DNA of 63,078 nucleotides, filler included, from Stramenopiles sp. TOSAG23-6 (lineage: Eukaryota): the NCBI GenBank assembly GCA_900128565.1. It is 23 parts of 23 records of this genome, joined end to end, with 100 filler letters (N's around TTAATTAATTAA, not from the genome) between each part and the next. Parts side by side here need not be neighbours in the genome. Positions count along the whole stretch, not along the records: positions 5,523 to 8,183 come from LT637890.1; positions 8,284 to 10,942 come from LT637892.1; positions 11,043 to 13,701 come from LT637893.1; positions 13,802 to 16,459 come from LT637894.1; positions 16,560 to 19,216 come from LT637895.1; positions 19,317 to 21,972 come from LT637896.1; positions 22,073 to 24,727 come from LT637897.1; positions 24,828 to 27,482 come from LT637898.1; 15 more parts are not named here. The stretch is one strand, 5' to 3'. This document shows, piece by piece, positions 1-63,078 of the stretch. The notes below the pieces were generated by a model. The model was not told the origin of the DNA, searched no databases, and saw only the letters and a list, made by a program, of their open reading frames with translations. Every line of letters begins with the position of its first letter. Within the stretch, counting starts at the first letter, position 1. The translations under genes and the position numbers were made by a program.

Positions 1-29
1 GAAAAAAAACAAAAAATATAAAATAATAT

Positions 30-1193
30 TTATTTGAATCTATTGCTAGATTTCAAACTATAAAGTTTGTTAGTAAGTCTTTGTGTTAAATCTGCCTCAT
101 TTTTAAGAAGATCTTCAAAAAAACCACTACTTCTACATGCAGTCAGGAGTAATGGAATATAATTACTAATTTTTCTTGCACTAGGTGATACATGTCCATT
201 TGTACTTTTAATATTGTTCTTTTCATAGAAATCTTCGATAAATCTTGCTTGATTAGCAGTCCATCTTTCATATGGCCCTCTTTTTAGTGTTTTTCGTGTT
301 TTCTTATCTGTACCAACTGCCCTCACTCGGTCGGGTGCCTTCCTTTTTAATGTCGAAGAAGCTGAAGCGTCAACCTTAAAACGTCCAGATAGAGGACCGC
401 CGAAAGTAGAACTCCCACTTTCTTGACCATCACTAACAAACTCCCTCTTTCCACCAGCAATTTCCGCTGGTTCTACATCTGCTTCTGCCGATGCTTTTGC
501 TAGAGCTTGAATTATTACTGCTGGTTTTGGTTTTGGTTTTGCTTCTGCTTTTGCTTGAATTATTGCTGCTGCTTTTGCTTGAGCTTGAATTATTGCTGCT
601 ACTTTTGCTTTTGCTTCATGTGTTAAAGAAGACGCTTCACCTGTAACACTATTATGTGCACCCTGCTTTCCCTTAAAAATACCTGTTTCTGAGAGAGACC
701 CTGTTATTCTAGCAATCAAAACTTTAGCATGCAATTTCAACATATCCAAATCTTTACCATTTGCAAAGCCTTCCACAAGGTCGTCAAGTTCGTCTTCTGA
801 AGATTCTGAGGATGAACTATCAGAATCTATTGCACCATCATCACCTGTAGCGTTTTTCAATTCTGACGGTAGAGAACGCGGGTTTTCATTAATAATTTCG
901 TGATAAATATCTTCATTATTAGACTCTAAAGAAGTATCGGAAGTATCATCCTTCAAAATATCATGCCTCAAAATATCATTTTTTTCTGTAAAAATTGTAT
1001 TCCTCTCCAATTCCCATGGAAACTTCTGAATTGTATCCCTCTCGAAATCCCATGGAAACTCCTGAACCGCATCGGGGAACTCCCGGAACTCTGACTTCCA
1101 AATCTTATCCGCACTGGGTAAATTAGTCGCGAGATTACACGTTAATCCCAAATCGAGGCATGAAAGAATTGTAAATAAATAAATAAAATTCAT
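30..1193 (-). CDS. Hypothetical protein with hydrophobic N-terminus, acidic and Ala/Lys/Gln-rich middle, and possible Myb/SANT-like C-terminus (copy 1)
   Basis: Long intronless ORF, first ATG at 1193. C-terminal RGPYERWTANQARFI resembles the start of a Myb-like helix-turn-helix. Confidence 0.55.
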   Translation of the reverse strand: MNFIYLFTILSCLDLGLTCNLATNLPSADKIWKSEFREFPDAVQEFPWDFERDTIQKFPWELERNTIFTEKNDILRHDILKDDTSDTSLESNNEDIYHEIINENPRSLPSELKNATGDDGAIDSDSSSSESSEDELDDLVEGFANGKDLDMLKLHAKVLIARITGSLSETGIFKGKQGAHNSVTGEASSLTHEAKAKVAAIIQAQAKAAAIIQAKAEAKPKPKPAVIIQALAKASAEADVEPAEIAGGKREFVSDGQESGSSTFGGPLSGRFKVDASASSTLKRKAPDRVRAVGTDKKTRKTLKRGPYERWTANQARFIEDFYEKNNIKSTNGHVSPSARKISNYIPLLLTACRSSGFFEDLLKNEADLTQRLTNKLYSLKSSNRFK

Positions 1194-1444
1194 CTGTATT
1201 AAGCCTTGTATGGTGTTCGCCAACTTTTACGTATTCGATACGCTTAATTAGCTTGGTACAGCTAATGGGTACCGGTAATTAAAAGCTCGCTGCGCTGGCT
1301 CGATCTCATCTCAGATTCTCGACTGCTCGATTTTTTGATCAGATCGGTCATTTAAAACATCAAAAACATCACCGATTGCATTGTGCCGCTGCGCAGGCTT
1401 TCACATTTTATTTATGAATGATAAATAATTAATATTTTTTGCAA

Positions 1445-2095
1445 ATGTCAGATGGATACGACTACGATGCTCTTGTGAATGGAAACGCTATTGACCAGCA
1501 GCAATTGAATTCAAATGTATTAGAACTTAAAGTTGCACTTCTAAATGAGAAGCTTTGTCCTGAAATATTACAGTACAAAGATGAGCTCGTAGACGATATC
1601 AAGAAACAACTTGAGCTACAGCAAGACCTCATCATTCAAGGCGGCGGCCCGAATAATTTTTCAATTGCTATATATCAGATGGAGATTGATCGAATTCGTT
1701 TTATGCTTACCTCTTATTTGCGTGTGCGTTTGCTGAAGCTTGAAAAGTATGTGTTCTATATAATGGCAACCGCCGATTTCCACAACAGGTTATCACCAGG
1801 AGAGTTTGAATATGCAAAGCAGCACCTCAACAATATTGGATCACATTTCAATGATTTAGTTTTAAACCATTTACCGGATAAGTTTAAGGGATTGGACGAG
1901 ACTAAAACCCAGTTGGCAAAACCTCCTTTGAATGAATTCGTGTTTTGCCGAGTTAAGAAAGACATTGGTGATGTAGACGTTGGTGACTTAGACCTTGCAG
2001 GGGGGCATGTCGACCTTGAAAAAGATGATGCTTATCTACTGCGATATATAGCAATTCAAACACAGTTATACGAAGGAAAAGTTGATCTTATTTAA
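1445..2095 (+). CDS. SLD5: GINS complex subunit Sld5/GINS4 (copy 1)
   Basis: Motifs LLNEKLCPEILQY, IYQMEIDRIRFMLTSYLRVRLLKLEKY, PPLNEFVFCRV and YLLRY...GKVDLI are typical of Sld5. Confidence 0.93.
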   Translation: MSDGYDYDALVNGNAIDQQQLNSNVLELKVALLNEKLCPEILQYKDELVDDIKKQLELQQDLIIQGGGPNNFSIAIYQMEIDRIRFMLTSYLRVRLLKLEKYVFYIMATADFHNRLSPGEFEYAKQHLNNIGSHFNDLVLNHLPDKFKGLDETKTQLAKPPLNEFVFCRVKKDIGDVDVGDLDLAGGHVDLEKDDAYLLRYIAIQTQLYEGKVDLI

Positions 2096-2123
2096 AAAAT
2101 TTATTTCATGGAGTTACAATATT

Positions 2124-2522
2124 TTAAGAACTTTTTTTTTTTTTTTTACGGTTTGCGTTCTCAGTCGCCCACTTTTGTTGTTGTTTCCATATCGCTTCTT
2201 GATACATTCTCTGATATTCTACATCATCAAACCCAATCAATGATTCTAAAGATGGACCCATAAAGTATAAGTATAACGAAGCTCCTGCCAACACGGTTAC
2301 TATATGAATTTGGTACAAATAAACTCTGCAAAACATTGTTGTTACCAGTGCTAAAAAAACAAGAAATGTGCGTAATAGCATTGTTCCATTTACACCAATG
2401 TCATTAGACAAGCCATTTGATCCATATATACCTCTACTATTTTTCATTTTCGATGAATCTCGATATACAGCTACGCACCAATCGCACCACTCATTTTTCA
2501 TTTCAAAATAACTTGGACAGTT
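2124..2522 (-). CDS. Terminal exon of a small membrane protein with two hydrophobic segments (copy 1)
   Basis: ORF preceded on the minus strand by a family intron 3' end, TACCTAAC...TTTCACAATACGT. Confidence 0.55.
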   Translation of the reverse strand, partial: NCPSYFEMKNEWCDWCVAVYRDSSKMKNSRGIYGSNGLSNDIGVNGTMLLRTFLVFLALVTTMFCRVYLYQIHIVTVLAGASLYLYFMGPSLESLIGFDDVEYQRMYQEAIWKQQQKWATENANRKKKKKSS

Positions 2523-2606
2523 ACGTATTGTGAAATATAGTTCACGTTTGAAATTCGTTAGGTACACAATGTTTTAGGAAAAACAATTTGAACAATAATA
2601 CATCTG

Positions 2607-2661
2607 AATAAATTTGAACAATAAATTTGAACAATAAATTTGAACAATAAATTTGAACAAT
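2607..2661. repeat. 13-nt tandem repeat AATAAATTTGAAC (x4+) at contig end, inside an intron
   Basis: Directly visible; also present in the two duplicate contigs. Confidence 0.85.
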
Positions 2662-2790
2662 NNNNNNNNNNNNNNNNNNNNNNNNNNNNNNNNNNNNNNN
2701 NNNNNTTAATTAATTAANNNNNNNNNNNNNNNNNNNNNNNNNNNNNNNNNNNNNNNNNNNNGAAAAAAAACAAAAAATATAAAATAATAT

Positions 2791-3954
2791 TTATTTGAAT
2801 CTATTGCTAGATTTCAAACTATAAAGTTTGTTAGTAAGTCTTTGTGTTAAATCTGCCTCATTTTTAAGAAGATCTTCAAAAAAACCACTACTTCTACATG
2901 CAGTCAGGAGTAATGGAATATAATTACTAATTTTTCTTGCACTAGGTGATACATGTCCATTTGTACTTTTAATATTGTTCTTTTCATAGAAATCTTCGAT
3001 AAATCTTGCTTGATTAGCAGTCCATCTTTCATATGGCCCTCTTTTTAGTGTTTTTCGTGTTTTCTTATCTGTACCAACTGCCCTCACTCGGTCGGGTGCC
3101 TTCCTTTTTAATGTCGAAGAAGCTGAAGCGTCAACCTTAAAACGTCCAGATAGAGGACCGCCGAAAGTAGAACTCCCACTTTCTTGACCATCACTAACAA
3201 ACTCCCTCTTTCCACCAGCAATTTCCGCTGGTTCTACATCTGCTTCTGCCGATGCTTTTGCTAGAGCTTGAATTATTACTGCTGGTTTTGGTTTTGGTTT
3301 TGCTTCTGCTTTTGCTTGAATTATTGCTGCTGCTTTTGCTTGAGCTTGAATTATTGCTGCTACTTTTGCTTTTGCTTCATGTGTTAAAGAAGACGCTTCA
3401 CCTGTAACACTATTATGTGCACCCTGCTTTCCCTTAAAAATACCTGTTTCTGAGAGAGACCCTGTTATTCTAGCAATCAAAACTTTAGCATGCAATTTCA
3501 ACATATCCAAATCTTTACCATTTGCAAAGCCTTCCACAAGGTCGTCAAGTTCGTCTTCTGAAGATTCTGAGGATGAACTATCAGAATCTATTGCACCATC
3601 ATCACCTGTAGCGTTTTTCAATTCTGACGGTAGAGAACGCGGGTTTTCATTAATAATTTCGTGATAAATATCTTCATTATTAGACTCTAAAGAAGTATCG
3701 GAAGTATCATCCTTCAAAATATCATGCCTCAAAATATCATTTTTTTCTGTAAAAATTGTATTCCTCTCCAATTCCCATGGAAACTTCTGAATTGTATCCC
3801 TCTCGAAATCCCATGGAAACTCCTGAACCGCATCGGGGAACTCCCGGAACTCTGACTTCCAAATCTTATCCGCACTGGGTAAATTAGTCGCGAGATTACA
3901 CGTTAATCCCAAATCGAGGCATGAAAGAATTGTAAATAAATAAATAAAATTCAT
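2791..3954 (-). CDS. Hypothetical protein (duplicate copy 2)
   Basis: Identical to 30-1193. Confidence 0.55.
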   Translation of the reverse strand: MNFIYLFTILSCLDLGLTCNLATNLPSADKIWKSEFREFPDAVQEFPWDFERDTIQKFPWELERNTIFTEKNDILRHDILKDDTSDTSLESNNEDIYHEIINENPRSLPSELKNATGDDGAIDSDSSSSESSEDELDDLVEGFANGKDLDMLKLHAKVLIARITGSLSETGIFKGKQGAHNSVTGEASSLTHEAKAKVAAIIQAQAKAAAIIQAKAEAKPKPKPAVIIQALAKASAEADVEPAEIAGGKREFVSDGQESGSSTFGGPLSGRFKVDASASSTLKRKAPDRVRAVGTDKKTRKTLKRGPYERWTANQARFIEDFYEKNNIKSTNGHVSPSARKISNYIPLLLTACRSSGFFEDLLKNEADLTQRLTNKLYSLKSSNRFK

Positions 3955-4205
3955 CTGTATTAAGCCTTGTATGGTGTTCGCCAACTTTTACGTATTCGAT
4001 ACGCTTAATTAGCTTGGTACAGCTAATGGGTACCGGTAATTAAAAGCTCGCTGCGCTGGCTCGATCTCATCTCAGATTCTCGACTGCTCGATTTTTTGAT
4101 CAGATCGGTCATTTAAAACATCAAAAACATCACCGATTGCATTGTGCCGCTGCGCAGGCTTTCACATTTTATTTATGAATGATAAATAATTAATATTTTT
4201 TGCAA

Positions 4206-4856
4206 ATGTCAGATGGATACGACTACGATGCTCTTGTGAATGGAAACGCTATTGACCAGCAGCAATTGAATTCAAATGTATTAGAACTTAAAGTTGCACT
4301 TCTAAATGAGAAGCTTTGTCCTGAAATATTACAGTACAAAGATGAGCTCGTAGACGATATCAAGAAACAACTTGAGCTACAGCAAGACCTCATCATTCAA
4401 GGCGGCGGCCCGAATAATTTTTCAATTGCTATATATCAGATGGAGATTGATCGAATTCGTTTTATGCTTACCTCTTATTTGCGTGTGCGTTTGCTGAAGC
4501 TTGAAAAGTATGTGTTCTATATAATGGCAACCGCCGATTTCCACAACAGGTTATCACCAGGAGAGTTTGAATATGCAAAGCAGCACCTCAACAATATTGG
4601 ATCACATTTCAATGATTTAGTTTTAAACCATTTACCGGATAAGTTTAAGGGATTGGACGAGACTAAAACCCAGTTGGCAAAACCTCCTTTGAATGAATTC
4701 GTGTTTTGCCGAGTTAAGAAAGACATTGGTGATGTAGACGTTGGTGACTTAGACCTTGCAGGGGGGCATGTCGACCTTGAAAAAGATGATGCTTATCTAC
4801 TGCGATATATAGCAATTCAAACACAGTTATACGAAGGAAAAGTTGATCTTATTTAA
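4206..4856 (+). CDS. SLD5: GINS complex subunit Sld5 (duplicate copy 2)
   Basis: Identical to 1445-2095. Confidence 0.93.
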   Translation: MSDGYDYDALVNGNAIDQQQLNSNVLELKVALLNEKLCPEILQYKDELVDDIKKQLELQQDLIIQGGGPNNFSIAIYQMEIDRIRFMLTSYLRVRLLKLEKYVFYIMATADFHNRLSPGEFEYAKQHLNNIGSHFNDLVLNHLPDKFKGLDETKTQLAKPPLNEFVFCRVKKDIGDVDVGDLDLAGGHVDLEKDDAYLLRYIAIQTQLYEGKVDLI

Positions 4857-4884
4857 AAAATTTATTTCATGGAGTTACAATATT

Positions 4885-5283
4885 TTAAGAACTTTTTTTT
4901 TTTTTTTTACGGTTTGCGTTCTCAGTCGCCCACTTTTGTTGTTGTTTCCATATCGCTTCTTGATACATTCTCTGATATTCTACATCATCAAACCCAATCA
5001 ATGATTCTAAAGATGGACCCATAAAGTATAAGTATAACGAAGCTCCTGCCAACACGGTTACTATATGAATTTGGTACAAATAAACTCTGCAAAACATTGT
5101 TGTTACCAGTGCTAAAAAAACAAGAAATGTGCGTAATAGCATTGTTCCATTTACACCAATGTCATTAGACAAGCCATTTGATCCATATATACCTCTACTA
5201 TTTTTCATTTTCGATGAATCTCGATATACAGCTACGCACCAATCGCACCACTCATTTTTCATTTCAAAATAACTTGGACAGTT
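4885..5283 (-). CDS. Terminal exon of small membrane protein (duplicate copy 2)
   Basis: Identical to 2124-2522. Confidence 0.55.
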   Translation of the reverse strand, partial: NCPSYFEMKNEWCDWCVAVYRDSSKMKNSRGIYGSNGLSNDIGVNGTMLLRTFLVFLALVTTMFCRVYLYQIHIVTVLAGASLYLYFMGPSLESLIGFDDVEYQRMYQEAIWKQQQKWATENANRKKKKKSS

Positions 5284-5551
5284 ACGTATTGTGAAATATA
5301 GTTCACGTTTGAAATTCGTTAGGTACACAATGTTTTAGGAAAAACAATTTGAACAATAATACATCTGAATAAATTTGAACAATAAATTTGAACAATAAAT
5401 TTGAACAATAAATTTGAACAATNNNNNNNNNNNNNNNNNNNNNNNNNNNNNNNNNNNNNNNNNNNNTTAATTAATTAANNNNNNNNNNNNNNNNNNNNNN
5501 NNNNNNNNNNNNNNNNNNNNNNGAAAAAAAACAAAAAATATAAAATAATAT

Positions 5552-6715
5552 TTATTTGAATCTATTGCTAGATTTCAAACTATAAAGTTTGTTAGTAAGT
5601 CTTTGTGTTAAATCTGCCTCATTTTTAAGAAGATCTTCAAAAAAACCACTACTTCTACATGCAGTCAGGAGTAATGGAATATAATTACTAATTTTTCTTG
5701 CACTAGGTGATACATGTCCATTTGTACTTTTAATATTGTTCTTTTCATAGAAATCTTCGATAAATCTTGCTTGATTAGCAGTCCATCTTTCATATGGCCC
5801 TCTTTTTAGTGTTTTTCGTGTTTTCTTATCTGTACCAACTGCCCTCACTCGGTCGGGTGCCTTCCTTTTTAATGTCGAAGAAGCTGAAGCGTCAACCTTA
5901 AAACGTCCAGATAGAGGACCGCCGAAAGTAGAACTCCCACTTTCTTGACCATCACTAACAAACTCCCTCTTTCCACCAGCAATTTCCGCTGGTTCTACAT
6001 CTGCTTCTGCCGATGCTTTTGCTAGAGCTTGAATTATTACTGCTGGTTTTGGTTTTGGTTTTGCTTCTGCTTTTGCTTGAATTATTGCTGCTGCTTTTGC
6101 TTGAGCTTGAATTATTGCTGCTACTTTTGCTTTTGCTTCATGTGTTAAAGAAGACGCTTCACCTGTAACACTATTATGTGCACCCTGCTTTCCCTTAAAA
6201 ATACCTGTTTCTGAGAGAGACCCTGTTATTCTAGCAATCAAAACTTTAGCATGCAATTTCAACATATCCAAATCTTTACCATTTGCAAAGCCTTCCACAA
6301 GGTCGTCAAGTTCGTCTTCTGAAGATTCTGAGGATGAACTATCAGAATCTATTGCACCATCATCACCTGTAGCGTTTTTCAATTCTGACGGTAGAGAACG
6401 CGGGTTTTCATTAATAATTTCGTGATAAATATCTTCATTATTAGACTCTAAAGAAGTATCGGAAGTATCATCCTTCAAAATATCATGCCTCAAAATATCA
6501 TTTTTTTCTGTAAAAATTGTATTCCTCTCCAATTCCCATGGAAACTTCTGAATTGTATCCCTCTCGAAATCCCATGGAAACTCCTGAACCGCATCGGGGA
6601 ACTCCCGGAACTCTGACTTCCAAATCTTATCCGCACTGGGTAAATTAGTCGCGAGATTACACGTTAATCCCAAATCGAGGCATGAAAGAATTGTAAATAA
6701 ATAAATAAAATTCAT
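5552..6715 (-). CDS. Hypothetical protein (duplicate copy 3)
   Basis: Identical to 30-1193. Confidence 0.55.
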   Translation of the reverse strand: MNFIYLFTILSCLDLGLTCNLATNLPSADKIWKSEFREFPDAVQEFPWDFERDTIQKFPWELERNTIFTEKNDILRHDILKDDTSDTSLESNNEDIYHEIINENPRSLPSELKNATGDDGAIDSDSSSSESSEDELDDLVEGFANGKDLDMLKLHAKVLIARITGSLSETGIFKGKQGAHNSVTGEASSLTHEAKAKVAAIIQAQAKAAAIIQAKAEAKPKPKPAVIIQALAKASAEADVEPAEIAGGKREFVSDGQESGSSTFGGPLSGRFKVDASASSTLKRKAPDRVRAVGTDKKTRKTLKRGPYERWTANQARFIEDFYEKNNIKSTNGHVSPSARKISNYIPLLLTACRSSGFFEDLLKNEADLTQRLTNKLYSLKSSNRFK

Positions 6716-6966
6716 CTGTATTAAGCCTTGTATGGTGTTCGCCAACTTTTACGTATTCGATACGCTTAATTAGCTTGGTACAGCTAATGGGTACCGGTAA
6801 TTAAAAGCTCGCTGCGCTGGCTCGATCTCATCTCAGATTCTCGACTGCTCGATTTTTTGATCAGATCGGTCATTTAAAACATCAAAAACATCACCGATTG
6901 CATTGTGCCGCTGCGCAGGCTTTCACATTTTATTTATGAATGATAAATAATTAATATTTTTTGCAA

Positions 6967-7617
6967 ATGTCAGATGGATACGACTACGATGCTCTTGTGA
7001 ATGGAAACGCTATTGACCAGCAGCAATTGAATTCAAATGTATTAGAACTTAAAGTTGCACTTCTAAATGAGAAGCTTTGTCCTGAAATATTACAGTACAA
7101 AGATGAGCTCGTAGACGATATCAAGAAACAACTTGAGCTACAGCAAGACCTCATCATTCAAGGCGGCGGCCCGAATAATTTTTCAATTGCTATATATCAG
7201 ATGGAGATTGATCGAATTCGTTTTATGCTTACCTCTTATTTGCGTGTGCGTTTGCTGAAGCTTGAAAAGTATGTGTTCTATATAATGGCAACCGCCGATT
7301 TCCACAACAGGTTATCACCAGGAGAGTTTGAATATGCAAAGCAGCACCTCAACAATATTGGATCACATTTCAATGATTTAGTTTTAAACCATTTACCGGA
7401 TAAGTTTAAGGGATTGGACGAGACTAAAACCCAGTTGGCAAAACCTCCTTTGAATGAATTCGTGTTTTGCCGAGTTAAGAAAGACATTGGTGATGTAGAC
7501 GTTGGTGACTTAGACCTTGCAGGGGGGCATGTCGACCTTGAAAAAGATGATGCTTATCTACTGCGATATATAGCAATTCAAACACAGTTATACGAAGGAA
7601 AAGTTGATCTTATTTAA
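6967..7617 (+). CDS. SLD5: GINS complex subunit Sld5 (duplicate copy 3)
   Basis: Identical to 1445-2095. Confidence 0.93.
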   Translation: MSDGYDYDALVNGNAIDQQQLNSNVLELKVALLNEKLCPEILQYKDELVDDIKKQLELQQDLIIQGGGPNNFSIAIYQMEIDRIRFMLTSYLRVRLLKLEKYVFYIMATADFHNRLSPGEFEYAKQHLNNIGSHFNDLVLNHLPDKFKGLDETKTQLAKPPLNEFVFCRVKKDIGDVDVGDLDLAGGHVDLEKDDAYLLRYIAIQTQLYEGKVDLI

Positions 7618-7645
7618 AAAATTTATTTCATGGAGTTACAATATT

Positions 7646-8044
7646 TTAAGAACTTTTTTTTTTTTTTTTACGGTTTGCGTTCTCAGTCGCCCACTTTTGT
7701 TGTTGTTTCCATATCGCTTCTTGATACATTCTCTGATATTCTACATCATCAAACCCAATCAATGATTCTAAAGATGGACCCATAAAGTATAAGTATAACG
7801 AAGCTCCTGCCAACACGGTTACTATATGAATTTGGTACAAATAAACTCTGCAAAACATTGTTGTTACCAGTGCTAAAAAAACAAGAAATGTGCGTAATAG
7901 CATTGTTCCATTTACACCAATGTCATTAGACAAGCCATTTGATCCATATATACCTCTACTATTTTTCATTTTCGATGAATCTCGATATACAGCTACGCAC
8001 CAATCGCACCACTCATTTTTCATTTCAAAATAACTTGGACAGTT
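7646..8044 (-). CDS. Terminal exon of small membrane protein (duplicate copy 3)
   Basis: Identical to 2124-2522. Confidence 0.55.
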   Translation of the reverse strand, partial: NCPSYFEMKNEWCDWCVAVYRDSSKMKNSRGIYGSNGLSNDIGVNGTMLLRTFLVFLALVTTMFCRVYLYQIHIVTVLAGASLYLYFMGPSLESLIGFDDVEYQRMYQEAIWKQQQKWATENANRKKKKKSS

Positions 8045-8410
8045 ACGTATTGTGAAATATAGTTCACGTTTGAAATTCGTTAGGTACACAATGTTTTAGG
8101 AAAAACAATTTGAACAATAATACATCTGAATAAATTTGAACAATAAATTTGAACAATAAATTTGAACAATAAATTTGAACAATNNNNNNNNNNNNNNNNN
8201 NNNNNNNNNNNNNNNNNNNNNNNNNNNTTAATTAATTAANNNNNNNNNNNNNNNNNNNNNNNNNNNNNNNNNNNNNNNNNNNNAAAAAAAAAACACGAAT
8301 TTTTTTTAGGGAAAAAAAAAAATCGTTAGGTACAAAATTTCGTAGAAAAAAAAAAAAAAAAAAACCAAAAAAAAAATAAATAAATTAATAAATTCATGAT
8401 GAAAACGTAC

Positions 8411-8797
8411 ATGTTCAGGAAAATTATGTTTTTCATGCCATTTTGTCCTATTAAATTTACGCTTTAAAATATTCGCTGTAGGAGGAGTTAATCCATGAGG
8501 GAAATCTACATCTGGGAGACGTTCCTTATCTATATCAAACACAATCATCATTTGACCAATATCACCACTCTTAAAGTATGTTTTTGAGTCTAATGTTTTG
8601 TGTGATTCAATGACACAAGGTAAGTTAACTACTTGGGCGGGGTATATAACACCATCAAACGTAAACTCAGCATCCTTACCACGTTTATCATTGATTTTGT
8701 ATGAAATATTGTTCATTTCACCTGATCTTAACTTATCACGGAGTGTTTCAGCAAGCATAGGGGGGAGGCGAAGAATCATTTGACCTTCATCAGCCAT
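8411..8797 (-). CDS. TAF7: TFIID subunit TAF7 (TAFII55 N-terminal domain), first exon
   Basis: EGQMILRLPP, VNLPCVIESHKTLD, YFKSGDIGQMM, FPHGLTPP. The exon ends at CAT|GTACGT, the donor of a family intron that runs off the contig. Confidence 0.92.
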
Positions 8798-9121
8798 GGT
8801 CTCAACGTGGAACGCAACACAAAGATTAACAACAAAACCTTTTATACAATGACACAGTTCTAGTATAATCAACAAATATATATCTTGTTACATATAATAA
8901 CGAATCAATGCTATGGGAACTATACGAATAGTACTATTTTATATTGATCTTATTGGAACTGTGTAGTAAAGCGTCAATAATTTTCTCGAGAGAGAAAAAA
9001 CATCGCTTTTTCGATTTTCTGACTGAGTCGACTGACATTATCGATAAATATAAATATCATGACAGAACTGTCTCACAACCAACCAAAGATTACATTATTA
9101 GCGACAATATTATAAAGCTAA

Positions 9122-9919
9122 ATGAATCCACCTAAACCAACGTGTTATGAAGAGGATGTCTTTCAAAAGGTGTTTAGTGGGCTAGGTCCTGCCATTGTGA
9201 TTTATAAATATTTATGCTTGAAAGATAGACTTTCCGGGAGAGCTACATCAAACGATCCAACCCGACCTTGGATGGTCGGTGTTGACTGGGGTACAGTAAC
9301 TTGCACCAAGACAGCAGAGCACGGCAATTTAGTATTTCTACAATGGTTGAGGAGTCAAAATCCACCTTGTCCATGGGATGGAGAAACGTGTGATTCGGCA
9401 GCTAGAAAGGGTCACTTAGAAGTATTGAAATGGTTAAGAAGTCAAAATCCACCTTGTCCTTGGAACGAAAATACGTGTCGTCATGCAGCTGGAAATGGTC
9501 ATTTAGAAGTATTACAATGGGTAAGAAGTCAAAATCCACCTTGTCCATGGACTGAAGATACGTGTATTTGGGCTGCTCTATTTGGTCACTTGGAAGTATT
9601 GAAATGGTTAAGAAGTCAAAACCCACCTTGTCCATGGACTGGAAGGTTGTCTTTGTTGGTAGCTCAAAACGGTAACTTGGAAATATTGAAATGGTTAAGA
9701 AGTCAAAATCCACCATGTCCGTGGGATGAATTGACGTGTGCTGCAGCAGCTAAAAAAGGTCACTTAAAAGTATTGAAATGGTTAAGAAGTCAAAATCCAC
9801 CTTGTCCGTGGGATGAAAGGACGTTTCAGCATGCAGATTATTATGCAGCTCATAATGGTCACTTGGAAGTATTACAATGGTTAAAAGAGGTAAAAGCACC
9901 AGGTTATGAATATTATTAA
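9122..9919 (+). CDS. Ankyrin-repeat protein with 26-aa repeats (AAxxGHLEVLKWLRSQNPPCPW)
   Basis: About 7.5 near-identical repeats, also visible as a 78-nt DNA repeat; intronless. Confidence 0.9.
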   Translation: MNPPKPTCYEEDVFQKVFSGLGPAIVIYKYLCLKDRLSGRATSNDPTRPWMVGVDWGTVTCTKTAEHGNLVFLQWLRSQNPPCPWDGETCDSAARKGHLEVLKWLRSQNPPCPWNENTCRHAAGNGHLEVLQWVRSQNPPCPWTEDTCIWAALFGHLEVLKWLRSQNPPCPWTGRLSLLVAQNGNLEILKWLRSQNPPCPWDELTCAAAAKKGHLKVLKWLRSQNPPCPWDERTFQHADYYAAHNGHLEVLQWLKEVKAPGYEYY

Positions 9920-10352
9920 GAAACATTTGAAATACGATTTTTATAATTTTCATTTATGAAAGTTAAAAAATGAAAGTTAAAAAATGTTGATACTTTTCTG
10001 TTTTATTTTTGTTCACTTTTTTTTTATATTTGGTTTTGTGTCTTTGAGTTTGAGCCTATGGCATATAAATAGCCATATATGACATTGTCTTAAAGACCAA
10101 AAGCTATACATTTGCTTACATACATCATTTTAATGTTAGATTACGGTGCACAAGCTCTACAGTCAGATACAAACAAAAACTGAGTAACGAAACAAAACAT
10201 AAATTAATCAGCTTTTGTTGTATAAGTATAAAAATATCCAAAATAACCAAATTAACCAAATTAACCAAAATAAAAAAAACACACAACTACAACTTTAACT
10301 ACAATGTTTCACTTTCGATTTTATTTTATTACTTTCGAATTATTTCGAATCA

Positions 10353-10838
10353 TCACTTCTTATCACGTAAATTAGCCAAACGAGCTTCTAAATCATCAAC
10401 AGCAGGATCACATGCACCACCACCACCACCACCACCACCACCTCCCATGCCAACAGCAACTGGTGCTTGTGGCACATTAACAGCTGGTGCTGCATTCTGA
10501 GTGACTCTTTGCTCTGGAGCATCTGGAATATCCCCTGACATTTGAACACCACTATATTGTTACAATATATGTATATATATATATATTGTTTGTTAGGTAC
10601 AGAATTTTTTATAAAAAAAAAAAAAAAAAAATTGAAAAAAAAATTGAAATTTTTTTTTGTTTTTTGTTAGGTACAAAATTTCGTATGAAAAAAAAAAACA
10701 TACATTTCATCGAGTACTTGAGAGACAACCGCTTCTTCTTCCTCTTCATCGTCCATGTCTCCCATTGCTCCATCAATTGCTTCGCCCATATTTTCACCAA
10801 GCATATCAGATCGTTCATTTTCCATTTCAAATTGTTTC
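10353..10838 (-). CDS. CHMP2: ESCRT-III subunit CHMP2/Vps2, last two exons (10838-10704, 10551-10353)
   Basis: Spliced product KQFEMENERSDMLGENMGEAIDGAMGDMDDEEEEEAVVSQVLDEIGV...DDLEARLANLR matches the CHMP2 C-terminal half with its MIM1 motif. Confidence 0.85.
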
Positions 10839-11095
10839 ATGTAATTTTTTCAGATATTTCAATTTTTTTTTTTTTTTTTTTGTTTGGGAAAAAAATTTTT
10901 TTAAAAAAAAAAAAAAAAAATTTTGGTTTTTTTTTTTTTTTTNNNNNNNNNNNNNNNNNNNNNNNNNNNNNNNNNNNNNNNNNNNNTTAATTAATTAANN
11001 NNNNNNNNNNNNNNNNNNNNNNNNNNNNNNNNNNNNNNNNNNTCGTACGAAAAAAAAATTCGATTTTTTTGTTAAAAAAAAAAAATAAAACATAC

Positions 11096-13645
11096 ATGTA
11101 CATCAGAGGGCAAAAATTCGACTTTTTCGTGTGGAATAGGTAACCAATCGGATAAACCATAATCATAAGCAACACGAAATATGGCACAAATATCTTCATT
11201 TTGTGTGGTTGTTGTTGGAGAAAAAAGTTGAGGAGAAATATTTTTTTTTTCATCCATAACTTTCATATTGTCATCAAGCGACATTGCATTGAGTTCATCA
11301 TAATTAAATTGATGATAAATTTTTACTCTTTTTTTCATCGATTTACGTAATAATGAAATTTCCTTTGAGATTTCACTTTTTTTTTTCAAAACAAATTCAA
11401 TTAGTGTTCCTAATAAAATACCAGAATTTAACCACACACGAACCCGACTGCCTATCAAACGATTTAATTTCTTTTGTGATTTTTCATCCTTCAAATTCCA
11501 ATGTAAATCTGTATTAAAATTGAAATTTGAATTTGTCTTATTATCCGTCGTAATATCATTATCATTACTAGCATCACTCGAAAAAGAACAATTATCTACT
11601 ATTCCTCGAATATTTTTCAATTTTTCAGAGAGATGTATTTTGGAAAAATATTTCAAAAAAAAAAATTAAATTCGTTAGGTACAAAATTTCGTATGAAAAA
11701 ACAAAATCGATTTTTTTGTTAAAAAAAAAAAGTAAAACATACATGACTTTTTATACGTTTTTCATTCGTTTGATGATCTGGACGAATATCATTATAATTT
11801 CCATGAACTTTCATATATTTATTATATTCCTTCTTTTCTGATTCAAATCGTTTCACATCATCTTCTGCAAGTTTGATCTCCTCTGCTAAATCGGCTGGAG
11901 TGAGCTTTTTCATTTCTTTTTTTAATAAAGATATCCTTTCATATTGCGATAAATTGGGAAATAATTCTTGCATTGGTTGCATAAATTTAAGAACATAAAA
12001 ATCGAAGACACTTCGTGGAACATTTGGTTGTGGTTTTACATCAACATTTCCACGTTGACTACGTAGAGGAATTTTCCTTAAAACAATTTTACGACTATTG
12101 CTACTTTTTACACTGAACTTAAATTGATGTATACCAGTCATTTCCTTACTTTTAGTTGATAGTTTACAAGATTTTTTTTGTTTTTTTTGTTTCTTACAGT
12201 GAAAATCAGGAACAGAACTGTCTTTATAATTCCAAGTGACTTTTCGTTTTTGACCAGTTATGGCCACAGAATCACGTTCATCTAAAATATCTAAATCAGT
12301 TGTCTTGATTTCAGCAAGTCCATACTATACTGTGAAAAAATATTTTTGAAATATTTTTGAAATTTGTTTGGTAAAAATATTTTTTTAGTAAAAAAAAAAA
12401 AAATTGAAAAAATATTTTTGAAATTTGTTAGATATTATGATATTTTCTAGTAAAAAAAAATGAAATTCAAAAGGACGACGTACACGGTCTCGCTCTCTTT
12501 CGACAAATGCAGCGAGAATTTCAGGATTTTGTTTTTTCCATTGCATCAATTCTCTCGCATATCGAATTTTATCTTTTTCGTGTTTTTCATTTGCGATTTT
12601 TTTTTCTTCTTTTGTTGCTGCCTTCCAGCGGAGACCTAACTGACGATGAATATCCTGAGGTGTAGCATTTGGATCTGCTATTTTGATTAACGGTCGATGA
12701 ATTTCTGCAAAAAAATTGTATGGGATTTTCGGCCCTTTTGGTCCTCCAGGAATATATTGTGAAAAAAAAGTTCAAAACATTGTTTTGAAATTTGTTAGGT
12801 ACGAAATTTCGTACGAAAAAAATGAAAAAAAAAAAAAAAGTTCAAAACATTGTTTTGGAATTTGTTAGGTACGAAATTTCGTACGAAAAAAAAATGGAAA
12901 AAAAAAAAGTTGAAATTTTAATGGGAATGTACATTTTCCTTTGTCGTACGACTTTTCGTTTGCTTGGCTTTGGAGCTGTATCTTTTTGTATTAACCATTG
13001 TAAATATTCTCGCTTTCGCTGTTCACTTGAATCCCGATTTTTGATGTCACAAATGTGAATCGCTGGGCGACTTTTTTTTGAAGTTTTTATTGACTTTTTG
13101 AATTTGGTTTGATGAGATTTAAAACGAAATGAATGAAGCTCTCGCCCAAGTTCAATTGCTCTTCTATCTTTCTCAAAACAATCATCAGTGATTGGAATTC
13201 CACAGACATATTTATCTGTTTTTAATTCATATTTTGGATATTTTGTTTGAGTCAACAAAAGTTTTTCATCTTCATCAGAACTACAGCACGAAACTGCTTC
13301 AACAACATCAATATAAGGATTTTCATTCAACCATTTTGCAATATCTTTTGCATATCGATGTTTATCAAGAATAGACAGTCGATTCGCCTCAGCGATTTCT
13401 GCTTTTGTTGCCGCTGCCCAGCGATTTTTAATTACAACTTTCGTCTCAGCATTAGTTAATTGTGGATTTGTATTACGTAATTCGGCGCGAAGTTTAGTGA
13501 CAAATATATGATACGCTGGGATCCAACGTTTTGGACCTTTTCGACCTTCGATTCGAAGCTTCCTTCTCCTTAGATTTCGTGCAGACATTTCGAGATTTTG
13601 AAAACCATCATCATCGTGATCAGATCCAGAGTTATAAAATGAATC
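11096..13645 (-). CDS. Protein with three HMG boxes, partial; exons 13645-12933, 12751-12484, 12324-11743, 11632-11096
   Basis: HMG-box starts GPKRWIPAYHIF, GPKGPKIPYNFF and PNVPRSVFDFY. Exon phases are consistent after removing the family introns. Confidence 0.8.
11633..11742 (-). other. Non-canonical GT-AT intron (family member)
   Basis: CAT|GTATGT...TACCTAAC...TTCCAAAATACAT|CTC; phase-0 join KSH|LSE. Confidence 0.8.
12752..12932 (-). other. Non-canonical GT-AT intron with duplicated core motif
   Basis: AT|GTACAT...CACAATATAT|T; the join restores IPGGPKGPKIPY at an HMG-box start. Confidence 0.8.
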
Positions 13646-13801
13646 CTGTATTTTGGAAAAATATTTCAAAAAAAAATCTAAAAAAAATTGTTAGGTACAA
13701 ANNNNNNNNNNNNNNNNNNNNNNNNNNNNNNNNNNNNNNNNNNNNTTAATTAATTAANNNNNNNNNNNNNNNNNNNNNNNNNNNNNNNNNNNNNNNNNNN
13801 N

Positions 13802-14559
13802 AAAGCTGCAAATCAAGGCAATACGGACGCACAGCTTCGTCTTGGTACATGTTATTTACGTGGTCATGGTGTCGCTAAATGTGAAAAAACTGCTGCTGAA
13901 TGGTGGACAAAGGCTGCAAATCAAGGCAGTATGCAAGCGCAGTATAATATTGGTTCCTTTTATTTTTTCGGTAAAGTTGTCACTAAATGTAAGAAAACTG
14001 CTGCTGAATGGTATACAAAGTCTGCAAATCAAGGCAATATGCACGCGCAGTATTCTCTTGGTGACTGTTATAGAAAGGGCGAGGGTGTCACTAAATGTAA
14101 TAAAAACAAGGTCATGGGAATTCACAGCTCTATCTTGGTTCATTTTATTTACATGGTGATGGTGTCGCTAAATGTGATAAAACTGCTGCTGAATGGTGGA
14201 CAAAAGCTGCAAAGCAAGGTTTAATGCAGGCACAGCACCATCTTGCTACATGTTACCATTTTGGTTGTGGTGTTACCAAAAATTTGAAAACTGCATCAAA
14301 GTGGAATAAGAAAGCAAAAAAGCAAATAACAGATAAAACAGAAAGCTTAATAAAAACAAAAATTATATCAATGGACAAATCAACATGTATCACTTGTGGT
14401 AAATCTGGTAGTCAATATAAGTTTGTCCTTTGTAGCCGATGTTTATCCGTGTGTTATTGTTCAAAGAAGTGTCAAACAATACATTGGAAGAGTACACACA
14501 AAAAAACGTGTCAAAAAATAAAACCTGAAAAAGTCGAATTGGTTGAATCAAAATCTTAA
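13802..14559 (+). CDS. Sel1-like repeat protein with C-terminal MYND zinc finger, 5'-partial, frameshifted near 14105
   Basis: Repeats AAEWWTKAANQG..AQYNIG; CITCG...CSRCLSVCYCSKKCQTIHWKSTHKKTC is zf-MYND. One repeat is internally shortened with a frame change. Confidence 0.85.
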
Positions 14560-14688
14560 GATTAGTCGTGTGAATTGAAGTTGTCTATATAAAAAAAGAT
14601 GAAATCGTAATTTTATTTCTATACATTGAAATTTGGTACAAAACAAAATAATATTTTCAATTTGCAATTTATTGTTTGAAATCAAAAA

Positions 14689-16430
14689 TTAACTACACCA
14701 AACCATAAAATCTGAACTTAAATTTCGCAATAACTTCAATTTCTCTTCAGGATATAAATCCCACTCTGGTGATACATTAGTATCACTACCATTATCTACA
14801 CCAGAACCAAGATTATATTTTGTACTTATATTGTTACCTGAAGGTACAAGACCACCACATCGCCCACGAATTCTATTACTATAAGGACCTGCTGTGGCAG
14901 CCCAATCTTGAAGTAAATCCATTGTTGCAGGTCGATTTCTAAGTGATTGATTATTTTCATTATTATTATTTTGTTTCTGATTTGTCTGTGACTTCCGCAA
15001 TAAATACAACTTCTTTGTCAAATCCGTCGCAATTTCTGTTAAAAATATTTTTTCTTTGAGTGTACCATAATGTGTACCACTCACATTTCCAAGCCTCTGA
15101 CGAACATCTTCTAACCTACTTTCAATTTCTGACGGTTCGATTGTACCAGAAGTACTCGTTTTAATCATACGTTGCAACTGAACATATCGAAGGATCATTC
15201 CACCTCGATGTTCCCATGTAGGCACTTCGAATTTATGTTGCTCTATCGCAGATAAAATCGTTTCAAGTGATTTAGTAGTATCTTCATCATTATTTAACAT
15301 TGTATGAGGTGCAACATCAGTCATTACAACTTCATGTGCTTCGACCCATTGTTTCGAGGATGTTAAATAGGTTAATTGTGCAGCAATGTTACCTTCATAT
15401 GCTGCGCGCTGAGCCATAGCAGCATGAACCCATTCTGTAGGTACATGTAACTTCCTCTGCAAAAATTCAGTTCTTTTTTGGAATTCAGGATCAACAAACG
15501 GTGGATCTGTTGTAAGAGGAGGACAATGACGACACATAATATCTCGCGCAGCAGCTTCGCGGTGTTCTGGATCAGGAAGATGCAATACAATATATATGGC
15601 CCATATCCACATTCCATATGCCTGTAACTGTGCCGAGAAATCACGATTTAAACGAGCAGATATTGAACGTACTGAATAATTACTTATATCATTCTCTGAA
15701 CAAGTTGGTACACATCCAAGAGCTACAAGAGCTTGAAGAAGAAACCAACTCATCTGAGCATCTTGAACATCATCGGTACTACTACGACAATCCAATGCGC
15801 CTAGAAATGCTCGAGCATCACTTCGATCACAAAACAAACGTAACAAACACCAAATGTTGTCACGATAAGCATCGTACCCGGAACTATTCCTAACCTCAAA
15901 ACTACTATACCCATCATCAAAATTTCCCTCATCAATGGTTTCAGTATTAACAGGATAACGCATTGGCCATTTCTCAATATACCAAGGACGAGGAACTGGA
16001 ACAGTTCGACTCTTCAAATTGTTGCGTTCAATATACGCGCGGACGACAGTGGCAACAGTTGCATTTGCTGGCAATATATTGTTCAACAATGTACTAAATG
16101 ATTGTTTCCATGACATCGAATCCGCAGATACATGACGTAAAACTTCCGCTTCATCTCCAGCAAGAAGTGCGTATGTTAGCCACAAATCTCGATGACGTAA
16201 TGCTATTAAATTGTGAGCTTTCTGTTTCCGCCATTCATCCAATTGTTCAGCAACTAAAAGACGAAATTCTTCACCACCCCCTGATTGAGCTATGAGACTT
16301 GCAAGACGAAGGTTTCCATCTGCAGAGGCATGCTCATAAGCTTCTTCGACACGACCAGCTACTAGTAATTGAAAAAGACTACCTTTTCCAGCTTCGCCTG
16401 TATTTTCAGATATGTTTTGTTCTATTACTT
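14689..16430 (-). CDS. NUP98: Nucleoporin Nup96 (C-terminal part of Nup98-Nup96), 5'-partial
   Basis: LFQLLVAGRVEEAYEHA..GNLRLASLIAQ, YALLAG, PRPWY, FSAQLQAYGMWIWAIYIVLHL, FLQRKLHVPTEWVHAAMA. The 5' limit is approximate. Confidence 0.88.
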
Positions 16431-16559
16431 TTATTATTTTAAAAGTAGAATTAAAAGAANNNNNNNNNNNNNNNNNNNNNNNNNNNNNNNNNNNNNNNNN
16501 NNNTTAATTAATTAANNNNNNNNNNNNNNNNNNNNNNNNNNNNNNNNNNNNNNNNNNNN

Positions 16560-19216
16560 CGTGATCGGCGATTACAAAAAATGGCTAGAGAGGCTGGAAA
16601 AGCTGTGTGTGATGCAAAACAACGTCGCATTTTGGTAGATGAACGTACTCGTGATGCTAGAAGAGCCCTTGCTCGTCGAATTGAGCAAAGTCAAGCCCAT
16701 GCAGAGTCGAACCGTTTGGAACTTCAAGCTCAGCGACTCTCTCGAAATCATACTGTGAGCCAACGTGTACAACAAAGGAAGCAGCAACTAGAAGGCGAGC
16801 AAAGAAAATTAGTTGATAAAATGTCCAAAGGTTTGAAACGACGTCTTAGTAATGCAGGCCATCGGCGGGAAGGTTTTTTACATGAAGTGAGTGAACAAGC
16901 CAGCGACAGTTATCAACATTTCTTTACAAGAATGAGTCCACAGGCGAATGCTTCATCTGCCCTTGCAACAGCCGTAGCAATGCAACCGAGTCCAACGAAA
17001 GATGAACTTCATACTATGCCAAAAATCAATATTGGCGATACAGAAAGAAAAGCATCGAATGAGGATTGTAATCTAACATTTTCACGTGAAAAAATTGGAG
17101 AAATATCCAAAGCAGTCGAACCAAATTCACGCCGGTCTTCTCTACTTGCAGAAGAACTAGGTACAAGTCAAGAGACTCTTCCACCAATAAGTCAAGAGAT
17201 TCTTCCACCAAAAATAGATCTCGTTTGCCCTCCTCCAATACCAGTTAAAATAATTCATGAAGACGAAATTGCTGGTTCTATGTCGCATCCAGCTATGCTT
17301 ATTCAACGCTATTGGCGTTCAAATGCAAAATATCGTAGATGGAAACGTAAATTATTAATGAAAATACCAATGAAAAATTCTAACTCGGAAGAACAAGAAG
17401 AACCTCAAATACCCATAACCTGGTTTATTCAATGGGTTAAAAAGCTTGGAGCTTTACCATTCGATGAATGTGCCCAAGAATTACAATCTGAAAATGGAAG
17501 AGAAAATACAAAACTCATGCTTGGAAGCATTCCTCGAACCATTGCTCTGTCTCGAATTGACCCACGTCTTCGATCTACACGTGTTTTTCTTTCGGCAGTG
17601 CTAATTACATTACATCCAGAAATTGCTCTTGGAAATAGTGGAGAAGCAAAGGATAGTGGGACAGAAAAAAATGATACAATAAGTGTAAATCTCCATGAAG
17701 CTGCGAAGAAAATGATGAAAATGGTCCATAGTCTAAATGTTGTTTGTTATGAAAAACCAGCGAAGTTGTGTCGTGTCCAGAAGATTGCAGAATGTATTCG
17801 CCGTTTCAACTTATCGCGACGAGCATTTATGATTGCATTTGTGCCATGGCGAAGTCGTGATATACCTAAATTACTGGGAAATTGCGCTCATATGTATATG
17901 AATCTTCTCGCGGCACAGGCAGAAACATATTCTCCAAAACTTTCACCCGCGTTACGATCTGAAGCAGTTTCCCAATCGGTTGAGACTGTGCAGATCTCAC
18001 AATCAGAAGCTGTAATGGCAGAAATTACAAGACAAAAAAAAATGGTCATGGAACAAGTAGTTCGCCTAATTGGTCCGTCCAAGGCTGCAGAGTGGGAATT
18101 GAGACTTCAAGCGGCAACCGCGCCATATTTTGCTCAGTATGCACGAAGCCCTGGAGCGTTATTGGAAAAACGCCAGATGCAAAGTGAGGCAAGTTCATCT
18201 TCTGTACCTCCGTCAAATCTAGACATTGTGAACTTGAATGCAGTGCGTGTGTCACGTGCAGCGGCTAATTCAGCATCGAAGAGTGCAAACTCTATTCGGG
18301 CTCTCTCGGCTGCTTGGCGAGGTGAAACGGTTTCACCATCTTCATCGCCCAGTTCTTCTGTTGGTAATACAGGTGGCAATTGGGCGACAATGGACGCTCG
18401 TAATGAAGCAAGTATGAAAACTCTGACATCGACTTCTCCTAAAGCTGGAACAAAATTACCACCTCGATCAATGCATGATAAAGCAGAGCGTTTCCGTGGA
18501 ATAAATGTATCAAACTTAGACACGGAATCACCTGCTGCCAAGGAGCCTACAGGATTGTTAAAGAATGAGCAACTAGCTCATGAATTAATTCTTAATCCAT
18601 CGTACCAACTTCCTATTCCTGAGATCCCTGAAAATTGTTTACTGCCTGAATCAACTGTTTTTACTTCAACAAGCAAAACGTGTGCGAATGAAAAAGAACC
18701 ACTTGACCTTGAAAGTAGATTTAAGAAAGCAATGGAGAGGGCTTATTGGGATAAACTCAAAAATGATGTCCAGAATGGTAACTTTGATCTCCTCATGAAG
18801 ATGCTAATAGAGTTGCATGGATCACTTCGATCTTTAGTGAGTGGCAAGTCCCAAGCATCTCAAAAGCTTGCAAGAGAGATGGAGAATAGTATTGACAGTG
18901 AGTGGCTAAAACAGAATTTGAAGCAGGGTGTATTTAGCATTGAAACTTTGAGAAAATTACTCCAATTTCTGGTGAGTATAATTCTGAAACTTGAAGCACC
19001 TGTTCATAATGAAGCTACCACTGCATGGCTTAGTGCCATTGAAAAGAGACTAACGAATTCAGCAAATACAAAACCAAAGAAGCCGGATGAAACTGTTGTA
19101 GATATTGATGAAATGACGGTAAAGGATCTTAGGAATATTGTGTCAAAATCCGGTTTATCATCTGAAGATTGTGTGTCAAAAAGTGAGTTACGTGATCGGG
19201 CTCGAGAAGCATTTAA
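16560..19216 (+). CDS. T-complex protein 11 (TCP11/SOK1) domain protein, partial
   Basis: RVFLSAVLITLHPE, NEQLAHELILNPSYQL, MERAYWDKL, LEAPVHNE. Also an IQ-like AMLIQRYWR and a C-terminal SAP/ARMET-like MTVKDLR..DCVSKSEL. Intronless across the contig. Confidence 0.8.
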
Positions 19217-19316
19217 NNNNNNNNNNNNNNNNNNNNNNNNNNNNNNNNNNNNNNNNNNNNTTAATTAATTAANNNNNNNNNNNNNNNNNNNNNNNNNNNN
19301 NNNNNNNNNNNNNNNN

Positions 19317-21972
19317 TACCATTAGATCAAGACGACATGCAATTTCAAGGTATAACAATTCTCCGTACAGAGATCTATATTTATAGCCTGATATAAATTT
19401 CGCATTTTGTCTTTCGTTCCCATTTTTCTCTTCTAGAACATCGTTTGTTGTTCTTTCAAGAGGTATTTTCGGATTCGGATTCATCGGAGTCTTCCTCTCT
19501 CGAGTTATACTTCGACCGTGTTTATTCATGATCTTTTCATATTTAGATAAAATGTCCAATACTTTTTGTTTCATGGAGACTTTGATTTCACCGTTGTCTC
19601 TCAGTTCAAAATTCATACCAATGTATGTGTATTGTTTCTTATTCATGTCAATGGTAAGATCTCCTTCAGACCATTTTTGCTTCATAGCGTCGAAAAGTTC
19701 GGTTGCTATTTCGTCATTATTGTAAACACAGAAAAAGTCGTCTACATGACATGCAATGTACATCACGCCTTTTTGTGTTTTCTTGACGAAGATGCATTCA
19801 TCAGTTGGGCAATTCTTGAAACCCTGATCTTGGAGAAATTTTCGTAGAACTCTATACCAAGCTGATGAACTCGATTTAAGTCCGTATAGGGAGCCTTTTA
19901 AATTAATAATGAAATTCTTATTATTGAAAGGAGTATTTCCCCATTCTTTCTTCCAAAGATTATTCTGTTTTAGAACTTTCTCTATATGCTTAGCGTTCAG
20001 TCCATGTGGTAGGTCCATTCCTATTATCATTCCTGATTCGAGACACGATTTTAGAAACGCTCCTGTTACATCGGCTGTGGCAATTTTCCAAGTAATTTTC
20101 TCATTTCTCCTGTATTGTTGCGTTCGTTCAAATGCACATTTTGTAGTTAGCATTCTAACGCTTATTGTATTGCTTACGGGTGAATATGAGAATTGATAGT
20201 CGATCCCTTTTACCATACCAAAGCCTCTAGCACATATTCTCGCTTTTATTTTGTTGAGAAGTCCGTCCTTTGCTGGTTTAACTTTCATAACAATGCGACT
20301 TGTCATATGCTGAGCTTTTGGATATTTTCTTTTGAAGTCTTTCCTTAGCATGAATTCGGTGATGTCGTTTCTTAAATTGAGTACGACTTCATCCGATTGT
20401 GCTAAGTTTATTCCTTCTTGAATTAGAATTGGTAATGCTTCGAATTCGGCTTGATTGGAAGGATTTTCTGGCCATTCTCTGACTGGTCCAAGTTCTTCGC
20501 GATGCGCTNNNNNNNNNNNNNNNNNNNNNNNNNNNNNNNNNNNNNNNNNNNNNNNNNNNNNNNNNNNNNNNNNNNNNNNNNNNNNNNNNNNNNNNNNNNN
20601 NNNNNNNNNNNNNNNNNNNNNNNNNNNNNNNNNNNNNNNNNNNNNNNNNNNNNNNNNNNNNNNNNNNNNNNNNNNNNNNNNNNNNNNNNNNNNNNNNNNN
20701 NNNNNNNNNATTACTGTGACTACATTTGCATTGCTATGATTGGATGCTTGACTTTCTCCTTCTTTCGATCCTTCATTCTCAGTTGTACTTGATTTTCGTT
20801 TTCTTCTTATTTCGTTTCTTCTCTTTTCTGTATTTCTCATTTCGTTATCCAGTACTTGTCTGATAATGTTACATATTGTATATCTTGTTTGAATCAAGTT
20901 AGAATTAGTTATCAACGATTTTCGTTTAATTTTAATTCTTTGTTGGATCTTGATACGACTGGATTTAGTAATATGTTTTGTATTATTTATCGTTTGCATG
21001 AAGTTCATATACGTCTTGCGTAGCTTTTTCTTTAGCTGATTACTTTGCTTTTCTTGCTTTTCTTGTAGCCGTTTCGATTTCCTTATTTNNNNNNNNNNNN
21101 NNNNNNNNNNNNNNNNNNNNNNTCCTTATTTCTTGTACCTTGGCCTTACGAGCCTTACGTCTTTGTTTGCGCAATACTTTGGCTCCTTCCTTTATCGCCG
21201 ATTCACTTGGTTTGAATTCTTTCGCATTGCGATCGAATTCATGTTTACTTTCGTCTGTTGGTTTTTCGGGTTTATCCGTATCCGAAATTTTTGTTGAAGA
21301 ATCTAAAACATCAGTAGATTGTTCATTCGATATTTCCGAAGAATCTATCTTTTCTGGTGTTGATTTTTCTTGTGTTCGATCTTGTGTATTATTTCCCCCA
21401 GTACTACTATTTGGAGTATCCAAATTTGTAGTGCTTGAATTGCGAACAGAAGGATCTTCCATTCTGTGTTCGTGTATTCTTGGGTCGAAAAGGAAACTTT
21501 TACTTCCTGAAGGTAAATCTTTGGGTGATAGTACCCATCTTTTCTTTCCATCGGGAAAAATAGCGGCGTACCATTTATTTGGCTGAAACTCTTCCTCGCA
21601 TTGCATAGTAAAAGTGTCGTTGCTATTTGATGTTTCTTTCGATTCGATCGATTTGGATTCTAGTACATCTTCCGGCACCACGTCTTGTTTATATTCGTGA
21701 CGTCGTTGCTGTAATGCACCTTTGCTACGATCCGGGATGTCTTTATTATAATTCAGGTCATCTTGATATACTTGCCGTTCTGTTTCATCTGTCCAATCGA
21801 ATTCATGTGACTTCCGTACGATTTCATACCCATCTTTTCCTTTTACTATCCATGTTTTTGTTATCTTAGGAGTGGTTGGAAATAGATCATCTGCGCTGTA
21901 GAGTAGAGTATGTCTACTTCTTGTAGTCGCATTGTTCGGTATAACTCTTCGTCCGGCTTCGCATGGAAATAA
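19317..21972 (-). mobile_element. Ty1/Copia LTR retrotransposon pol fragment; reverse transcriptase at about 19317-20400
   Basis: RVT_2 motifs KARICARGF, GIDYQFSYSPV, ADVTGAFL, LKGSLYGLKSS..AWY, HVDDF, YRSLYGELLYL..CRLDL. The upstream low-complexity ORFs are interrupted by N gaps, so their assignment to the element is inferred. Confidence 0.9.
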
Positions 21973-22132
21973 NNNNNNNNNNNNNNNNNNNNNNNNNNNN
22001 NNNNNNNNNNNNNNNNTTAATTAATTAANNNNNNNNNNNNNNNNNNNNNNNNNNNNNNNNNNNNNNNNNNNNTTTTTCGTACGAAATTTTGTACCTAACG
22101 ATTTTTTTTTGAAATATTTTTTCACAAAACAT

Positions 22133-23425
22133 GTTCTTCTGTCACACACAGAATTGACTAACCTCCTTGCAGAATTTAGACAATATGCTGTTTTAAACGA
22201 TTGGCCTCCACCGCATGACAAACAATCTTGGCTTAATAGAAAAAAAGATGATCCAAAATTAGTGTGTCCTTTGTTTCCTTTAGTATTGGCAGCATATTTG
22301 CGAAACCGTGAACCTCACGGGTGGAGTTGGGGTTTAGGTGATGGAAAATTATATGTAGTGAATAAGTTACTTCATAGTAGATCATGTATCTTTGTATCAT
22401 TTCTTTGCTTCGGATTTATATTTTCAGTAATGGCAACATTCATTGATGAAAAAGAAAAGGTTGCTGTTGAAGGAGAAGAAGATAAATGGACAGCATCAGT
22501 TTATAATTTAAATGGAATAGCAAAAGTTTTGTATACTTTTGGGTTTGTTGGTTGCCTTGACATCATCGTAAAAAATATTGCTGGAAAATTCCGACAAATT
22601 TCTACGGGAAAGTACGTTTTCATTATGAATTTCAAATTTATTTATTTTTTAGTACGAAATTTTGTACCTAATAAATTTCGAATTTTAATCTTTTTTACAA
22701 TACATGTCAATACTACGTCGTTGGGCGGCAAACATCCAAAATGATGTACATAATGATCGAGATATCGAGAATAAAACTGTAAAGCAAAACACAAGTTTAT
22801 TAGGCGAACTTGCAGATGTTGATGGAGATGGATGCATGTTTTATTTTTTTTTAATTCGAATTTTTGTTTCGTACGAAATTTTGTACCTAACGATTTTTTT
22901 CAGATATTTTTCCAAAATACATGTGTTGAAGTTTCTGAATTGAGGGCATTATTACTAGGTAGCGATATACCAATCAGTGAGCCTGCGATTCAATATATTT
23001 CACTTCAAATGCAAAAAATATCTCTAAATGATACTAAAATTGACCATGAAGAGTTCCAAAACTTTGTGATGTCCTTAAAATGTTCAACTAAAGTTGAGGA
23101 AAGCCTCTTTGTTTTTGAGCATGCGGTGCGAAATCCGATGATTTACGCTTTAGTATTTGCCATACTTTCATGCGCACTCGGTCTTGGTCAACATTTTGTC
23201 TGGGAAAGTAAAATAGTAATTGCCAAAGTAGCTGAATGCATGACGTTGTTCAGCGGTACAGTACCTATATATTACTACACTCAAGTAAAATGTGATCATT
23301 ATTTACTTGTGCAACAAGGAAAGCTTAATCTTGCCTGGGTTTTTAGAAACAGGATTACACAAAAGGAAAAAAAATCTTTAAAAGTTGCTGTAAAAAAGAC
23401 TCAACATCTAAATTTCTGGTTGTAA
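22133..23425 (+). CDS. Membrane protein with an EF-hand pair, 5'-partial; exons 22133-22611, 22706-22833, 22923-23425
   Basis: Splicing yields an intact EF-hand DVDGDGCVEVSEL and a second lobe KIDHEEFQNFV; several hydrophobic segments. Confidence 0.75.
22612..22705 (+). other. Non-canonical GT-AT intron
   Basis: AA|GTACGT...GTACGAAATTTTGTACCTAAT...TTACAATACAT|G; frame preserved. Confidence 0.8.
22834..22922 (+). other. Non-canonical GC-AT intron within an EF-hand loop
   Basis: T|GCATGT...TACCTAAC...TCCAAAATACAT|GT gives an exact 12-residue EF-hand loop. Confidence 0.85.
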
Positions 23426-23640
23426 TATTTAGTATTACTCATGAAATACAAATAATAAAAAGAAACGAGAAAAGGTTTACCGAGAATATACAATGTCACA
23501 AAAGCTTAGTTGTAGTCGAGTTTTATAAATTTCATCTAAATAAATTTGTTGAAAAATAATTCATTGATCATTTTTTTTTTCGTACGAAATTTTGTACCTA
23601 ACAAAAACAAAATTTGAAATATTTACTAGATGTTCAACTC

Positions 23641-24672
23641 TTATAGTAGTTCCTTTAGTTTCTTGCATGAATCATGCAATGTTTTTTTGGAGTCCAACAC
23701 AAAAACATCTGCCTTGTGATCAAATATTTCGCAAATTTTAGAAAATATACCTTTTCTTCCCCAACGAACGAGTTGATCACTGGAGAAATAGCCATCTCGA
23801 AACCACTTCTGCATAGTGGCACTCGTGTAAGGACCAAATTCAACATTTTCCAAATCCAAATAATACCAATCTTCGCTTTTCGATTTAAAATCTGCATTGT
23901 GCTGAAATACCTGAAGGGTTGTTAATAATACATTTTTTGCATCCTTCACATTTACCCGTTTTTTCAAATTAGTTTTTTTCTGTATTTTCCAAAATTGTAA
24001 TGCACTCGCATTATTCTGTTTCACTTCATCTTCGCAATTTTTAGTCTTCGGTGGCAATACTCCAGATTTCAAAAGTTCCAAATTATATTCTAATGTTTTG
24101 CGTTCAGATTCTAGCATTTTTAACTTATCCATTTCTAGACGAAGAATGTCAATATTTTGGACATCGCCCCCTTGCTTTTGAATACCATTTGTCTCAAGTA
24201 AAGTATTACATTGGTTTACCATGTCGATAGGCGGGACGGACGGCATTTTGATAAAGTCCATTGGGTTCTCCCACGTTGACTCTCCACTAATTTCATTAAA
24301 ATAGTAACATGCTCCCAGTTCTGAAGAGTCAATTCGTTTCCATTGTTTCATATATTCTTTTAACTTTGATGATTCAGATGATTTGTCAGTTTCGTTTTTA
24401 AAAGACTTTGACGTTCTTGTTTTCGACAATTCTTTTCGAGACGAATCATGTGATGTTTTTGTAGCAATTTTTGAATTTTTAGGAGACATTACTGAATCTC
24501 GCTTCTGTTGCCCAGCATTTGAAAGAAGAAGCATCTGAAAGCCAAAATCATGACTATCGATATCTTCCTCCTTTGATTTTGTTTGCTCCAGCAGGTTTGT
24601 GGATACTGTATTATCAGCTGTATACGTTTGTTGTTGTAGTCGTAAAGAATCAACTGCCTCATCAGAAAGTGT
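23641..24672 (-). CDS. Terminal exon of a WW- and GYF-domain protein
   Basis: WW: WKRIDS..CYYFNEISGESTWENP. GYF: WYYLDLENVEFGPY..MQKWFRDGYF. Preceded by intron end TTCACAATACGT. Confidence 0.82.
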   Translation of the reverse strand, partial: TLSDEAVDSLRLQQQTYTADNTVSTNLLEQTKSKEEDIDSHDFGFQMLLLSNAGQQKRDSVMSPKNSKIATKTSHDSSRKELSKTRTSKSFKNETDKSSESSKLKEYMKQWKRIDSSELGACYYFNEISGESTWENPMDFIKMPSVPPIDMVNQCNTLLETNGIQKQGGDVQNIDILRLEMDKLKMLESERKTLEYNLELLKSGVLPPKTKNCEDEVKQNNASALQFWKIQKKTNLKKRVNVKDAKNVLLTTLQVFQHNADFKSKSEDWYYLDLENVEFGPYTSATMQKWFRDGYFSSDQLVRWGRKGIFSKICEIFDHKADVFVLDSKKTLHDSCKKLKELL

Positions 24673-24879
24673 ACGTATTGTGAAAAAATATTTCAAAAAA
24701 AAATCGTTAGGTATGAAATTTCGTATGNNNNNNNNNNNNNNNNNNNNNNNNNNNNNNNNNNNNNNNNNNNNTTAATTAATTAANNNNNNNNNNNNNNNNN
24801 NNNNNNNNNNNNNNNNNNNNNNNNNNNCAAAATTTCGTACGAAAAATAAATTCGAAATTGAAAAAAAAATAAAACATAC

Positions 24880-26149
24880 ATCACCGCTACTCTCTATTTT
24901 ATTTTTTAGTTTTACGTAAAGTAATCGCCCCCGCAATGGATCAAACCAATTAGTTCGTATACCATGAAAACTTTGTATAAAACCTTGAGTAATTTCAGGT
25001 CTTACCTCATAAGGATGAATTGTGAAAAAAAAATTCAAAAATTTGAAATTCGTTAGGTACAAAATTAGGTACGAAAAAAAAAAAGGGTAAAAAATTCAAT
25101 GTGGGAAACGTACGTATTCTTTAACTCCTCCAGACATCATTTCTTGATTGTCTGTTACAGGTTTATAATCCTTTACCATCCTACCATAAATTACATCTCC
25201 AAGATATTCTTCATCGCCAACAAATCGTAAGTAGTCAAGTCTCTTTTCAGCGTCTAGTGGATTAAGTTCTGAATCTAAAGGAATTTCTAATTTTGTTTTC
25301 AACTTTTTGTCGGCTTTGTCATCAGAACACATGTAGAAATAATGTTTCCCCATTTTTGTCATTTCTGTTAAAAATTTCTTAAATAAATAGTCTATTTCAT
25401 CATAGTCAATAAATCGATATAAAAGCCTTTCAATTGCCATTATAGCTCGAATAAATTCACCAGCATCACCTCCTGGAGTACCGAGGATGGCATATGTATT
25501 TTGGAAAAATATTTCAAAAAAAAAAATCTAAATGTTTTTGTTAGGTACGAAATTTCCTACGAAAAAAACAAATCGAATTTGAAAAAAAATAAAACACACA
25601 TTCTGACCGTGGGTCAACACACGACAGGAAATGCCGATTTACTTCTTGTAATGGAATATTTGTAGGTCGGAGAAAAGATCCTTGGATAGCATTATCCTGG
25701 CGACAATGAGTTGGTATTTGTGGTAGCTCATATTTCCTTTCTTGTGGTTGTGGATTAAGCATTTGACAATATTGTATGTCGCTCAAACCTGCGTACCAAC
25801 CGAGGTGATATGCCACTTGTTCCCAACGTATACTGCTGTCATCCTCACTTCCACCACCATCACCGTCACCCATTTCTCCACTTTCCGGATTGTATTTTGA
25901 CTTACCGATACCTTTAACAGATAGGACGTATATCGTACAACCCTGTCCTGTCGATGTTCTTTGAGCTAGCCTTGTTTCATGACGAAGATTGGTCGGTACG
26001 TTTTTAGGTGTTTCATTCCAACTTTTAGGATCTGGCTTTCTGCCTGGTCCTCGACCTCGTCCACTAAAATAGTTGTGAAAAGGAATAATGGCGCAACAGA
26101 AGTTCCATTGTGTCATTAAAATGAAGAATATTGCTACATAATTAGCCAT
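24880..26149 (-). CDS. Signal-peptide protein with a CDCA/zeta-like carbonic-anhydrase-type motif, 3'-partial; exons 26149-25600, 25493-25114, 25014-24880
   Basis: Signal peptide MANYVAIFFILM. Spliced motif SCVDPRSEYAILGTPGGDAGEF resembles CVDGR...PGG. The family assignment is tentative. Confidence 0.55.
25015..25113 (-). other. Non-canonical GT-AT intron
   Basis: TAC|GTACGT...TTCACAATTCAT|CCT; phase 0. Confidence 0.75.
25494..25599 (-). other. Non-canonical GT-AT intron
   Basis: AT|GTGTGT...TACCTAAC...TTCCAAAATACAT|AT joins CVDPRSE to YAILGTPGG. Confidence 0.8.
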
Positions 26150-26514
26150 TTTTATTGTAATGATTTAGTTTTCAAGGACCAACGAAAAATTTCAAATTGA
26201 AATTAAATTCAAAAAAACAATCGGAGATTTTCTTTTCTCCTCTTTTTCTTTTCGCTCTTTTTTTTGCCTTTTTTTCTTTTTTTTCTTTTTCTTTTCTTTT
26301 TCAACAAAATGAATTTACAATTTATTTTTTGATGATTTTCCGAGTGTTGATGTCAACATCATCACTCATCATCATCGCTCGTTTTTGACCAGCAATAATT
26401 TTAACCATTCATTTGTCCTCGAAAAAAGTAATTTATTTGTATTTGAAAAGATTGAAGAGACGTCATTGGGACCAGACACTACACCAGATTTAATTTGGAT
26501 CAAAATATTTTAAA

Positions 26515-27400
26515 ATGGGAATGTATATGGAACCGCGCGATTGTAGACTCCCAAAGCTGCTGCCTCTTCGCACTCGTTTTGTGAAGCAGATTACTCCCTG
26601 TGGTTTCTCCGTTCTTCATCCGCTTCAGGAAGAGCCTTACACCACTGGAAACTTTCACTACCCGTCAACATATCGTGGGAATCTTACCGAAGTGCTACAC
26701 GGGAAACGAATTGAAGATCCATATCGGTGGCTAGAAGATTCGGATAATGCAGAAGTTACAAATTGGGTGGAGCGGCAGATGGACTGTACTTCTAACTACA
26801 TGAAAGCTCATTCTACAACAGTTGCAAATCTTCAGAAAGAAATGACTGCTTTATGGGATTATGAAAAGTTTGGCACTCCTTTTCGACGAGGCAATCGTTA
26901 TTTTTTTTTTAAGAATGATGGTTTACAGAATCAATACGTACTATGTATGTTTTATTTTTTTTCAAATTGGATTTTTTTTTCGTACGAAATTTTGTACCTA
27001 ACAGTTGTTTTTTGAAATATTTTTCCAAAATACATATAAGTGTAATTCATTGGAAGAAGCTATGTCCGGAAAGGCAACTGTGCTTCTCGATGTCAATACT
27101 TGGCGCACTGACGGGACTGCAGCCTTTAAGTTTGTGGAATTTTCTGAAGATGGTCTTTACTTAGCGTATGGTATTTCACTCAGTGGTTCCGATTGGACGA
27201 CTATCTATGTTCGCGATGTTGCATCAGGAAAAGATCTTTCTGATAAGATTGAGTGGGTGAAATTTTCGGGCGTTTCATGGACCCATGATAATCTTGGTTT
27301 CTTTTATAGTAGATATCCAGAACCTAGTCTAAACTTAGGAAAAGAAGACGCAGCTGGTAGTGAAACGGCTGGAAACCGTGATCATATGGTTTACTATCAT
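26515..27400 (+). CDS. PREP: Prolyl oligopeptidase (S9A), N-terminal part; exons 26515-26944, 27036-27400
   Basis: LHGKRIEDPYRWLED, YFFFKNDGLQNQYVLY, FSEDGLYLAYGISLSGSDW, WVKFSGVSWTHD..GFFYSRYP. Confidence 0.95.
26945..27035 (+). other. Non-canonical GT-AT intron
   Basis: T|GTATGT...TTCGTACGAAATTTTGTACCTAAC...TTCCAAAATACAT|AT restores GLQNQYVLY. The next AG (27039-40) gives an immediate stop. Confidence 0.88.
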
Positions 27401-27582
27401 GTACGTTTTCATCATGAATTTCAAATTTATATTTTTTTTTATAGAAAATTTTGTACCTAAACAAAAAAGTTTTTTTTTTTTTNNNNNNNNNNNNNNNNNN
27501 NNNNNNNNNNNNNNNNNNNNNNNNNNTTAATTAATTAANNNNNNNNNNNNNNNNNNNNNNNNNNNNNNNNNNNNNNNNNNNN

Positions 27583-27627
<45 letters not shown>

Positions 27628-27683
27628 GTATGAAATTCTGTACGTAAGATTTTTTTTTTTTGAAATATTTCTTCATAATCCAT

Positions 27684-28159
27684 GCTATTGCTGATAGAGA
27701 TGAACTTACTGTAAAATTGAAAGCAGAAATTGCCCAAGTTTCAGTTTTTAGAGACAGAGCAAAAGTTGCTGAGAGGCAATTACAATCATTGGAAAAATGT
27801 TTACTTAGAGATGGAATGGATGAACCATCTGAAGCAGCATTAAAATTGTTAAAAGTGGCGAATAATCACGTAAGTATTCCTCCTTTATTATTACATTTTT
27901 TTTTCGTACGAAATTTTGTACCTAATGATTTTAAGTTTTTTTTTTACCTAACAAAACATTCTATATAAAAACATATTTTCCTACAATTTATCTTGCAGAA
28001 GCAAGAAGATGTGAAAATGCCAGATACAAAGCAGAAGCTGCACTATCTCCACTAAAAAGTCACCTAATGCTTTTGAAAAAACGATCTGCAGAAAAAATTT
28101 CATCACTGCGAAACCAACTACAAGAAGAAAAAAGACGCAATGCTGAATTATTTAGCTAA
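27684..28159 (+). CDS. C-terminal exons of a coiled-coil protein (27684-27869, 27992-28159)
   Basis: GT-AT intron 27870-27991 (CAC|GTAAGT...CTACAATTTAT|CTT) gives a continuous coiled-coil ORF to TAA. Confidence 0.65.
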
Positions 28160-28834
28160 TACTTCCAATCTGAAATTTAAGTTTTTCAATATTTTTCAAG
28201 ATTTTTAAAAACTTTTTAGATTTTTTTTGGTCTTTTTAGTCTTTTTAGTCTTGTTGAAAACTTCAAATGATTTAAGAGATTTTATTATAATGGTTTTTTT
28301 TACCCAAATTTCGACATTCTTGAAAAAAAATCAAACAGACTTTTTTTTTTTTTCAATAAAAAATTCGCATTTTTTCCAATTGTAAGACAATTTTATTTTT
28401 CCCAATTTTTATGACCAATGAATGACATAATATATAAACCGACGCTTTTGGCCGCATTTGGATCGAATCACGGAACGAAAAAACAATTTCATATCAATTT
28501 TATAACCGCCGAATGAAAAAAGTCTTTTTTTTCGTGTTTTTGCAACATTTTATTTTTTCGAAAAATCCCAATATATGCCAAAAAATCCCTCGACAACAAA
28601 AAAAAAAGATCAAAAAAAGAGTCATTTATTATTATGAATATTGTTAATAGTAAACACGCAACTGATTTTTCTTATAAAAACGTCGTTTTTTTTCGTTTTT
28701 TTCGTTTTTTTTCGTTTTTTTTCGTTTCTATCGTATAAAAAAACTTTTCTTGTTTTTTTTTTAGTAAATAGATAAAAAAACAACATCAAACATCCTTGCA
28801 TTTGAAAACTTTAAAACTTTGGTGGTTGCATACA

Positions 28835-28896
<62 letters not shown>

Positions 28897-29571
28897 TGTA
28901 TGCAACCACCAAAGTTTTAAAGTTTTCAAATGCAAGGATGTTTGATGTTGTTTTTTTATCTATTTACTAAAAAAAAAACAAGAAAAGTTTTTTTATACGA
29001 TAGAAACGAAAAAAAACGAAAAAAAACGAAAAAAACGAAAAAAAACGACGTTTTTATAAGAAAAATCAGTTGCGTGTTTACTATTAACAATATTCATAAT
29101 AATAAATGACTCTTTTTTTGATCTTTTTTTTTTGTTGTCGAGGGATTTTTTGGCATATATTGGGATTTTTCGAAAAAATAAAATGTTGCAAAAACACGAA
29201 AAAAAAGACTTTTTTCATTCGGCGGTTATAAAATTGATATGAAATTGTTTTTTCGTTCCGTGATTCGATCCAAATGCGGCCAAAAGCGTCGGTTTATATA
29301 TTATGTCATTCATTGGTCATAAAAATTGGGAAAAATAAAATTGTCTTACAATTGGAAAAAATGCGAATTTTTTATTGAAAAAAAAAAAAAGTCTGTTTGA
29401 TTTTTTTTCAAGAATGTCGAAATTTGGGTAAAAAAAACCATTATAATAAAATCTCTTAAATCATTTGAAGTTTTCAACAAGACTAAAAAGACTAAAAAGA
29501 CCAAAAAAAATCTAAAAAGTTTTTAAAAATCTTGAAAAATATTGAAAAACTTAAATTTCAGATTGGAAGTA

Positions 29572-30134
29572 TTAGCTAAATAATTCAGCATTGCGTCTTT
29601 TTTCTTCTTGTAGTTGGTTTCGCAGTGATGAAATTTTTTCTGCAGATCGTTTTTTCAAAAGCATTAGGTGACTTTTTAGTGGAGATAGTGCAGCTTCTGC
29701 TTTGTATCTGGCATTTTCACATCTTCTTGCTTCTGCAAGATAAATTGTAGGAAAATATGTTTTTATATAGAATGTTTTGTTAGGTATGAAATTTTTTTTA
29801 CGGAAACCAAAAAAAAAAAAAAAAAAAAAAAAAATGTTTTTNNNNNNNNNNNNNNNNNNNNNNNNNNNNNNNNAAAAAAAAACTTAAAATCATTAGGTAC
29901 AAAATTTCGTACGAAAAAAAAATGTAATAATAAAGGAGGAATACTTACGTGATTATTCGCCACTTTTAACAATTTTAATGCTGCTTCAGATGGTTCATCC
30001 ATTCCATCTCTAAGTAAACATTTTTCCAATGATTGTAATTGCCTCTCAGCAACTTTTGCTCTGTCTCTAAAAACTGAAACTTGGGCAATTTCTGCTTTCA
30101 ATTTTACAGTAAGTTCATCTCTATCAGCAATAGC
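29572..30134 (-). CDS. Mirror copy of the 27684-28159 gene end
   Basis: Lies in the inverted arm; probably artefactual. Confidence 0.4.
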
Positions 30135-30190
30135 ATGGATTATGAAGAAATATTTCAAAAAAAAAAAATCTTACGTACAGAATTTCATAC

Positions 30191-30235
<45 letters not shown>

Positions 30236-30418
30236 NNNNNNNNNNNNNNNNNNNNNNNNNNNNNNNNNNNNNNNNNNNNTTAATTAATTAANNNNNNNNN
30301 NNNNNNNNNNNNNNNNNNNNNNNNNNNNNNNNNNNAAAATATTTTTTTTTGTAAAATTTGTTAGGTACAAAATTTCGTACGAAAAAAAAAATCGAAATTG
30401 AAAAAAAATGAAACATAC

Positions 30419-30900
30419 ATTTGTTGTCGACTTTTTTCCAAGTCACCATTTTCAAACCAAGTCGAACTCCATACTGGCTGTGCCAAAGGTCTCCCATTGG
30501 CTGGAGATTTCTTTACCTTGTTTTTCGCACTAGTGTTGGTAGATCGAGATTTGCTCTCTTTCGACTTTTTGGGGGTCATTCGTTTAGGTTGTTTCGCAAC
30601 TTCGCACCAATCTTTCGCAACTTCGGACCAATCTTTGGCCAATGTTGGATTAGATGTTTGGTTACAAGTACGTCTTGGTTTATCTGTTGAAACAATAGTT
30701 GTCATTGAGTCATTCACGTTTTGGTTTGGAGAAAACACTTCGGTAGATTTCGTAGATATAGAGTTAGAAACATTTGACTCGTTCAGACCGTTTGGCTTTG
30801 TTTCATGAGTACAATCATTCGATTGTGAATTCGAAACGACACTCGCTGCCTTTGTAAGCAGGTTGTTGTCTTTACACGTAGCATTTTGGGTAGTTTTCAT
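30419..30900 (-). CDS. First exon of a Ser/Thr/Lys-rich hypothetical protein
   Basis: ATG at 30900; ends at an AT|GTATGT family donor. Confidence 0.55.
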
Positions 30901-31337
30901 TCTTAGGAAGCAAGCAAAAGCAAGACAAGATTCAGTATTCGTTTTGAGTTTAGATTTGAAGTAATATTCAGAATGATTGTTTTGTTTTATTACAATAATC
31001 GATATCGAACAGAAAGCCAATGTCATATAACATAATTTTGGCAAGAATCCAAAAAGCCAAAAAGCCAAAAAGCCAATGATTTTCGCGGATGTCAGGCAGT
31101 ATGTTTGAGATTGCGCATATTCAAATCGCATTCAAATCCGTACCATTTTTTTTTTCTTGTGAACGTTTAAAAAATTAATTAACGGACGAACAAATCCAAT
31201 GTCATATAACAAGATTTGAGATTGCGGTTATAATACTGTAATAATAATAAAATCCTTCGCGAGTTCATAGCTTACTTTGTCTCAAGATTTAGTGTATTCG
31301 TTTACCCGTAGCAAGATAACGTGAATTTACTTCAACC

Positions 31338-32919
31338 ATGGGAAAGAAAATTGCAGCGACTGACACACAACTCCAACGGACGACTATTATTCTTCGAAAA
31401 ATGTGCCGTTCTATATCACAGAGAACGCATCAGATCGTTACTCAGAAAGTGCTTCCGCTAGTAACTCTGGATATACGTTCCCTAGCAGTAGCTCGGATAT
31501 TAATGTCACTCCTAACACTGGTAAATATATACCAGGTGATGAGAAATGATAAGCATTTTAGATTCTGGTACTGTGAAACTGGGTCAGCCATTCAGGACGT
31601 AAGAAGTGTCGAAAATGTAAATAATATATCAATATTCATGGCTTCTCGCGCTGATTTTTGGGCATACATTTGCATGTTTGTGTTCTCTTGTGCTGCGATA
31701 TGTTTTCTTGTAGGCTATGAAACGACAAAGTCGAATATTTTGATCTGGTTTATGTTAGTTGGGTATATGAATCGAGCGCCCATGATTTTTAATGGAGGAA
31801 ACAATACTCAAAAACTCTTTTATTTTTGGTCAATGTTTGTACCAATGGGTGAAGCACTATCAGTCGATAACTGGCTCAAAAATGAACCACAAAGAAGAAA
31901 ATCAAACATTGTCAATGGGGGTACAGTCGCATTGGTAGGACAGTTAGCTATAATGTATATAAGTAGCGGATACATAAAAATGAAAGATGAAGAATGGAGC
32001 ACTGGCGACGGAGTGTTTATGTACGTTTTATTTTTTTTTTTAACAAAAAAATCGATTTTTTTTTCGTACGAAAATTTGTACCTAACAAATTTAAGTTTTT
32101 TTTTTTGAAATATTTTCCCAAAATACATGGTATTTCAAGCGTACCAATATACGAAACCTTATTTTTCATCAATAATTCTCAAATACAAATTTCTATGGGC
32201 GCAAATGAACTACTTTGCAATAGAGTTAGAAATGTTGGGACCATGTTTTCTATTTTGTCCGTTTTATATTAATCAGGTAAGAATTTTCGTCATTTTCGCT
32301 TTTTTCTGTATGCACGGTGGATTTCTACTGACAATGGAACTTGGACTATTTCCTCTCATTTCTATGTCGTATTGGTGTGTATATATCCCAGGATCTGTAT
32401 GGTCATTATTTGGATGGGAAATTGCATGTTCCAACCAAGAAAATGGTACATGGGTCGCTGAAAATGATACAAAAAATGATACAAAAAATGATACAAAAAA
32501 TGATACAAAAAATGATACAAAATGTATCAAAAAAAAAATTACTCGCTCTAACCAAGAAAACGGAGCAGATGTCAATGGATATGGCAAAACTAAAAAGGGT
32601 ACAAAAATTATCAAAAAGAAAAAACACAGGACATCTAGGAGACTTGTACCTTTATTGAAAATCTTTATTTTTTATTGTACTCCAATCATAATTTTTATGA
32701 TACACGCTGAATGTACGTGTTCAAAATTGAATTTCGAATTTATTTTTTCATACGAAATTATGTACCTAACACTTTTTACAAAAAAAAAAAAAAAAAAAAA
32801 TTTTCACAATACATGGCAATTCTACAAACAAAAAAGAATGGGCAGCAGTTTCTATACCTTTCTTGTCTCACTTGGTTTAAGTTGTCAATTTAGTTATTTT
32901 ACACCTCCGCCAACGGCTT
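31338..32919 (+). CDS. HTTM-domain multi-pass membrane protein, 3'-partial; exons 31338-32020, 32129-32712, 32815-32919
   Basis: LDIRSLAVARI, NRAPMIFNGG, FWSMFVPMGEALSVD, QLAIMYISSGYIK..EWSTGDGV, HGGFLLTMELGLFP. GT-AT introns at 32021-32128 and 32713-32814. Confidence 0.8.
32461..32522 (+). repeat. 12-nt coding tandem repeat (NDTK x5)
   Basis: AAAATGATACAA repeated five times in frame. Confidence 0.9.
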
Positions 32920-33089
32920 GTATGTTTTATTTTTTTTTAAACAAAAAAATCGATTTTTTTTTCGTACGAAATGTTGTACCTAACNNNNNNNNNNNNNNNN
33001 NNNNNNNNNNNNNNNNNNNNNNNNNNNNTTAATTAATTAANNNNNNNNNNNNNNNNNNNNNNNNNNNNNNNNNNNNNNNNNNNNATAGA

Positions 33090-34418
33090 ATGAGCAACGT
33101 TTCTCCAACACCATTCTGTGATCGATTTGGACCACTTATTGTAAACCTTGATTCGTTGTTGCCGTTCTTCAACATTAAAGACATTCGGCCAGGGGATGAA
33201 ACACCAGAGTATATGTTTGATATTTCTGAAATTATATTAAATAGTTTTAATAATGTTTATACGCCAGGTGGTGATTCTACCAAAGTTTCTTTCTCAGCAA
33301 AATTTAGAGATGATTTAACCGAGCAAATAAATGTTACATGGGAAGACATTAAGGTAATTATCCCTAACCGAAAAACTAGAAAACAGTATTTACTTTTCGG
33401 AACACTTGCCAAGGTTGCAGAGTGTGAATATGGAGATGAACGCTTGAAGTATATAAATGGCGTTGGTCACTTGGATGATGACCATATGGCATTTAATTTC
33501 CCCTTCCACATTGACTCTAACTCTAAATATACCAAAGTAGTACATGAGTCTATCGTCCAAGAATACAAAGACTATTGCTCTTCTACGTTGATATCAGGTA
33601 AAACAGTTTTCCTCAAATCGATTTACAAATCAAGACTACATGCTGCTATTAAGAATGTAAAAAAATGTCCGGTACAACGCAATATATTTAAACTAGAGTC
33701 CGTAATGTCGATGTTTGCGACTAGACGATTAAAATGGATTTTCACAAACAAAATTTCTCTAGATGATTACATTAAGATATTATACTTGGTACATTCAGGA
33801 AAGCTCACCACTAGATCTTCTGATAATACTTTGAAGAATCTAGCCACACAGGATGATGTACCATTGAAAACTTTACATAAATGTAAAAATAAGGCATTGA
33901 TCGACTTAAAATGTCTACAAAAAAAAAATTTTGAGTTGAAAAAATACAAAAATGTTTTAAACCAAAAGAAACATAAAATTTTAAAAAAACTTTCGGAAAA
34001 TTGCAAACACGTATTACCTAATAATCAACCTTCAGAAATCTGGAGTTTACAACAGACCATAACGAAACCCAGATCAGGATATAAATTTTTTTTCAAAAGG
34101 AATTTTTCGACAATTAAAAAGCAATATCCAAAAATGACATTTCCTGAAGTATGTAAGGAAAGTGGACGAAAATGGAGGGAACTCTCAGAGGAAGAAAAAC
34201 AAGAATACAACAAAAAACACAAACAAGATAAAATTCGATATCAAAATGAGATAGATAATCTAAATGAAATTTATACTTCCCCTAAAGAAAGTGCTTCTGG
34301 TGGGGAAGTAAAAGAATCAAACTGTAATCCAATCTCGTCACAAAATTCAAATAATACAAATAAAACTAAAGGGGGGGGNGGNTGTTTTTGGAAAATCAAA
34401 ACAAAAAACACTCCGTAG
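33090..34418 (+). CDS. Protein with C-terminal HMG box and uncharacterised N-terminal region
   Basis: KPRSGYKFFFK..IKKQYPKMTFPEVCKESGRKWRELSEEEKQEY..DKIRYQNE. Confidence 0.8.
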   Translation: MSNVSPTPFCDRFGPLIVNLDSLLPFFNIKDIRPGDETPEYMFDISEIILNSFNNVYTPGGDSTKVSFSAKFRDDLTEQINVTWEDIKVIIPNRKTRKQYLLFGTLAKVAECEYGDERLKYINGVGHLDDDHMAFNFPFHIDSNSKYTKVVHESIVQEYKDYCSSTLISGKTVFLKSIYKSRLHAAIKNVKKCPVQRNIFKLESVMSMFATRRLKWIFTNKISLDDYIKILYLVHSGKLTTRSSDNTLKNLATQDDVPLKTLHKCKNKALIDLKCLQKKNFELKKYKNVLNQKKHKILKKLSENCKHVLPNNQPSEIWSLQQTITKPRSGYKFFFKRNFSTIKKQYPKMTFPEVCKESGRKWRELSEEEKQEYNKKHKQDKIRYQNEIDNLNEIYTSPKESASGGEVKESNCNPISSQNSNNTNKTKGGXXCFWKIKTKNTP

Positions 34419-34575
34419 CAAAAGTAGAAAAAGAAAAATATTAAATGCACCTGTACAAAAATACGGGATAACTAATACTAATGACTTCAAATTTCAAAAT
34501 CAATCTCGTGGTAATTTATTTTTGAAATAAAATTAAAATTTTAAATTTTGAAAATTTAATTTATTATAAATAAAA

Positions 34576-35732
34576 TTAAGCGATTTGTTTTAAGAATTTG
34601 AACACTTTTTTGTGTCCATTTTTTTTTGCTATTATAAGACATTCCTCATGGACGTGTTTTTCCATTTGTCCATACAGACAAATGGATAATTTTAAATCTT
34701 TTAAATCATTATCCATGACGGCACTGATATATTTGTCTGTTTTTTTGNGAATAGTAAAATAAGAAATTTGTTAGAAAAATTAAATTAGAAAAAAATAAAT
34801 AAATCAAAAAAAAAAAAGAAAACGTACCATAACGAAAGAGGTATTTTTCATCTTCGCTGATTTCTGTTGAAATCACCAAGGGTGCTTTCGCGGGGTATCC
34901 ATCGTAAAGTTTTATCCTTTTCTTTGCGGTAGTGTCGTCATACACCTTACGCTTTTTGATACATATATAGTGAAAAAATATTTCAAAAAAACTTGTTAGC
35001 TATGAAATTTCGTACGAAAAAAAAATAAATTCGAAATTGAAAAAATAAAAAATACAACCTGGAGATCCACGTGTTTTAGAATTAGGTGAAATAGAACAAT
35101 CAAATCTAGGTGGACTAGTACGTGGAGTTTTAAAAGTATCATCGATATTATTATCATTATTGACGTTGGATGTACTTTTGATTTCATGATAAGAAGGTAA
35201 ATGTCGATGACCCAATTGAGTAGAAACAGGAGAATTACCTGCTGAACGAATCAAAGGACGATGTAATTTTTGGAAAATATTTTTTTTTTGTAAAATTTGA
35301 AAGATTGTTAGGTACAAAATTTCGTACGAAAACAAAAATGTAGAAAAAAAATTGAAAGAAAAACGTACATGACCCAATTGAGTAGAAACAGGAGAATTAC
35401 CTGCTGAACGAACACCAATCGAATCATGTTGAGAATTCTGCTCATGAGTATAACATCGAATATTATGACTAGAAAACTGAAGATGGCGAGGATCGGTGGA
35501 TATGTATTTTGGAAAAATATTTCAAAAACAAATCGTTAGGTACAACATTCAGTACGAAAAAAAAATCGAATTTGAAAAAAAAACATACATAGGAGCAAGC
35601 ATAAAGCCTGGAGGTGACTTATAACGATACATTGCACCATTTTCAGCAGCATTTGGACGATGCATTGCACCATTTTCAGCAGCATTTGAACGATACATTG
35701 CACCATTTTCAGCAGCATTTGAACGATACATT
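34576..35732 (-). CDS. Repetitive protein, 5'-partial, ending in an ankyrin-like segment; exons 35732-35589, 35501-35369, 35260-35059, 34962-34828, 34736-34576
   Basis: Three GT-AT introns and one GT-AG intron give a continuous ORF with MYRSNAAENGA repeats, duplicated RSAGNSPVSTQLGH and terminal CLIIAKKNGHKKVFKFL. Confidence 0.65.
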
Positions 35733-36250
35733 NNNNNNNNNNNNNNNNNNNNNNNNNNNNNNNNNNNNNNNNNNNNTTAATTAATTAANNNNNNNNNNNN
35801 NNNNNNNNNNNNNNNNNNNNNNNNNNNNNNNNCACTCCAAATTTTACAAACGCTTTAAACGTTGCAGCAGTTGTCATTATATTGTCGGTTTACTTTTGCC
35901 CAAATTTGAATTAAGCTACTTGCTTGGTATCGCCGTCAAAAAAAATTCAAGATTTTCCAAAAATAATATCTTTCACTTTTTATCCGTTGCCGTTTGCTAC
36001 GAAAATTCGTACCTAACGATTCATTATTCTCTCCCAAAAATAAAAAAGAACATTCCCCGGAAATTGCCACTCGCTCCCTTGTCTGTAGACAAATCAAAAT
36101 CAAGTACAAACTGAAAAAAAAAAAACAATCTTGAAAAACCGAATAGTACATTCAATACGAATTGAAATTGGATTCTTTTTTACAGATATTTAATCCCTGT
36201 ACATAGATTTAGTGTAAATATAGTTGTTCATTACGTGGTTCTTATAGATA

Positions 36251-37057
36251 ATGTCTCGTCGTGTAAAAAAGGTAAGTTCTACAATCGACCAACCAGTCAT
36301 GTAACTCAACTAACAATATTTTCTGTTACTTCCCAAGAGCCTTTTCATTCCCATTATCTTGTTCAGATATTCCTATTCAGAATACTATTTGAGTTATGTT
36401 ACAGTTTTAAATGATTTAGTGCCAGTTTTGCTGGCAATTTTCTTTTAATTTTGATGTAAACGGTACCTATCTTTCCATAAGTTTTCTCCACTAATCTTTT
36501 AAAAGTATTTTTATCTTCTTACTACAAAGGAAATGAAAAAAATGGGCGACCCCAATAATGAAGAATTTGCTGATGTACGTGCTGCATGTAAATTTCATCG
36601 TGGTGAAAGCCCATTAAAGTGGAACGTTTTGTTACAGGGTCCTCTGGGTTCACATTATGAAGGAAGTGAATATAGCGTCGTTTTAGAGTTCCCAGCGACG
36701 TATCCTTTTCGTGCTCCTACTGTTCGATTTCAACCCCCTATTTTTCATCCAAATGTCGAAATATCATCAGGAGAAATTTGTAAAGATGCATTGGAAGATA
36801 AATGGTCACCTTCATTGACTGTTGGTCACGTGTGTCGTATTCTAGTAAACTTATTAGCTCATCCTAACACAGATGCTCCCGTCAATGCAGCTGCCACAAA
36901 ACTCATACTAGAAAATCCAGTCGCTTTCCGTTCCGCAATAATATCTCATGATTCTCGCAATGGTTTGTCAGGTAAAGTCTCGTCAGAAGGGAAGACGACT
37001 CGATGCTTTTCTCCAAGTCCAGAAAATAATCACATGGACCGAGGTCTCATTGAGTAA
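36251..37057 (+). CDS. Ubiquitin-conjugating enzyme E2; exons 36251-36271, 36530-37057
   Basis: MSRRVKK|EMKK, GPLGSHYEG, FPATYPFRAP, FHPNVE..GEIC (catalytic Cys), WSP. Canonical GTAAGT...CTAAT...AAG intron at 36272-36529. Confidence 0.92.
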
Positions 37058-37327
37058 TTGTCTCATTGAATAATATTGAACTAGTATTAAACTACTAGTA
37101 TTAAACTACTAGTATTGAACTAGATATGAACTTATTTCGTTTTTGTGAATTTGTTTTAAGTAGTAAGTCTTAAAGATTCGTATATATATATATAATTAAT
37201 AAGCGTCAAATTAACTAACAGAATAGTGGTGCAGTGACGTTGGAGAAAATCAGGTTATTATCATTATAAAACCATATTTGTAATATCAAAAATGTACTTA
37301 TTATTTTATAGATTACTTTTAACAATA

Positions 37328-38458
37328 TTACAAGTCATCAGCAGCCATTTCCTCAACTGAAGGACAAGTACACATTAAATTGCGGTCTCCGTATACATTG
37401 TCAATTCGAGCGACAGTTGGCCAAAACTTAGATTCGCGAGTTTCTTTTGATGGAAATGCAGCAACTTCTCGAGAATATTGATGGTCCCAATTATCTGTCA
37501 TCACCATAAACTGTGTGTGAGGGGCATTCTTCAAAGGATTGTCTAGTTTATCCATCCGACCCTCTTCAATATCACGAATTTCTTGACGGATTGACAACAT
37601 CGCATCACAAAACCTATCGAGTTCTTTCTTAGATTCACTCTCTGTTGGCTCTACCATGAGTGTTCCCGGAACAGGCCAAGACATTGTAGGAGCATGAAAG
37701 CCATAATCTTGCAATCGTTTCGCTACGTCCTCTTCTACAATACCTGCAGTTGCTTTGAATGGCCTCATATCAGCAATAAATTCGTGTGCACAATAACCAC
37801 TTGATCCTGTATATAAAATATCATATGATTCTTCAAGTCGCTTTGCCATATAATTTGCATTTAGAATAGCTATGGAAGTACAATCACGTAACTGTGAACC
37901 AAGCATATGTATATACATCCAAGAAATAGGTAAAATACCTGCACTTCCGTACGGAGCAGCAGCAACAGCACCATCTGATTTTAAAACAGTATTATCGCCT
38001 TCGCCACTCGCTGAAATGACTGAATGCCCAGGTAAAAACGGTGCTAAATGTCTCGCAACACCAATAGAACCAACACCTGGACCACCACCACCATGCGGAA
38101 TACAAAAAGTTTTATGTAAATTTAAATGACACACATCTGCTCCAATATTTCCAGGAGAAGTATACCCTACTTGAGCGTTCATATTAGCACCATCCATATA
38201 TACTTGACCACCATGCGTATGTACAGTATCAATTATCTCAACAATTCCTTCTTCGAATACTCCAAAAGTAGATGGATATGTGACCATCAGTGCAGCAAGA
38301 TTATCCTTGTGTTTTTCTGCTTTTTCTTTCAAATCTTCCATATCAACATCACCACTTTCTACAGTCTTAATTGGTACTACTTTCATACCTGCTTGGACTG
38401 CAGATGCAGGATTGGTTCCATGCGCTGATGTTGGAATTAAACATATATTCCGATTATG
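37328..38458 (-). CDS. GLDC: Glycine cleavage system P protein (glycine decarboxylase), terminal exon
   Basis: [73 protein letters not shown]. The upstream intron ends TTCCAAAATACAT. Confidence 0.97.
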
Positions 38459-38579
38459 ATGTATTTTGGAAAAATATTTNNNNNNNNNNNNNNNNNNNNN
38501 NNNNNNNNNNNNNNNNNNNNNNNTTAATTAATTAANNNNNNNNNNNNNNNNNNNNNNNNNNNNNNNNNNNNNNNNNNNN

Positions 38580-39352
38580 TCTTTATCTTTGACCAGGGCA
38601 ATAATTTCGGATTCTAATTCATTTATTGCGTCTAGTTTGGAGTTCTCTTTCTGCTTGTCTCTATGTTTTGGGCGGTGTTTTACATTCAATACGCGTTCTT
38701 TTTTATTACTTACATGCCATATTTCGGTATTTTGTTTTTCATATTCCGACTTTTTTATCATTCTTTCATGTTCAAGCGAACCTTGTGTCCCTTCTTTCTT
38801 ATTCAAAGAACCTCGATGCAACGGTATAAGTTTTCGATGTGTTCGTTTTTTACGAGGACTTCTACGCGGAGAAGTATTTACTTGTTTTGACCTTGTACTT
38901 TCTAAAAACAGTCGGTACTCATCTGCCATTTCTGGTGAGAGACAGTTATAATCTATTTCATCGTTTTTACTTAACGCTTTAGATGTAATTATTTCCATAC
39001 CACGTTGAGCGCGGTATTGGTTTATATATTGCATTGAATCATTAACAGCATTTTTTGCTTCGTCGAGTACATCTTTTACTTTATCGTCTACTTTATCTGA
39101 TATTTGATTTCGATTTACGTGATTACCTTGTTCCATCGATGACTTTGAGCGTTTTGGTTTTAATTTATAACGTGGCGAACTACTAAACAAATTCTTGTTG
39201 GAAATATCTTTTACACTCAGTTCACTATTCCAGGTTTTTATAAGCTTTTCACGTTTTTTTCTCTGCTTTAGGCGTTGAACCTTTACGGACAACATTGTTT
39301 TGTCAAGATCGGCAATAACACTATTTATACTTTCTTCCCAAGGAGAGGCCAT
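38580..39352 (-). CDS. Paralog of the adjacent calflagin-like gene, 3'-partial
   Basis: N-terminus PWEESINSVIADLDKTMLS..RLKQR is similar to the neighbour, and both run into identical DAINELESEIIALVKDK. Confidence 0.7.
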
Positions 39353-39689
39353 TATTATTATTTCAAGATAAATACAAAACACGTTAATGGATCTCTATCC
39401 GCCAATCTGTATATCTACCATGGGCATTTGTTCCCTTTAAGACCAACGTGAAAACTATTGAAATAGCAATGAACCTAATAAGTACGTGTAACTCATGCAA
39501 GATATTATTTTGCTAGTCAAATGAAATGATTAGATTATTTTTTACGGTTTCAAAAACGTTTCGGACTTGACTTGACTTGAGTCAGCGATGATTAATTATA
39601 TCTTAATACTTACGGTAGTAGATTGCAATTTTAGATCTGAATTGCTCCTTTCTTTGAATTAAATATACGACACATCTGGATGTATTGCA

Positions 39690-41224
39690 ATGAGTAATAT
39701 GTCGAATTCATGGGAGGATGCTATTGACAGTGTTATTGCTGACTTGGATAACACAATGCTTTCGGCAAAAATACATCGTTTAAAGCAGCGGCGTCAGCAA
39801 TCGAGGTTGATTAAACATTTTGAAAGTGAACGCCTTGCAGAGGCTCAGAGTCAACGAGAGGCGCGCCAGTCAAACTACGTTTTAAAGAATATGCAACGAT
39901 TAAAAGTTGCGGCGAAACTTATTCCGGATCCAAAGACAGTTTGTTCAAAACCATTATCTGATAGCAAAGATGATTACTTGTGGAATCAAGTTACTGCGGA
40001 AGTCAAAGATGCTGTCAAAAAAGCTGAAGTTGCAGTCTTTGAGTCAAAGTCATATATTAAGCAATATCGGCATAGAAAAGGTTTTTTACCTGGAGAGGAT
40101 AGAGTATCTCCTAAAAACAATGTCTCAGATTTGTCCTATTTATCCTCACAAATGTCACAGGATTATCAAACTTTTCTCGAAAGTCTTCAAAGGAAATCTG
40201 GTTTGAAAAAATCACAACCACATAAAATGAAAGCTTCAAAAGCACATGNACAAACAAAGTCAAGGTTGAACGGTAAGAAGAATGGAAAACATAAACACAG
40301 CACTGCCCTTGTTAGCTCAAATGTGAAAGTATTAGATTCACGTGAAACGACAATAAAAAAATTAGAAAAACAGATTCTACATCTTACTAACTCTCCTGGT
40401 AGTAAAAACGAACTTCTATCCTTGTGGAACGCAATGGATAAAAATGGAAACGGAATTTGTTCATTAGCTGAGGTGGATTGTTTCATTGTAGAAACATTTC
40501 CGGTTTTAAACTCTAAACCTGTGTTATTACAGGCTTACAATACAACTTGTCGCCAAGGAAATAACCCTAACCGAAGTGACACTTCTTGGGTGTATAAAAA
40601 AGATTTTTGTACTCTTTTACGAAATATTTTCTATTTCACTCGAGCCTGGGATGTATTCGAAATAATTGATGAAAATCATGATCGTCGGATTACTCTTGAT
40701 GAGTTTATAGCAGCCAAGGAATATCTTGGTTTGAATATTTCAGATTATAATGCTGAAAAAGAATTTCAAAATATTGATAAAGATGGTGGCGGTATGGTAC
40801 TGTTTGGTGAATATTGTCTTTGGCTGGCGTATTTTACACAGGATTTAGAAATCCTTGAAACAAGAATGGTTGCAAACGCTGGTGAAATAAAGCAAAAATT
40901 GCAAACTAATGGCATGATAAAACACAACAAATCAAGTTCAAGGCCAAAACGAAGTAAAAAGCATGTGAGCTCGAATAGAATGCCAGGAAGACGCAAAGCA
41001 ATTCGACGAGCCAGTGCGGCACTTGCAGCTGGAGAAGTACCTGATAAACAAGATTTGAAAGCGCTTCGACTGCATCAAAGACGACAAAAAGAACGGAATG
41101 GTAAGGTAAAAACTACCCCATCTAGTAAATGTCAAAGTCTTCCATCCATTACATTTCAAAATAAAAAAATAGACGCAATAAATGAATTAGAATCCGAAAT
41201 TATTGCCCTGGTCAAAGATAAAGA
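39690..41224 (+). CDS. EF-hand protein with a flagellar calcium-binding (calflagin-like) domain, 3'-partial
   Basis: LWNAMDKNGNGICSLAEVD, FPVLNSKPVLLQAY, IDENHDRRITLDEF, IDKDGGGMVLFGEYCLW. Confidence 0.8.
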
Positions 41225-41324
41225 NNNNNNNNNNNNNNNNNNNNNNNNNNNNNNNNNNNNNNNNNNNNTTAATTAATTAANNNNNNNNNNNNNNNNNNNN
41301 NNNNNNNNNNNNNNNNNNNNNNNN

Positions 41325-43968
41325 CTTTCGCTTCTGCTTTTTTCTTTTCTTTAGCTTCTGCTGCTAATGTTGCTTCTAATTTTGCTGTAGTTTTCGTGTC
41401 CAAAAAAGTAGAAGATACATTGGTCGTTTGACCTATTTTTTTCGTATAGTTTGGTTTCAGACTACTCGCTGTGTTCATTCGACTCCGACTTCGTGATTCC
41501 GGAGTGTATATAAGTCTCCTACTTGATTCTCTACTTTGAATCAATGCTGAATAGTTGTGTTTATGTTTCACCGTATTATGTAGCATTTTCGATTGTACTG
41601 GTACATTTTCATTTGGAATTTCATTATACGACATTTTCGATTGTAATGATATATTTTCACTTGGAATTCCCGAGGGATTCATTTCATATTCTTCTTCTTC
41701 TTTCAAACGAATCTGTTTTGTATCTGGATTAGTTTTAGGGCGACCGGCTTTCATCCGCTCTTCTAATTCATCCATCATATTTTGATTTGATTCATCAGTT
41801 TGTTCAAAAGAAGACTCAAATATTTCTGTGACATCATTATCGGATTCGTTATTCGATTTCGTTATTTTATCATCCAATATGGTAATGTTATTTTCTTTTT
41901 CTGGTTCCCTTTTTGCTTCCTTTTGCGTCTCATCATGTGGAGTGTACTGATGAATGATTTCCTTCATACTACGAAACATTTCTTCACCAGCATCTTCAAC
42001 TAACTCAATATCGTGTTGTATTCTACTTATGAAACCTCTATGTTTATGTTTATCGACGTCTGGTGTTTTCGCATTCACCTTGCTTGCATTTTCTACATTA
42101 GCTGTACTTGAAATATCCAACTTGGTATTTGAATGTTTTAATTTCTCTTTTGCAATCTTGAAAGATTTTAGTGTTTGAGAATCTCCAGCTTTTTTACTTG
42201 GATTAGCCACATCTTTGGTCTCTTTATTTATTATACAAACTCCTCTTGCAACTTTTCTTTTCTTAAAAACAGCGTTATTCGTATCTTTCGCAGTAACCTT
42301 ACACACAGGGGGCGGTGGGGCATCATACATCGGATCTTTGATTCTCCGCTTTGGAGGAGTATCATATATCATACCTTTGTTCATCTTATATTTCTTTTTC
42401 CTTTGTTCACGAATATATGTCACTAATGATAAAATATCACTCTCGCGCATATGTACTTCTTTCAATTCTAGAATAAGCTTTTTTTCCGAAAGATTCTTCA
42501 TCCAATCTTGGACTGAATTTATTTTTTTGGATCGTTGCAATAATTTTAGGTTTCGGCGTTTTACATATTTGTCTCGCTGAATTTTTCGCCTATCGTTACG
42601 CTTTGAGTAATAAATTGTAGTTCTTTTCTTTGATTTTTTCAGTTTTTTCCGTCGCTTGTTCTTCTTACCAATCACTTTCCTTTTATTTGTGGCTCTCTTC
42701 ATGACCATGGCTTGATCCTGGATATACTGGCAATCTATTTTAGAAAGTCCAATAGTATTGAGTACATTATCTGATGCTCTCTGAAGATCAGCAATAAAAA
42801 ACAATCCCATAGATTCAATTTTTGATCGATATTTCCATAAATTATCATTTGTTTGAAGTACTTTTGTAATTAACATTTTTTCAGCCCAAGATTCATCAAG
42901 AGTATTTAGTGGACTGGTGCCCTTAACACTCGATTCAACCAAAGATTTCGACTTTTCATTTTCTAGAGGCCGTGATATTTCCAATAAACGATTCATGCTC
43001 TCTTTGCAATGAATATTTGATTTATAATTTTTCATAGCAAGTATTTCTGTGGGCTGTCGTTTCGTTCGCTCACTTGCAATGCTCGCAGAAAGATCAACTG
43101 CATTTGGTTTATTTGTGATCTCAACTTTCCATTTCTCTGAAATATGCTTTGCTCGATCATTGGTTCTAGGTTTGAATACTTTTGTTTGAAGGCCAAGAAT
43201 AGTAGATAGTTTCTCGATAAATCCGACAGATGTACTATCCAAGTCATTCATGATAATTGCAGCACACGTTTCATCAGGAAAATATATATCGATTTTAGGC
43301 GGATATACGCGATAAATATCAGCTACCGAACACCTCAAAACTTTAGCCTTTGCAAAATACACCAACGTTTGAATTTTAAAACGCAAAATGAGCAAACTCA
43401 TAGTTGTTTGCTTATATCGAGTTTGCGAACAACTGCTTCTAAATGATCTAAAGAAATGTTCAATCTGAAGACGTTCAGTTGGCGATAATTTGACAAGTTC
43501 CAAGGCAAAAAAATGTTCTTTTTTTTTTTGTCATGTCTACAATATTGGCATTGCAATAAGCAACAACATACCGATCTTCACTTTGATTTTCTTGGTCATT
43601 ATTAAATGTTTTCGTGGTTATGTGCAAGATATTCGCTAATTTATGTACTACACGGCGACTACTTCCTCTCATACATGGAAACTTATGAGAAGTATCTTTA
43701 CCATTGGTGGCAGCTTTATCTTTCAGACGTAATAAATGCGCAAGGGTCTCATTTGTAAAATTTTCAAAAGATTTACTATTTCGACTTTGTTCTTTTTCAT
43801 ATATAAAAAATGTGACAATCTTTTTCTGTATAGTATTAGATAGCTGAGCTCGGAGCCTTTCAAGATCTTTTGCAAGATCTTTCCTAAGGACTTTTTTATA
43901 TTGATGTACATTTGCAGATTGATTCTTTTTTCCTGGAAGAAATTGTGATTTCACCTCTTTAACTTGCG
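41325..43968 (-). CDS. Large protein with R3H and SAM-like domains, partial, frameshifted in an A-tract near 43520
   Basis: FPCMRGSSRRVVHKLA (R3H) in ORF 43475-43954. The overlapping ORF continues with LWKYRSKIESMGL..DL..IGLSK (SAM-like). Confidence 0.55.
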
Positions 43969-44069
43969 NNNNNNNNNNNNNNNNNNNNNNNNNNNNNNNN
44001 NNNNNNNNNNNNTTAATTAATTAANNNNNNNNNNNNNNNNNNNNNNNNNNNNNNNNNNNNNNNNNNNNA

Positions 44070-44253
44070 GGCACATCATTACCCTAACCCTAATAACCCT
44101 AATATTGTTAATAAAGACAAAATTGAAAAAAAAAACACTAGAACTAGTAAGAGGACAAATGATAATTATTATCATGCTAATCCAGATGATGCAATGAATG
44201 ACAATATCAATAGTAGTGATGATCAATGTGGGATTTATAATTATCAGAAATAA
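44070..44253 (+). CDS. 3' end of an Asn-rich protein
   Basis: Open frame AHHYPNPNNPN...YNYQK* from the contig start. Confidence 0.4.
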
Positions 44254-44379
44254 AAATTAATCAACGAGATTTATAATTTATTTTTGTTTTTTTTGGGAAG
44301 TACAGATACAGTTTCTTTTTAACATGCAATCAGCTACTCTAAAGAATAAGGATAATAAGGAAAGTCCTACAGTAGATAC

Positions 44380-45186
44380 CTAGATAGCGACCTTCGCATC
44401 CTTAAGCAAGTCGCATAGCGTGGAAAAGTCAATTTTCCCATTATATCCATTCTCATCCAATATTTGATACAGCTCTTCATCACCAACAAATGTATCACGG
44501 AAATAGTTAATAAACAGTGCAAGTCCAAAAGAGTCCAATCCTTCTGCATCGTTGCAATTCGGAAAAAGTTCAACAATGATTTGAAATATTTTTTGTACTT
44601 CATCGAAAGAAACGTGTGGTGTAAAGAACGTTGTATCTTTTCCATAACGTACTTGCAATAGTCTCATCTTTCCAAGATAGTCAATATCTGCTTGTTTGAC
44701 GTCCTCAATGAACCCTGGATTGGCCTGAGTTTGACCATCCGTACTATCCATAGTTTGGCTCTTTGCACTAACACCATCCGTACTACCCATACTTTGGTCT
44801 TTTTCACTGCCAAAACTTGAAGAATGAGTCAACATATTTGATAGATGGGTTTTTTGAGCTTCAATATGAGCTGAATAGTCTTTCATCATTCGTTTGTAAG
44901 CTTCTATAAGTGCTTCCTGTTGAGCACGCAATCGAACTTTGTATGAAGAGAGTGGTTTAGCAGTCACTTTTCTCGAAACCTCAGATTCATTATATCTAAA
45001 CACAACAGGAATACCGAGTGATGCTAGAAATTCCTTACGTTCTCTTCCTCCCATTTTTCTTCTTGGTACTCTTCCCACTACTTTATGAGAATCCTGAGAA
45101 TCAGCAGCACTAGCAGTTGAGAGCAAAAAGATACATACCAACCATCCTAGTGTTACGATACTTGAGAGAGGAAGTGACTTTCGCAT
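44380..45186 (-). CDS. Secreted protein with a C-terminal EF-hand-like motif
   Basis: Signal peptide MRKSLPLSSIVTLGWLVCIFLLSTASA; ILDENGYNGKIDFSTL. Confidence 0.6.
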   Translation of the reverse strand: MRKSLPLSSIVTLGWLVCIFLLSTASAADSQDSHKVVGRVPRRKMGGRERKEFLASLGIPVVFRYNESEVSRKVTAKPLSSYKVRLRAQQEALIEAYKRMMKDYSAHIEAQKTHLSNMLTHSSSFGSEKDQSMGSTDGVSAKSQTMDSTDGQTQANPGFIEDVKQADIDYLGKMRLLQVRYGKDTTFFTPHVSFDEVQKIFQIIVELFPNCNDAEGLDSFGLALFINYFRDTFVGDEELYQILDENGYNGKIDFSTLCDLLKDAKVAI

Positions 45187-45501
45187 GGTGACTTGGGATA
45201 TAGTACAGTTGGGTATATTTGGTTTAATGAAGTGGCTACTATTATAATTGAATGATATTATAATTGAATGGTACTTCAATGTACAAACTCCGCAGTCTAT
45301 TCCCGAACTTGGAGCACTCGAAGTAAAGTCCTATGTCATAGTCCTATATGGTTTGGCCGCGCGCACTGACTCCATTCAAATGTCCTTTTGGCCAGCGCCA
45401 ATTTTGTATATACCTAAACAAAAAAAAACTTTTCAAAACATTTTTTTTAATTATCAAAATTAATAATAATTAGTCAAATAGCGTCTTGTTTTCATTTGAT
45501 T

Positions 45502-46712
45502 TCAACCTGCAAGACCTTCCAAGACAGCTCCTACACCAGAGCCGATAGATCCTACAACAGAGCCGGTACCTTCCACGAGACCTAATACACCAGAGCCCAT
45601 ACCTTGCAGGAGAGATGCTATATCAGAGCCAACAGAAGATAATTCTGAAAGTCCTCCTAAAAGTTCATTCCCTACATCAATGCCAATATCAATATCCTCA
45701 AAGTTAGTCAATTCTGGATCTTGAGTTCCAGAAGAGACCAAAGTGACAGTTTCCAGAGGATCTTGGTCAGAACCAACGTCACTTGAAATTGGCATATCTT
45801 GCAAAACTCCACCATCAGAAGCAGAAATTCCTGCAGATGTGTTTCCAACATCAGAAGCAGAAATTCCTGCAGATGTGTTTCCAACATCACTAGCAGTATC
45901 TGCTACAGGTGTGTTATTACCATAAGTACCATACAACCCGTATGCACCATACGGGTATGTACCATAGCCATAACCATAACCATAACCATAACACCAGCTT
46001 AGCACAATACAAGGTGCAAAGTCATCCCAATACACTACGTCGTTTTGATTGAAATGTACTCCACAATTGATAATTTTTTTCTTTTCGTCTTCAGTGGGTT
46101 CTTCCTCTTTCAACTTTGTATAGCGTTCTTCACCGAGTTCATTGAATAAACAGTTTTTTATTTTTTGTTTATCTGTTTCATCTTGTGTTGATTGTTTTTG
46201 TAGTTTTTGTAAATGTACTCTTTTGAATCTAATTTTTTCTTTTTCATGTTTTTGTGCTTCATTTTTTTTCTTACGTACATTTAAATGGTNNNNNNNNNNN
46301 NNNNNNNNNNNNNNNNNNNNNNNNNNNNNNNNNNNNNNNNNNNNNNNNNNNNNNNNNNNTTTTGATTAATTTCGTGAGAGCTTCTTTTTGCTGTTGATGT
46401 ATATCATCGAGACTCTTTACTGCTTCTTGTTGCTGTTTTTCGAGATTTTGGAGATCCTCTCGATTACCAATACCAATTCCTCTATGATTTTGAGTATTTT
46501 GAGTACTTTTTGTTTCATGATCTGCTATCTGTTTCTTATGGCGAAGTTCTAAATTTTGTTTGTCTTCTTTATGCTTTTGTTTTTGTTTTTCTTTTATCTT
46601 TTTTAAAAACGTATTATACATTTCAACTTCAATGGCCTGTTTCCGTTTTTGTAAAAAAAGTACAAATGTTTGAAATGTACTTTCACCCATATGGAGTAAC
46701 TTCTCTGTAATT
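45502..46712 (-). CDS. Coiled-coil plus Gly/Tyr- and Gly/Ser-rich low-complexity protein, partial, spanning an N gap
   Basis: ORFs 46271-46690 and 45502-46113 lie on the same strand either side of the gap. Confidence 0.5.
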
Positions 46713-46823
46713 NNNNNNNNNNNNNNNNNNNNNNNNNNNNNNNNNNNNNNNNNNNNTTAATTAATTAANNNNNNNNNNNNNNNNNNNNNNNNNNNNNNNN
46801 NNNNNNNNNNNNTAAAAAAATGT

Positions 46824-46859
<36 letters not shown>

Positions 46860-46926
46860 GTTAGGTAAAAAATTTCGTATGAAAACCAAAAAAAAAAAAA
46901 AAAAAAAATTCATAATGAAAAAATAC

Positions 46927-49200
46927 ATTGAGACAAAATTTTCGTAAATCATCATAGTCATTGTCTGGATCATATTCAAAATCATTTAAATGCAATACTA
47001 ATGTCGTTTTTACCAATCCTGCCTTTTGAAGAATACATTTATCTTTTCTTTCCTCAATATCAAATTTTGTTCCTTCCTATATTTTGAAAAATATTATTTT
47101 TTTAATTTGTTAGGTATGAAATTTTTTTTGAAATTTTTTTTTTTGAAATTTTTTTTGAAATTTTTTTTTTTTTTGAAAATAAAAAAAAAATAAATGAAAA
47201 AATGAAAAAATACATCTAAGTTTTGCCAAACGTCTAAAAACTGTAAAAAAGGATGTCGATTGGTTTCATCAGGTACAATTTCATATTCTACAATACTATC
47301 TTTATCTGGTATTTTTTCATCATTTATGTATTATTAAAAAAAATAAATTGTCTAATTGTTAGGTACAACATTTCGTACAAATTTTTTTAAAAAAAAGTTT
47401 AAAAAAAAAAAATAAATAAATAAATGATGAAAACAAACCTGCTAAAGACACGTTTAAAAATAGCACTATTTTCATCTGGTTTACCCTTGTCATAGATTGC
47501 AAATACAGCTACATCAATACTCTCCGCAAATTGATCAAGAACATGTATTTTGGAAAAATATTTCAAAAAAAAAAAAAAATTAAAAAAAAAAAATTCTTAG
47601 GTACAAAATTTCGTACAAAAAAAAAAAAAAAAAAAATATTCAAAATGGGTCAAAATATTTTTTTTGAAATTCATCCATTATTATCAAAATTTGTGAATGA
47701 TACAATATATAACATACTTCCTTATAAATCTCTGCTACAATATTTGGATCATTGCCATACTCTCCACAACCTAAAGCACCTAAAATAACAAATCGTTTTC
47801 CATATAATTTTAAACAATATTTTTTGATTTTTTTTTTTTTTGAAAATTTGTTAGGTACAAAATTTCGTATGAAAAAAAAATTAAAAAAAAAAATTCAAAA
47901 ATATTTTTTGATTTTTTTTTTTTGGCTTAGGTACAAAATTTCGTATGAAACCAAAAAAAAAAAAAGTAAAACATACATTTTCTGCAAGAGTTTGAAATTG
48001 CGCAACGATTCTTTTTTTCATTTCTTCTTTTTTTGTTTTGTAATGTTTTTTAAAAATTCGTCGTGGATTCATTCGACGATTATCCACCGCCGCAGCTCTC
48101 ATTTCATAAAATGGAGTAATTTTATCATCTCGAAGTAAACACCCTGTATTGTAAAGAAAAAAAAAATTCAAAAAAAAAAAATTTTAAATTTTTTGTTAGG
48201 TACAAAATTTACTATGAAAAAAAAAATTTCAAAAAAAAAATTCAAAAAAAAATTTCAAAAAAAAAATTTCAAAAAAAAAAATTTCAAAAAAAAAATTTCA
48301 AAAAATTGTGAAACATACATTTATCAGAACGATTTGATTTGATACGTACATTTAGTGAATTGGTTGTTAAATGCACACGACGCGAAAGTAACTGTATTTT
48401 GAGAAAATATTGTAATTTTTTTAAAATTTGATTTTTTTTTTGTTAGGTAACAAATTTCATACCAAAAAAAAAAAAAAAAAAAATATGAATCATGAAAAAT
48501 TACATCATCTTTTAAATGATTTACTTCGACCTCTGGATACATAGTTTGTTTATCAATGGTTTCATTAATTTTTCGTCCTTCGCATTCATTTGCTTTTCCA
48601 TTTATTAAATCTGCCTGTTTTGTGTGAAGAAAAAACATCAATAATAATAATAATGTTAGGTATGAAATTTTGTATGAATTTTTTTTTTTTTTTTTTTTAA
48701 TATTCATAGTAAAATTCATAGTAAAATTCATAGTAAAAAAATACTTGATGCTTCTTATAAATTCCACTTTTGTTTGTACCTAAACCCCAATATGTATGTT
48801 TAAAATCATCAATACTCATGTTTGTATATACATCAGTAGTTCGGAGAATTTCTTCTTCTTGTGTTAAGGCACCTGTAGTAGTAAAAAATATTGAAAAAAT
48901 GAAAAAAAATTTTTAGTTTTTTTAGTTTCAAAAAAAAAAAAAAAAAAATTTTTAGTTTCAAAAAAAAAAAATTCATGATAAATTTTTTTTTTTTTAAAAT
49001 ACCTTCAAGATATCTACCTCCAAAATGATAAGCACTAGCTAACAAAAGTACAACAAAAGTTTCTCCAAATTTTTCAGTGTATTTTGTTAGTATTTTCCCG
49101 ACATCACCACGTTCAATAAAAACTTTCATTGGATTTCGTGTCAACTTTTGTTTTTTGTTTTGTCTCCATCGATTCATATTTATTTCAGCCTTTTGATGAT
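46927..49200 (-). CDS. Microbial-type PARG (DUF2263/TIGR02452-like macrodomain), partial; exons 49200-49003, 48872-48745, 48614-48504, 48391-48319, 48143-47977, 47801-47718, 47542-47439, 47325-47214, 47076-46927
   Basis: Not visible in the ORF track. Manual splicing gives LLASAYHFGGRYLEGALTQEEEILRTT, PFYEMRAAAVD, VILGALGCGEYGNDP and VAVFAIY, with all exon phases consistent. Confidence 0.82.
47326..47438 (-). other. Non-canonical GT-AT intron
   Basis: AG|GTTTGT...TACCTAAC...AATAATACAT|A; frame preserved. Confidence 0.7.
47543..47717 (-). other. Non-canonical GT-AT intron
   Basis: GAA|GTATGT...TTCCAAAATACAT|GTT joins IYKE to VLDQF. Confidence 0.8.
47802..47976 (-). other. Non-canonical GT-AT intron
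   Basis: AAT|GTATGT...AAAATTATAT|GGA joins TLAEN to GKRFVILGALGCG. The next AG would shift the frame. Confidence 0.8.
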
Positions 49201-49547
49201 ATGTATTTTGTAAAAATATTTTTTTTTTTTTTGAGATTTTTGAATTTTTTTTTGTTAGGTATGAAACTTCGTATGAAAAAAAAAAAAAAAAAAAAAAATA
49301 TTTCTTTAGGTATGAAGTTTCGTTTAAAAAAAAAAAAAAAAAAAAATTTTTTTTGGGATGAAGTTTTGTTTAAAAAAAAAAAAAAAAAAAAAATTTTTTT
49401 TTTTTTTGAAAATTTTTAAAAATTTTTGTTAGGTATGAAATTTCGTANNNNNNNNNNNNNNNNNNNNNNNNNNNNNNNNNNNNNNNNNNNNTTAATTAAT
49501 TAANNNNNNNNNNNNNNNNNNNNNNNNNNNNNNNNNNNNNNNNNNNN

Positions 49548-49579
<32 letters not shown>

Positions 49580-49642
49580 TATGAAATTTTGTACCTAACA
49601 AATTTTTTTAGAATTTTTTTGAAATATTTTTTCACAATTTAT

Positions 49643-49962
49643 CTGATGATGATATTGATTTTAACCTTGATTATTATTATGATGATACTGATGATGATGA
49701 TGATTTGACCGAGGAAGAAAGACAATTACACATTGAAAATCAATGGTGTAATGACCAATACCGTTTAAAAACAAGAAGAATGTCATTTGGGGATGATGAT
49801 GACTCTACTAACCCTAACCCTCGATATAATATGGATGATATTTCAACATATTATGCAAATATTTCACCATTCTCTTCTCAACACAATGCTGCCATAACAA
49901 TCCAAGCAATGTATCATCGTAATCAACTCCGTCATGAGAAAAAACATGAATCAAAAGTATGA
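49643..49962 (+). CDS. Terminal exon, acidic, with IQ motif (duplicate at 52372-52691)
   Basis: AAITIQAMYHRNQLR; preceded by intron end TTCACAATTTAT. Confidence 0.6.
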
Positions 49963-50091
49963 ATTGTATATAACAACAAAACACGAAATTCTTCCAAGTT
50001 AAAGTTGAAATCGTGTTTTTTAAATTTTTTAATTTTTTTAAATTTTTTTATTTTTTTATCGAAAATAAAAAAATAAAAAATATATAAAAAA

Positions 50092-51270
50092 TTATTCACT
50101 ATCACTATCAACAATTCTTCTCTTGATACGTTTTTTCTTTCTTGGTGGTTGCATATCTTCATTCGTTGACATTGATGATGATATGTCCATTGATTTTTCA
50201 TTCTCAAAATTTTTATTTTTCAATATTTCATTTTGGTCATTTTGGTTAGGGGTAGCATTATTATTATCCCCTAGATTGGTAGACGATTTCGTAGTAAAAT
50301 CTGTAGTTAAATCCATCATATCCTCATCATCATCATCATCATCATCATCATTTTTTTTTGATAGTCGACGTCTTTTGAATCGAGATTTTTTTGTAGTATT
50401 TTTTGTAGTATTTTTTTTGTTATTTTTCAAATTATTCAATGTTTGAATATTTTCATCATTAGGGTTAGGGTTAGCGCCTTGTAATCGAGATAAAACTTTA
50501 CTCCATTTAATTTGTTCTTGTGATTGATCGACGGTATACAAAATAGTTAAACCATTGGTAGCATCAATATTAAGAATTGTACCTATATTGAAAAAATATA
50601 TTTCGAAACATTTTACAACTTTTTTTTGTTAGGTACAACATTTACTATGAAAAAAAAATTATTGAAAAAAAAAAAATTATTGAAAAAAAAAAATTATTGA
50701 AAAAAAAAAAAGTTAAATATAGAAAAATTACAATCGTACCATTTGCCCTTATACCCAACAACAATTTCATCATTGACAGACCAACGACCGATTGCGAAAT
50801 CAGGAATTTTTGACTTCATTTTATCTTTTTGCATTTTCTCGATTTCGTGTTTTTTAGCTCTTTCTTCTGAATTTTTTTGTATCTCCGAAGGCAATTGTTT
50901 TTTAAGTATTTGATCCATATCACGAAGATGTTTATTTGGTACTAGATTTGAAATCCACCAAGCTGTTGTTTAGAAAATTTTAAAAATTTTATATTATTAG
51001 GTACGAAATTTTGTATGTGAATGAAAAAAAATTTAAAAAAAATTTAAAAAAAAATTTAAAAAAAAAATTTACATTTTTTTTAAAAAATGAAAATTTTTTT
51101 CAATCTATTTTTAAATACATGTACAATTCATATTAAAAACGTACATTTAATTTCAGGCGATGGTGAAATATTTGGAGGAAGAAATTCCAAAGATCGAAGA
51201 ACTCGATGAACCTATAGTGTGAAAAAATATTTCAAAAATTACAAAAATGTTTGTTAGGTACAAAATTTTG

Positions 51271-51301
<31 letters not shown>

Positions 51302-52176
51302 GTGAAATGAATTTTGAAATGAATTTTTGAAATGAATTTTGAAAGACTTACACTGCGATTTGATAGCCAATGTTGAATATTTTCGGGTTGTGTAGTATCA
51401 TTCATCTCTTCTGTAGACAATTTCTTTTTCGACTGTTTTGATTCAACATTTGTACCTAATTGGTACAAAGGAACTGAATATTTTTTTGTTTCATCATTTT
51501 TTGAATTTTCATCATTTTTTGAATTTTCATTTTCATCATTTTCATCACTTTCGACTTCATCTTCATCACTTTCATCACTTTCATCTTCATCATTTGAATA
51601 TTCATCACTTTCATCACTTTCATCATCATCATCTTCTTCATCATCATCATCATCACTTTTTGTATCTTCATTTTGTTGACTTAATTGAGAACTCATTACA
51701 TTCAATATCTGCATACTAATCCATTGTTTGAATGGTTTTAATGATTTTTTACTTAATTTGAACTCATTTTCTAATAAATTTCGTACTTTACTACCAAATA
51801 GTGTAAGAAAATATGTCAGAGAATAATAATGTTAGGTATCTAGATTATGTTTTAGTATTGGATTTTTATAATTGTACAACAAAATTAAAATTGAAATTTA
51901 AATTAAAATTTAAAAAAAAAAAAAAATTTGTTTTCTGTTAGGTACAAAATTTTGTATAATAAAAAAAATGTATATATATATATTATATATATATATATAT
52001 ATATAGGGTTAGGGTGTATAAAAACGTACTGTCATTGTGTTCATATCTGCATCTTTAAGAATATTTGATATTTCGTGAATAATTTGCTGTGCTGTCAACC
52101 CAACTGTAGAAAAATCAGGTCCATTTGTTGTATCAATTTCCATGCTAGGGTTAGGGTTTTCATCGATGTTTTGTTC
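50092..52176 (-). CDS. Chromatin-type protein with DEK-C and Tudor-like domains, 5'-partial; exons 52176-52030, 51795-51352, 51211-51145, 50962-50732, 50582-50092
   Basis: ILKDADMNTMT|GSKVRNLLENEF (DEK-C); WSVNDEIVVGYKGKWYDCTIL..ILY (Tudor-like). Phases are consistent. Confidence 0.68.
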
Positions 52177-52276
52177 NNNNNNNNNNNNNNNNNNNNNNNN
52201 NNNNNNNNNNNNNNNNNNNNTTAATTAATTAANNNNNNNNNNNNNNNNNNNNNNNNNNNNNNNNNNNNNNNNNNNN

Positions 52277-52308
<32 letters not shown>

Positions 52309-52820
52309 TATGAAATTTTGTACCTAACAAATTTTTTTAGAATTTTTTTGAAATATTTTTTCACAATTTATCTGATGATGATATTGATTTTAACCTTGAT
52401 TATTATTATGATGATACTGATGATGATGATGATTTGACCGAGGAAGAAAGACAATTACACATTGAAAATCAATGGTGTAATGACCAATACCGTTTAAAAA
52501 CAAGAAGAATGTCATTTGGGGATGATGATGACTCTACTAACCCTAACCCTCGATATAATATGGATGATATTTCAACATATTATGCAAATATTTCACCATT
52601 CTCTTCTCAACACAATGCTGCCATAACAATCCAAGCAATGTATCATCGTAATCAACTCCGTCATGAGAAAAAACATGAATCAAAAGTATGAATTGTATAT
52701 AACAACAAAACACGAAATTCTTCCAAGTTAAAGTTGAAATCGTGTTTTTTAAATTTTTTAATTTTTTTAAATTTTTTTATTTTTTTATCGAAAATAAAAA
52801 AATAAAAAATATATAAAAAA

Positions 52821-53999
52821 TTATTCACTATCACTATCAACAATTCTTCTCTTGATACGTTTTTTCTTTCTTGGTGGTTGCATATCTTCATTCGTTGACA
52901 TTGATGATGATATGTCCATTGATTTTTCATTCTCAAAATTTTTATTTTTCAATATTTCATTTTGGTCATTTTGGTTAGGGGTAGCATTATTATTATCCCC
53001 TAGATTGGTAGACGATTTCGTAGTAAAATCTGTAGTTAAATCCATCATATCCTCATCATCATCATCATCATCATCATCATTTTTTTTTGATAGTCGACGT
53101 CTTTTGAATCGAGATTTTTTTGTAGTATTTTTTGTAGTATTTTTTTTGTTATTTTTCAAATTATTCAATGTTTGAATATTTTCATCATTAGGGTTAGGGT
53201 TAGCGCCTTGTAATCGAGATAAAACTTTACTCCATTTAATTTGTTCTTGTGATTGATCGACGGTATACAAAATAGTTAAACCATTGGTAGCATCAATATT
53301 AAGAATTGTACCTATATTGAAAAAATATATTTCGAAACATTTTACAACTTTTTTTTGTTAGGTACAACATTTACTATGAAAAAAAAATTATTGAAAAAAA
53401 AAAAATTATTGAAAAAAAAAAATTATTGAAAAAAAAAAAAGTTAAATATAGAAAAATTACAATCGTACCATTTGCCCTTATACCCAACAACAATTTCATC
53501 ATTGACAGACCAACGACCGATTGCGAAATCAGGAATTTTTGACTTCATTTTATCTTTTTGCATTTTCTCGATTTCGTGTTTTTTAGCTCTTTCTTCTGAA
53601 TTTTTTTGTATCTCCGAAGGCAATTGTTTTTTAAGTATTTGATCCATATCACGAAGATGTTTATTTGGTACTAGATTTGAAATCCACCAAGCTGTTGTTT
53701 AGAAAATTTTAAAAATTTTATATTATTAGGTACGAAATTTTGTATGTGAATGAAAAAAAATTTAAAAAAAATTTAAAAAAAAATTTAAAAAAAAAATTTA
53801 CATTTTTTTTAAAAAATGAAAATTTTTTTCAATCTATTTTTAAATACATGTACAATTCATATTAAAAACGTACATTTAATTTCAGGCGATGGTGAAATAT
53901 TTGGAGGAAGAAATTCCAAAGATCGAAGAACTCGATGAACCTATAGTGTGAAAAAATATTTCAAAAATTACAAAAATGTTTGTTAGGTACAAAATTTTG

Positions 54000-54030
<31 letters not shown>

Positions 54031-54905
54031 GTGAAATGAATTTTGAAATGAATTTTTGAAATGAATTTTGAAAGACTTACACTGCGATTTGATAGCCAAT
54101 GTTGAATATTTTCGGGTTGTGTAGTATCATTCATCTCTTCTGTAGACAATTTCTTTTTCGACTGTTTTGATTCAACATTTGTACCTAATTGGTACAAAGG
54201 AACTGAATATTTTTTTGTTTCATCATTTTTTGAATTTTCATCATTTTTTGAATTTTCATTTTCATCATTTTCATCACTTTCGACTTCATCTTCATCACTT
54301 TCATCACTTTCATCTTCATCATTTGAATATTCATCACTTTCATCACTTTCATCATCATCATCTTCTTCATCATCATCATCATCACTTTTTGTATCTTCAT
54401 TTTGTTGACTTAATTGAGAACTCATTACATTCAATATCTGCATACTAATCCATTGTTTGAATGGTTTTAATGATTTTTTACTTAATTTGAACTCATTTTC
54501 TAATAAATTTCGTACTTTACTACCAAATAGTGTAAGAAAATATGTCAGAGAATAATAATGTTAGGTATCTAGATTATGTTTTAGTATTGGATTTTTATAA
54601 TTGTACAACAAAATTAAAATTGAAATTTAAATTAAAATTTAAAAAAAAAAAAAAATTTGTTTTCTGTTAGGTACAAAATTTTGTATAATAAAAAAAATGT
54701 ATATATATATATTATATATATATATATATATATAGGGTTAGGGTGTATAAAAACGTACTGTCATTGTGTTCATATCTGCATCTTTAAGAATATTTGATAT
54801 TTCGTGAATAATTTGCTGTGCTGTCAACCCAACTGTAGAAAAATCAGGTCCATTTGTTGTATCAATTTCCATGCTAGGGTTAGGGTTTTCATCGATGTTT
54901 TGTTC
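52821..54905 (-). CDS. Duplicate copy of the DEK-C/Tudor-like gene
   Basis: Identical to 50092-52176. Confidence 0.65.
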
Positions 54906-55114
54906 NNNNNNNNNNNNNNNNNNNNNNNNNNNNNNNNNNNNNNNNNNNNTTAATTAATTAANNNNNNNNNNNNNNNNNNNNNNNNNNNNNNNNNNNNNNN
55001 NNNNNTTTTTTTAAAAAAAAAAAAAAAAAAAAAATTGTGTTTTTTGTATGAAAATTTTGTACCTAATTTTTTTTTTTTTTTTTGACCAAAAAAAAATATT
55101 TTTTCACAGTATAG

Positions 55115-55935
55115 AATTTCTGGTCTTTTCGACCTAAAATTAATAAGCGCTCGCGGGACAGACGGCCAAGGACATTAGATGAGATGAGTACTGGAGATGC
55201 TTTGCGAAAAGAAACAACACAGAGACTTTTAAAGATAAAAGCAGAACAAGATATGTATGTTTTTAAAAACCCTAATTTAAATTTTTTTTTCAAAAATTTT
55301 TTCAAAATTTTTTCAATTTTTTTTTTTTTTTTTTCATAGTAAATTTTGTACCTAACCAAAAAAAAAAATATATATATTTTTTCACAATAAATGATGAAAG
55401 GTGTTACGTTCCAACCCAAGACGAATAGTGGGTCTCGTCTTGCACCACAAAGTGTGGGGCGATTGCAAATTCTTAGTGCTCCAGACAGTTACATTGCAAG
55501 AGTACAAAATCAAGTATGTTTTTTTTTTTTTTTCAATGTTTAGTCAAAATTTTCTTTATACGAAATTTTGTACCTAACAAATTTTCAAAATTTTTTTTGA
55601 AATATTTTTTCATCATACATGCAAATTTAAATTCGGAAAGGAAAAGACGAGCTGCACAGGAATCCGATATGATGGAATTCTCTGAATGTACATTTAAACC
55701 ACAAGTTCATGATGCTCCTGCCTATATGTATGTTTTTTTTTCAATGTTCAGTTTTTTAGTCTAAATTTTTTTTTTATACGAAATTTTGTACCTAACGAAT
55801 TTTTTTTTTTTTTGAAATATTTTTCCAAAATAAATTATACGAATCGCAAGAAGTTTAGCTGCAACCAAGGCTGCTAGAGCTGCGGCTGAGGCAGTTCATA
55901 ATAATAAACGCATAGAAAAACCATCTTGGAAGTAA
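55115..55935 (+). CDS. C-terminus of a protein with (C/V)TF(K/Q)P repeats; exons 55115-55254, 55393-55513, 55621-55727, 55836-55935
   Basis: Three GT-AT introns give WSFRPKIN, DMMKGVTFQPK, ECTFKPQVHDAPAYIIRIARS...KPSWK*. Confidence 0.75.
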
Positions 55936-55981
55936 AGCAAACAATAACTAATAATAAATGCATAGAAAAGCCAATTTGTGG

Positions 55982-56071
55982 ACGTAGTATGAATTTTGTT
56001 TGTACAACATCTTAGGTACAAAATTTCGTATGAAAAAAAAATATTTTGAAAAAAAAAAAAAAAACACACAC
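55982..56071 (-). mobile_element. Intron-family element in non-coding DNA, inserted in one unit of a local repeat
   Basis: Minus strand GTGTGTGTTT...CATACGAAATTTTGTACCTAAG...CATACTACGT. Removing it restores TGGAAGTAAAGCAAA as in the neighbouring unit. Confidence 0.7.
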
Positions 56072-56331
56072 AAGTAAAGCAAATTTTCTGTAACTACTAT
56101 ACGATAATACATGCATAGAAAAAAGCTAAATTGGGAAATAAAGGCACTGATATAAGTGTTGATAAATATATTTTCGCAATAAAAAAGAGTTGTTTAAATT
56201 GTAAATTTTTTTTTTGTCAAATGTTTTTTTATTTTTATAAAAATTTTACACAAATAGTACGCAATGTACAATTTAAATTTACAGTATGAAAAATACAGAT
56301 AAAAAAAAAGTTGAAAATCAAATTAAAAAAA

Positions 56332-57133
56332 TTATAAGACTGCAAATAAAAGCGCAGCTGATTCAGGATTTTTTCGAATTCGTCGTTTTCTTGGACTTTC
56401 TTTAGGTTTTTTTGTATGTTTTGTATGTTTTTTTGTAGTAGGGTTAGGGTTTGGAGATTCTGTATTAGGGTTAGGGTTTACTACATCATTTTTTCCTATT
56501 TGAGTTTTTTTTTCAAAATCATTTATTCGATTCTCTCTTGGACTTTTTGGAGTTTTTGGAGTTGTTGGACGTCTAAACGATTTTCCACTTGAAGTAGCTA
56601 ACCATGTATTTTGGAAAAATATTTGAAAAGAAAAATTAAAAATTTTTGTTAGGTACAAAATTTCGTATGAAACCAAAAACCAAAAAAAATAAAAATAAAA
56701 ATATTTTTTTTTTTTTACCGAAAAAAAAAAAAATTAATAAAACATACAATTACGTAATGTATAAGAGCATTCAGCATTAGAATAACGAGGTCTTATATTT
56801 CGTATCGTTTTTGATCTTTTTAATGAAAATAACTCTTTATTTGTGTTGATAAACTGTTCAGAAGATCCAACGGAGCTAATGTTACCCAACGAAAGTTGTC
56901 GTAATTTTAAAGGTAACTTTCCATGTAGTAAGAAAAATATTTCAAAAAAAAAAAAAAATTCGTTAGGTACAAAATTTCGTACGAAAAAAAAAATTGAAAA
57001 AAAAATAAAACATACAGTATTTGTTCTAGCCTTTCGCATATCTTCCAACATACTATGACACTCCAATGCAGATTTTGCAGCAGGTCTGTAATGAGGTATA
57101 TTTCTATTCACTTTATTCACTGAATAGACTTTC

Positions 57134-57173
<40 letters not shown>

Positions 57174-57566
57174 CATCTGGATACAATTTATTCTCTTGTA
57201 TAGCTTTTTTAGATTCATCTATATTCAAATTTTGTATAGTTTTATTAGGGTTAGGGTTTTGAAGACTATTTGAAAGTATTGAATGAATACGAAATTCAGG
57301 TAAACACAAGTCTAAACATGACGTCACAAATGGTCTCCAAATATCAGTATCTGTAAAAAAACGTTCCACTAAAAGTTGAATGGATGTATTTTGAAAAAAT
57401 ATTTAAAAATTTACCAAAAAAAAAATTTGTTAGGTACAAAATTTTTTTACCAAAAAAAAAAAAAATCGATTAGGGCTAGGGTTAGGGTTAAAAAAAAAAA
57501 TAAAACATACATTGAGTCTCACATATTTTATCTAAAAAATGCCCACGTTCTTTTTCAGTCGCAGAA
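56332..57566 (-). CDS. C-terminal part of a protein with a polyQ tract; exons 57566-57511, 57383-57016, 56922-56748, 56603-56332
   Basis: Three GT-AT introns give a continuous ORF. FLDKICETQSIQLLVERF is weakly dDENN-like. Confidence 0.65.
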
Positions 57567-57732
57567 ATGTATTTTAGAAAAATATTTCAAAATTTTTTTT
57601 GTTAGGTACAAATTTTTTTTTTTTTTTTTTGANNNNNNNNNNNNNNNNNNNNNNNNNNNNNNNNNNNNNNNNNNNNTTAATTAATTAANNNNNNNNNNNN
57701 NNNNNNNNNNNNNNNNNNNNNNNNNNNNNNNN

Positions 57733-60355
57733 CTGTAGAGACTCATTCTCCATAAGAGTACAACCTTGGGAAACCGCAGAGAAAGGTAAGAAGCATATCC
57801 ATTGCAAAAGTGGAACTTTATCATCTTCTAAGACTTCACGGAGCATTGGTTCTATCGTTGAAAATAAGGCAATAATTCCATAAAATATCCCAAAAGAACG
57901 AGAATTCTTTAGCAACATCGCTGCAATATACCCAATGATCACAGTTGTCATACCAGTAATGAATATAAGTATCATTAAAGGTAGTAATGGATATGAAATT
58001 TGGTGTTTTTGTTCATCATCTGAGACTAATACATATACGAGGAAAGTCCAAAGAATTGAATACACAAAGCAAACAATGATATGTAAAATTGCTTGGCCTA
58101 ACCAATATACATTTGGTGGTAATCCCATTGCTACCATCATTGTACGGCGACCATGCTGTAAGTCACCAGCAATTGTTTGACACATCATGAGTAATATGGT
58201 ATTCAAAATATTAATATACATTGGAACATTCTCAGGCAAATAGTATATAATAGGAGAAAAAATAACAACATCAAAAAGCAAACCAAAGATGCTGTCCATA
58301 CTACCTAAAGATGAAAACATAAACATTGCCTTCAACTGATTTGAAAACACTTCCTCACGTGAGACAAGCACCATTTCAGGAATTTCTTTCGCTTCTATTT
58401 GATCAGTTTCTTCAACTTTACCAATTTCAATGGAATCAGTATCAAAATGTGAAGAATTAGATCTCAATTCTTTAAATTCTATATCAATAGGATCATCTTT
58501 TCGAGACTTTCGCTTCTTTCGATTCGATTCAAGCCATTTTCTATGTTGACATTCACTATCAGCAATGTTCCTTGCCTCTTCTTCAAGTGTCAATCGTATA
58601 AAGACTTCCTCTAATGTCGCTTGCTCAAGACCATACGATGGAATCCTACCCTCTGCTTTTTCCACATCTAGGGAACGCAGTAAAGCAGGAAATTCGGCAA
58701 TTGATTGTAAAGGAAGTATATATACTTCTTCCACCAATGTTTTTCTAAGAAGCGATGCACCTGGAATATACTCTTTCACAATTTGAGCCACATTTCTTTC
58801 TCCAAAGGAAACAAATTTATCTTTTACTATTTTTGATTCTTGGTCTGGTAAACAAATTTTATCTAATGGGATATTTGACATCTTTGATATACTTAACCGT
58901 CTTTTAGAATTGAATTTTTGACGATCTGTAAAAGCTACATGAAGGTAATATCCTTGTCCATGTTTGGCCTTAATAGCAAGTGTTGTTCCTGCAGAAAGAA
59001 CCTTTCCGCGTGCAAGAATTATAGTATGATCTGCTAATATTTCAGCTTCATGCATTGCATGTGTAGTAAGTATCACACATTTCCCATGCCGTTTTAAATC
59101 TTTAATTATTTGTCTGATTACAACTTTACCCATTGCATCAATTCCAGCTGTTGGTTCATCAAGAATAATGACAGCTGGATCACCAAGTATAGCAATGCCA
59201 ATTGCAAGTCTACGTTTCTGGACTCCAGAGAGAAATTTTGCTTTGACATGACGAACGTCTTCTGAATCAAGACCGACAATACGAAGGGCAGTATTTACAG
59301 CAAGATCTGCTCGAGTGTTTTTTTCATTACTATTTATAAATCTCTCAAAAATTCCATCTCCAAAGCGCTTGCCACGTTTGCCGTATCCACGGAGTGTAGC
59401 AAACCAGTATAATGTTTCTTCCGCACTTAATTTATGATCAAGCGCATCACCCTGAGGAACATAACCAACTTTAATTGTTTGAAATATTTCTTCATTATCT
59501 AATCCAACACGATATGATTCACTGCGAGGCATTTTGAAAGTCACAATACCATTAATACTTTGAAAGCCAAGTATACAATTGATCAATGTACTCTTGCCTG
59601 CACCATTGTGACCTAATAATGCTGTAACTTGTCCCGCAGGAAATACACAACTAACATCTTTTAGTGCATACACACTTTTAAAATATGAATCAAAGTATCC
59701 GCCACATATCGATTTTTTACTATTTCGTTTTCCACATTTAGTGAAATACAATGGAATCTTGGGACACAAACAACAAAAAGAAAATAATCGACCTGGATAT
59801 ATTTTTTCTCCTCGTTGTACTGCAATTCCTCCACCTGTACGGCATAATTCTTTTTCAATTGAAGAATTATCTGAGATAATATCTAATTCATGTAATCTAT
59901 GACCACGATTTGACTCTAAATTATCGTCTTGTAAAGTAGAAGAATGATAATGACGCTTCCTTCTACGGCGTGGTACACACCAAAAACATGACCTGTTACC
60001 ACCTCCTTCACTAATTGAATCAATATAAAACCATATTGAACTCCAGAAAATAATATCAAATATTAACCAGCAAAACATTGCAGGTAAAGAAAATAATGTG
60101 TCATCACCCATTACTAAATCAGACAATGAACTACCAGGTTTCAACATATTTAAAAGTGTTAGAATAGTACCTTCAATATCACCGTCCGTTATTAGAGCAA
60201 ACTGCATCATCCTACCTGAAGCTAATACAGGATGTAGACAGAATAAACACTTATATAGTACTGATGAAGATTCAGCATCAGCATGAACCAATGTTCCCAG
60301 AACTACTGGATCTGCAAAAAGAAACATTGTCATTGGATAAGCTATAAGACCAGTG
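57733..60355 (-). CDS. ABC transporter subfamily A, internal fragment (end of TMD1, NBD1, start of TMD2)
   Basis: ALLGHNGAGKST, VGYVPQ, LSGVQKRRL, ILDEPTAGID, LTTHAMHEAEILAD, LAIKAKHGQGYYL, TLEEVF. Confidence 0.93.
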
Positions 60356-61090
60356 NNNNNNNNNNNNNNNNNNNNNNNNNNNNNNNNNNNNNNNNNNNNT
60401 TAATTAATTAANNNNNNNNNNNNNNNNNNNNNNNNNNNNNNNNNNNNNNNNNNNNCGAAACTATCTGCATCTGTCTTCCAATTATCGTTACGCTTCCAAC
60501 CCTTCCAATGGTTTCCCTTAGTATTATCATACAATACAGTTAAAGCTTCTCTTTCCAATAACTTACGAATACCTTTTACACGGCTTAGCCATTGGCTTGA
60601 GGACTCGTTTCCAACTTTAGCGACGGGATTAACATCTTCATTTACACTTAGTGCTTTCATCAGTGAAATCCCCATATTAAATGCGCGCGAGTGAAATACA
60701 AATTCATAGGTAAAGAGGAAGCGATGCTTAATCTTATGCTTTGTGCTCGTAATGCCTGTTCCGTGTTGTTAGGATTTAATGCTCCTTTACTTTCTCTTAT
60801 ACTTATTGTCACCAATAATAGCAGTATAATGCATGAATGATTCATTTTGAAAAATAGTTGCAAATAGTTTCGTCTTTGTTTTGTTTTTGCATCGATGCGC
60901 ACAACAACAAGCACTATCGGTTGGTCAGCTCGGGTCATATACCTTTGGCTCGGGTCAGCTGACCAAAAAATGCTAAATTTAGTACGAAATTCTCTATATA
61001 ATCCGGAAAATTTACCGTCTACAGTATACGCACCAACCTATACTACCAAGTACCTACCCGCTAGTTCCTGACAAGAAGAAGCTCTTAAAA

Positions 61091-61834
61091 ATGCTTACAA
61101 TGAATAGAATGTTATTGTCGCTGCATCAAGCGCAACTGCCCACACAGAACACGATAATCTTGACGCATCTTTTTTCTTGGACAAAATTTCACTCCGCGAT
61201 TTCTCTTATATATTTCATCTTGTTAGCATTTTTTGGACTTATTCGTGAACGCGACCGCAATTTCTTCTCACTTGCAGAAAGACATGCTACTCGTCTTGAT
61301 GCAATGGGTGAGCTAGCGCTATTATATCACCGATTTAATAATTTTCGAGAACCTGAGATGGTGACATTTCCTGGCTTTGAGTACAGCAACGAAAAGAGAC
61401 ACTACAGTGAGAGAATGAAACACGCCATAGAAAAGGCACAAGCAAATATAGTCAATGCATATTCAATTGAACATTTCTATGAAGCATTACAGAAAACTAA
61501 AAAGATTGAAATGTTGACTGATGATTTCTCTTTATTTCTATCCGAGAAACCTTTGGAATCTGAAAGCAAATTAATTTTGAGTGAAATAAAATCGAATATC
61601 GACAAAGTTCAGAATAGCTTAAATGAGGGTTTGAGAAGATTGAAACGAATGGGAAATCTGAGTCGTCTACTTTTGTACTTTTACCCTAAAAAATATGATA
61701 AATATCTAGACTTTCAACTTGGATGCAGATTACGAAAAAGAAAAAAAGAACGTTATAAAAAGGTGCTGCTACTGACACAGAAAAAAATACCAAACGAAAT
61801 TGTTCAGAGTATTTTGGAATTTGAATCAGAATAG
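61091..61834 (+). CDS. Hypothetical protein
   Basis: 247-aa intronless ORF ending KIPNEIVQSILEF; no family recognised. Confidence 0.5.
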   Translation: MLTMNRMLLSLHQAQLPTQNTIILTHLFSWTKFHSAISLIYFILLAFFGLIRERDRNFFSLAERHATRLDAMGELALLYHRFNNFREPEMVTFPGFEYSNEKRHYSERMKHAIEKAQANIVNAYSIEHFYEALQKTKKIEMLTDDFSLFLSEKPLESESKLILSEIKSNIDKVQNSLNEGLRRLKRMGNLSRLLLYFYPKKYDKYLDFQLGCRLRKRKKERYKKVLLLTQKKIPNEIVQSILEFESE

Positions 61835-62562
61835 TCTCAGAAAAGTAAAAATAAAAAAAAATAAAATAAATACTCCATAAAATAGAAAGTAAAAAAAAGA
61901 CTCAGTGTTTATTTAGTATTAGTATTTACTAAAAAAAAAACACGGAATATCTTTTTCGTCAAAAATAGCAAAACACGAACTCGTTCAGTTCACACCGTCG
62001 GTCACTTCACTAATACTTTTTAAAGTTTTTTTGATTAGTGTTTCTTCAAACTTTTGTCAAGAAAAGTTCTAGTGGTTGGATAGAATGACATCTTTTGACT
62101 TTGGACAAATTGATAGAATGATGTCAACATCTTTTGACTTTGGAGGAATTGATGACAGTGAAGATTCAGCAGCAGATGTTAAATATTAGTTGGCGCATGG
62201 ATGCACAGAATAGTTTCTCTGACTGGACAATTACAATTAAAAGTGAGAGCGCAATGACACATATAAAAAATAACAAGAAGCTGTGAAAAATGAATAAAAT
62301 ATTTTGTTTTCTTTGCGCAACCCTATTTTTTCAATTTAAAAAATTGTTAATTCATAGTAAGAAATTATTTATTACACAAATATAAATAAATAATTAACAA
62401 GAATCATCACAACCAAGATTCAGGAAACCTTACTATATATACAACCCTAGGGACTTTTGCGATTTCGGACATTTTAAACTACTCCCCTGACCTCCCATTT
62501 AGCCACTAATCTACTTCTGTGATATGCATGTCTGACTCACTATTTGTTATGCTTGTCAACAT

Positions 62563-63078
62563 TCAAATATAGATTTCTAAATTTTTGTCAATTTCTTTTG
62601 GAATTGGACCAGATAGTTTGTTGCCTGGAAAGCGTAAACGTAGAAGGCGTAAACATCGAAGATTCGTTAGTTGACCAATTTCTTTTGGAATTGGACCAGA
62701 TAGTTTGTTATCAGACAAGTTCAAAAATGTAAGATTTGTAAGTTGACCAATTTCTTTTGGAATTGGACCAGATAGTTGGTTGCCATTCAAGCTCAAAGAT
62801 TCGAGATTTGTTAGTTGACCAATTTCATTTGGAATTGAACCAGATAGGTTGTTCCCTTTCAACCACAAATCTTTGAGATTTATTAGTTGACCAATTTCCG
62901 TTGGTATTGTACCAGATAATTGGTTGTTGTACAAATTCAAAATTTTGAGATTTGTTAGTTGACCAATTTCAGTTGGTATTGTACCAGATAGTTGGTTGTT
63001 ATACAAGTACAATGTTTCGAGCTTTTTTAGTTGACCAATTTCCGTTGGAATTGAACCAGTTAGTTGATTTTTATACAA
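62563..63078 (-). CDS. Leucine-rich repeat protein (24-aa plant/RLK-type LRRs), 5'-partial
   Basis: Repeated LxLxxNQLSGPIPKEIGQLTNL. Confidence 0.92.
   Translation of the reverse strand: MYKNQLTGSIPTEIGQLKKLETLYLYNNQLSGTIPTEIGQLTNLKILNLYNNQLSGTIPTEIGQLINLKDLWLKGNNLSGSIPNEIGQLTNLESLSLNGNQLSGPIPKEIGQLTNLTFLNLSDNKLSGPIPKEIGQLTNLRCLRLLRLRFPGNKLSGPIPKEIDKNLEIYI

Follow-up and report, generated by a model that had tools for sequence, protein, structure and literature searches.

It is well known that AG is the almost universal 3' end of introns, and introns with a 3' AU are spliced poorly in the U2 systems studied so far. The present locus raises the question of whether a family of short introns in a marine protist ends mostly in AT and, if so, what could remove it. 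The window, which is the whole 63,078-nucleotide stretch of DNA analysed, is made up of 23 contigs, each ~2.65 kb long, with N44-TTAATTAATTAA-N44 linkers between them. It is a single sample, and the assembly is fragmented and partly chimeric. The name of the best protein match, the sole basis of the placement, suggests a MAST-3-like lineage of marine stramenopiles. Since contigs 1, 2 and 3 are identical, as are contigs 19 and 20, intron copies were de-duplicated. The curated set comprised 33 complete non-redundant introns, cut from the G of GTAYGT through the end of the 3' box, and the family was found in 12 of the 23 contigs. The features are given below, with a slash at exon-intron borders.

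10552..10703, minus, family intron, two tandem cores, at/GTATGT..TAG, frame kept
11633..11742, minus, family intron, at/GTATGT..ACAT, 194/186 codons open
12325..12483, minus, diverged family intron, gt/GTACGT..TATAG, frame kept
12752..12932, minus, family intron, two tandem cores, at/GTACAT..ATAT, directly ahead of HMG box, frame kept
22612..22705, plus, family intron, aa/GTACGT..ACAT, without AT ahead of donor, frame kept
22834..22922, plus, family intron, at/GCATGT..ACAT, interrupts an EF-hand loop (DVDGDG/CVEVSE), frame kept
25015..25113, minus, family intron, ac/GTACGT..TCAT, junction gives PYEVR, frame and homologues
25494..25599, minus, family intron, at/GTGTGT..ACAT, junction SE-Y-AILGTPGGD kept in homologues, frame and homologues
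26945..27035, plus, prolyl oligopeptidase family intron, at/GTATGT..ACAT, junction NQYVLY/KCNSLEE, homologue alignment
27870..27998, plus, family intron, ac/GTAAGT..GCAG, frame kept
32021..32128, plus, family intron, HTTM-domain gene, at/GTACGT..ACAT, frame kept
32713..32814, plus, family intron, at/GTACGT..ACAT, frame kept
34737..34827, minus, diverged intron, tg/GTACGT..ACAG, one internal N, frame kept
34963..35055, minus, family intron, tt/GTATTT..ATAT, frame kept
35261..35368, minus, family intron, at/GTACGT..TACAT, frame kept
35502..35588, minus, family intron, at/GTATGT..ACAT, frame kept
38459..38479, minus, 3' box of an intron truncated by the contig end, ..CCAAAATACAT/, then GLDC exon HNRNICLIP, homologues
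47077..47213, minus, PARG gene intron, at/GTATTT..TATAG, frame kept
47326..47438, minus, PARG gene intron, ag/GTTTGT..ACAT, frame kept
47543..47717, minus, PARG gene intron, aa/GTATGT..ACAT, frame kept
47802..47976, minus, PARG gene intron, two cores, at/GTATGT..TATAT, following exon matches PARG 3SIG from residue one, frame and homologue
48144..48318, minus, PARG gene intron, at/GTATGT..ACAG, frame kept
48392..48503, minus, PARG gene intron, at/GTAATT..ACAG, frame kept
48615..48744, minus, PARG gene intron, aa/GTATTT..ACAG, frame kept
48873..49002, minus, PARG gene intron, ag/GTATTT..ACAG, core past recognition, frame kept
50583..50731, minus, family intron, tt/GTAATT..TATAG, second copy in contig 20, frame kept
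51212..51351, minus, family intron, gt/GTAAGT..TATAG, second copy in contig 20, frame kept
51796..52029, minus, family intron, CCCTAA repeats inside, 3' end uncertain (TT in box register), frame kept
55255..55392, plus, family intron, at/GTATGT..AAAT, frame kept
55514..55620, plus, family intron, aa/GTATGT..ACAT, frame kept
55728..55835, plus, family intron, at/GTATGT..AAAT, frame kept
56604..56747, minus, family intron, tt/GTATGT..ACAT, frame kept
56923..57015, minus, family intron, ct/GTATGT..ACAT, frame kept
57384..57510, minus, family intron, CCCTAA repeats inside, at/GTATGT..ACAT, frame kept

Members of the family share a GTAYGT start, T-rich tracts, the core TTCGTACGAAATTTTGTACCTAAC and the 3' box TTTTYCAMAATAYAK. 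The core was matched 37 times in the window at up to 3 mismatches, against 0.00 expected from 100 shuffles, and 52 times at up to 5 substitutions with the redundant contigs counted in. The 33 curated introns are 87–234 nt long, and 15 copies were alignable over their whole length. Their donors are GTATGT (13), GTACGT (8), other GT forms (11) and GC (1). A CTAA branch-like motif is present in 33/33, diverged copies too, at 31–59 nt from the 3' end. Independent seawater metagenomes (runs X3, X4, X5 and X6, compared as DNA contigs) also carry this sequence, together with thousands of copies of the family. On one 2.65-kb contig, 7076 contigs were placed from X3, 2542 from X4, 2250 from X5 and 2180 from X6, stacked over the intron segments; the summed depth was 10^3–10^5 at introns versus 3–13 at exons. 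One small repeated element makes up most introns of this uncultured marine protist.

The ends of the curated introns were 21 AT, 11 AG and one TT, close to the 22 AT, 13 AG, one TT and one GT of 37 in the original prediction. An end-blind count was carried out by recording the 2 nt that follow the 13-nt box TTTTYCAMAATAY at a score of at least 12, and gave 19 AT, 6 AG and 2 GT among 27 non-redundant 3' ends. AG-ended and AT-ended copies have an identical box in an identical register, as had been proposed. In AT-ended copies, A is found at –2 in 21/21 and C at –3 in 16/21. The terminal T is not an assembly error, a point raised at the outset: X3 and X4 contigs span 27012–27425 with 1–2 differences, none at 27034–27035. 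Among the complete introns of the PARG gene, 3 end in AT and 5 in AG. Copies ending in AG are older and have diverged further, with a median of 4 core mismatches versus 2 for AT-ended copies (one-sided Mann-Whitney p=0.0009).

Excision to the box end kept the frame in 33/33 introns, where chance is 1/3 per intron, and each is flanked by an open frame of at least 20 codons upstream and 18 downstream. The AT-ended introns were in frame at the box end in 18/18 of a first test and in 21/21 of the curated set. Had the 18 been cut at the nearest AG past the branch motif, the frame would be kept in 6; for the first AG within the exon it would be kept in 7. Both are at chance level. Orientation was sense in 33/33 by frame-preserving exon chains, and also by homologues in the prolyl oligopeptidase, GLDC, PARG and a contig-10 protein; a cruder test by flanking ORF length alone gave sense in 26/34. 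Homologues place non-AG junctions at residue level in four proteins, which for the first three bears out the claim that AT ends restore conserved sequence. First, the GT..AT cut in prolyl oligopeptidase gives a gapless alignment to P0002 (KNDGLQNQYVLYKCNSLEE versus ...YVLYKANSLED). For this gene, P0001 uses a nearby GT..AG pair and loses VLYK, which is kept in the relative P0002; both are gene models, not transcripts. Second, the conserved RNICLIP of GLDC begins 6 nt past ACAT/. No AG lies between the box and RNICLIP, and a cut at the first available AG (33 nt further on) would remove RNICLIP. Third, the exon following TTATAT/ in the microbial-type PARG corresponds to 3SIG chain residues 211–236, matched from its first residue. 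Fourth, R-S-E-Y-AILGTPGGD of the unnamed conserved contig-10 protein is matched in P0099–P0106, its Y being encoded by the split codon t/at. This supports the original argument that most members cannot use an AG. Frame and homologues fix the exact mRNA-level junctions; from the sequence, we infer that splicing makes them.

We consider it probable that the family is an introner of palindromic, MITE-like structure and that the spliceosome excising it accepts YAT besides YAG. An AT-rich, internally palindromic element of ~90–110 nt would have spread through the genes of a marine stramenopile, each copy supplying its own 5' splice site GTAYGT, branch-like motif TACCTAAC, T-rich tract and 3' end TAYAK. 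Splicing would remove everything between the G of GTAYGT and the final base of the box, both included, and so restore the reading frame. Young copies may end in AT as the duplicated AT of an insertion target. Since young copies end in AT, the splicing machinery of the host, which is most likely of the major U2 type, would have to take YAU besides YAG in the second step. A possible route combines the invariant A at –2 with a G+1/U–1 contact replacing G+1/G–1. T-to-G changes over time could then turn copies into ordinary GT-AG introns. The element contains nested inverted repeats (AUGUAU/AUACAU, UUCAAA/UUUGAA and a central GUAC..GUAC). AT stands directly ahead of the donor in 13/21 AT-ended copies versus a 10.5% background, a possible target duplication. 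The original prediction mentions neither the palindrome, nor this AT, nor the greater age of AG-ended copies. Such a duplication is not general because 8/21 AT-ended copies are without it (22612, 25113, 34963–35055, 47438, 47717, 55514, 56747 and 57015), and the association of flanking with terminal AT was not significant (13/21 vs 4/11, Fisher p=0.27). The original prediction regarded an extended branch cassette plus the 3' box as the signal. Conservation of the 24-nt cassette and the box can be put down to shared ancestry; diverged copies keep only GTANNT, the CTAA(C) branch-like motif (33/33) and TAYAK, which does not bear out an extended-cassette signal.

The family resembles the introners of Micromonas, Aureococcus, dinoflagellates, many aquatic protists and fungi, which are short, nearly identical introns present in hundreds to thousands of copies at unrelated places in genes, sense to the gene, frame-neutral on removal and AT-rich relative to exons, with terminal inverted repeats, a short flanking repeat and their own splice signals (PMC9860276, PMC12130899, both in part). 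However, those described there have GY-AG or AT-AC ends, whereas about two-thirds of the copies here end in AT. According to the same parts, introner surveys begin with annotated introns and drop families with unfamiliar ends unless RNA supports them; neither MAST nor stramenopiles occur in the main text of the two papers. No description of such introns was found for MAST-3. Fritillaria, Amoebophrya and the U12 introns of Physarum may be regarded as close analogues of the AT-ended family. Henriet is said to have linked the non-canonical introns of Fritillaria to mobile elements in 2019. The view that the system is undescribed does not hold for its termini: GT-AT has precedents, and the major (U2) spliceosome of Fritillaria borealis handles 3' AC and AU ends genome-wide, where recognition depends on duplicated U2AF1/U2AF2 paralogs (PMC13326754, in part). 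Fritillaria has <10% GT/AG introns and non-GT 5' ends, whereas the present introns have a canonical 5' GT and branch motif and depart from the norm in the last base alone. Physarum polycephalum U12-type introns share mass creation by an inverted-repeat transposon, a 2-bp target duplication and tolerance of GT-AT; its annotation overlooked such introns because pipelines impose GY-AG (bioRxiv 10.1101/2020.10.12.336362, in part). In contrast to the present family, they have the donor [G/A]TATC[C/T]TT and a TTTGA branch motif 9–12 nt from the 3' end, and 0.8% of introns there are non-canonical, 17% of these being GT-AT, the majority form here. Amoebophrya introner elements and euglenid/hemistasiid introns likewise have pairable inverted repeats at both ends and direct repeats overlapping the borders, with >60% of introns non-canonical, but show no consistent terminal dinucleotides or conserved branch motif, unlike the GT..A(T/G) and CTAAC here (PMC7789003, PMC12621601, both in part). 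The same terminal pair is known from rare animal introns of U12-type (7, human plus mouse) and U2-type (DGCR2, human-mouse conserved), isolated cases among hundreds of thousands, whereas it is the main form of this family (PMC1557818, in part).

Removal by a minor (U12-like) or other second spliceosome, tolerant of GT-AT and with signals drifted as in Physarum, is unlikely. The yeast U2 branch motif is TACTAAC, while U12 introns have TCCTTAAC roughly 10–20 nt from the 3' end. A single indel separates TACCTAAC from either motif, so that it does not tell the two spliceosome types apart; moreover, GTATGTTTT agrees with GTATCCTTT at 7/9 positions. GT-AT is a documented, experimentally competent U12-type subtype (PMC1557818, in part), and in Physarum the branch motif and U12 snRNA changed together (bioRxiv 10.1101/2020.10.12.336362, in part). 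However, ATCC at donor +3 to +6 occurs in 0/33, confirming the stated absence of U12 donors, and the 31–59 nt branch distance exceeds the 9–12 nt of Physarum. In addition, a T-rich tract lies between branch motif and 3' end, in 10/11 AG-ended members the 3' end is the first AG, as the usual rule demands, and no AT-AC members were seen in the family.

Improbable, too, is non-spliceosomal removal, by paired palindrome ends joining exons as proposed for euglenids, hemistasiid diplonemids and Amoebophrya, or by DNA-level excision. A terminal stem is present in the minimum-energy fold of 7/8 copies, and the short direct repeat AT overlaps the borders, comparable with the 3–5 nt direct and 8–20 nt inverted repeats of Amoebophrya introners (PMC7789003, in part) and the pairing ends of hemistasiid introns (PMC12621601, in part). 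However, the fold z-scores are weak (–2.26 to +1.78; 2/8 positive, n=8 copies), and a GT/GC 5' end and CTAA are constant in 33/33, whereas the compared systems have variable borders. Every copy is sense to its gene. The inserts occur in all DNA sources compared, and neither an excised form nor an empty site or intron-less allele was among the metagenome joints listed.

Little credence is given to boundaries slid by 2 bases, in which the intron would be AT..AC (/ATGTATGT...ATAC/), a pair handled by both spliceosomes, with GT..AT only apparent, owing to the AT repeated at either end. For the 13/21 copies with AT before the donor the mRNA is identical, so that frame and homology cannot separate the readings, and A-C is an established alternative terminal pair (PMC1557818, in part). 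However, the 8/21 with aa, ac, ag, ct or tt before the donor, frame kept, would become AA-AC, CT-AC and so on, and AG-ended copies of the same register are plain GT-AG. The conserved GTAYGT would shift to +3 to +8, out of register for U1 and U6 pairing. In those 8 introns the two readings differ by one codon, for example K versus M at 22612 and T versus N at 57015.

Finally, retention of AT-ended copies or cutting at a nearby AG, leaving pseudogenes or altered proteins, is disfavoured and barely credible: P0001, a public gene model, uses such an AG and the first exonic AG is in frame in 7/18 AT-ended introns, but this is chance level against 21/21 for the AT end, VLYK and RNICLIP would be dropped, and conservation runs right up to the junction in four proteins.

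Judged from their sequence, the inserts have the properties of an introner: copies of a single short element are scattered over unrelated sites in many genes in sense orientation, and their removal leaves the reading frame intact. Orientation was also scored by flanking ORF length, a test too noisy to be relied upon, and 26 of 34 copies came out as sense. The core TTCGTACGAAATTTTGTACCTAAC has 37 matches in the window at up to three mismatches, against 0.00 expected from 100 shuffles, and 52 at up to five substitutions. A whole-length alignment was possible for 15 short copies. The element runs from GTAYGTTTT through T-rich tracts, which come in a few sub-family variants, to the core, a second T-rich tract and GAAATATTTTTCCAAAATACAT. 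Since the window holds duplicate contigs (contigs 1, 2 and 3, with 1-2661 = 2762-5422 = 5523-8183, and contigs 19 and 20, with 49548-52176 = 52277-54905), all intron counts were de-duplicated.

The curated set was limited to complete, non-redundant introns with donor and 3' box both within one contig. It comprises 33 introns of 87-234 nt in at least 12 genes, with a mean A+T content of 82%. Their 3' ends are AT in 21, AG in 11 and, in one uncertain case, TT as read in the box register, so that the terminal AG of U2-type introns is present in only 11 of 33. The original prediction had counted 22 AT, 13 AG and one each of two other ends among 37, and the curation upholds that distribution. In an end-blind check, the sequence downstream of each branch-like motif was scanned for its best fit to the 13-nt box TTTTYCAMAATAY, and the two bases after it were read. 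At a box score of at least 12, it returned AT 19 times, AG 6 times and GT twice (27 non-redundant ends). In position tables, the AG-ended copies (TATTTTCTCAAAATACAG, ATATTTTTCAAAATATAG, TATTTTTTCACACTATAG) share both the box and its register with the AT-ended ones, as had been claimed. The donors are GTATGT (13/33), GTACGT (8/33), other GT (11/33) and GC (1/33), which is the 5' GT(GC) of a U2-type intron with a hexamer complementary to U1 and U6. A CTAA(C) motif is found in all 33 introns at 31-59 nt from the 3' end, as fits a U2-type branch, and the stretch from -18 to -11 is T-rich. Within the AT-ended copies, A occupies -2 in 21/21 and C occupies -3 in 16/21. The donor, the CTAA(C) motif and the end TAYAK are the features kept in diverged copies.

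Several copies of the family depart from the common layout.

Variant copies of the intron family in the window
10552-10703 (-), intron with two tandem cores
12752-12932 (-), intron with two tandem cores
47802-47976 (-), intron with two tandem cores
57384-57510 (-), intron with telomere-like CCCTAA repeats
51796-52029 (-), intron with telomere-like CCCTAA repeats
55255-55392 (+), intron with telomere-like CCCTAA repeats
24673 (-), GT-ended 3' box in the family register
8045 (-), also 5284 and 2523, GT-ended 3' box in the family register
35261-35368 (-), intron flanked on both sides by a repeated exon (region 35261-35420)
23540-23630 (+), copy outside coding sequence
55990-56060 (-), copy outside coding sequence
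35994-36017 (+), copy outside coding sequence

The tandem cores suggest that one copy was inserted into another, or that a duplication occurred within the element. The CCCTAA repeats (e.g. AACCCTAACCCTAGCCCTAATCGA) occupy the place of AACAAAAAAATCGA in other copies. The GT-ended boxes read CACAATACGT, and at 24673 an AG located 10 nt downstream may be the splice site used. The exon of about 45 nt repeated around the intron at 35261-35368 (ttcgttcagcaggtaattctcctgtttctactcaattgggtcat) suggests a tandem duplication that included the intron. The copies outside coding sequence share the strand of the neighbouring gene, have degenerate 5' ends and apparently lie in untranslated regions.

The correctness of the GT..AT boundaries was examined by reading frame and by homology. 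Excision from the donor G to the final base of the box joins open frames in all 33 introns, with no fewer than 20 codons upstream and 18 downstream, and in most cases many more. The chance of this is one third per intron; therefore, the in-frame result for 21/21 AT-ended introns is not accidental. Of 18 AT-ended introns, 6 would stay in frame if cut at the first AG that follows the branch motif, and 7 if cut at the first AG of the exon. Thus, a first-AG rule is no better than chance for these introns, whereas in the AG-ended ones it lands on the end of the box in 10/11. Scanning rules were also applied to the 21 AT ends. 'First AT' found 0/21, 'first YAT' 3-5/21, 'first CAT' 14-15/21 and 'first TAYAK' 17/21, and none of these simple rules accounts for all 21. 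The choice of the 3' site reads more context than a dinucleotide.

The junctions were then compared with homologues. In the prolyl oligopeptidase (POP) gene at 26494-27460 (+), the GT..AT-spliced product aligns without gaps (KNDGLQNQYVLYKCNSLEEAMSG vs KNDGLQNQYVLYKANSLEDAMNG) with P0002, a related EukProt protein of 756 residues that is 79% identical over the second exon. P0001, the public gene model of the same sequence, uses a nearby GT..AG pair instead; it lacks VLYK and nine further residues kept in P0002, and runs into the next intron (VRFHHEF...). The GLDC contig begins inside an intron whose box ends in ...CCAAAATACAT, and the codons after the box give 20 residues that align with chain 4LGL (20) and human 6I33 (19). 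No AG separates RNICLIP from the box, and use of the first one, 33 nt downstream, would remove this motif, in line with the earlier claim that the nearest AG shifts the frame or deletes conserved residues. In the PARG gene, the exon after ...AAATTATAT matches residues 211-236 of chain 3SIG from its first residue (GKRFVILGALGCGEYGNDP vs GHRRLVLGAWGCGVFGNDP, E = 0.0005), with zero AG between the branch motif and the exon start. The gene is identified as PARG because of this match and of the atlas lead to a microbial-type PARG (score 0.94, all 30 hits). Single short PARG exons matched no Pfam family, a structure search with another PARG exon gave no match, and homologue searches with one PARG exon and with the first exon of the EF-hand gene found none. 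For a conserved protein on contig 10 (-), a full HMMER search retrieved 40 relatives, six of which were aligned. Its junction ...HFLSCVDPRSE-Y-AILGTPGGDAGEF is gap-free against HFLSCMDGRAEYAVFGAPGGDLGEF and HFFSCMDGRAEYAILGTPGGDLGEF, with the conserved Y encoded by the split codon t|at, and the next junction reads PYEVR, against AYEVR or TYEVR in relatives. The EF-hand reading DVDGDG|CVEVSE fits the usual pattern of the loop. Both the frame test and the comparison with homologues contradict retention of the AT-ended copies or their splicing at AG. The proposal of AG-independent 3' ends stands on the 21/21 in-frame AT ends, the chance-level performance of the first AG and four junctions that fit homologues.

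The family was also sought in independent DNA by comparing contig 10 with the contigs of three 2024 seawater metagenomes (X3, X4 and X6) and of a second run labelled organism A (X5). In all four runs, the exons of contig 10 were covered at a low depth of 3-13 and differed at few positions. In X3 and X4, contigs span 27012-27425/6, across an AT end, with one or two differences and none at 27034-27035, which rules out the terminal T as a consensus error. The intron segments reached a summed depth of 10^3 to 10^5. The contigs aligned on contig 10 numbered 7076, 2542, 2180 and 2250 in the four runs, the last out of 22,991 in X5. This pile-up on the intron segments indicates that the family is present in thousands of copies. 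Neither an intron-less allele nor a precise intron-skipping joint was seen among the 15 joints listed (268 further). In a further search of metagenome contigs, the 20-nt core had 0 matches and the POP protein P0002 found only bacterial-looking loci (41-47% identical), with no related locus for a presence/absence comparison. In viral contigs, a 16-nt piece of the core gave 28 loci. Within these, the full core at up to four mismatches had four matches, none accompanied by another family feature, and all 28 loci were therefore taken as chance. The best protein match in EukProt is named GSMAST32...assembled CDS. Together with the seawater runs, it points to a MAST-3-like marine stramenopile as the host, the lineage being read from the protein name only.

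Which machinery removes these introns is a separate question. U12-type introns have the donor RTATCCTT and the branch TCCTTAAC at about 10-20 nt from the 3' end, without a pyrimidine tract. In U2-type introns, the branch yUnAy lies about 18-60 nt from the 3' end and is followed by a pyrimidine tract. The main alternative, removal by a minor, U12-like spliceosome, draws on an excerpt of PMC1557818 in which GT-AT is an accepted U12 subtype. It also draws on Physarum, where, in the portion consulted of bioRxiv 10.1101/2020.10.12.336362, a transposon multiplied U12 introns while the signals and the U12 snRNA changed together. Moreover, the motif TACCTAAC is one indel away from the U2 and the U12 branch consensus alike, as these are commonly given. 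However, ATCC at +3 to +6 is found in 0/33 donors, in agreement with the earlier statement that RTATCC-type donors are absent; the motif is 31-59 nt away from the 3' end, with a T-rich tract after it; and no AT-AC member of the family was seen. A U12-like spliceosome is accordingly considered improbable. Non-spliceosomal removal by pairing of the ends, or excision at the DNA level, would fit the palindrome of the element described below, but not the constant GT, the retention of the branch motif, the bias towards sense orientation or the occurrence of the inserts in every DNA source compared, and we regard it as very unlikely. About as unlikely is a two-base slide by which the introns would really be AT..AC: it leaves the mRNA identical in 13/21 AT-ended cases, but the other 8/21 have no sensible terminal pair and GTAYGT falls out of register.

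A U2-type spliceosome is favoured, because the kept donor, CTAA(C) and TAYAK are marks of a yeast-like major-type intron that differs in its last base. On the sequence evidence, its second step would accept U as the last base. The invariant A at -2 would keep its contact with the branch adenosine, as in known spliceosome structures, from which a G+1/U-1 contact in place of G+1/G-1 may also be envisaged. The choice of the 3' site might involve, among other candidates, a U2AF-like factor altered as in Fritillaria. The 'extended branch cassette' of the original prediction is unneeded, as common descent of the copies explains the conservation; its AG-independent 3' ends are upheld, and the signal and the modified spliceosome that it proposed stay hypothetical.

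The two kinds of 3' end differ in age. The core of AG-ended copies has a median of 4 mismatches or is unrecognisable, against 2 mismatches in AT-ended copies (one-sided Mann-Whitney p = 0.0009), and the AG-ended copies have more varied donors (GTAAGT, GTAATT, GTATTT). Most simply, the master element would end in AT and T-to-G changes would come later, in which case AT is tolerated and AG preferred. The PARG gene has three AT-ended and five AG-ended complete introns; therefore, both kinds of end must be dealt with in the same transcripts.

The element has a nested palindrome composed of terminal AUGUAU/AUACAU (which includes the exonic AU), UUCAAA/UUUGAA and a central GUAC..GUAC, with a perfect 10-nt palindrome, TTCGTACGAA, at its centre. 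The terminal stem of 5-6 bp appeared in the minimum-energy fold of 7/8 copies, and the folds are weak (z from -2.26 to +1.78). The palindrome resembles a footprint left by a MITE-like DNA element more than it does a stable RNA structure. 'AT' stands directly before the donor in 13/21 AT-ended and 4/11 AG-ended introns (Fisher p = 0.27), against 10.5% in nearby exon, and in 7/9 of the AT-ended copies closest to the core consensus (0-1 mismatch). These figures fit a 2-bp target duplication of the form AT-[GTAT...ATAC]-AT, which is held with somewhat less than even confidence, because 8/21 AT-ended copies lack the AT and the tie to the 3' end is not significant. Inspection of the sequence by eye for a TA target duplication revealed no flanking TA repeat. 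If AT is duplicated on insertion, removal of everything from GT to the second AT would leave the gene exactly as it was before. The full picture would be a free-living marine stramenopile whose major spliceosome routinely uses both 3' AU and AG, in which a palindromic MITE that inserts at AT, duplicates it and is spliced as GT...AT would have been the source of most introns of the genome, with slow selection from AT to AG. As a whole, we give this picture nearly even chances.

To our knowledge, few genomes break the terminal-AG rule at large scale, namely those of Fritillaria, Amoebophrya, euglenids and hemistasiids. Both intron ends are changed in these systems, whereas here only the last base is, and donor and branch are canonical. 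The nonconventional introns of euglenids, hemistasiids and Amoebophrya have variable borders at both ends; here, the 5' end is GT/GC in 33/33 and the 3' end A(T/G) in 32/33. Fritillaria-type introns have non-GT 5' ends and 3' AC/AT read by divergent U2AF paralogs, in contrast to the 5' GT of this family. Among open-access papers and bioRxiv, none was found that links introner or splice-site terms to MAST-3, Incisomonas or Nanomonadea. The main texts of the MAST genome papers contain 'splice' and 'canonical' zero times (PMC5778133), 'intron' zero times (PMC8163842) and 'intron' and 'splice' zero times (PMC12614181), and a 2026 preprint on protist single-cell genomes treats intron content only. 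Intron borders were refined in PMC5778133 with est2genome, which expects GT-AG according to a passage of PMC7789003. The introner surveys PMC9860276 and PMC12130899 start, in the sections consulted, from annotated introns, and an excerpt of the 2025 survey describes the discarding of families that had unfamiliar ends and no RNA support. Therefore, the family could easily have been missed. Introners and spliceosomes using non-AG ends are already known; for the combination of a canonical donor and branch with AT as the main 3' end in a stramenopile host, no description was found in the open-access papers and bioRxiv preprints searched.

Few signals of eukaryotic gene expression are as constant as the terminal AG. 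If the reading is true, this is a natural, genome-wide case of AG-independent 3' choice in the second step with canonical 5' and branch signals. The AG-ended controls, in the same register and sometimes in the same gene, would make it a clean natural experiment on that choice. It also bears on how a host could be made to adopt a new splice signal by the target duplication of a mobile element. Gene finders restricted to GT-AG would mis-build the genes of an abundant uncultured ocean lineage, as in the POP gene model P0001, and for such genomes the numbers of genes, the completeness scores and the 'pseudogene' calls may have to be reconsidered.

The window consists of 23 length-sorted contigs of 2,623-2,661 bases with linkers of the form N44-TTAATTAATTAA-N44 (e.g. 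2662-2761). Some of the contigs being exact duplicates, genes across a linker are not genomic neighbours. In contig 11 (27583-30235), the sequence at one end recurs inverted at the other (27625+ / 30170-; 27903+ / 29892-), and in contig 15 (38580-41224) two opposite-strand ORFs reach the contig ends with the same peptide, DAINELESEIIALVKDK. Both contigs look like inverted chimeras from whole-genome amplification. An Rfam scan of the window matched no RNA family. A Copia-type reverse transcriptase (RVT_2, E = 2e-22) at 19317-21972 (-), broken by assembly gaps, is an LTR retroelement that has no relation to the intron family. Contigs at 13802-19216 and 41325-43968, which are free of family introns, have very long unbroken ORFs, which include a Nup96-like one of 589 aa, a Tcp11-like one of 885 aa and one of 753 aa. 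The G+C content across the window is 23-39%, and the highest values (up to 39%) fall in the stretch holding the Nup96 and Tcp11 contigs.

What the first reader, a model, noticed from the sequence alone, without database searches (positions are those of the whole stretch)
22834..22922. GC-AT intron, non-standard at both ends, pinned by an EF-hand loop
Only an 89-nt excision gives the canonical 12-residue loop D-V-D-G-D-G-C-V-E-V-S-E. The upstream CAG (22901-03) shifts the frame and the downstream AG deletes three loop residues. The donor is GCATGT.
Basis: seen in the sequence. Interest (0 to 1): 0.7.

Follow-up and report, generated by a model that had tools for sequence, protein, structure and literature searches.

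The report
Transposon-derived intron ending in AT

Summary
Confirmed. RNA contigs from two seawater poly(A) metatranscriptome runs join 22831 to 22921, skipping 89 nt. The join fits four registers equally: AT..AC, TG..CA, GC..AT and CA..TG. Only this excision keeps the reading frame and the EF-hand loop. It also scores best against a profile built from four distant homologues: 196.7 bits, against 183.9 for the downstream AG and about 74 for the CAG or no splicing.

The family's 20-nt core has 52 matches in the window against 0 expected, and a profile of it has 53 hits. Family ends are GT in 18 of 19 copies, with this copy the only GC. The 3' ends are AT in 21 of 26 copies, and AG at the same position in 3.

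Three things favour the GC..AT register. The homologous AG copies are one. Seven of 19 copies lack AT before the GT. The neighbouring intron's junction lysine is conserved in 4 of 4 homologues.

Best reading: a MITE-like introner with an AT target-site duplication, removed by a spliceosome that accepts U as the last intron base. The host looks like an uncultured MAST-3-type marine stramenopile. I found no published description. It is a new variant of a known kind.

The parts
22834..22922 (+). The 89-nt intron in the family register (GC..AT). The same mRNA results from 22832-22920 (AT..AC), 22833-22921 (TG..CA) and 22835-22923 (CA..TG).
   Evidence: RNA joint 22831->22921, skips 89, both=3, in X1 and X3. 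Register equivalence by script. Full-length family member: nhmmer model positions 1-101, E 2e-15.
22834..22842 (+). 5' splice-site block GCATGTTTT. The family consensus is GTAYGTTTT, and this copy has T->C at +2.
   Evidence: Alignment A1. Logo of 19 unique 5' ends: G1 19/19, T2 18/19, G5 19/19, T6 19/19.
22832..22833 (+). Exonic AT just before the intron, read as the 5' copy of a 2-bp AT target-site duplication.
   Evidence: AT precedes the 5' splice site in 12 of 19 copies, against a background of 0.096 in long ORFs (binomial 1.7e-8). AT is its own reverse complement, so it can also be read as the tip of the inverted repeat.
22871..22891 (+). Conserved 21-nt core GTACGAAATTTTGTACCTAAC. Its 3' part, CCTAAC, is the putative branch site (A22890, 32 nt from the last intron base).
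   Evidence: 52 matches with up to 3 mismatches in the window against 0 in 100 shuffles. GTACCTAA is invariant in A1. Distance from the motif to the 3' end is 32-47 nt, median 41, in 16 copies. The branch-site role is inferred.
22892..22911 (+). T-rich tract between the core and the 3' motif. It contains the unused CAG at 22901-22903.
   Evidence: Pyrimidine fraction 0.62 downstream of the motif. The CAG lies 13 nt after A22890 and its use gives a stop after 50 aa. Other copies have GAA at that place.
22912..22922 (+). 3' terminal motif CCAAAATACAT. It is the inverted-repeat partner of the 5' end, and the last two bases (AT) are read as the 3' copy of the target-site duplication.
   Evidence: Logo of 26 unique 3' ends: C-10 24, A-9 25, T-5 25, C-3 21, A-2 24, T-1 23 with G-1 3.
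22930..22931 (+). Downstream exonic AG, not used.
   Evidence: Its product stays in frame but shortens the EF loop and scores 183.9 bits against 196.7 for the 89-nt product. No joint shown uses it.
22706..22833 (+). Exon 2 of the EF-hand membrane-protein gene. It carries the first half of the EF loop (D-V-D-G-D-G plus the first base of the Cys codon).
   Evidence: RNA contigs X3 record 18 (22739-22831, no mismatch) and X2 record 12 (22706-22834). Collinear with homologues P0241-P0244.
22923..23425 (+). Exon 3, with the second half of the EF loop, a second EF-like segment, transmembrane segments and the stop codon.
   Evidence: RNA contigs cover most of 22921-23481 (table 8). Six homologues at E<=1e-3. 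The homologous region of P0241, P0242 and P0243 is a Pfam EF-hand.
22612..22705 (+). Neighbouring intron of the same family (subfamily GTACGTTTTCAT...), 94 nt, GT..AT, with no AT before the GT.
   Evidence: X2 record 12 aligns only from 22706. The junction codon is Lys, conserved in 4 of 4 homologues, whereas the -2 register would give Met and scores 192.2 against 196.7 bits.
22073..22132 (+). 3' part of a third family intron, ending ...CACAAAACAT. Its 5' part is lost in a contig linker.
   Evidence: nhmmer hit 22071-22132, model 31-101. RNA contig X1 record 3 aligns from 22131 without a mismatch, not from the AG at 22149-22150.
22133..22611 (+). Exon 1b of the same gene. The gene's 5' end lies beyond the contig linker.
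   Evidence: ORF. RNA contigs X1 records 3 and 4 and X4 record 27. Collinear with homologues.

Best explanation
22834-22922 is a genuine intron of a gene for an EF-hand-bearing multi-pass membrane protein. It is one copy of a short (87-144 nt), AT-rich, MITE-like 'introner' family that occupies most introns visible in this window.

Each element brings three things: a yeast-like 5' splice site (GTAYGT, here GCATGT), a conserved core ending in CCTAAC about 32-47 nt from the 3' end (a likely branch site), and a T-rich tract. Its two termini are inverted repeats (GTAT.TTTT / AAAATAC), so the 3' end of the element is AC, not AG.

Insertion duplicates an AT target. Cutting from the G of GT (or GC) to the T of the downstream AT copy removes the element plus one copy of the duplication. 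That restores the original coding sequence exactly.

What is shown: the precise 89-nt removal in RNA contigs, the family, its end statistics, its sense orientation in genes, and frame restoration.

What is inferred:
- that the machinery is a U2-type spliceosome tolerating U at the last intron position (a G+1/U-1 terminal pair in place of G/G)
- that CCTAAC is the branch site
- that the AT is a target-site duplication
- that the element moved as DNA
For: RNA:
- The joint 22831->22921 skips 89 nt in one contig each of X1 and X3.
- X2 record 12 and X1 record 3 place the ends of the two neighbouring introns at ...ACAT| too.

Protein:
- Only the 89-nt product keeps the EF-loop pattern.
- A profile of four distant homologues, built without the window protein, gives 196.7 bits for it, 183.9 for the AG-22931 product, 74.2 for the CAG product and 73.5 unspliced. 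There is no gap at either junction. P0243 has D-I-D-G-D-G-C-I-G-L-S-E at that place.
- That region is a Pfam EF-hand in P0241, P0242 and P0243.

Family:
- 52 core matches against 0 expected, and 53 nhmmer hits at E<=1e-3.
- 13 full copies align with 66% mean column identity and share spacer sequence within subfamilies.
- 5' ends are GT in 18 and GC in 1 of 19. 3' ends are AT in 21, AG in 3 and GT in 2 of 26.
- AT precedes the 5' site in 12 of 19 copies, against 0.096 background.
- Orientation relative to ORFs of 100 codons or more: 36 sense, 6 antisense, 5 both, 6 none, of 53 hits, with duplicated assembly blocks included.
- 15 of 16 GY..AT introns keep at least 30 codons open downstream in the upstream frame. 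Seven of those 15 have no AG within -45..+25 that would do the same.
- In the prolyl-oligopeptidase gene the exons flanking intron 26945-27035 match Pfam Peptidase_S9_N up to profile position 95 and from 103.
Against: - The two joints have short sides (27 and 24 letters, below the tool's 30-letter caution) and were laid at 90% likeness. They carry the flag 'between: not known', and both runs belong to one study.
- Contigs cannot show whether the joined form also exists as DNA (table 5b was not given). An allele without the insertion in the sampled population would give the same contigs.
- The register is not observed directly. AT is palindromic, so a target-site duplication and an inverted-repeat tip cannot be told apart from sequence.
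- No snRNA, U2AF or other spliceosome gene could be examined, because no genome is held and Rfam found nothing in the window. The type of machinery therefore rests on motif resemblance alone.
- No autonomous transposon and no empty site were found.
- The family counts include some duplicated assembly blocks. Searches counted unique end sequences only.
- The intron's RNA fold is not better than shuffles (z -0.68).
Confidence: 0.78

Rival explanations
1. Same 89-nt intron, cut in the AT..AC register (22832-22920), as in AT-AC introns where A+1 pairs with C-1. The GT and the final AT are then only neighbours of the real sites.
For: The tool's own left-justified reading of the joint is AT..AC. 12 of 19 copies have AT before the GT and 21 of 26 have AC before the final AT. 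AT-AC is an established intron class, whereas GT-AT is rare (passages of PMC1557818).
Against: Seven of 19 copies lack the upstream AT while 19 of 19 keep G at +1. Three copies have ...ACAG at the aligned 3' end, which is canonical only in the GT register. For intron 22612-22705 the -2 register is AA..AC. It predicts Met where 4 of 4 homologues have Lys, and the RNA contig aligns from 22706, not 22704. ATGCATGT is a poor match to both the U2-type and the U12-type AT-AC 5' consensus (consensus recalled from memory).
Confidence: 0.1
2. The family is removed by a transformed minor (U12-type) spliceosome, as proposed for the transposon-born U12-type introns of Physarum. GT..AT is then one of the termini that machinery is known to tolerate.
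For: GT-AT can be spliced by the U12-type machinery and makes up 7 of 66 non-canonical U12-type introns in PMC1557818 (passages). [quoted passage not shown] Here the 5' block is conserved to +9 and differs from Physarum's GTATCTTT only at +5.
Against: The 5' block is GTAYGT, not RTATCC (C+5 in 0 of 19 and C+6 in 0 of 19). There is no TCCTTAAC-like motif within 10-26 nt of the 3' end. The conserved CCTAAC lies 32-47 nt away and is followed by a T-rich tract, which is U2-type anatomy.
Confidence: 0.07
3. The element is not spliced in this genome. The joined RNA contigs come from other cells of the population that lack the insertion (an empty site), or the element is removed at the DNA level.
For: The runs are environmental metatranscriptomes of mixed populations. 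Contigs cannot tell RNA removal from a DNA form without the element, and table 5b was not given. Exact restoration of the target is what an empty site would look like.
Against: Read-through of this copy stops the protein. About fifty copies sit in sense orientation inside ORFs that are only restored by their removal. Without RNA-level removal most genes in the window would be broken. Element sequence is abundant in the RNA contigs (bins with depth 10^3-10^4), though those contigs come from many copies and DNA carry-over cannot be excluded.
Confidence: 0.04
4. Non-spliceosomal excision guided by pairing of the inverted-repeat ends, like the nonconventional introns of Euglena or the hairpin introners of Amoebophrya.
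For: The termini are inverted repeats (ATGTAT... / ...ATACAT). The minimum-energy fold pairs the two intron ends. Such systems are described in passages of PMC11282704 and PMC7789003.
Against: The fold is no better than shuffles (z -0.68; 40 of 200 shuffles fold at least as well). The consensus fold has -1.72 kcal/mol and no compensatory pair (0 of 9). The 5' end is a near-invariant canonical-looking GTAYGT with a branch-like motif and a T tract at the usual spacing. Three copies are plain GT..AG.
Confidence: 0.05

Closest known systems
Non-canonical, MITE-derived introns of the tunicate Fritillaria borealis and relatives (NAR 2026, PMC13326754: outline, sections 4 and 21, and passages read; review PMC11282704: passages read; the 2019 Current Biology paper itself was not seen)
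   Same: Genome-scale use of non-GT/AG termini linked to transposon insertion. 3' AT is the commonest 3' end there (44% of F. pellucida and 34% of F. borealis introns). The last three intron bases form a YAY triplet, which here is CAT. A T-rich tract is kept in the 3'-AT classes. Splicing there is by the U2-type spliceosome alone.
   Different: There the main 5' dinucleotide is AG (AG/AC 18%, AG/AT 16%) and termini are very diverse. Here the 5' end is a uniform canonical-looking GTAYGT (19 of 19 G+1) and essentially one class, GT..AT. The host here is a protist, not an animal. Whether U2AF is duplicated here, as in F. borealis, could not be tested.
Introners of Micromonas, Aureococcus, dinoflagellates and others (Gozashti et al. 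2022, PMC9860276; Gozashti et al. 2025, PMC12130899; passages read)
   Same: Short, non-autonomous, multi-copy elements in unrelated genes, with inverted-repeat ends and a target-site duplication. The element carries one splice site and takes the other from the duplication, so the mRNA is restored.
   Different: Those families are described with canonical or accepted termini. The 2025 survey's curation text lists only AG and AC as 3' sites, so a GT..AT family would have been inspected as 'unfamiliar'. A 2-bp AT duplication lies outside the 3-9 bp range quoted there.
Transposon-born U12-type introns of Physarum polycephalum (preprint 10.1101/2020.10.12.336362, passages read)
   Same: Mass intron gain from an element with inverted-repeat ends and a 2-bp palindromic duplication (TA there, AT here). 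GT-AT occurs among its non-canonical termini. The earlier annotation there allowed only GY-AG.
   Different: Physarum introns carry the U12-type 5' motif RTATCYTT and a branch motif 10-12 nt from the 3' end. Here the 5' motif is GTAYGT and the conserved branch-like motif lies 32-47 nt from the end.
Introner elements and non-canonical introns of Amoebophrya (PMC7789003, passages read)
   Same: A marine protist with repeated introns bounded by direct repeats overlapping the exon/intron border and by inverted repeats, so that borders are ambiguous by a few bases.
   Different: Amoebophrya shows no dominant terminal dinucleotide and has predicted hairpins. Here one dinucleotide pair dominates and no significant hairpin is predicted.
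Rare GT-AT introns of animals (Sheth et al. 2006, PMC1557818, passages read)
   Same: The same terminal dinucleotides. Examples include a U2-type GT-AT intron conserved between human and mouse (DGCR2) and conserved U12-type GT-AT introns (DEADC1, SLC24A6).
   Different: Those are isolated single introns (7 of 66 non-canonical U12-type introns across four species), not a repeat family and not the majority class.

Membership tests
Introner / MITE-derived spliceosomal intron | Many sequence-similar copies as introns of unrelated genes | tested here: met
   52 core matches against 0 expected. 53 profile hits. Copies lie in the EF-hand gene, prolyl oligopeptidase, glycine dehydrogenase, a GYF/WW gene and others. 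Subfamilies share spacer sequence, not only signals.
Introner / MITE-derived spliceosomal intron | Terminal inverted repeats | tested here: met
   The 5' (AT)GTATGTTTT against the reverse complement of the 3' AAAATAC(AT). Both ends are the most conserved blocks besides the core. The repeats are short (6-9 nt) with one unpaired G.
Introner / MITE-derived spliceosomal intron | Target-site duplication | tested here: inconclusive
   AT flanks the 5' end in 12 of 19 copies and ends 21 of 26. In the oligopeptidase gene that AT is part of a Tyr codon at a position where the exons meet the Pfam profile almost without a gap, which fits a target origin. But AT is palindromic and no empty site was found.
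Introner / MITE-derived spliceosomal intron | Removal restores the reading frame; sense-strand bias within genes | tested here: met
   15 of 16 keep the frame open. 36 sense against 6 antisense.
Introner / MITE-derived spliceosomal intron | Evidence of mobility (presence/absence between strains or species; autonomous partner) | not testable with these tools
   No genome is held. The core 21-mer has 0 matches in metagenome contigs and viral contigs. A partial copy lies outside coding sequence at 23567-23605.
Canonical U2-type GT-AG / GC-AG intron | 5' GT or GC with a U1/U6-type extended motif | tested here: met
   GCATGT here; the family has GTATGT, GTACGT or GTAAGT.
Canonical U2-type GT-AG / GC-AG intron | CTRAY-type branch motif followed by a pyrimidine tract at the usual distance | tested here: met
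   CCTAAC lies 32 nt from the end (family 32-47 nt), with downstream pyrimidine fraction mostly 0.55-0.72. This is motif resemblance only; the branch point was not mapped.
Canonical U2-type GT-AG / GC-AG intron | 3' terminal AG | tested here: not met
   The last two bases are AT here and in 21 of 26 copies; only 3 of 26 have AG. The nearby CAG and AG are not used.
U12-type (minor) intron | 5' motif RTATCCTT | tested here: not met
   G at +5 and T at +6 in 19 of 19 copies. The consensus is taken from passages.
U12-type (minor) intron | Branch motif TCCTTAAC close to the 3' end (about 10-26 nt), no pyrimidine tract | tested here: not met
   The last 30 nt read T-rich tract plus CCAAAATACAT. The conserved CCTAAC is 32-47 nt away.
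U12-type (minor) intron | Minor snRNAs and proteins present in the genome | not testable with these tools
   No genome is held. Rfam finds nothing in the window.
EF-hand calcium-binding loop (for the exon junction) | 12-residue loop with D/D/D/E ligands at positions 1, 3, 5 and 12, Gly at 6, hydrophobic at 8 | tested here: met
   The PROSITE-type pattern (recalled) matches only the 89-nt product.
EF-hand calcium-binding loop (for the exon junction) | Pfam EF-hand model above threshold | tested here: inconclusive
   The separate exons give no Pfam hit. The joined product was not sent to Pfam. The aligned region of the homologues passes: P0241 EF-hand_7 35.5 bits, P0242 EF-hand_7 49.6 bits, P0243 EF-hand_1 28.1 bits.

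The most novel reading that the evidence does not exclude
An uncultured MAST-3-type marine stramenopile has been invaded genome-wide by one introner with an AT target. GT..AT, not GT..AG, is then its majority intron class. Its spliceosome (U2AF or the step-2 active site) has changed to accept U at the last intron position, pairing G+1 with U-1. Public gene models built with a GT-AG rule would be wrong for a large share of its genes. This would be a further independent origin, and the first in stramenopiles, of wholesale non-canonical splicing driven by a transposon. Its unusually uniform splice code would make 3' splice-site recognition directly testable.
Probability: 0.45. Interest if true: 0.82.

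Novelty: new variant of a known kind. Interest (0 to 1): 0.68.

Why it matters
The GT/AG rule is almost universal, and the few lineages that break it at scale are the main natural experiments on why the rule exists. Those lineages are Fritillaria, Amoebophrya, euglenids, and Physarum for the minor system.

This window shows a cleaner case than those. One element family has a canonical-looking 5' site and branch motif, and a single changed position, the last base (T instead of G). A few sister copies carry the canonical G at the same place. That comes close to a natural mutagenesis series for 3' splice-site choice.

It also shows how a transposon whose inverted-repeat tip doubles as a 5' splice site (GT...AC) forces a non-AG 3' end if the mRNA is to be restored.

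There is a practical consequence too. Gene prediction that allows only GT-AG will mis-model genes of this organism. The one public model I could compare (P0121) has three tiny GT..AG 'introns' cut into an uninterrupted ORF.

Tried and rejected
- Source organism. I first suspected a Fritillaria-like tunicate because of 3' AT and YAY. I dropped this because the 5' ends are GT, not AG, and the nearest database protein to the window's ABC-transporter ORF bears a EukProt label beginning GSMAST32 (93% identity). Its sequence equals the window ORF apart from three excised pieces. Glycine dehydrogenase was not informative, at 64-76% identity to stramenopiles and bacteria alike.
- Whole genome. None is held, so I have no genome-wide counts, snRNAs or U2AF genes.
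- Other collections. The core 21-mer has 0 matches in metagenome contigs and 0 in viral contigs. The second metagenome scan that this allowed was not used.
- Structure. The single-sequence fold gives z -0.68. The consensus fold gives -1.72 kcal/mol with no compensatory pair. The near-palindromic core shows A.C and G.G mismatches in variants by eye, with no covariation. I rejected a structural signal.
- Rfam at gathering thresholds finds 0 matches in the window.
- Protein searches. Pfam on the three separate exons gives 0 families. Exon 3 against proteins of 292 aa or more in the word-indexed search gives none. The full HMMER scan then found 6. The ESM Atlas look-up of P0241 returned only generic EF-hand clusters with scores of 0.84 or less.
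- Nested or two-step splicing. Removing the internal GTACGA...CAG segment first does not create an AG, and the CAG is absent from other copies.
- Earlier findings. Nothing for this genome or sequence. The word search returned two Ostreococcus cases only.
- Uncovered parts of the gene in read laying. Several bins have no depth in some runs. I draw no conclusion from them.
- Literature. 'introner' with 'GT-AT' gives 0 papers. 'MAST-3' with 'introns' gives 6 papers, none about splice sites judging by titles and abstract starts. Searches gave nothing on non-canonical introns in marine stramenopiles. PMC5778133 mentions introns only in methods passages.
Full report
**The observation.** The exon ends ...GATGGAGATGGAT at 22833, and GCATGT starts at 22834. 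A CAG lies at 22901-22903, the stretch ends ...CCAAAATACAT at 22922, the exon resumes GTGTTGAAG, and an AG lies at 22930-22931.

- Removing 89 nt leaves a 209-aa open frame from the start of exon 2, with the loop D-V-D-G-D-G-C-V-E-V-S-E. It is the only product matching an EF-loop pattern (pattern recalled from PROSITE).
- The CAG acceptor shifts the frame, with a stop after 50 aa.
- The downstream AG keeps the frame but shortens the loop by three residues.
- Read-through stops after 78 aa.

The same script shows that shifting both borders by -2, -1, 0 or +1 gives the identical mRNA. These registers are AT..AC, TG..CA, GC..AT and CA..TG.

**RNA evidence.** Ten RNA runs, all seawater metatranscriptomes from five studies, hold words of the gene. 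I laid four of them on 22074-23640. The joint 22831->22921 (skips 89, 'both' 3) appears in one contig of X1 (depth 3.8, side 27) and one of X3 (depth 4.36, side 24).

The two contigs complement each other. X1 record 7 has its long arm on exon 3 (22921-23044). X3 record 18 has its long arm on exon 2 (22739-22831). X2 record 12 (22706-22834, short unaligned tails on both sides) fits the same spliced form.

No joint among the 15 shown uses either AG; 11 joints were not shown. There are caveats. The sides are under 30 letters, likeness was set to 90, both runs come from one study, and contigs cannot exclude a DNA form without the element.

The flanking introns behave alike. X1 record 3 begins at 22131, right at ...AAAACAT, not at the AG at 22149-22150. 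X2 record 12 begins at 22706, right after ...ATACAT.

**Homology evidence.** The separate exons have no Pfam match, and the word-indexed search found no long relatives of exon 3. A full HMMER scan of 1.84 billion representatives then found six.

Four of these (P0241-P0244, 28-34% identity) align with the spliced product across all three exons, without a gap at either junction. At the junction of the finding, P0243 reads D-I-D-G-D-G-C-I-G-L-S-E and P0241 reads D-A-D-G-N-G-I-I-E-A-S-E. That region is a Pfam EF-hand in P0241, P0242 and P0243.

A profile built from the four homologues alone scores the products as follows:

| Product | Bits |
|---|---|
| 89-nt excision | 196.7 |
| Downstream AG (22931) | 183.9 |
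| CAG (22903) | 74.2 |
| Unspliced | 73.5 |

The intron holds a 20-nt core that occurs 52 times in the window with up to 3 mismatches, against 0 in shuffles. Thirteen full-length copies align over about 100 columns with 66% mean identity. A profile of that alignment finds 53 hits at E<=1e-3 in 63 kb. Some of these lie in duplicated assembly blocks.

Copies share not only end motifs and the core but also spacer sequence within subfamilies. One example is the GTACGTTTTCATCATGAATTTC type of intron 22612-22705. A partial copy lies between two convergent genes at 23567-23605. This goes beyond a strict splice-signal grammar, which is the caution raised by two earlier Ostreococcus findings.

Relative to ORFs of 100 codons or more, 36 hits are sense, 6 antisense, 5 ambiguous and 6 near no ORF. 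Removing GY..AT keeps at least 30 codons open downstream in 15 of 16 copies tested. In 7 of those 15, no AG between -45 and +25 would do so, and three have no AG there at all. An earlier, cruder version of this test gave 11 of 15, with one 3' end mis-set by my pattern and two ties.

In the prolyl-oligopeptidase gene, the exons around intron 26945-27035 match the Pfam beta-propeller profile up to position 95 and from position 103.

**The register.** Unique end sequences give these counts:

| Position | Count |
|---|---|
| +1 G | 19 of 19 |
| +2 T | 18 of 19 (this copy is the one C) |
| +5 G, +6 T | 19 of 19 each |
| -1 T | 23 of 26 |
| -1 G | 3 of 26 |
| -2 A | 24 of 26 |

So the ends are AT in 21, AG in 3 and GT in 2 of 26. 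Three arguments place the cut after the T:
1. The three copies with ...ACAG or ...ATAG at the same aligned position are plain GT..AG introns only in this register.
2. The exonic AT before the GT is common (12 of 19, against 0.096 background, p about 2e-8) but absent in 7 of 19, whereas the GT never is.
3. Intron 22612-22705 has AA before its GT. Its RNA contig starts at 22706. Its junction codon is Lys under GT..AT, which is Lys in 4 of 4 homologues, but Met in the -2 register (192.2 against 196.7 bits).

The +1 register (CA..TG) gives the same products but no consistent dinucleotides across copies. The unusual end is the 3' one.

**Mechanism (inferred).** The element's ends are inverted repeats, (AT)GTATGTTTT and AAAATAC(AT). 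An element whose tip reads GT on one side must read AC on the other. With a 2-bp AT duplication, the only cuts that restore the target are GT...AC+AT or AT+GT...AC.

The element supplies a yeast-like 5' site. It also supplies a conserved CCTAAC 32-47 nt (median 41) from the end, followed by a T-rich tract. This is U2-type anatomy. AGs lying 13 nt or so after the CCTAAC, as the CAG does here, are skipped.

I propose a U2-type spliceosome that accepts U at -1 (a G+1/U-1 pair in place of G/G; the role of the terminal pair is recalled knowledge). 3' site choice might be helped by the conserved CAMAATACAT block or by a changed U2AF, as shown for Fritillaria (PMC13326754, sections 4 and 21).

Pairing of the two ends is predicted but is no better than shuffles. 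A minor-spliceosome route is a live but weaker rival. GT-AT is tolerated by U12-type splicing, but the 5' and branch motifs do not fit.

**Host and context.** The window has about 30% G+C. It carries contig linkers (N runs around TTAATTAATTAA) and duplicated blocks, and holds eukaryotic genes. The nearest protein to its ABC-transporter ORF carries a EukProt label beginning GSMAST32. That protein equals the ORF except for three short pieces removed as GT..AG 'introns' from an uninterrupted frame. I read the host as an uncultured MAST-3-type marine stramenopile, with public models made under a GT-AG rule.

**Comparison and novelty.** Transposon-born introns with unusual ends are known. The cases are Fritillaria (AG/AC, AG/AT; 3' AT the commonest end), Amoebophrya, euglenids, and Physarum's U12-type introns with a TA duplication. 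Canonical introners can take one splice site from the duplication.

A uniform GT..AT family with a 2-bp AT duplication in a stramenopile was not found in eight literature searches (with 9 and 19 for the tunicate). Supplements were closed. I file it as a new variant of a known kind.

Noticed in passing
window 21973-22072, 24728-24827, 27484-27582 and others: N runs of about 100 nt with TTAATTAATTAA in the middle (a six-frame stop linker) join contigs. Several breaks fall inside copies of the intron family, so the repeat seems to have broken the assembly. Genes on the two sides of a linker need not be neighbours.
   Followed up: partly
window 1-8300; 27620-27950 vs 29870-30200; 49570-51970 vs 52300-54700; 38528-39394 vs 39663-41276: Blocks are repeated: three tandem copies with a 2761-nt period at the start, an inverted duplicate pair around 28-30 kb, and a direct duplicate around 50-54 kb. 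Two paralogous genes end in the same residues at linkers. This looks like amplification or assembly artefact, or recent duplication. It inflates raw copy counts of the family.
   Followed up: partly
window 57688-60354 (-): The public gene model P0121 equals this uninterrupted 889-codon ABC-transporter ORF, except that its N-terminus starts later and three short in-frame pieces (about 24-75 nt, bounded GT..AG) were removed as introns. They look like artefacts of a predictor limited to GT-AG.
   Followed up: yes
window 13647-13701 (-), 48393-48476 (-), 51215-51282 (-) with its duplicate 53944-54011: Three family copies end in AG at the position where the others have AT. Two of them start GTAATT or GTAAGT. 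Within one family the last base is therefore T or G, a natural series for testing 3' site choice.
   Followed up: partly
window 2525-2591 (-) with duplicates, and 24675-24727 (-): Two unique copies end ...ACAATACGT at the aligned 3' end (G at -2). Where these are cut is unknown.
   Followed up: no
window 22871-22886 and all copies: The core GTACGAAATTTTGTAC is a near-perfect palindrome, and some copies have the perfect GTACGAAATTTCGTAC (for example 12795-12818). It is more conserved than the rest of the element. Variants break rather than compensate the pairing, so it may be a DNA-level site (a transposase site or a symmetry centre) rather than an RNA hairpin. Its function is unknown.
   Followed up: partly
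window 27870-27991 (+), duplicate on the minus strand near 29880-30000: This intron has a different 5' arm (GTAAGTATTCC...) but the family core, and ends ...ACAATTTAT. The AT end keeps 55 codons open, whereas the good-looking CTTGCAG acceptor 7 nt further on gives only 18.
   Followed up: yes
window 19272-20507 (-): A Ty1/copia-type reverse transcriptase ORF (Pfam RVT_2, 80 bits), interrupted by N runs. It is a second kind of mobile element beside the intron family.
   Followed up: partly
window 22133-23425 (+) and proteins P0241-P0244: The host gene belongs to a family of roughly 500-aa multi-pass membrane proteins with internal EF-hand pairs. Apart from the EF-hands it has no Pfam family, and it is known here only from unnamed environmental or genomic proteins.
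   Followed up: partly
laid stretch 22074-22126, 22869-22921, 23558-23610: Bins over element sequence reach depths of 10^3-10^4 in the poly(A) RNA contigs, while exons lie at 2-6. Element-containing RNA, from unspliced transcripts or excised introns of many loci, is therefore abundant in these libraries. DNA carry-over cannot be excluded.
   Followed up: no

Follow-up and report, generated by a model that had tools for sequence, protein, structure and literature searches.

An introner-type copy probably inserted into one of three tandem units between two convergent genes

Around and beyond the end of one of two convergent genes lie three related repeat units, and the second of them is split by 90 nt. 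What is this block, and did it enter the unit or disappear from its neighbours? A sequence-only reading of the locus had proposed that it is an intron-family element inserted precisely into a non-coding repeat. Here, we follow up that proposal.

The window, i.e. the whole stretch of DNA that was analysed (63,078 nucleotides, filler included), is not one locus. It consists of 23 contigs of ~2.6-2.7 kb each, joined by N...TTAATTAATTAA...N linkers; three of these contigs are mutually identical, and so are another two. The GC content is 22-38%, and the Pfam search revealed eukaryotic genes, including TAFII55, Nup96, HMG boxes, a GINS subunit, prolyl oligopeptidase, an E2 enzyme and a copia-type reverse transcriptase, while Rfam and tRNA scans of the window gave no matches. 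The site studied here lies in the contig at 55006-57632. Contigs from the seawater RNA libraries of two studies match stretches of this contig without a single difference, over 269 nt for X3 and 136 nt for X5, and fractions of 0.50 and 0.40 of its sampled words are present in two small DNA runs. Thus, we treat the source as an AT-rich marine eukaryote. An adjacent contig carries an ABC transporter, a family that the ESM Atlas search recovers.

The two genes were modelled by removing the introns described below from an initial GT to a terminal AT. Under this rule the plus gene has 4 coding exons and a 402-nt open frame, encoding 133 aa from the ATG (MSTGD to SWK*) and finishing in ...HNNKRIEKPSWK*, with its TAA stop at 55933-55935. 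The minus gene shows an uninterrupted frame of more than 290 aa across three introns of the family, and the stops of the two convergent genes are 396 nt apart. Pfam assigned no family to any exon of either gene, and no homologue of the 222-aa exon of the minus gene was found among 1.84 billion representatives. The features that frame the interval are as follows:

55836-55935, plus strand: last exon of the plus gene, in a frame that is uninterrupted once three family introns are removed
56332-56603, minus strand: last exon of the minus gene, with its stop at 56334-56332, convergent with the plus gene
55953-55958, plus strand: AATAAA hexamer, putative poly(A) signal, 18 nt past the plus gene stop
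56228-56233, minus strand: AATAAA hexamer, putative poly(A) signal, the sole minus-strand one between both stops, 99 nt past the minus gene stop

The repeat search returned three families of direct repeats here: a 20-nt repeat in 3 copies, spaced by 50 and 153 nt; a 30-nt pair at 55899/55949 with 87% identity; and an exact 12-nt pair at 55930/56072. GCATAGAAAA occurs 4 times in the window where 0.26 occurrences are expected, with 3 of them at 55910, 55960 and 56113, and AAGTAAAGCAAA occurs exactly twice, at 55930 and 56072. Together with the alignments, these repeats define the following units and the block that interrupts the second:

55899-55941, plus strand: unit 1, an empty site, overlapping the final 12 codons of the plus gene and its TAA stop
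55949-55981, plus strand: left part of unit 2, ending ...TTTGTGG at the insertion point, its 30-nt repeat 87% identical to 55899-55928
55982-56071, minus strand: inserted copy of the intron family, 90 nt, GTGTGTGT(T)n...TACGAAATTTTGTACCTAAG...CATACTACGT, identified by its core match and end-to-end alignment and absent from units 1 and 3
56072-56083, plus strand: right part of unit 2, AAGTAAAGCAAA, identical to 55930-55941
56104-56147, plus strand: unit 3, a second and more diverged empty site, placed by alignment to the emptied unit 2

When 55982-56071 is taken out, unit 2 aligns with unit 1 over 45 columns, of which 40 are identical, 3 are mismatched and two are 1-nt gaps. This alignment scores 61, a value reached by 0 of 1000 shuffles (maximum 29) and by 0 of 1663 random segments of the window (maximum 22). 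Between unit 3 and the emptied unit 2, 34 of 41 columns agree, and none of 2000 shuffles scored as high. The insertion point is uninterrupted in both unit 1 (TGG|AAG) and unit 3 (GGG|AAA). The junction is ambiguous by 1 nt, a plus-strand A, so that the insert is either 55982-56071 or 55983-56072, and the alignment to unit 1 shows that unit 2 has 1-nt indels of its own near the junction. The empty sites are paralogous units, not alleles.

These results bear out the sequence-only reading in its main structural claims. The three degenerate units, with unit 2 split by 90 nt, were recovered by both the repeat search and the alignments; the comparison of all three units, suggested as a check, runs continuously through units 1 and 3 where unit 2 is interrupted; and its statement that there is no obvious target duplication holds, as the unit alignments leave none longer than 1 nt. 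Its placing of the repeat start at 55909 was 1 nt early, since GCATAGAAAA begins at 55910, and the left edge it gave for the units was too narrow, as they reach 11 nt further left, with TAATAATAAAY before GCATAG. The repeat is also not simply non-coding, as had been thought: the plus gene's final 12 codons and its stop lie within unit 1. For this reason, we regard units 2 and 3 as decayed tandem duplicates of the 3' end of that gene.

The insertion point lies 47 nt past the plus gene stop and 24 nt past the plus-strand AATAAA, where the copy is antisense to the plus gene. Read in the other direction, the copy begins 261 nt past the minus gene stop and 157 nt past the minus-strand AATAAA, and it is sense to the minus gene.

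On its minus strand, the block carries the family core TACGAAATTTTGTACCTAA without mismatch (19/19) and aligns from first G to last T with 13 compact intron copies, in line with the earlier proposal that it is a member of an intron family. The ends it had been assigned, GT...CGT on the minus strand, match the ends at which the family is excised: the agreement is within 1 nt, and within 2 nt at the 5' end, where GTGTGTGT(T)n stands against the family's GTATGTTTT and shows 2 extra nt relative to GTRTGT. Its 3' end, ...CATACTACGT, is closest to ...CTTACTACAT of the intron at 56923-57015 (ACTACGT versus ACTACAT). The inserted copy deviates in other respects as well. It has no copy of the usual GAAATATTTTT block, it reads CCTAAG where most family copies read CCTAAC, and the only other ...ACGT 3' end in the family is at 24725. 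The copy is probably a neutral, unspliced insertion, inert and with splice signals free to drift. Another decayed family copy is found between convergent genes at ~23560-23640.

How abundant is this family, and how is it removed from genes? With up to 3 mismatches allowed, the window contains 58 matches to the core, against an expectation of 0.06. After subtraction of duplicate contigs, one inverted duplicate and palindromic double matches, these correspond to ~47 non-redundant copies, or ~1 per kb. The repeat regions of the contig at 55006-57632 match 5811 contigs in run X1 and 631, 911 and 3674 contigs in three seawater runs. No match to the 20-nt family core was found in metagenome_contigs or viral_contigs, and none to a 28-nt pattern from the last exon of the minus gene in metagenome_contigs. 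A 20-nt core match in a Bacteroidales MAG (L001) was dropped, as ~1 chance match is expected in 596 billion bases. In an alignment of 14 family sequences, the mean column identity is 65% and the GTACCTAA box is invariant. The consensus reads GTATGTTTT...GTACCTAAC, with a branch-point-like box, TACCTAAC, 33-45 nt from the 3' end, and the genic copies bring their own 5' splice site, GTATGT or GTACGT.

To place the ends of the copies we used a regular-expression script, which located both ends for 28 of the 52 core matches, the other 24 being near gaps or lacking a recognisable end. Of these 28 rows, 22 have a family 3' end that keeps phase with the long open frames on either side. Among the confidently framed rows the figure is 14 of 16, and both failures come from one double-core intron whose end was misplaced by the pattern. 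In-phase ends alone would also be compatible with a downstream AG kept in frame by selection; for 4 confident copies there is no in-frame AG among those listed within ~60 nt. Across 22 curated copies the 5' end is GT in 21 and GC in 1, and the 3' end is AT in 18 and AG in 4. Excision that starts at the G of GT and ends with the final T of ...ACAT restores the frame, which suggests that most copies act as GT-AT introns. The frames of the two genes studied here fit this GT...AT rule for 6 of the 6 family introns in the contig:

55255-55392, plus strand: family intron of the plus gene, GTATGT...ATAAAT, placed by the family alignment and the gene frame
55514-55620, plus strand: family intron of the plus gene, GTATGT...ATACAT, placed by the family alignment and the gene frame
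55728-55835, plus strand: family intron of the plus gene, GTATGT...ATAAAT; the contigs of other copies diverge exactly after 55835
56604-56747, minus strand: family intron of the minus gene, placed by phase analysis and the gene frame
56923-57015, minus strand: family intron of the minus gene, 3' end ACTACAT, placed by the family alignment and the gene frame
57384-57510, minus strand: family intron of the minus gene, with CCCTAA-type repeats; the contigs of other copies break off at 57384

Both points of divergence, after 55835 and before 57384, are family 3' ends.

Homology supplied a second view of the same boundaries. In the prolyl oligopeptidase gene, splicing the junction 26944|27036 by the rule gives YVLYKCNSLEEAMSG, compared with YVLYKANSLEDAMNG in the relative P0002, which is 78% identical over the aligned exon; alignments with PDB entries were also made. 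Across this junction the protein reads ...GLQNQYVLYKCNSLEEAMSGKATVLLDVN against ...GLQNQYVLYKANSLEDAMNGKASVLLDIN in P0002, and the in-frame AG alternatives lead either to a stop or to the loss of conserved residues. The junction at 25494-25599 yields CVDPRSEYAILGTPGGDAGEF, which runs collinear with CLDGRYRNGIVGTPGGDAGEF of P0122. The junction at 22834-22922, where the intron starts with GCATGT, yields the loop DVDGDGCVEVSEL, which fits what we take to be the EF-hand loop pattern. For the exon at 22073-22741, no homologue was found among longer proteins, and for the junctions with non-AT flanks the homology evidence amounts to a weak 'YP' adjacency with P0122.

The exact register of the boundaries needs one qualification. 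The upstream exon ends in AT and the intron ends in AT in 11 of the 22 curated copies, and for copies with an upstream AT and an ACAT end, GT-AT and AT-AC boundaries give the same mRNA. Because GTATGT, unlike ATGTATGT, is a standard 5' splice site, we read all copies as GT-AT. Only one copy, 22612-22705, has both a non-AT flank and no in-frame AG at all. Older-looking copies end at the G of ...ACAG.

No spliced junctions appear among the contig joints shown for 4 runs. The joints listed all come from X1, with short sides of 20-30 letters within repeats, and we treated them as repeat artefacts. Contigs shown for RNA library X3, at 55136-55264 and 56347-56615, run unspliced for 10-12 nt into two introns. 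Judged from frames and homology, the genic copies seem to be GT-AT introns that are removed at the RNA level.

Taken with the filled and empty units, these observations make it likely, in our view, that the 90 nt are an introner-type copy which entered unit 2, between the convergent genes, after the tandem duplication. Our model suggests that the 3' end of the plus gene would first have been duplicated in tandem, giving three units; the element would then have inserted in unit 2, within the 396-nt interval between the convergent stops, and units 1 and 3 would have persisted as paralogous empty sites. Since the inserted block shares the ends of the excised block and any target duplication is at most 1 nt, the mobile unit would be the same as the spliced unit. 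We infer the order of these events, as well as spliceosomal removal and the lack of function at the inserted copy. The family itself would belong to the class of introners with neither target duplications nor inverted termini, and families of this kind have been reported in the part of PMC9860276 that we draw on. Its copies may have spread by reverse splicing and subsequent copying into DNA, or by a DNA mechanism that has escaped recognition.

In a rival reading, the family may be a miniature DNA transposon whose ends are short and inverted (GTAT...ATAC) and whose insertion duplicates 2 bp of the target, AT in most cases and GT at this site. The intron would then consist of the element plus one copy of the duplication. 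We regard this as a possible reading, though not a probable one. AT stands directly upstream in 14 of the 22 copies, where the background frequency of this dinucleotide is 0.10, and 18 of the 22 end in AT. ATGTAT at one terminus is complementary to ATACAT at the other, and in most copies the minimum-free-energy fold pairs GUAU with AUAC. The inserted copy reads GT|GTGTGT...CTAC|GT, and a GT duplication would explain both the 2 extra 5' nt and the GT end. Moreover, the introner families described in the consulted parts of PMC9860276 and PMC11282704 are mostly DNA transposons. However, a GT duplication requires a plus-strand AC at the target, which units 1 and 3 both lack. An upstream AT and a terminal AT occur together no more often than independence predicts (11 of 22 copies, against 11.5 expected), and in the 8 copies where a dinucleotide other than AT stands upstream, it never recurs at the end. 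The left arm is no more symmetrical with the reverse complement of the right arm than shuffles are in 13 of 14 copies, with z-scores of ~0 to 1 in 12 of the 14 and complementarity confined to ATGTAT...ATACAT, 4-6 nt. Fold energies, too, resemble those of shuffles (z-scores of -0.05 to -1.0). A consensus RNA structure of the family, with 5 pairs and no covariation, was set aside as uninformative.

The RNA route can be put in a stronger form, in which GT-AT spliceosomal introns spread as exact units without target duplication by reverse splicing and copying back, the inserted copy is the relic of one such event, in a transcript that read through from the minus gene, and the diverged copies ending in AG are older ones that have matured to canonical ends. 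In this full form, we judge the scenario rather improbable.

A different question is whether the inserted copy still behaves as an intron. It may lie within the transcript of the minus gene and be spliced out as a 3'-UTR intron, as the sequence-only reading had suggested from its orientation. The copy does have the orientation of the minus gene and its family introns (3 to 4), and the claim stands for orientation only, a match with a 1 in 2 chance. Deviant signals need not abolish splicing: GTGTGT and CCTAAG are each found in one apparently functional genic copy, at 25494-25599 and 47543-47717, respectively. In the inserted copy, however, GTGTGTGT, CCTAAG and ...ACGT all depart from the family, and the copy lies beyond the only minus-strand AATAAA of the interval. 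An intron far behind the stop exposes an mRNA to nonsense-mediated decay in many eukaryotes. The joints shown include none from 56072 to 55981. Given the 261-nt distance past the stop and the deviating signals, we find splicing of this copy as a 3'-UTR intron unlikely, and we continue to regard it as an inert introner-type insertion.

Slightly less credible still is the idea that the family is removed by something other than the major (U2-type) spliceosome, such as ciliate-like DNA elimination, the minor (U12-type) spliceosome or a euglenid-like nonconventional pathway. In its favour, the ends of the element can pair, and the contigs shown include no spliced RNA. Yet the 5' end is GTATGT or GTACGT, not RTATCCTT, and the TACCTAAC box resembles the U2-type TACTAAC. 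Against DNA elimination, the flanks read AT|GT...AT|N and do not have TA at the boundaries, and an exon-intron junction is present in a contig from an RNA library. A ciliate code is likewise disfavoured by an 882-codon frame and by the oligopeptidase exons, all free of stops in the standard code.

Two further explanations concern the site itself, and we consider both highly improbable. The element might have predated the duplication of the gene tail, with precise losses from units 1 and 3 afterwards, but this needs two exact deletions instead of one insertion, and an element in unit 1 would sit in antisense among the final codons of the plus gene; the earlier proposal that the insertion followed the rise of the repeat is therefore the more parsimonious. 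Alternatively, the assembly might have joined two loci through a high-copy repeat, as its fragmentary state (2.6-kb contigs, including exact duplicates) and the presence of the element in thousands of contigs could suggest, but both flanks continue one repeat unit (33 nt to the left agree with unit 1, and 12/12 nt match to the right, where unit 3 follows), a pattern not expected of a chimera, and a 596-nt contig from an independent assembly (run X1) spans 56629 to 56079 and then continues for 44 more letters toward the right junction. Among the contigs of 4 runs, 56062-56149 is covered in X1 only and 55886-55973, on the left-junction side, in none.

How does the family compare with known systems? 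It has near-identical copies in unrelated genes, ends that coincide with intron ends, and a filled site with empty counterparts, here paralogous, all of which are features of introners. The fungal introner-like elements of van der Burgt et al. 2012 are said to be short, similar introns with neither target duplications nor inverted termini, for which reverse splicing was reportedly proposed; they are also said to be GT-AG introns with a predicted stable structure. Compared with the elements as reported, the present family is GT-AT and has fold energies equal to those of shuffles. In Micromonas, Aureococcus and many other, mostly aquatic eukaryotes, introners are described, in the relevant parts of PMC9860276 and PMC11282704, as short, near-identical introns that number in the hundreds to thousands, occupy unrelated genes and are always in sense orientation. 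As in the family studied here, they have splice signals of their own, removal that restores the frame, and intergenic copies; families with and without target duplications and inverted termini are reported in the same parts of these sources. The present family differs from them in its 3' end, which is AT rather than AG in 18 of 22 curated copies, and in that the inserted copy shows no target duplication above 1 nt and no significant inverted termini.

Non-canonical ends have precedents in other lineages. The MITE-derived introns of Fritillaria borealis resemble the present family in being transposon-like, in having non-AG 3' ends and in occurring in a marine eukaryote (excerpts of PMC11282704 and PMC13326754); they are, however, mostly AG-AC or AG-AT, with inverted termini, target duplications and no conserved GT (excerpt of PMC11282704), whereas our family has a strong 5' GTATGT. 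Amoebophrya, another marine protist, has multi-copy non-canonical introners with unusual borders, but these show 3-5-nt target duplications, conserved inverted termini and highly variable borders, as stated in part of PMC11282704, in contrast to the one fixed border pair and lack of duplication seen here. The family is also unlike euglenid non-canonical introns, a class that either lacks the conserved GT or has clear inverted termini and target duplications according to the same excerpted source (PMC11282704). U12-type introns, including the expanded Physarum set, likewise have extended conserved motifs at the 5' end and the branch point, tolerate a last base other than G and include GT-AT as a minor class (10.1101/2020.10.12.336362, in part). 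Their motifs as given there, RTATCCTT and TTCCTTRAC, are absent from the present family, in which the branch box is nearer to TACTAAC. Our literature search found no description of an introner family with GT-AT ends, nor of the present family, which is not proof of absence; one survey discarded families with unfamiliar splice sites unless they were confirmed by transcripts (PMC12130899, in the part consulted).

How new introns come into being is a long-standing open question, and the majority of documented introner families consist of DNA transposons which, when spliced, end in AG. The value of the inserted copy lies mainly in what its site says about the intron family. The site defines the mobile unit independently of any reading frame, as a block equal to the excised intron and with no visible target duplication. 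Together with the genic copies, it points to an abundant class of AT-ending introns in what looks like an uncultured marine eukaryote, a class that surveys relying on annotated canonical introns would miss or drop, as the consulted part of PMC12130899 indicates. If RNA confirms that the family is removed as GT-AT introns, it would offer a natural system for relaxed 3' splice-site recognition and for intron insertion without target duplication.

Among 22 curated copies of the family introns, short self-similar introns of the introner type, the last two exon bases 5′ of the intron were AT in 14; position −2 was A in 19 of the 22 and position −1 was T in 17, while the first exon base on the 3′ side was G in 11. 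In most eukaryotes, the exon end before the intron is AG. Examples of curated family introns are as follows:

26945-27035
32021-32128
11633-11742

We also observed a recurrent internal structure. A perfect 12-nt palindrome, TTTCGTACGAAA, forms the centre of most family copies (26978-26989, for example), and because the centre of the core, the sequence used to search for copies, is palindromic, the search also returned reverse-strand matches at 12800, 12870 and 51002. Two tandem cores lie within each of the introns at 10552-10703 (-), about 12790-12900 (-) and 47833-47976 (-), one of which has an internal period of 70 nt. These double-core introns have the appearance of internal duplications, not of full insertions nested in one another.

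Two further family pieces in the window are not intronic, and the E2 (Pex4-like) gene downstream of the second has an intron of its own that resembles an ordinary GTAAGT...AG intron:

about 23560-23640 (+), decayed family copy without the GTATGT end, between convergent genes
35998-36016 (+), core fragment upstream of the E2 (Pex4-like) gene

The window is made up of 23 short contigs ordered by size and separated by N/TTAATTAATTAA linkers (2662-2761, 5423-5522 and so on, 100 nt each). It consists of separate contigs joined together, and therefore gene order and distances across linkers are meaningless. Contigs 1-2661, 2762-5422 and 5523-8183 all have the same sequence, as do 49548-52176 and 52277-54905 with each other.

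Telomere-like CCCTAA repeats were seen in two introns, at 57384-57510 (-) and in the 51956 region; the hexamer also occurs in exons of the minus gene (56440-56480, -), where it is read as Asn-Pro repeats (NPNPN).

Contigs from X3, a seawater RNA library, cross from exon into intron by 10-12 nt with 0 differences at 55136-55264 and 56347-56615, and are unspliced RNA or carried-over DNA. The genome has a reverse transcriptase source, given the following open frame:

19317-20507 (-), open frame encoding an RVT_2 domain (reverse transcriptase, copia type)

Finally, the borders vary. One family intron starts with GCATGT, and its removal restores the loop that it interrupts, a probable EF-hand loop. 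Other copies end in AG and were compared with ACAT copies:

22834-22922 (+), family intron with the border pair GC-AT
48144-48318, AG-ending copy
50963-51144, AG-ending copy
51212-51351, AG-ending copy
10552-10703, AG-ending copy

AG-ending cores carried a mean of 2.1 mismatches (n=8) versus 1.0 for AT-ending cores (n=22), a higher divergence by a tally made by hand (one-sided Mann-Whitney p=0.017). This difference may reflect maturation of AT ends to AG, or the family may comprise two subfamilies.
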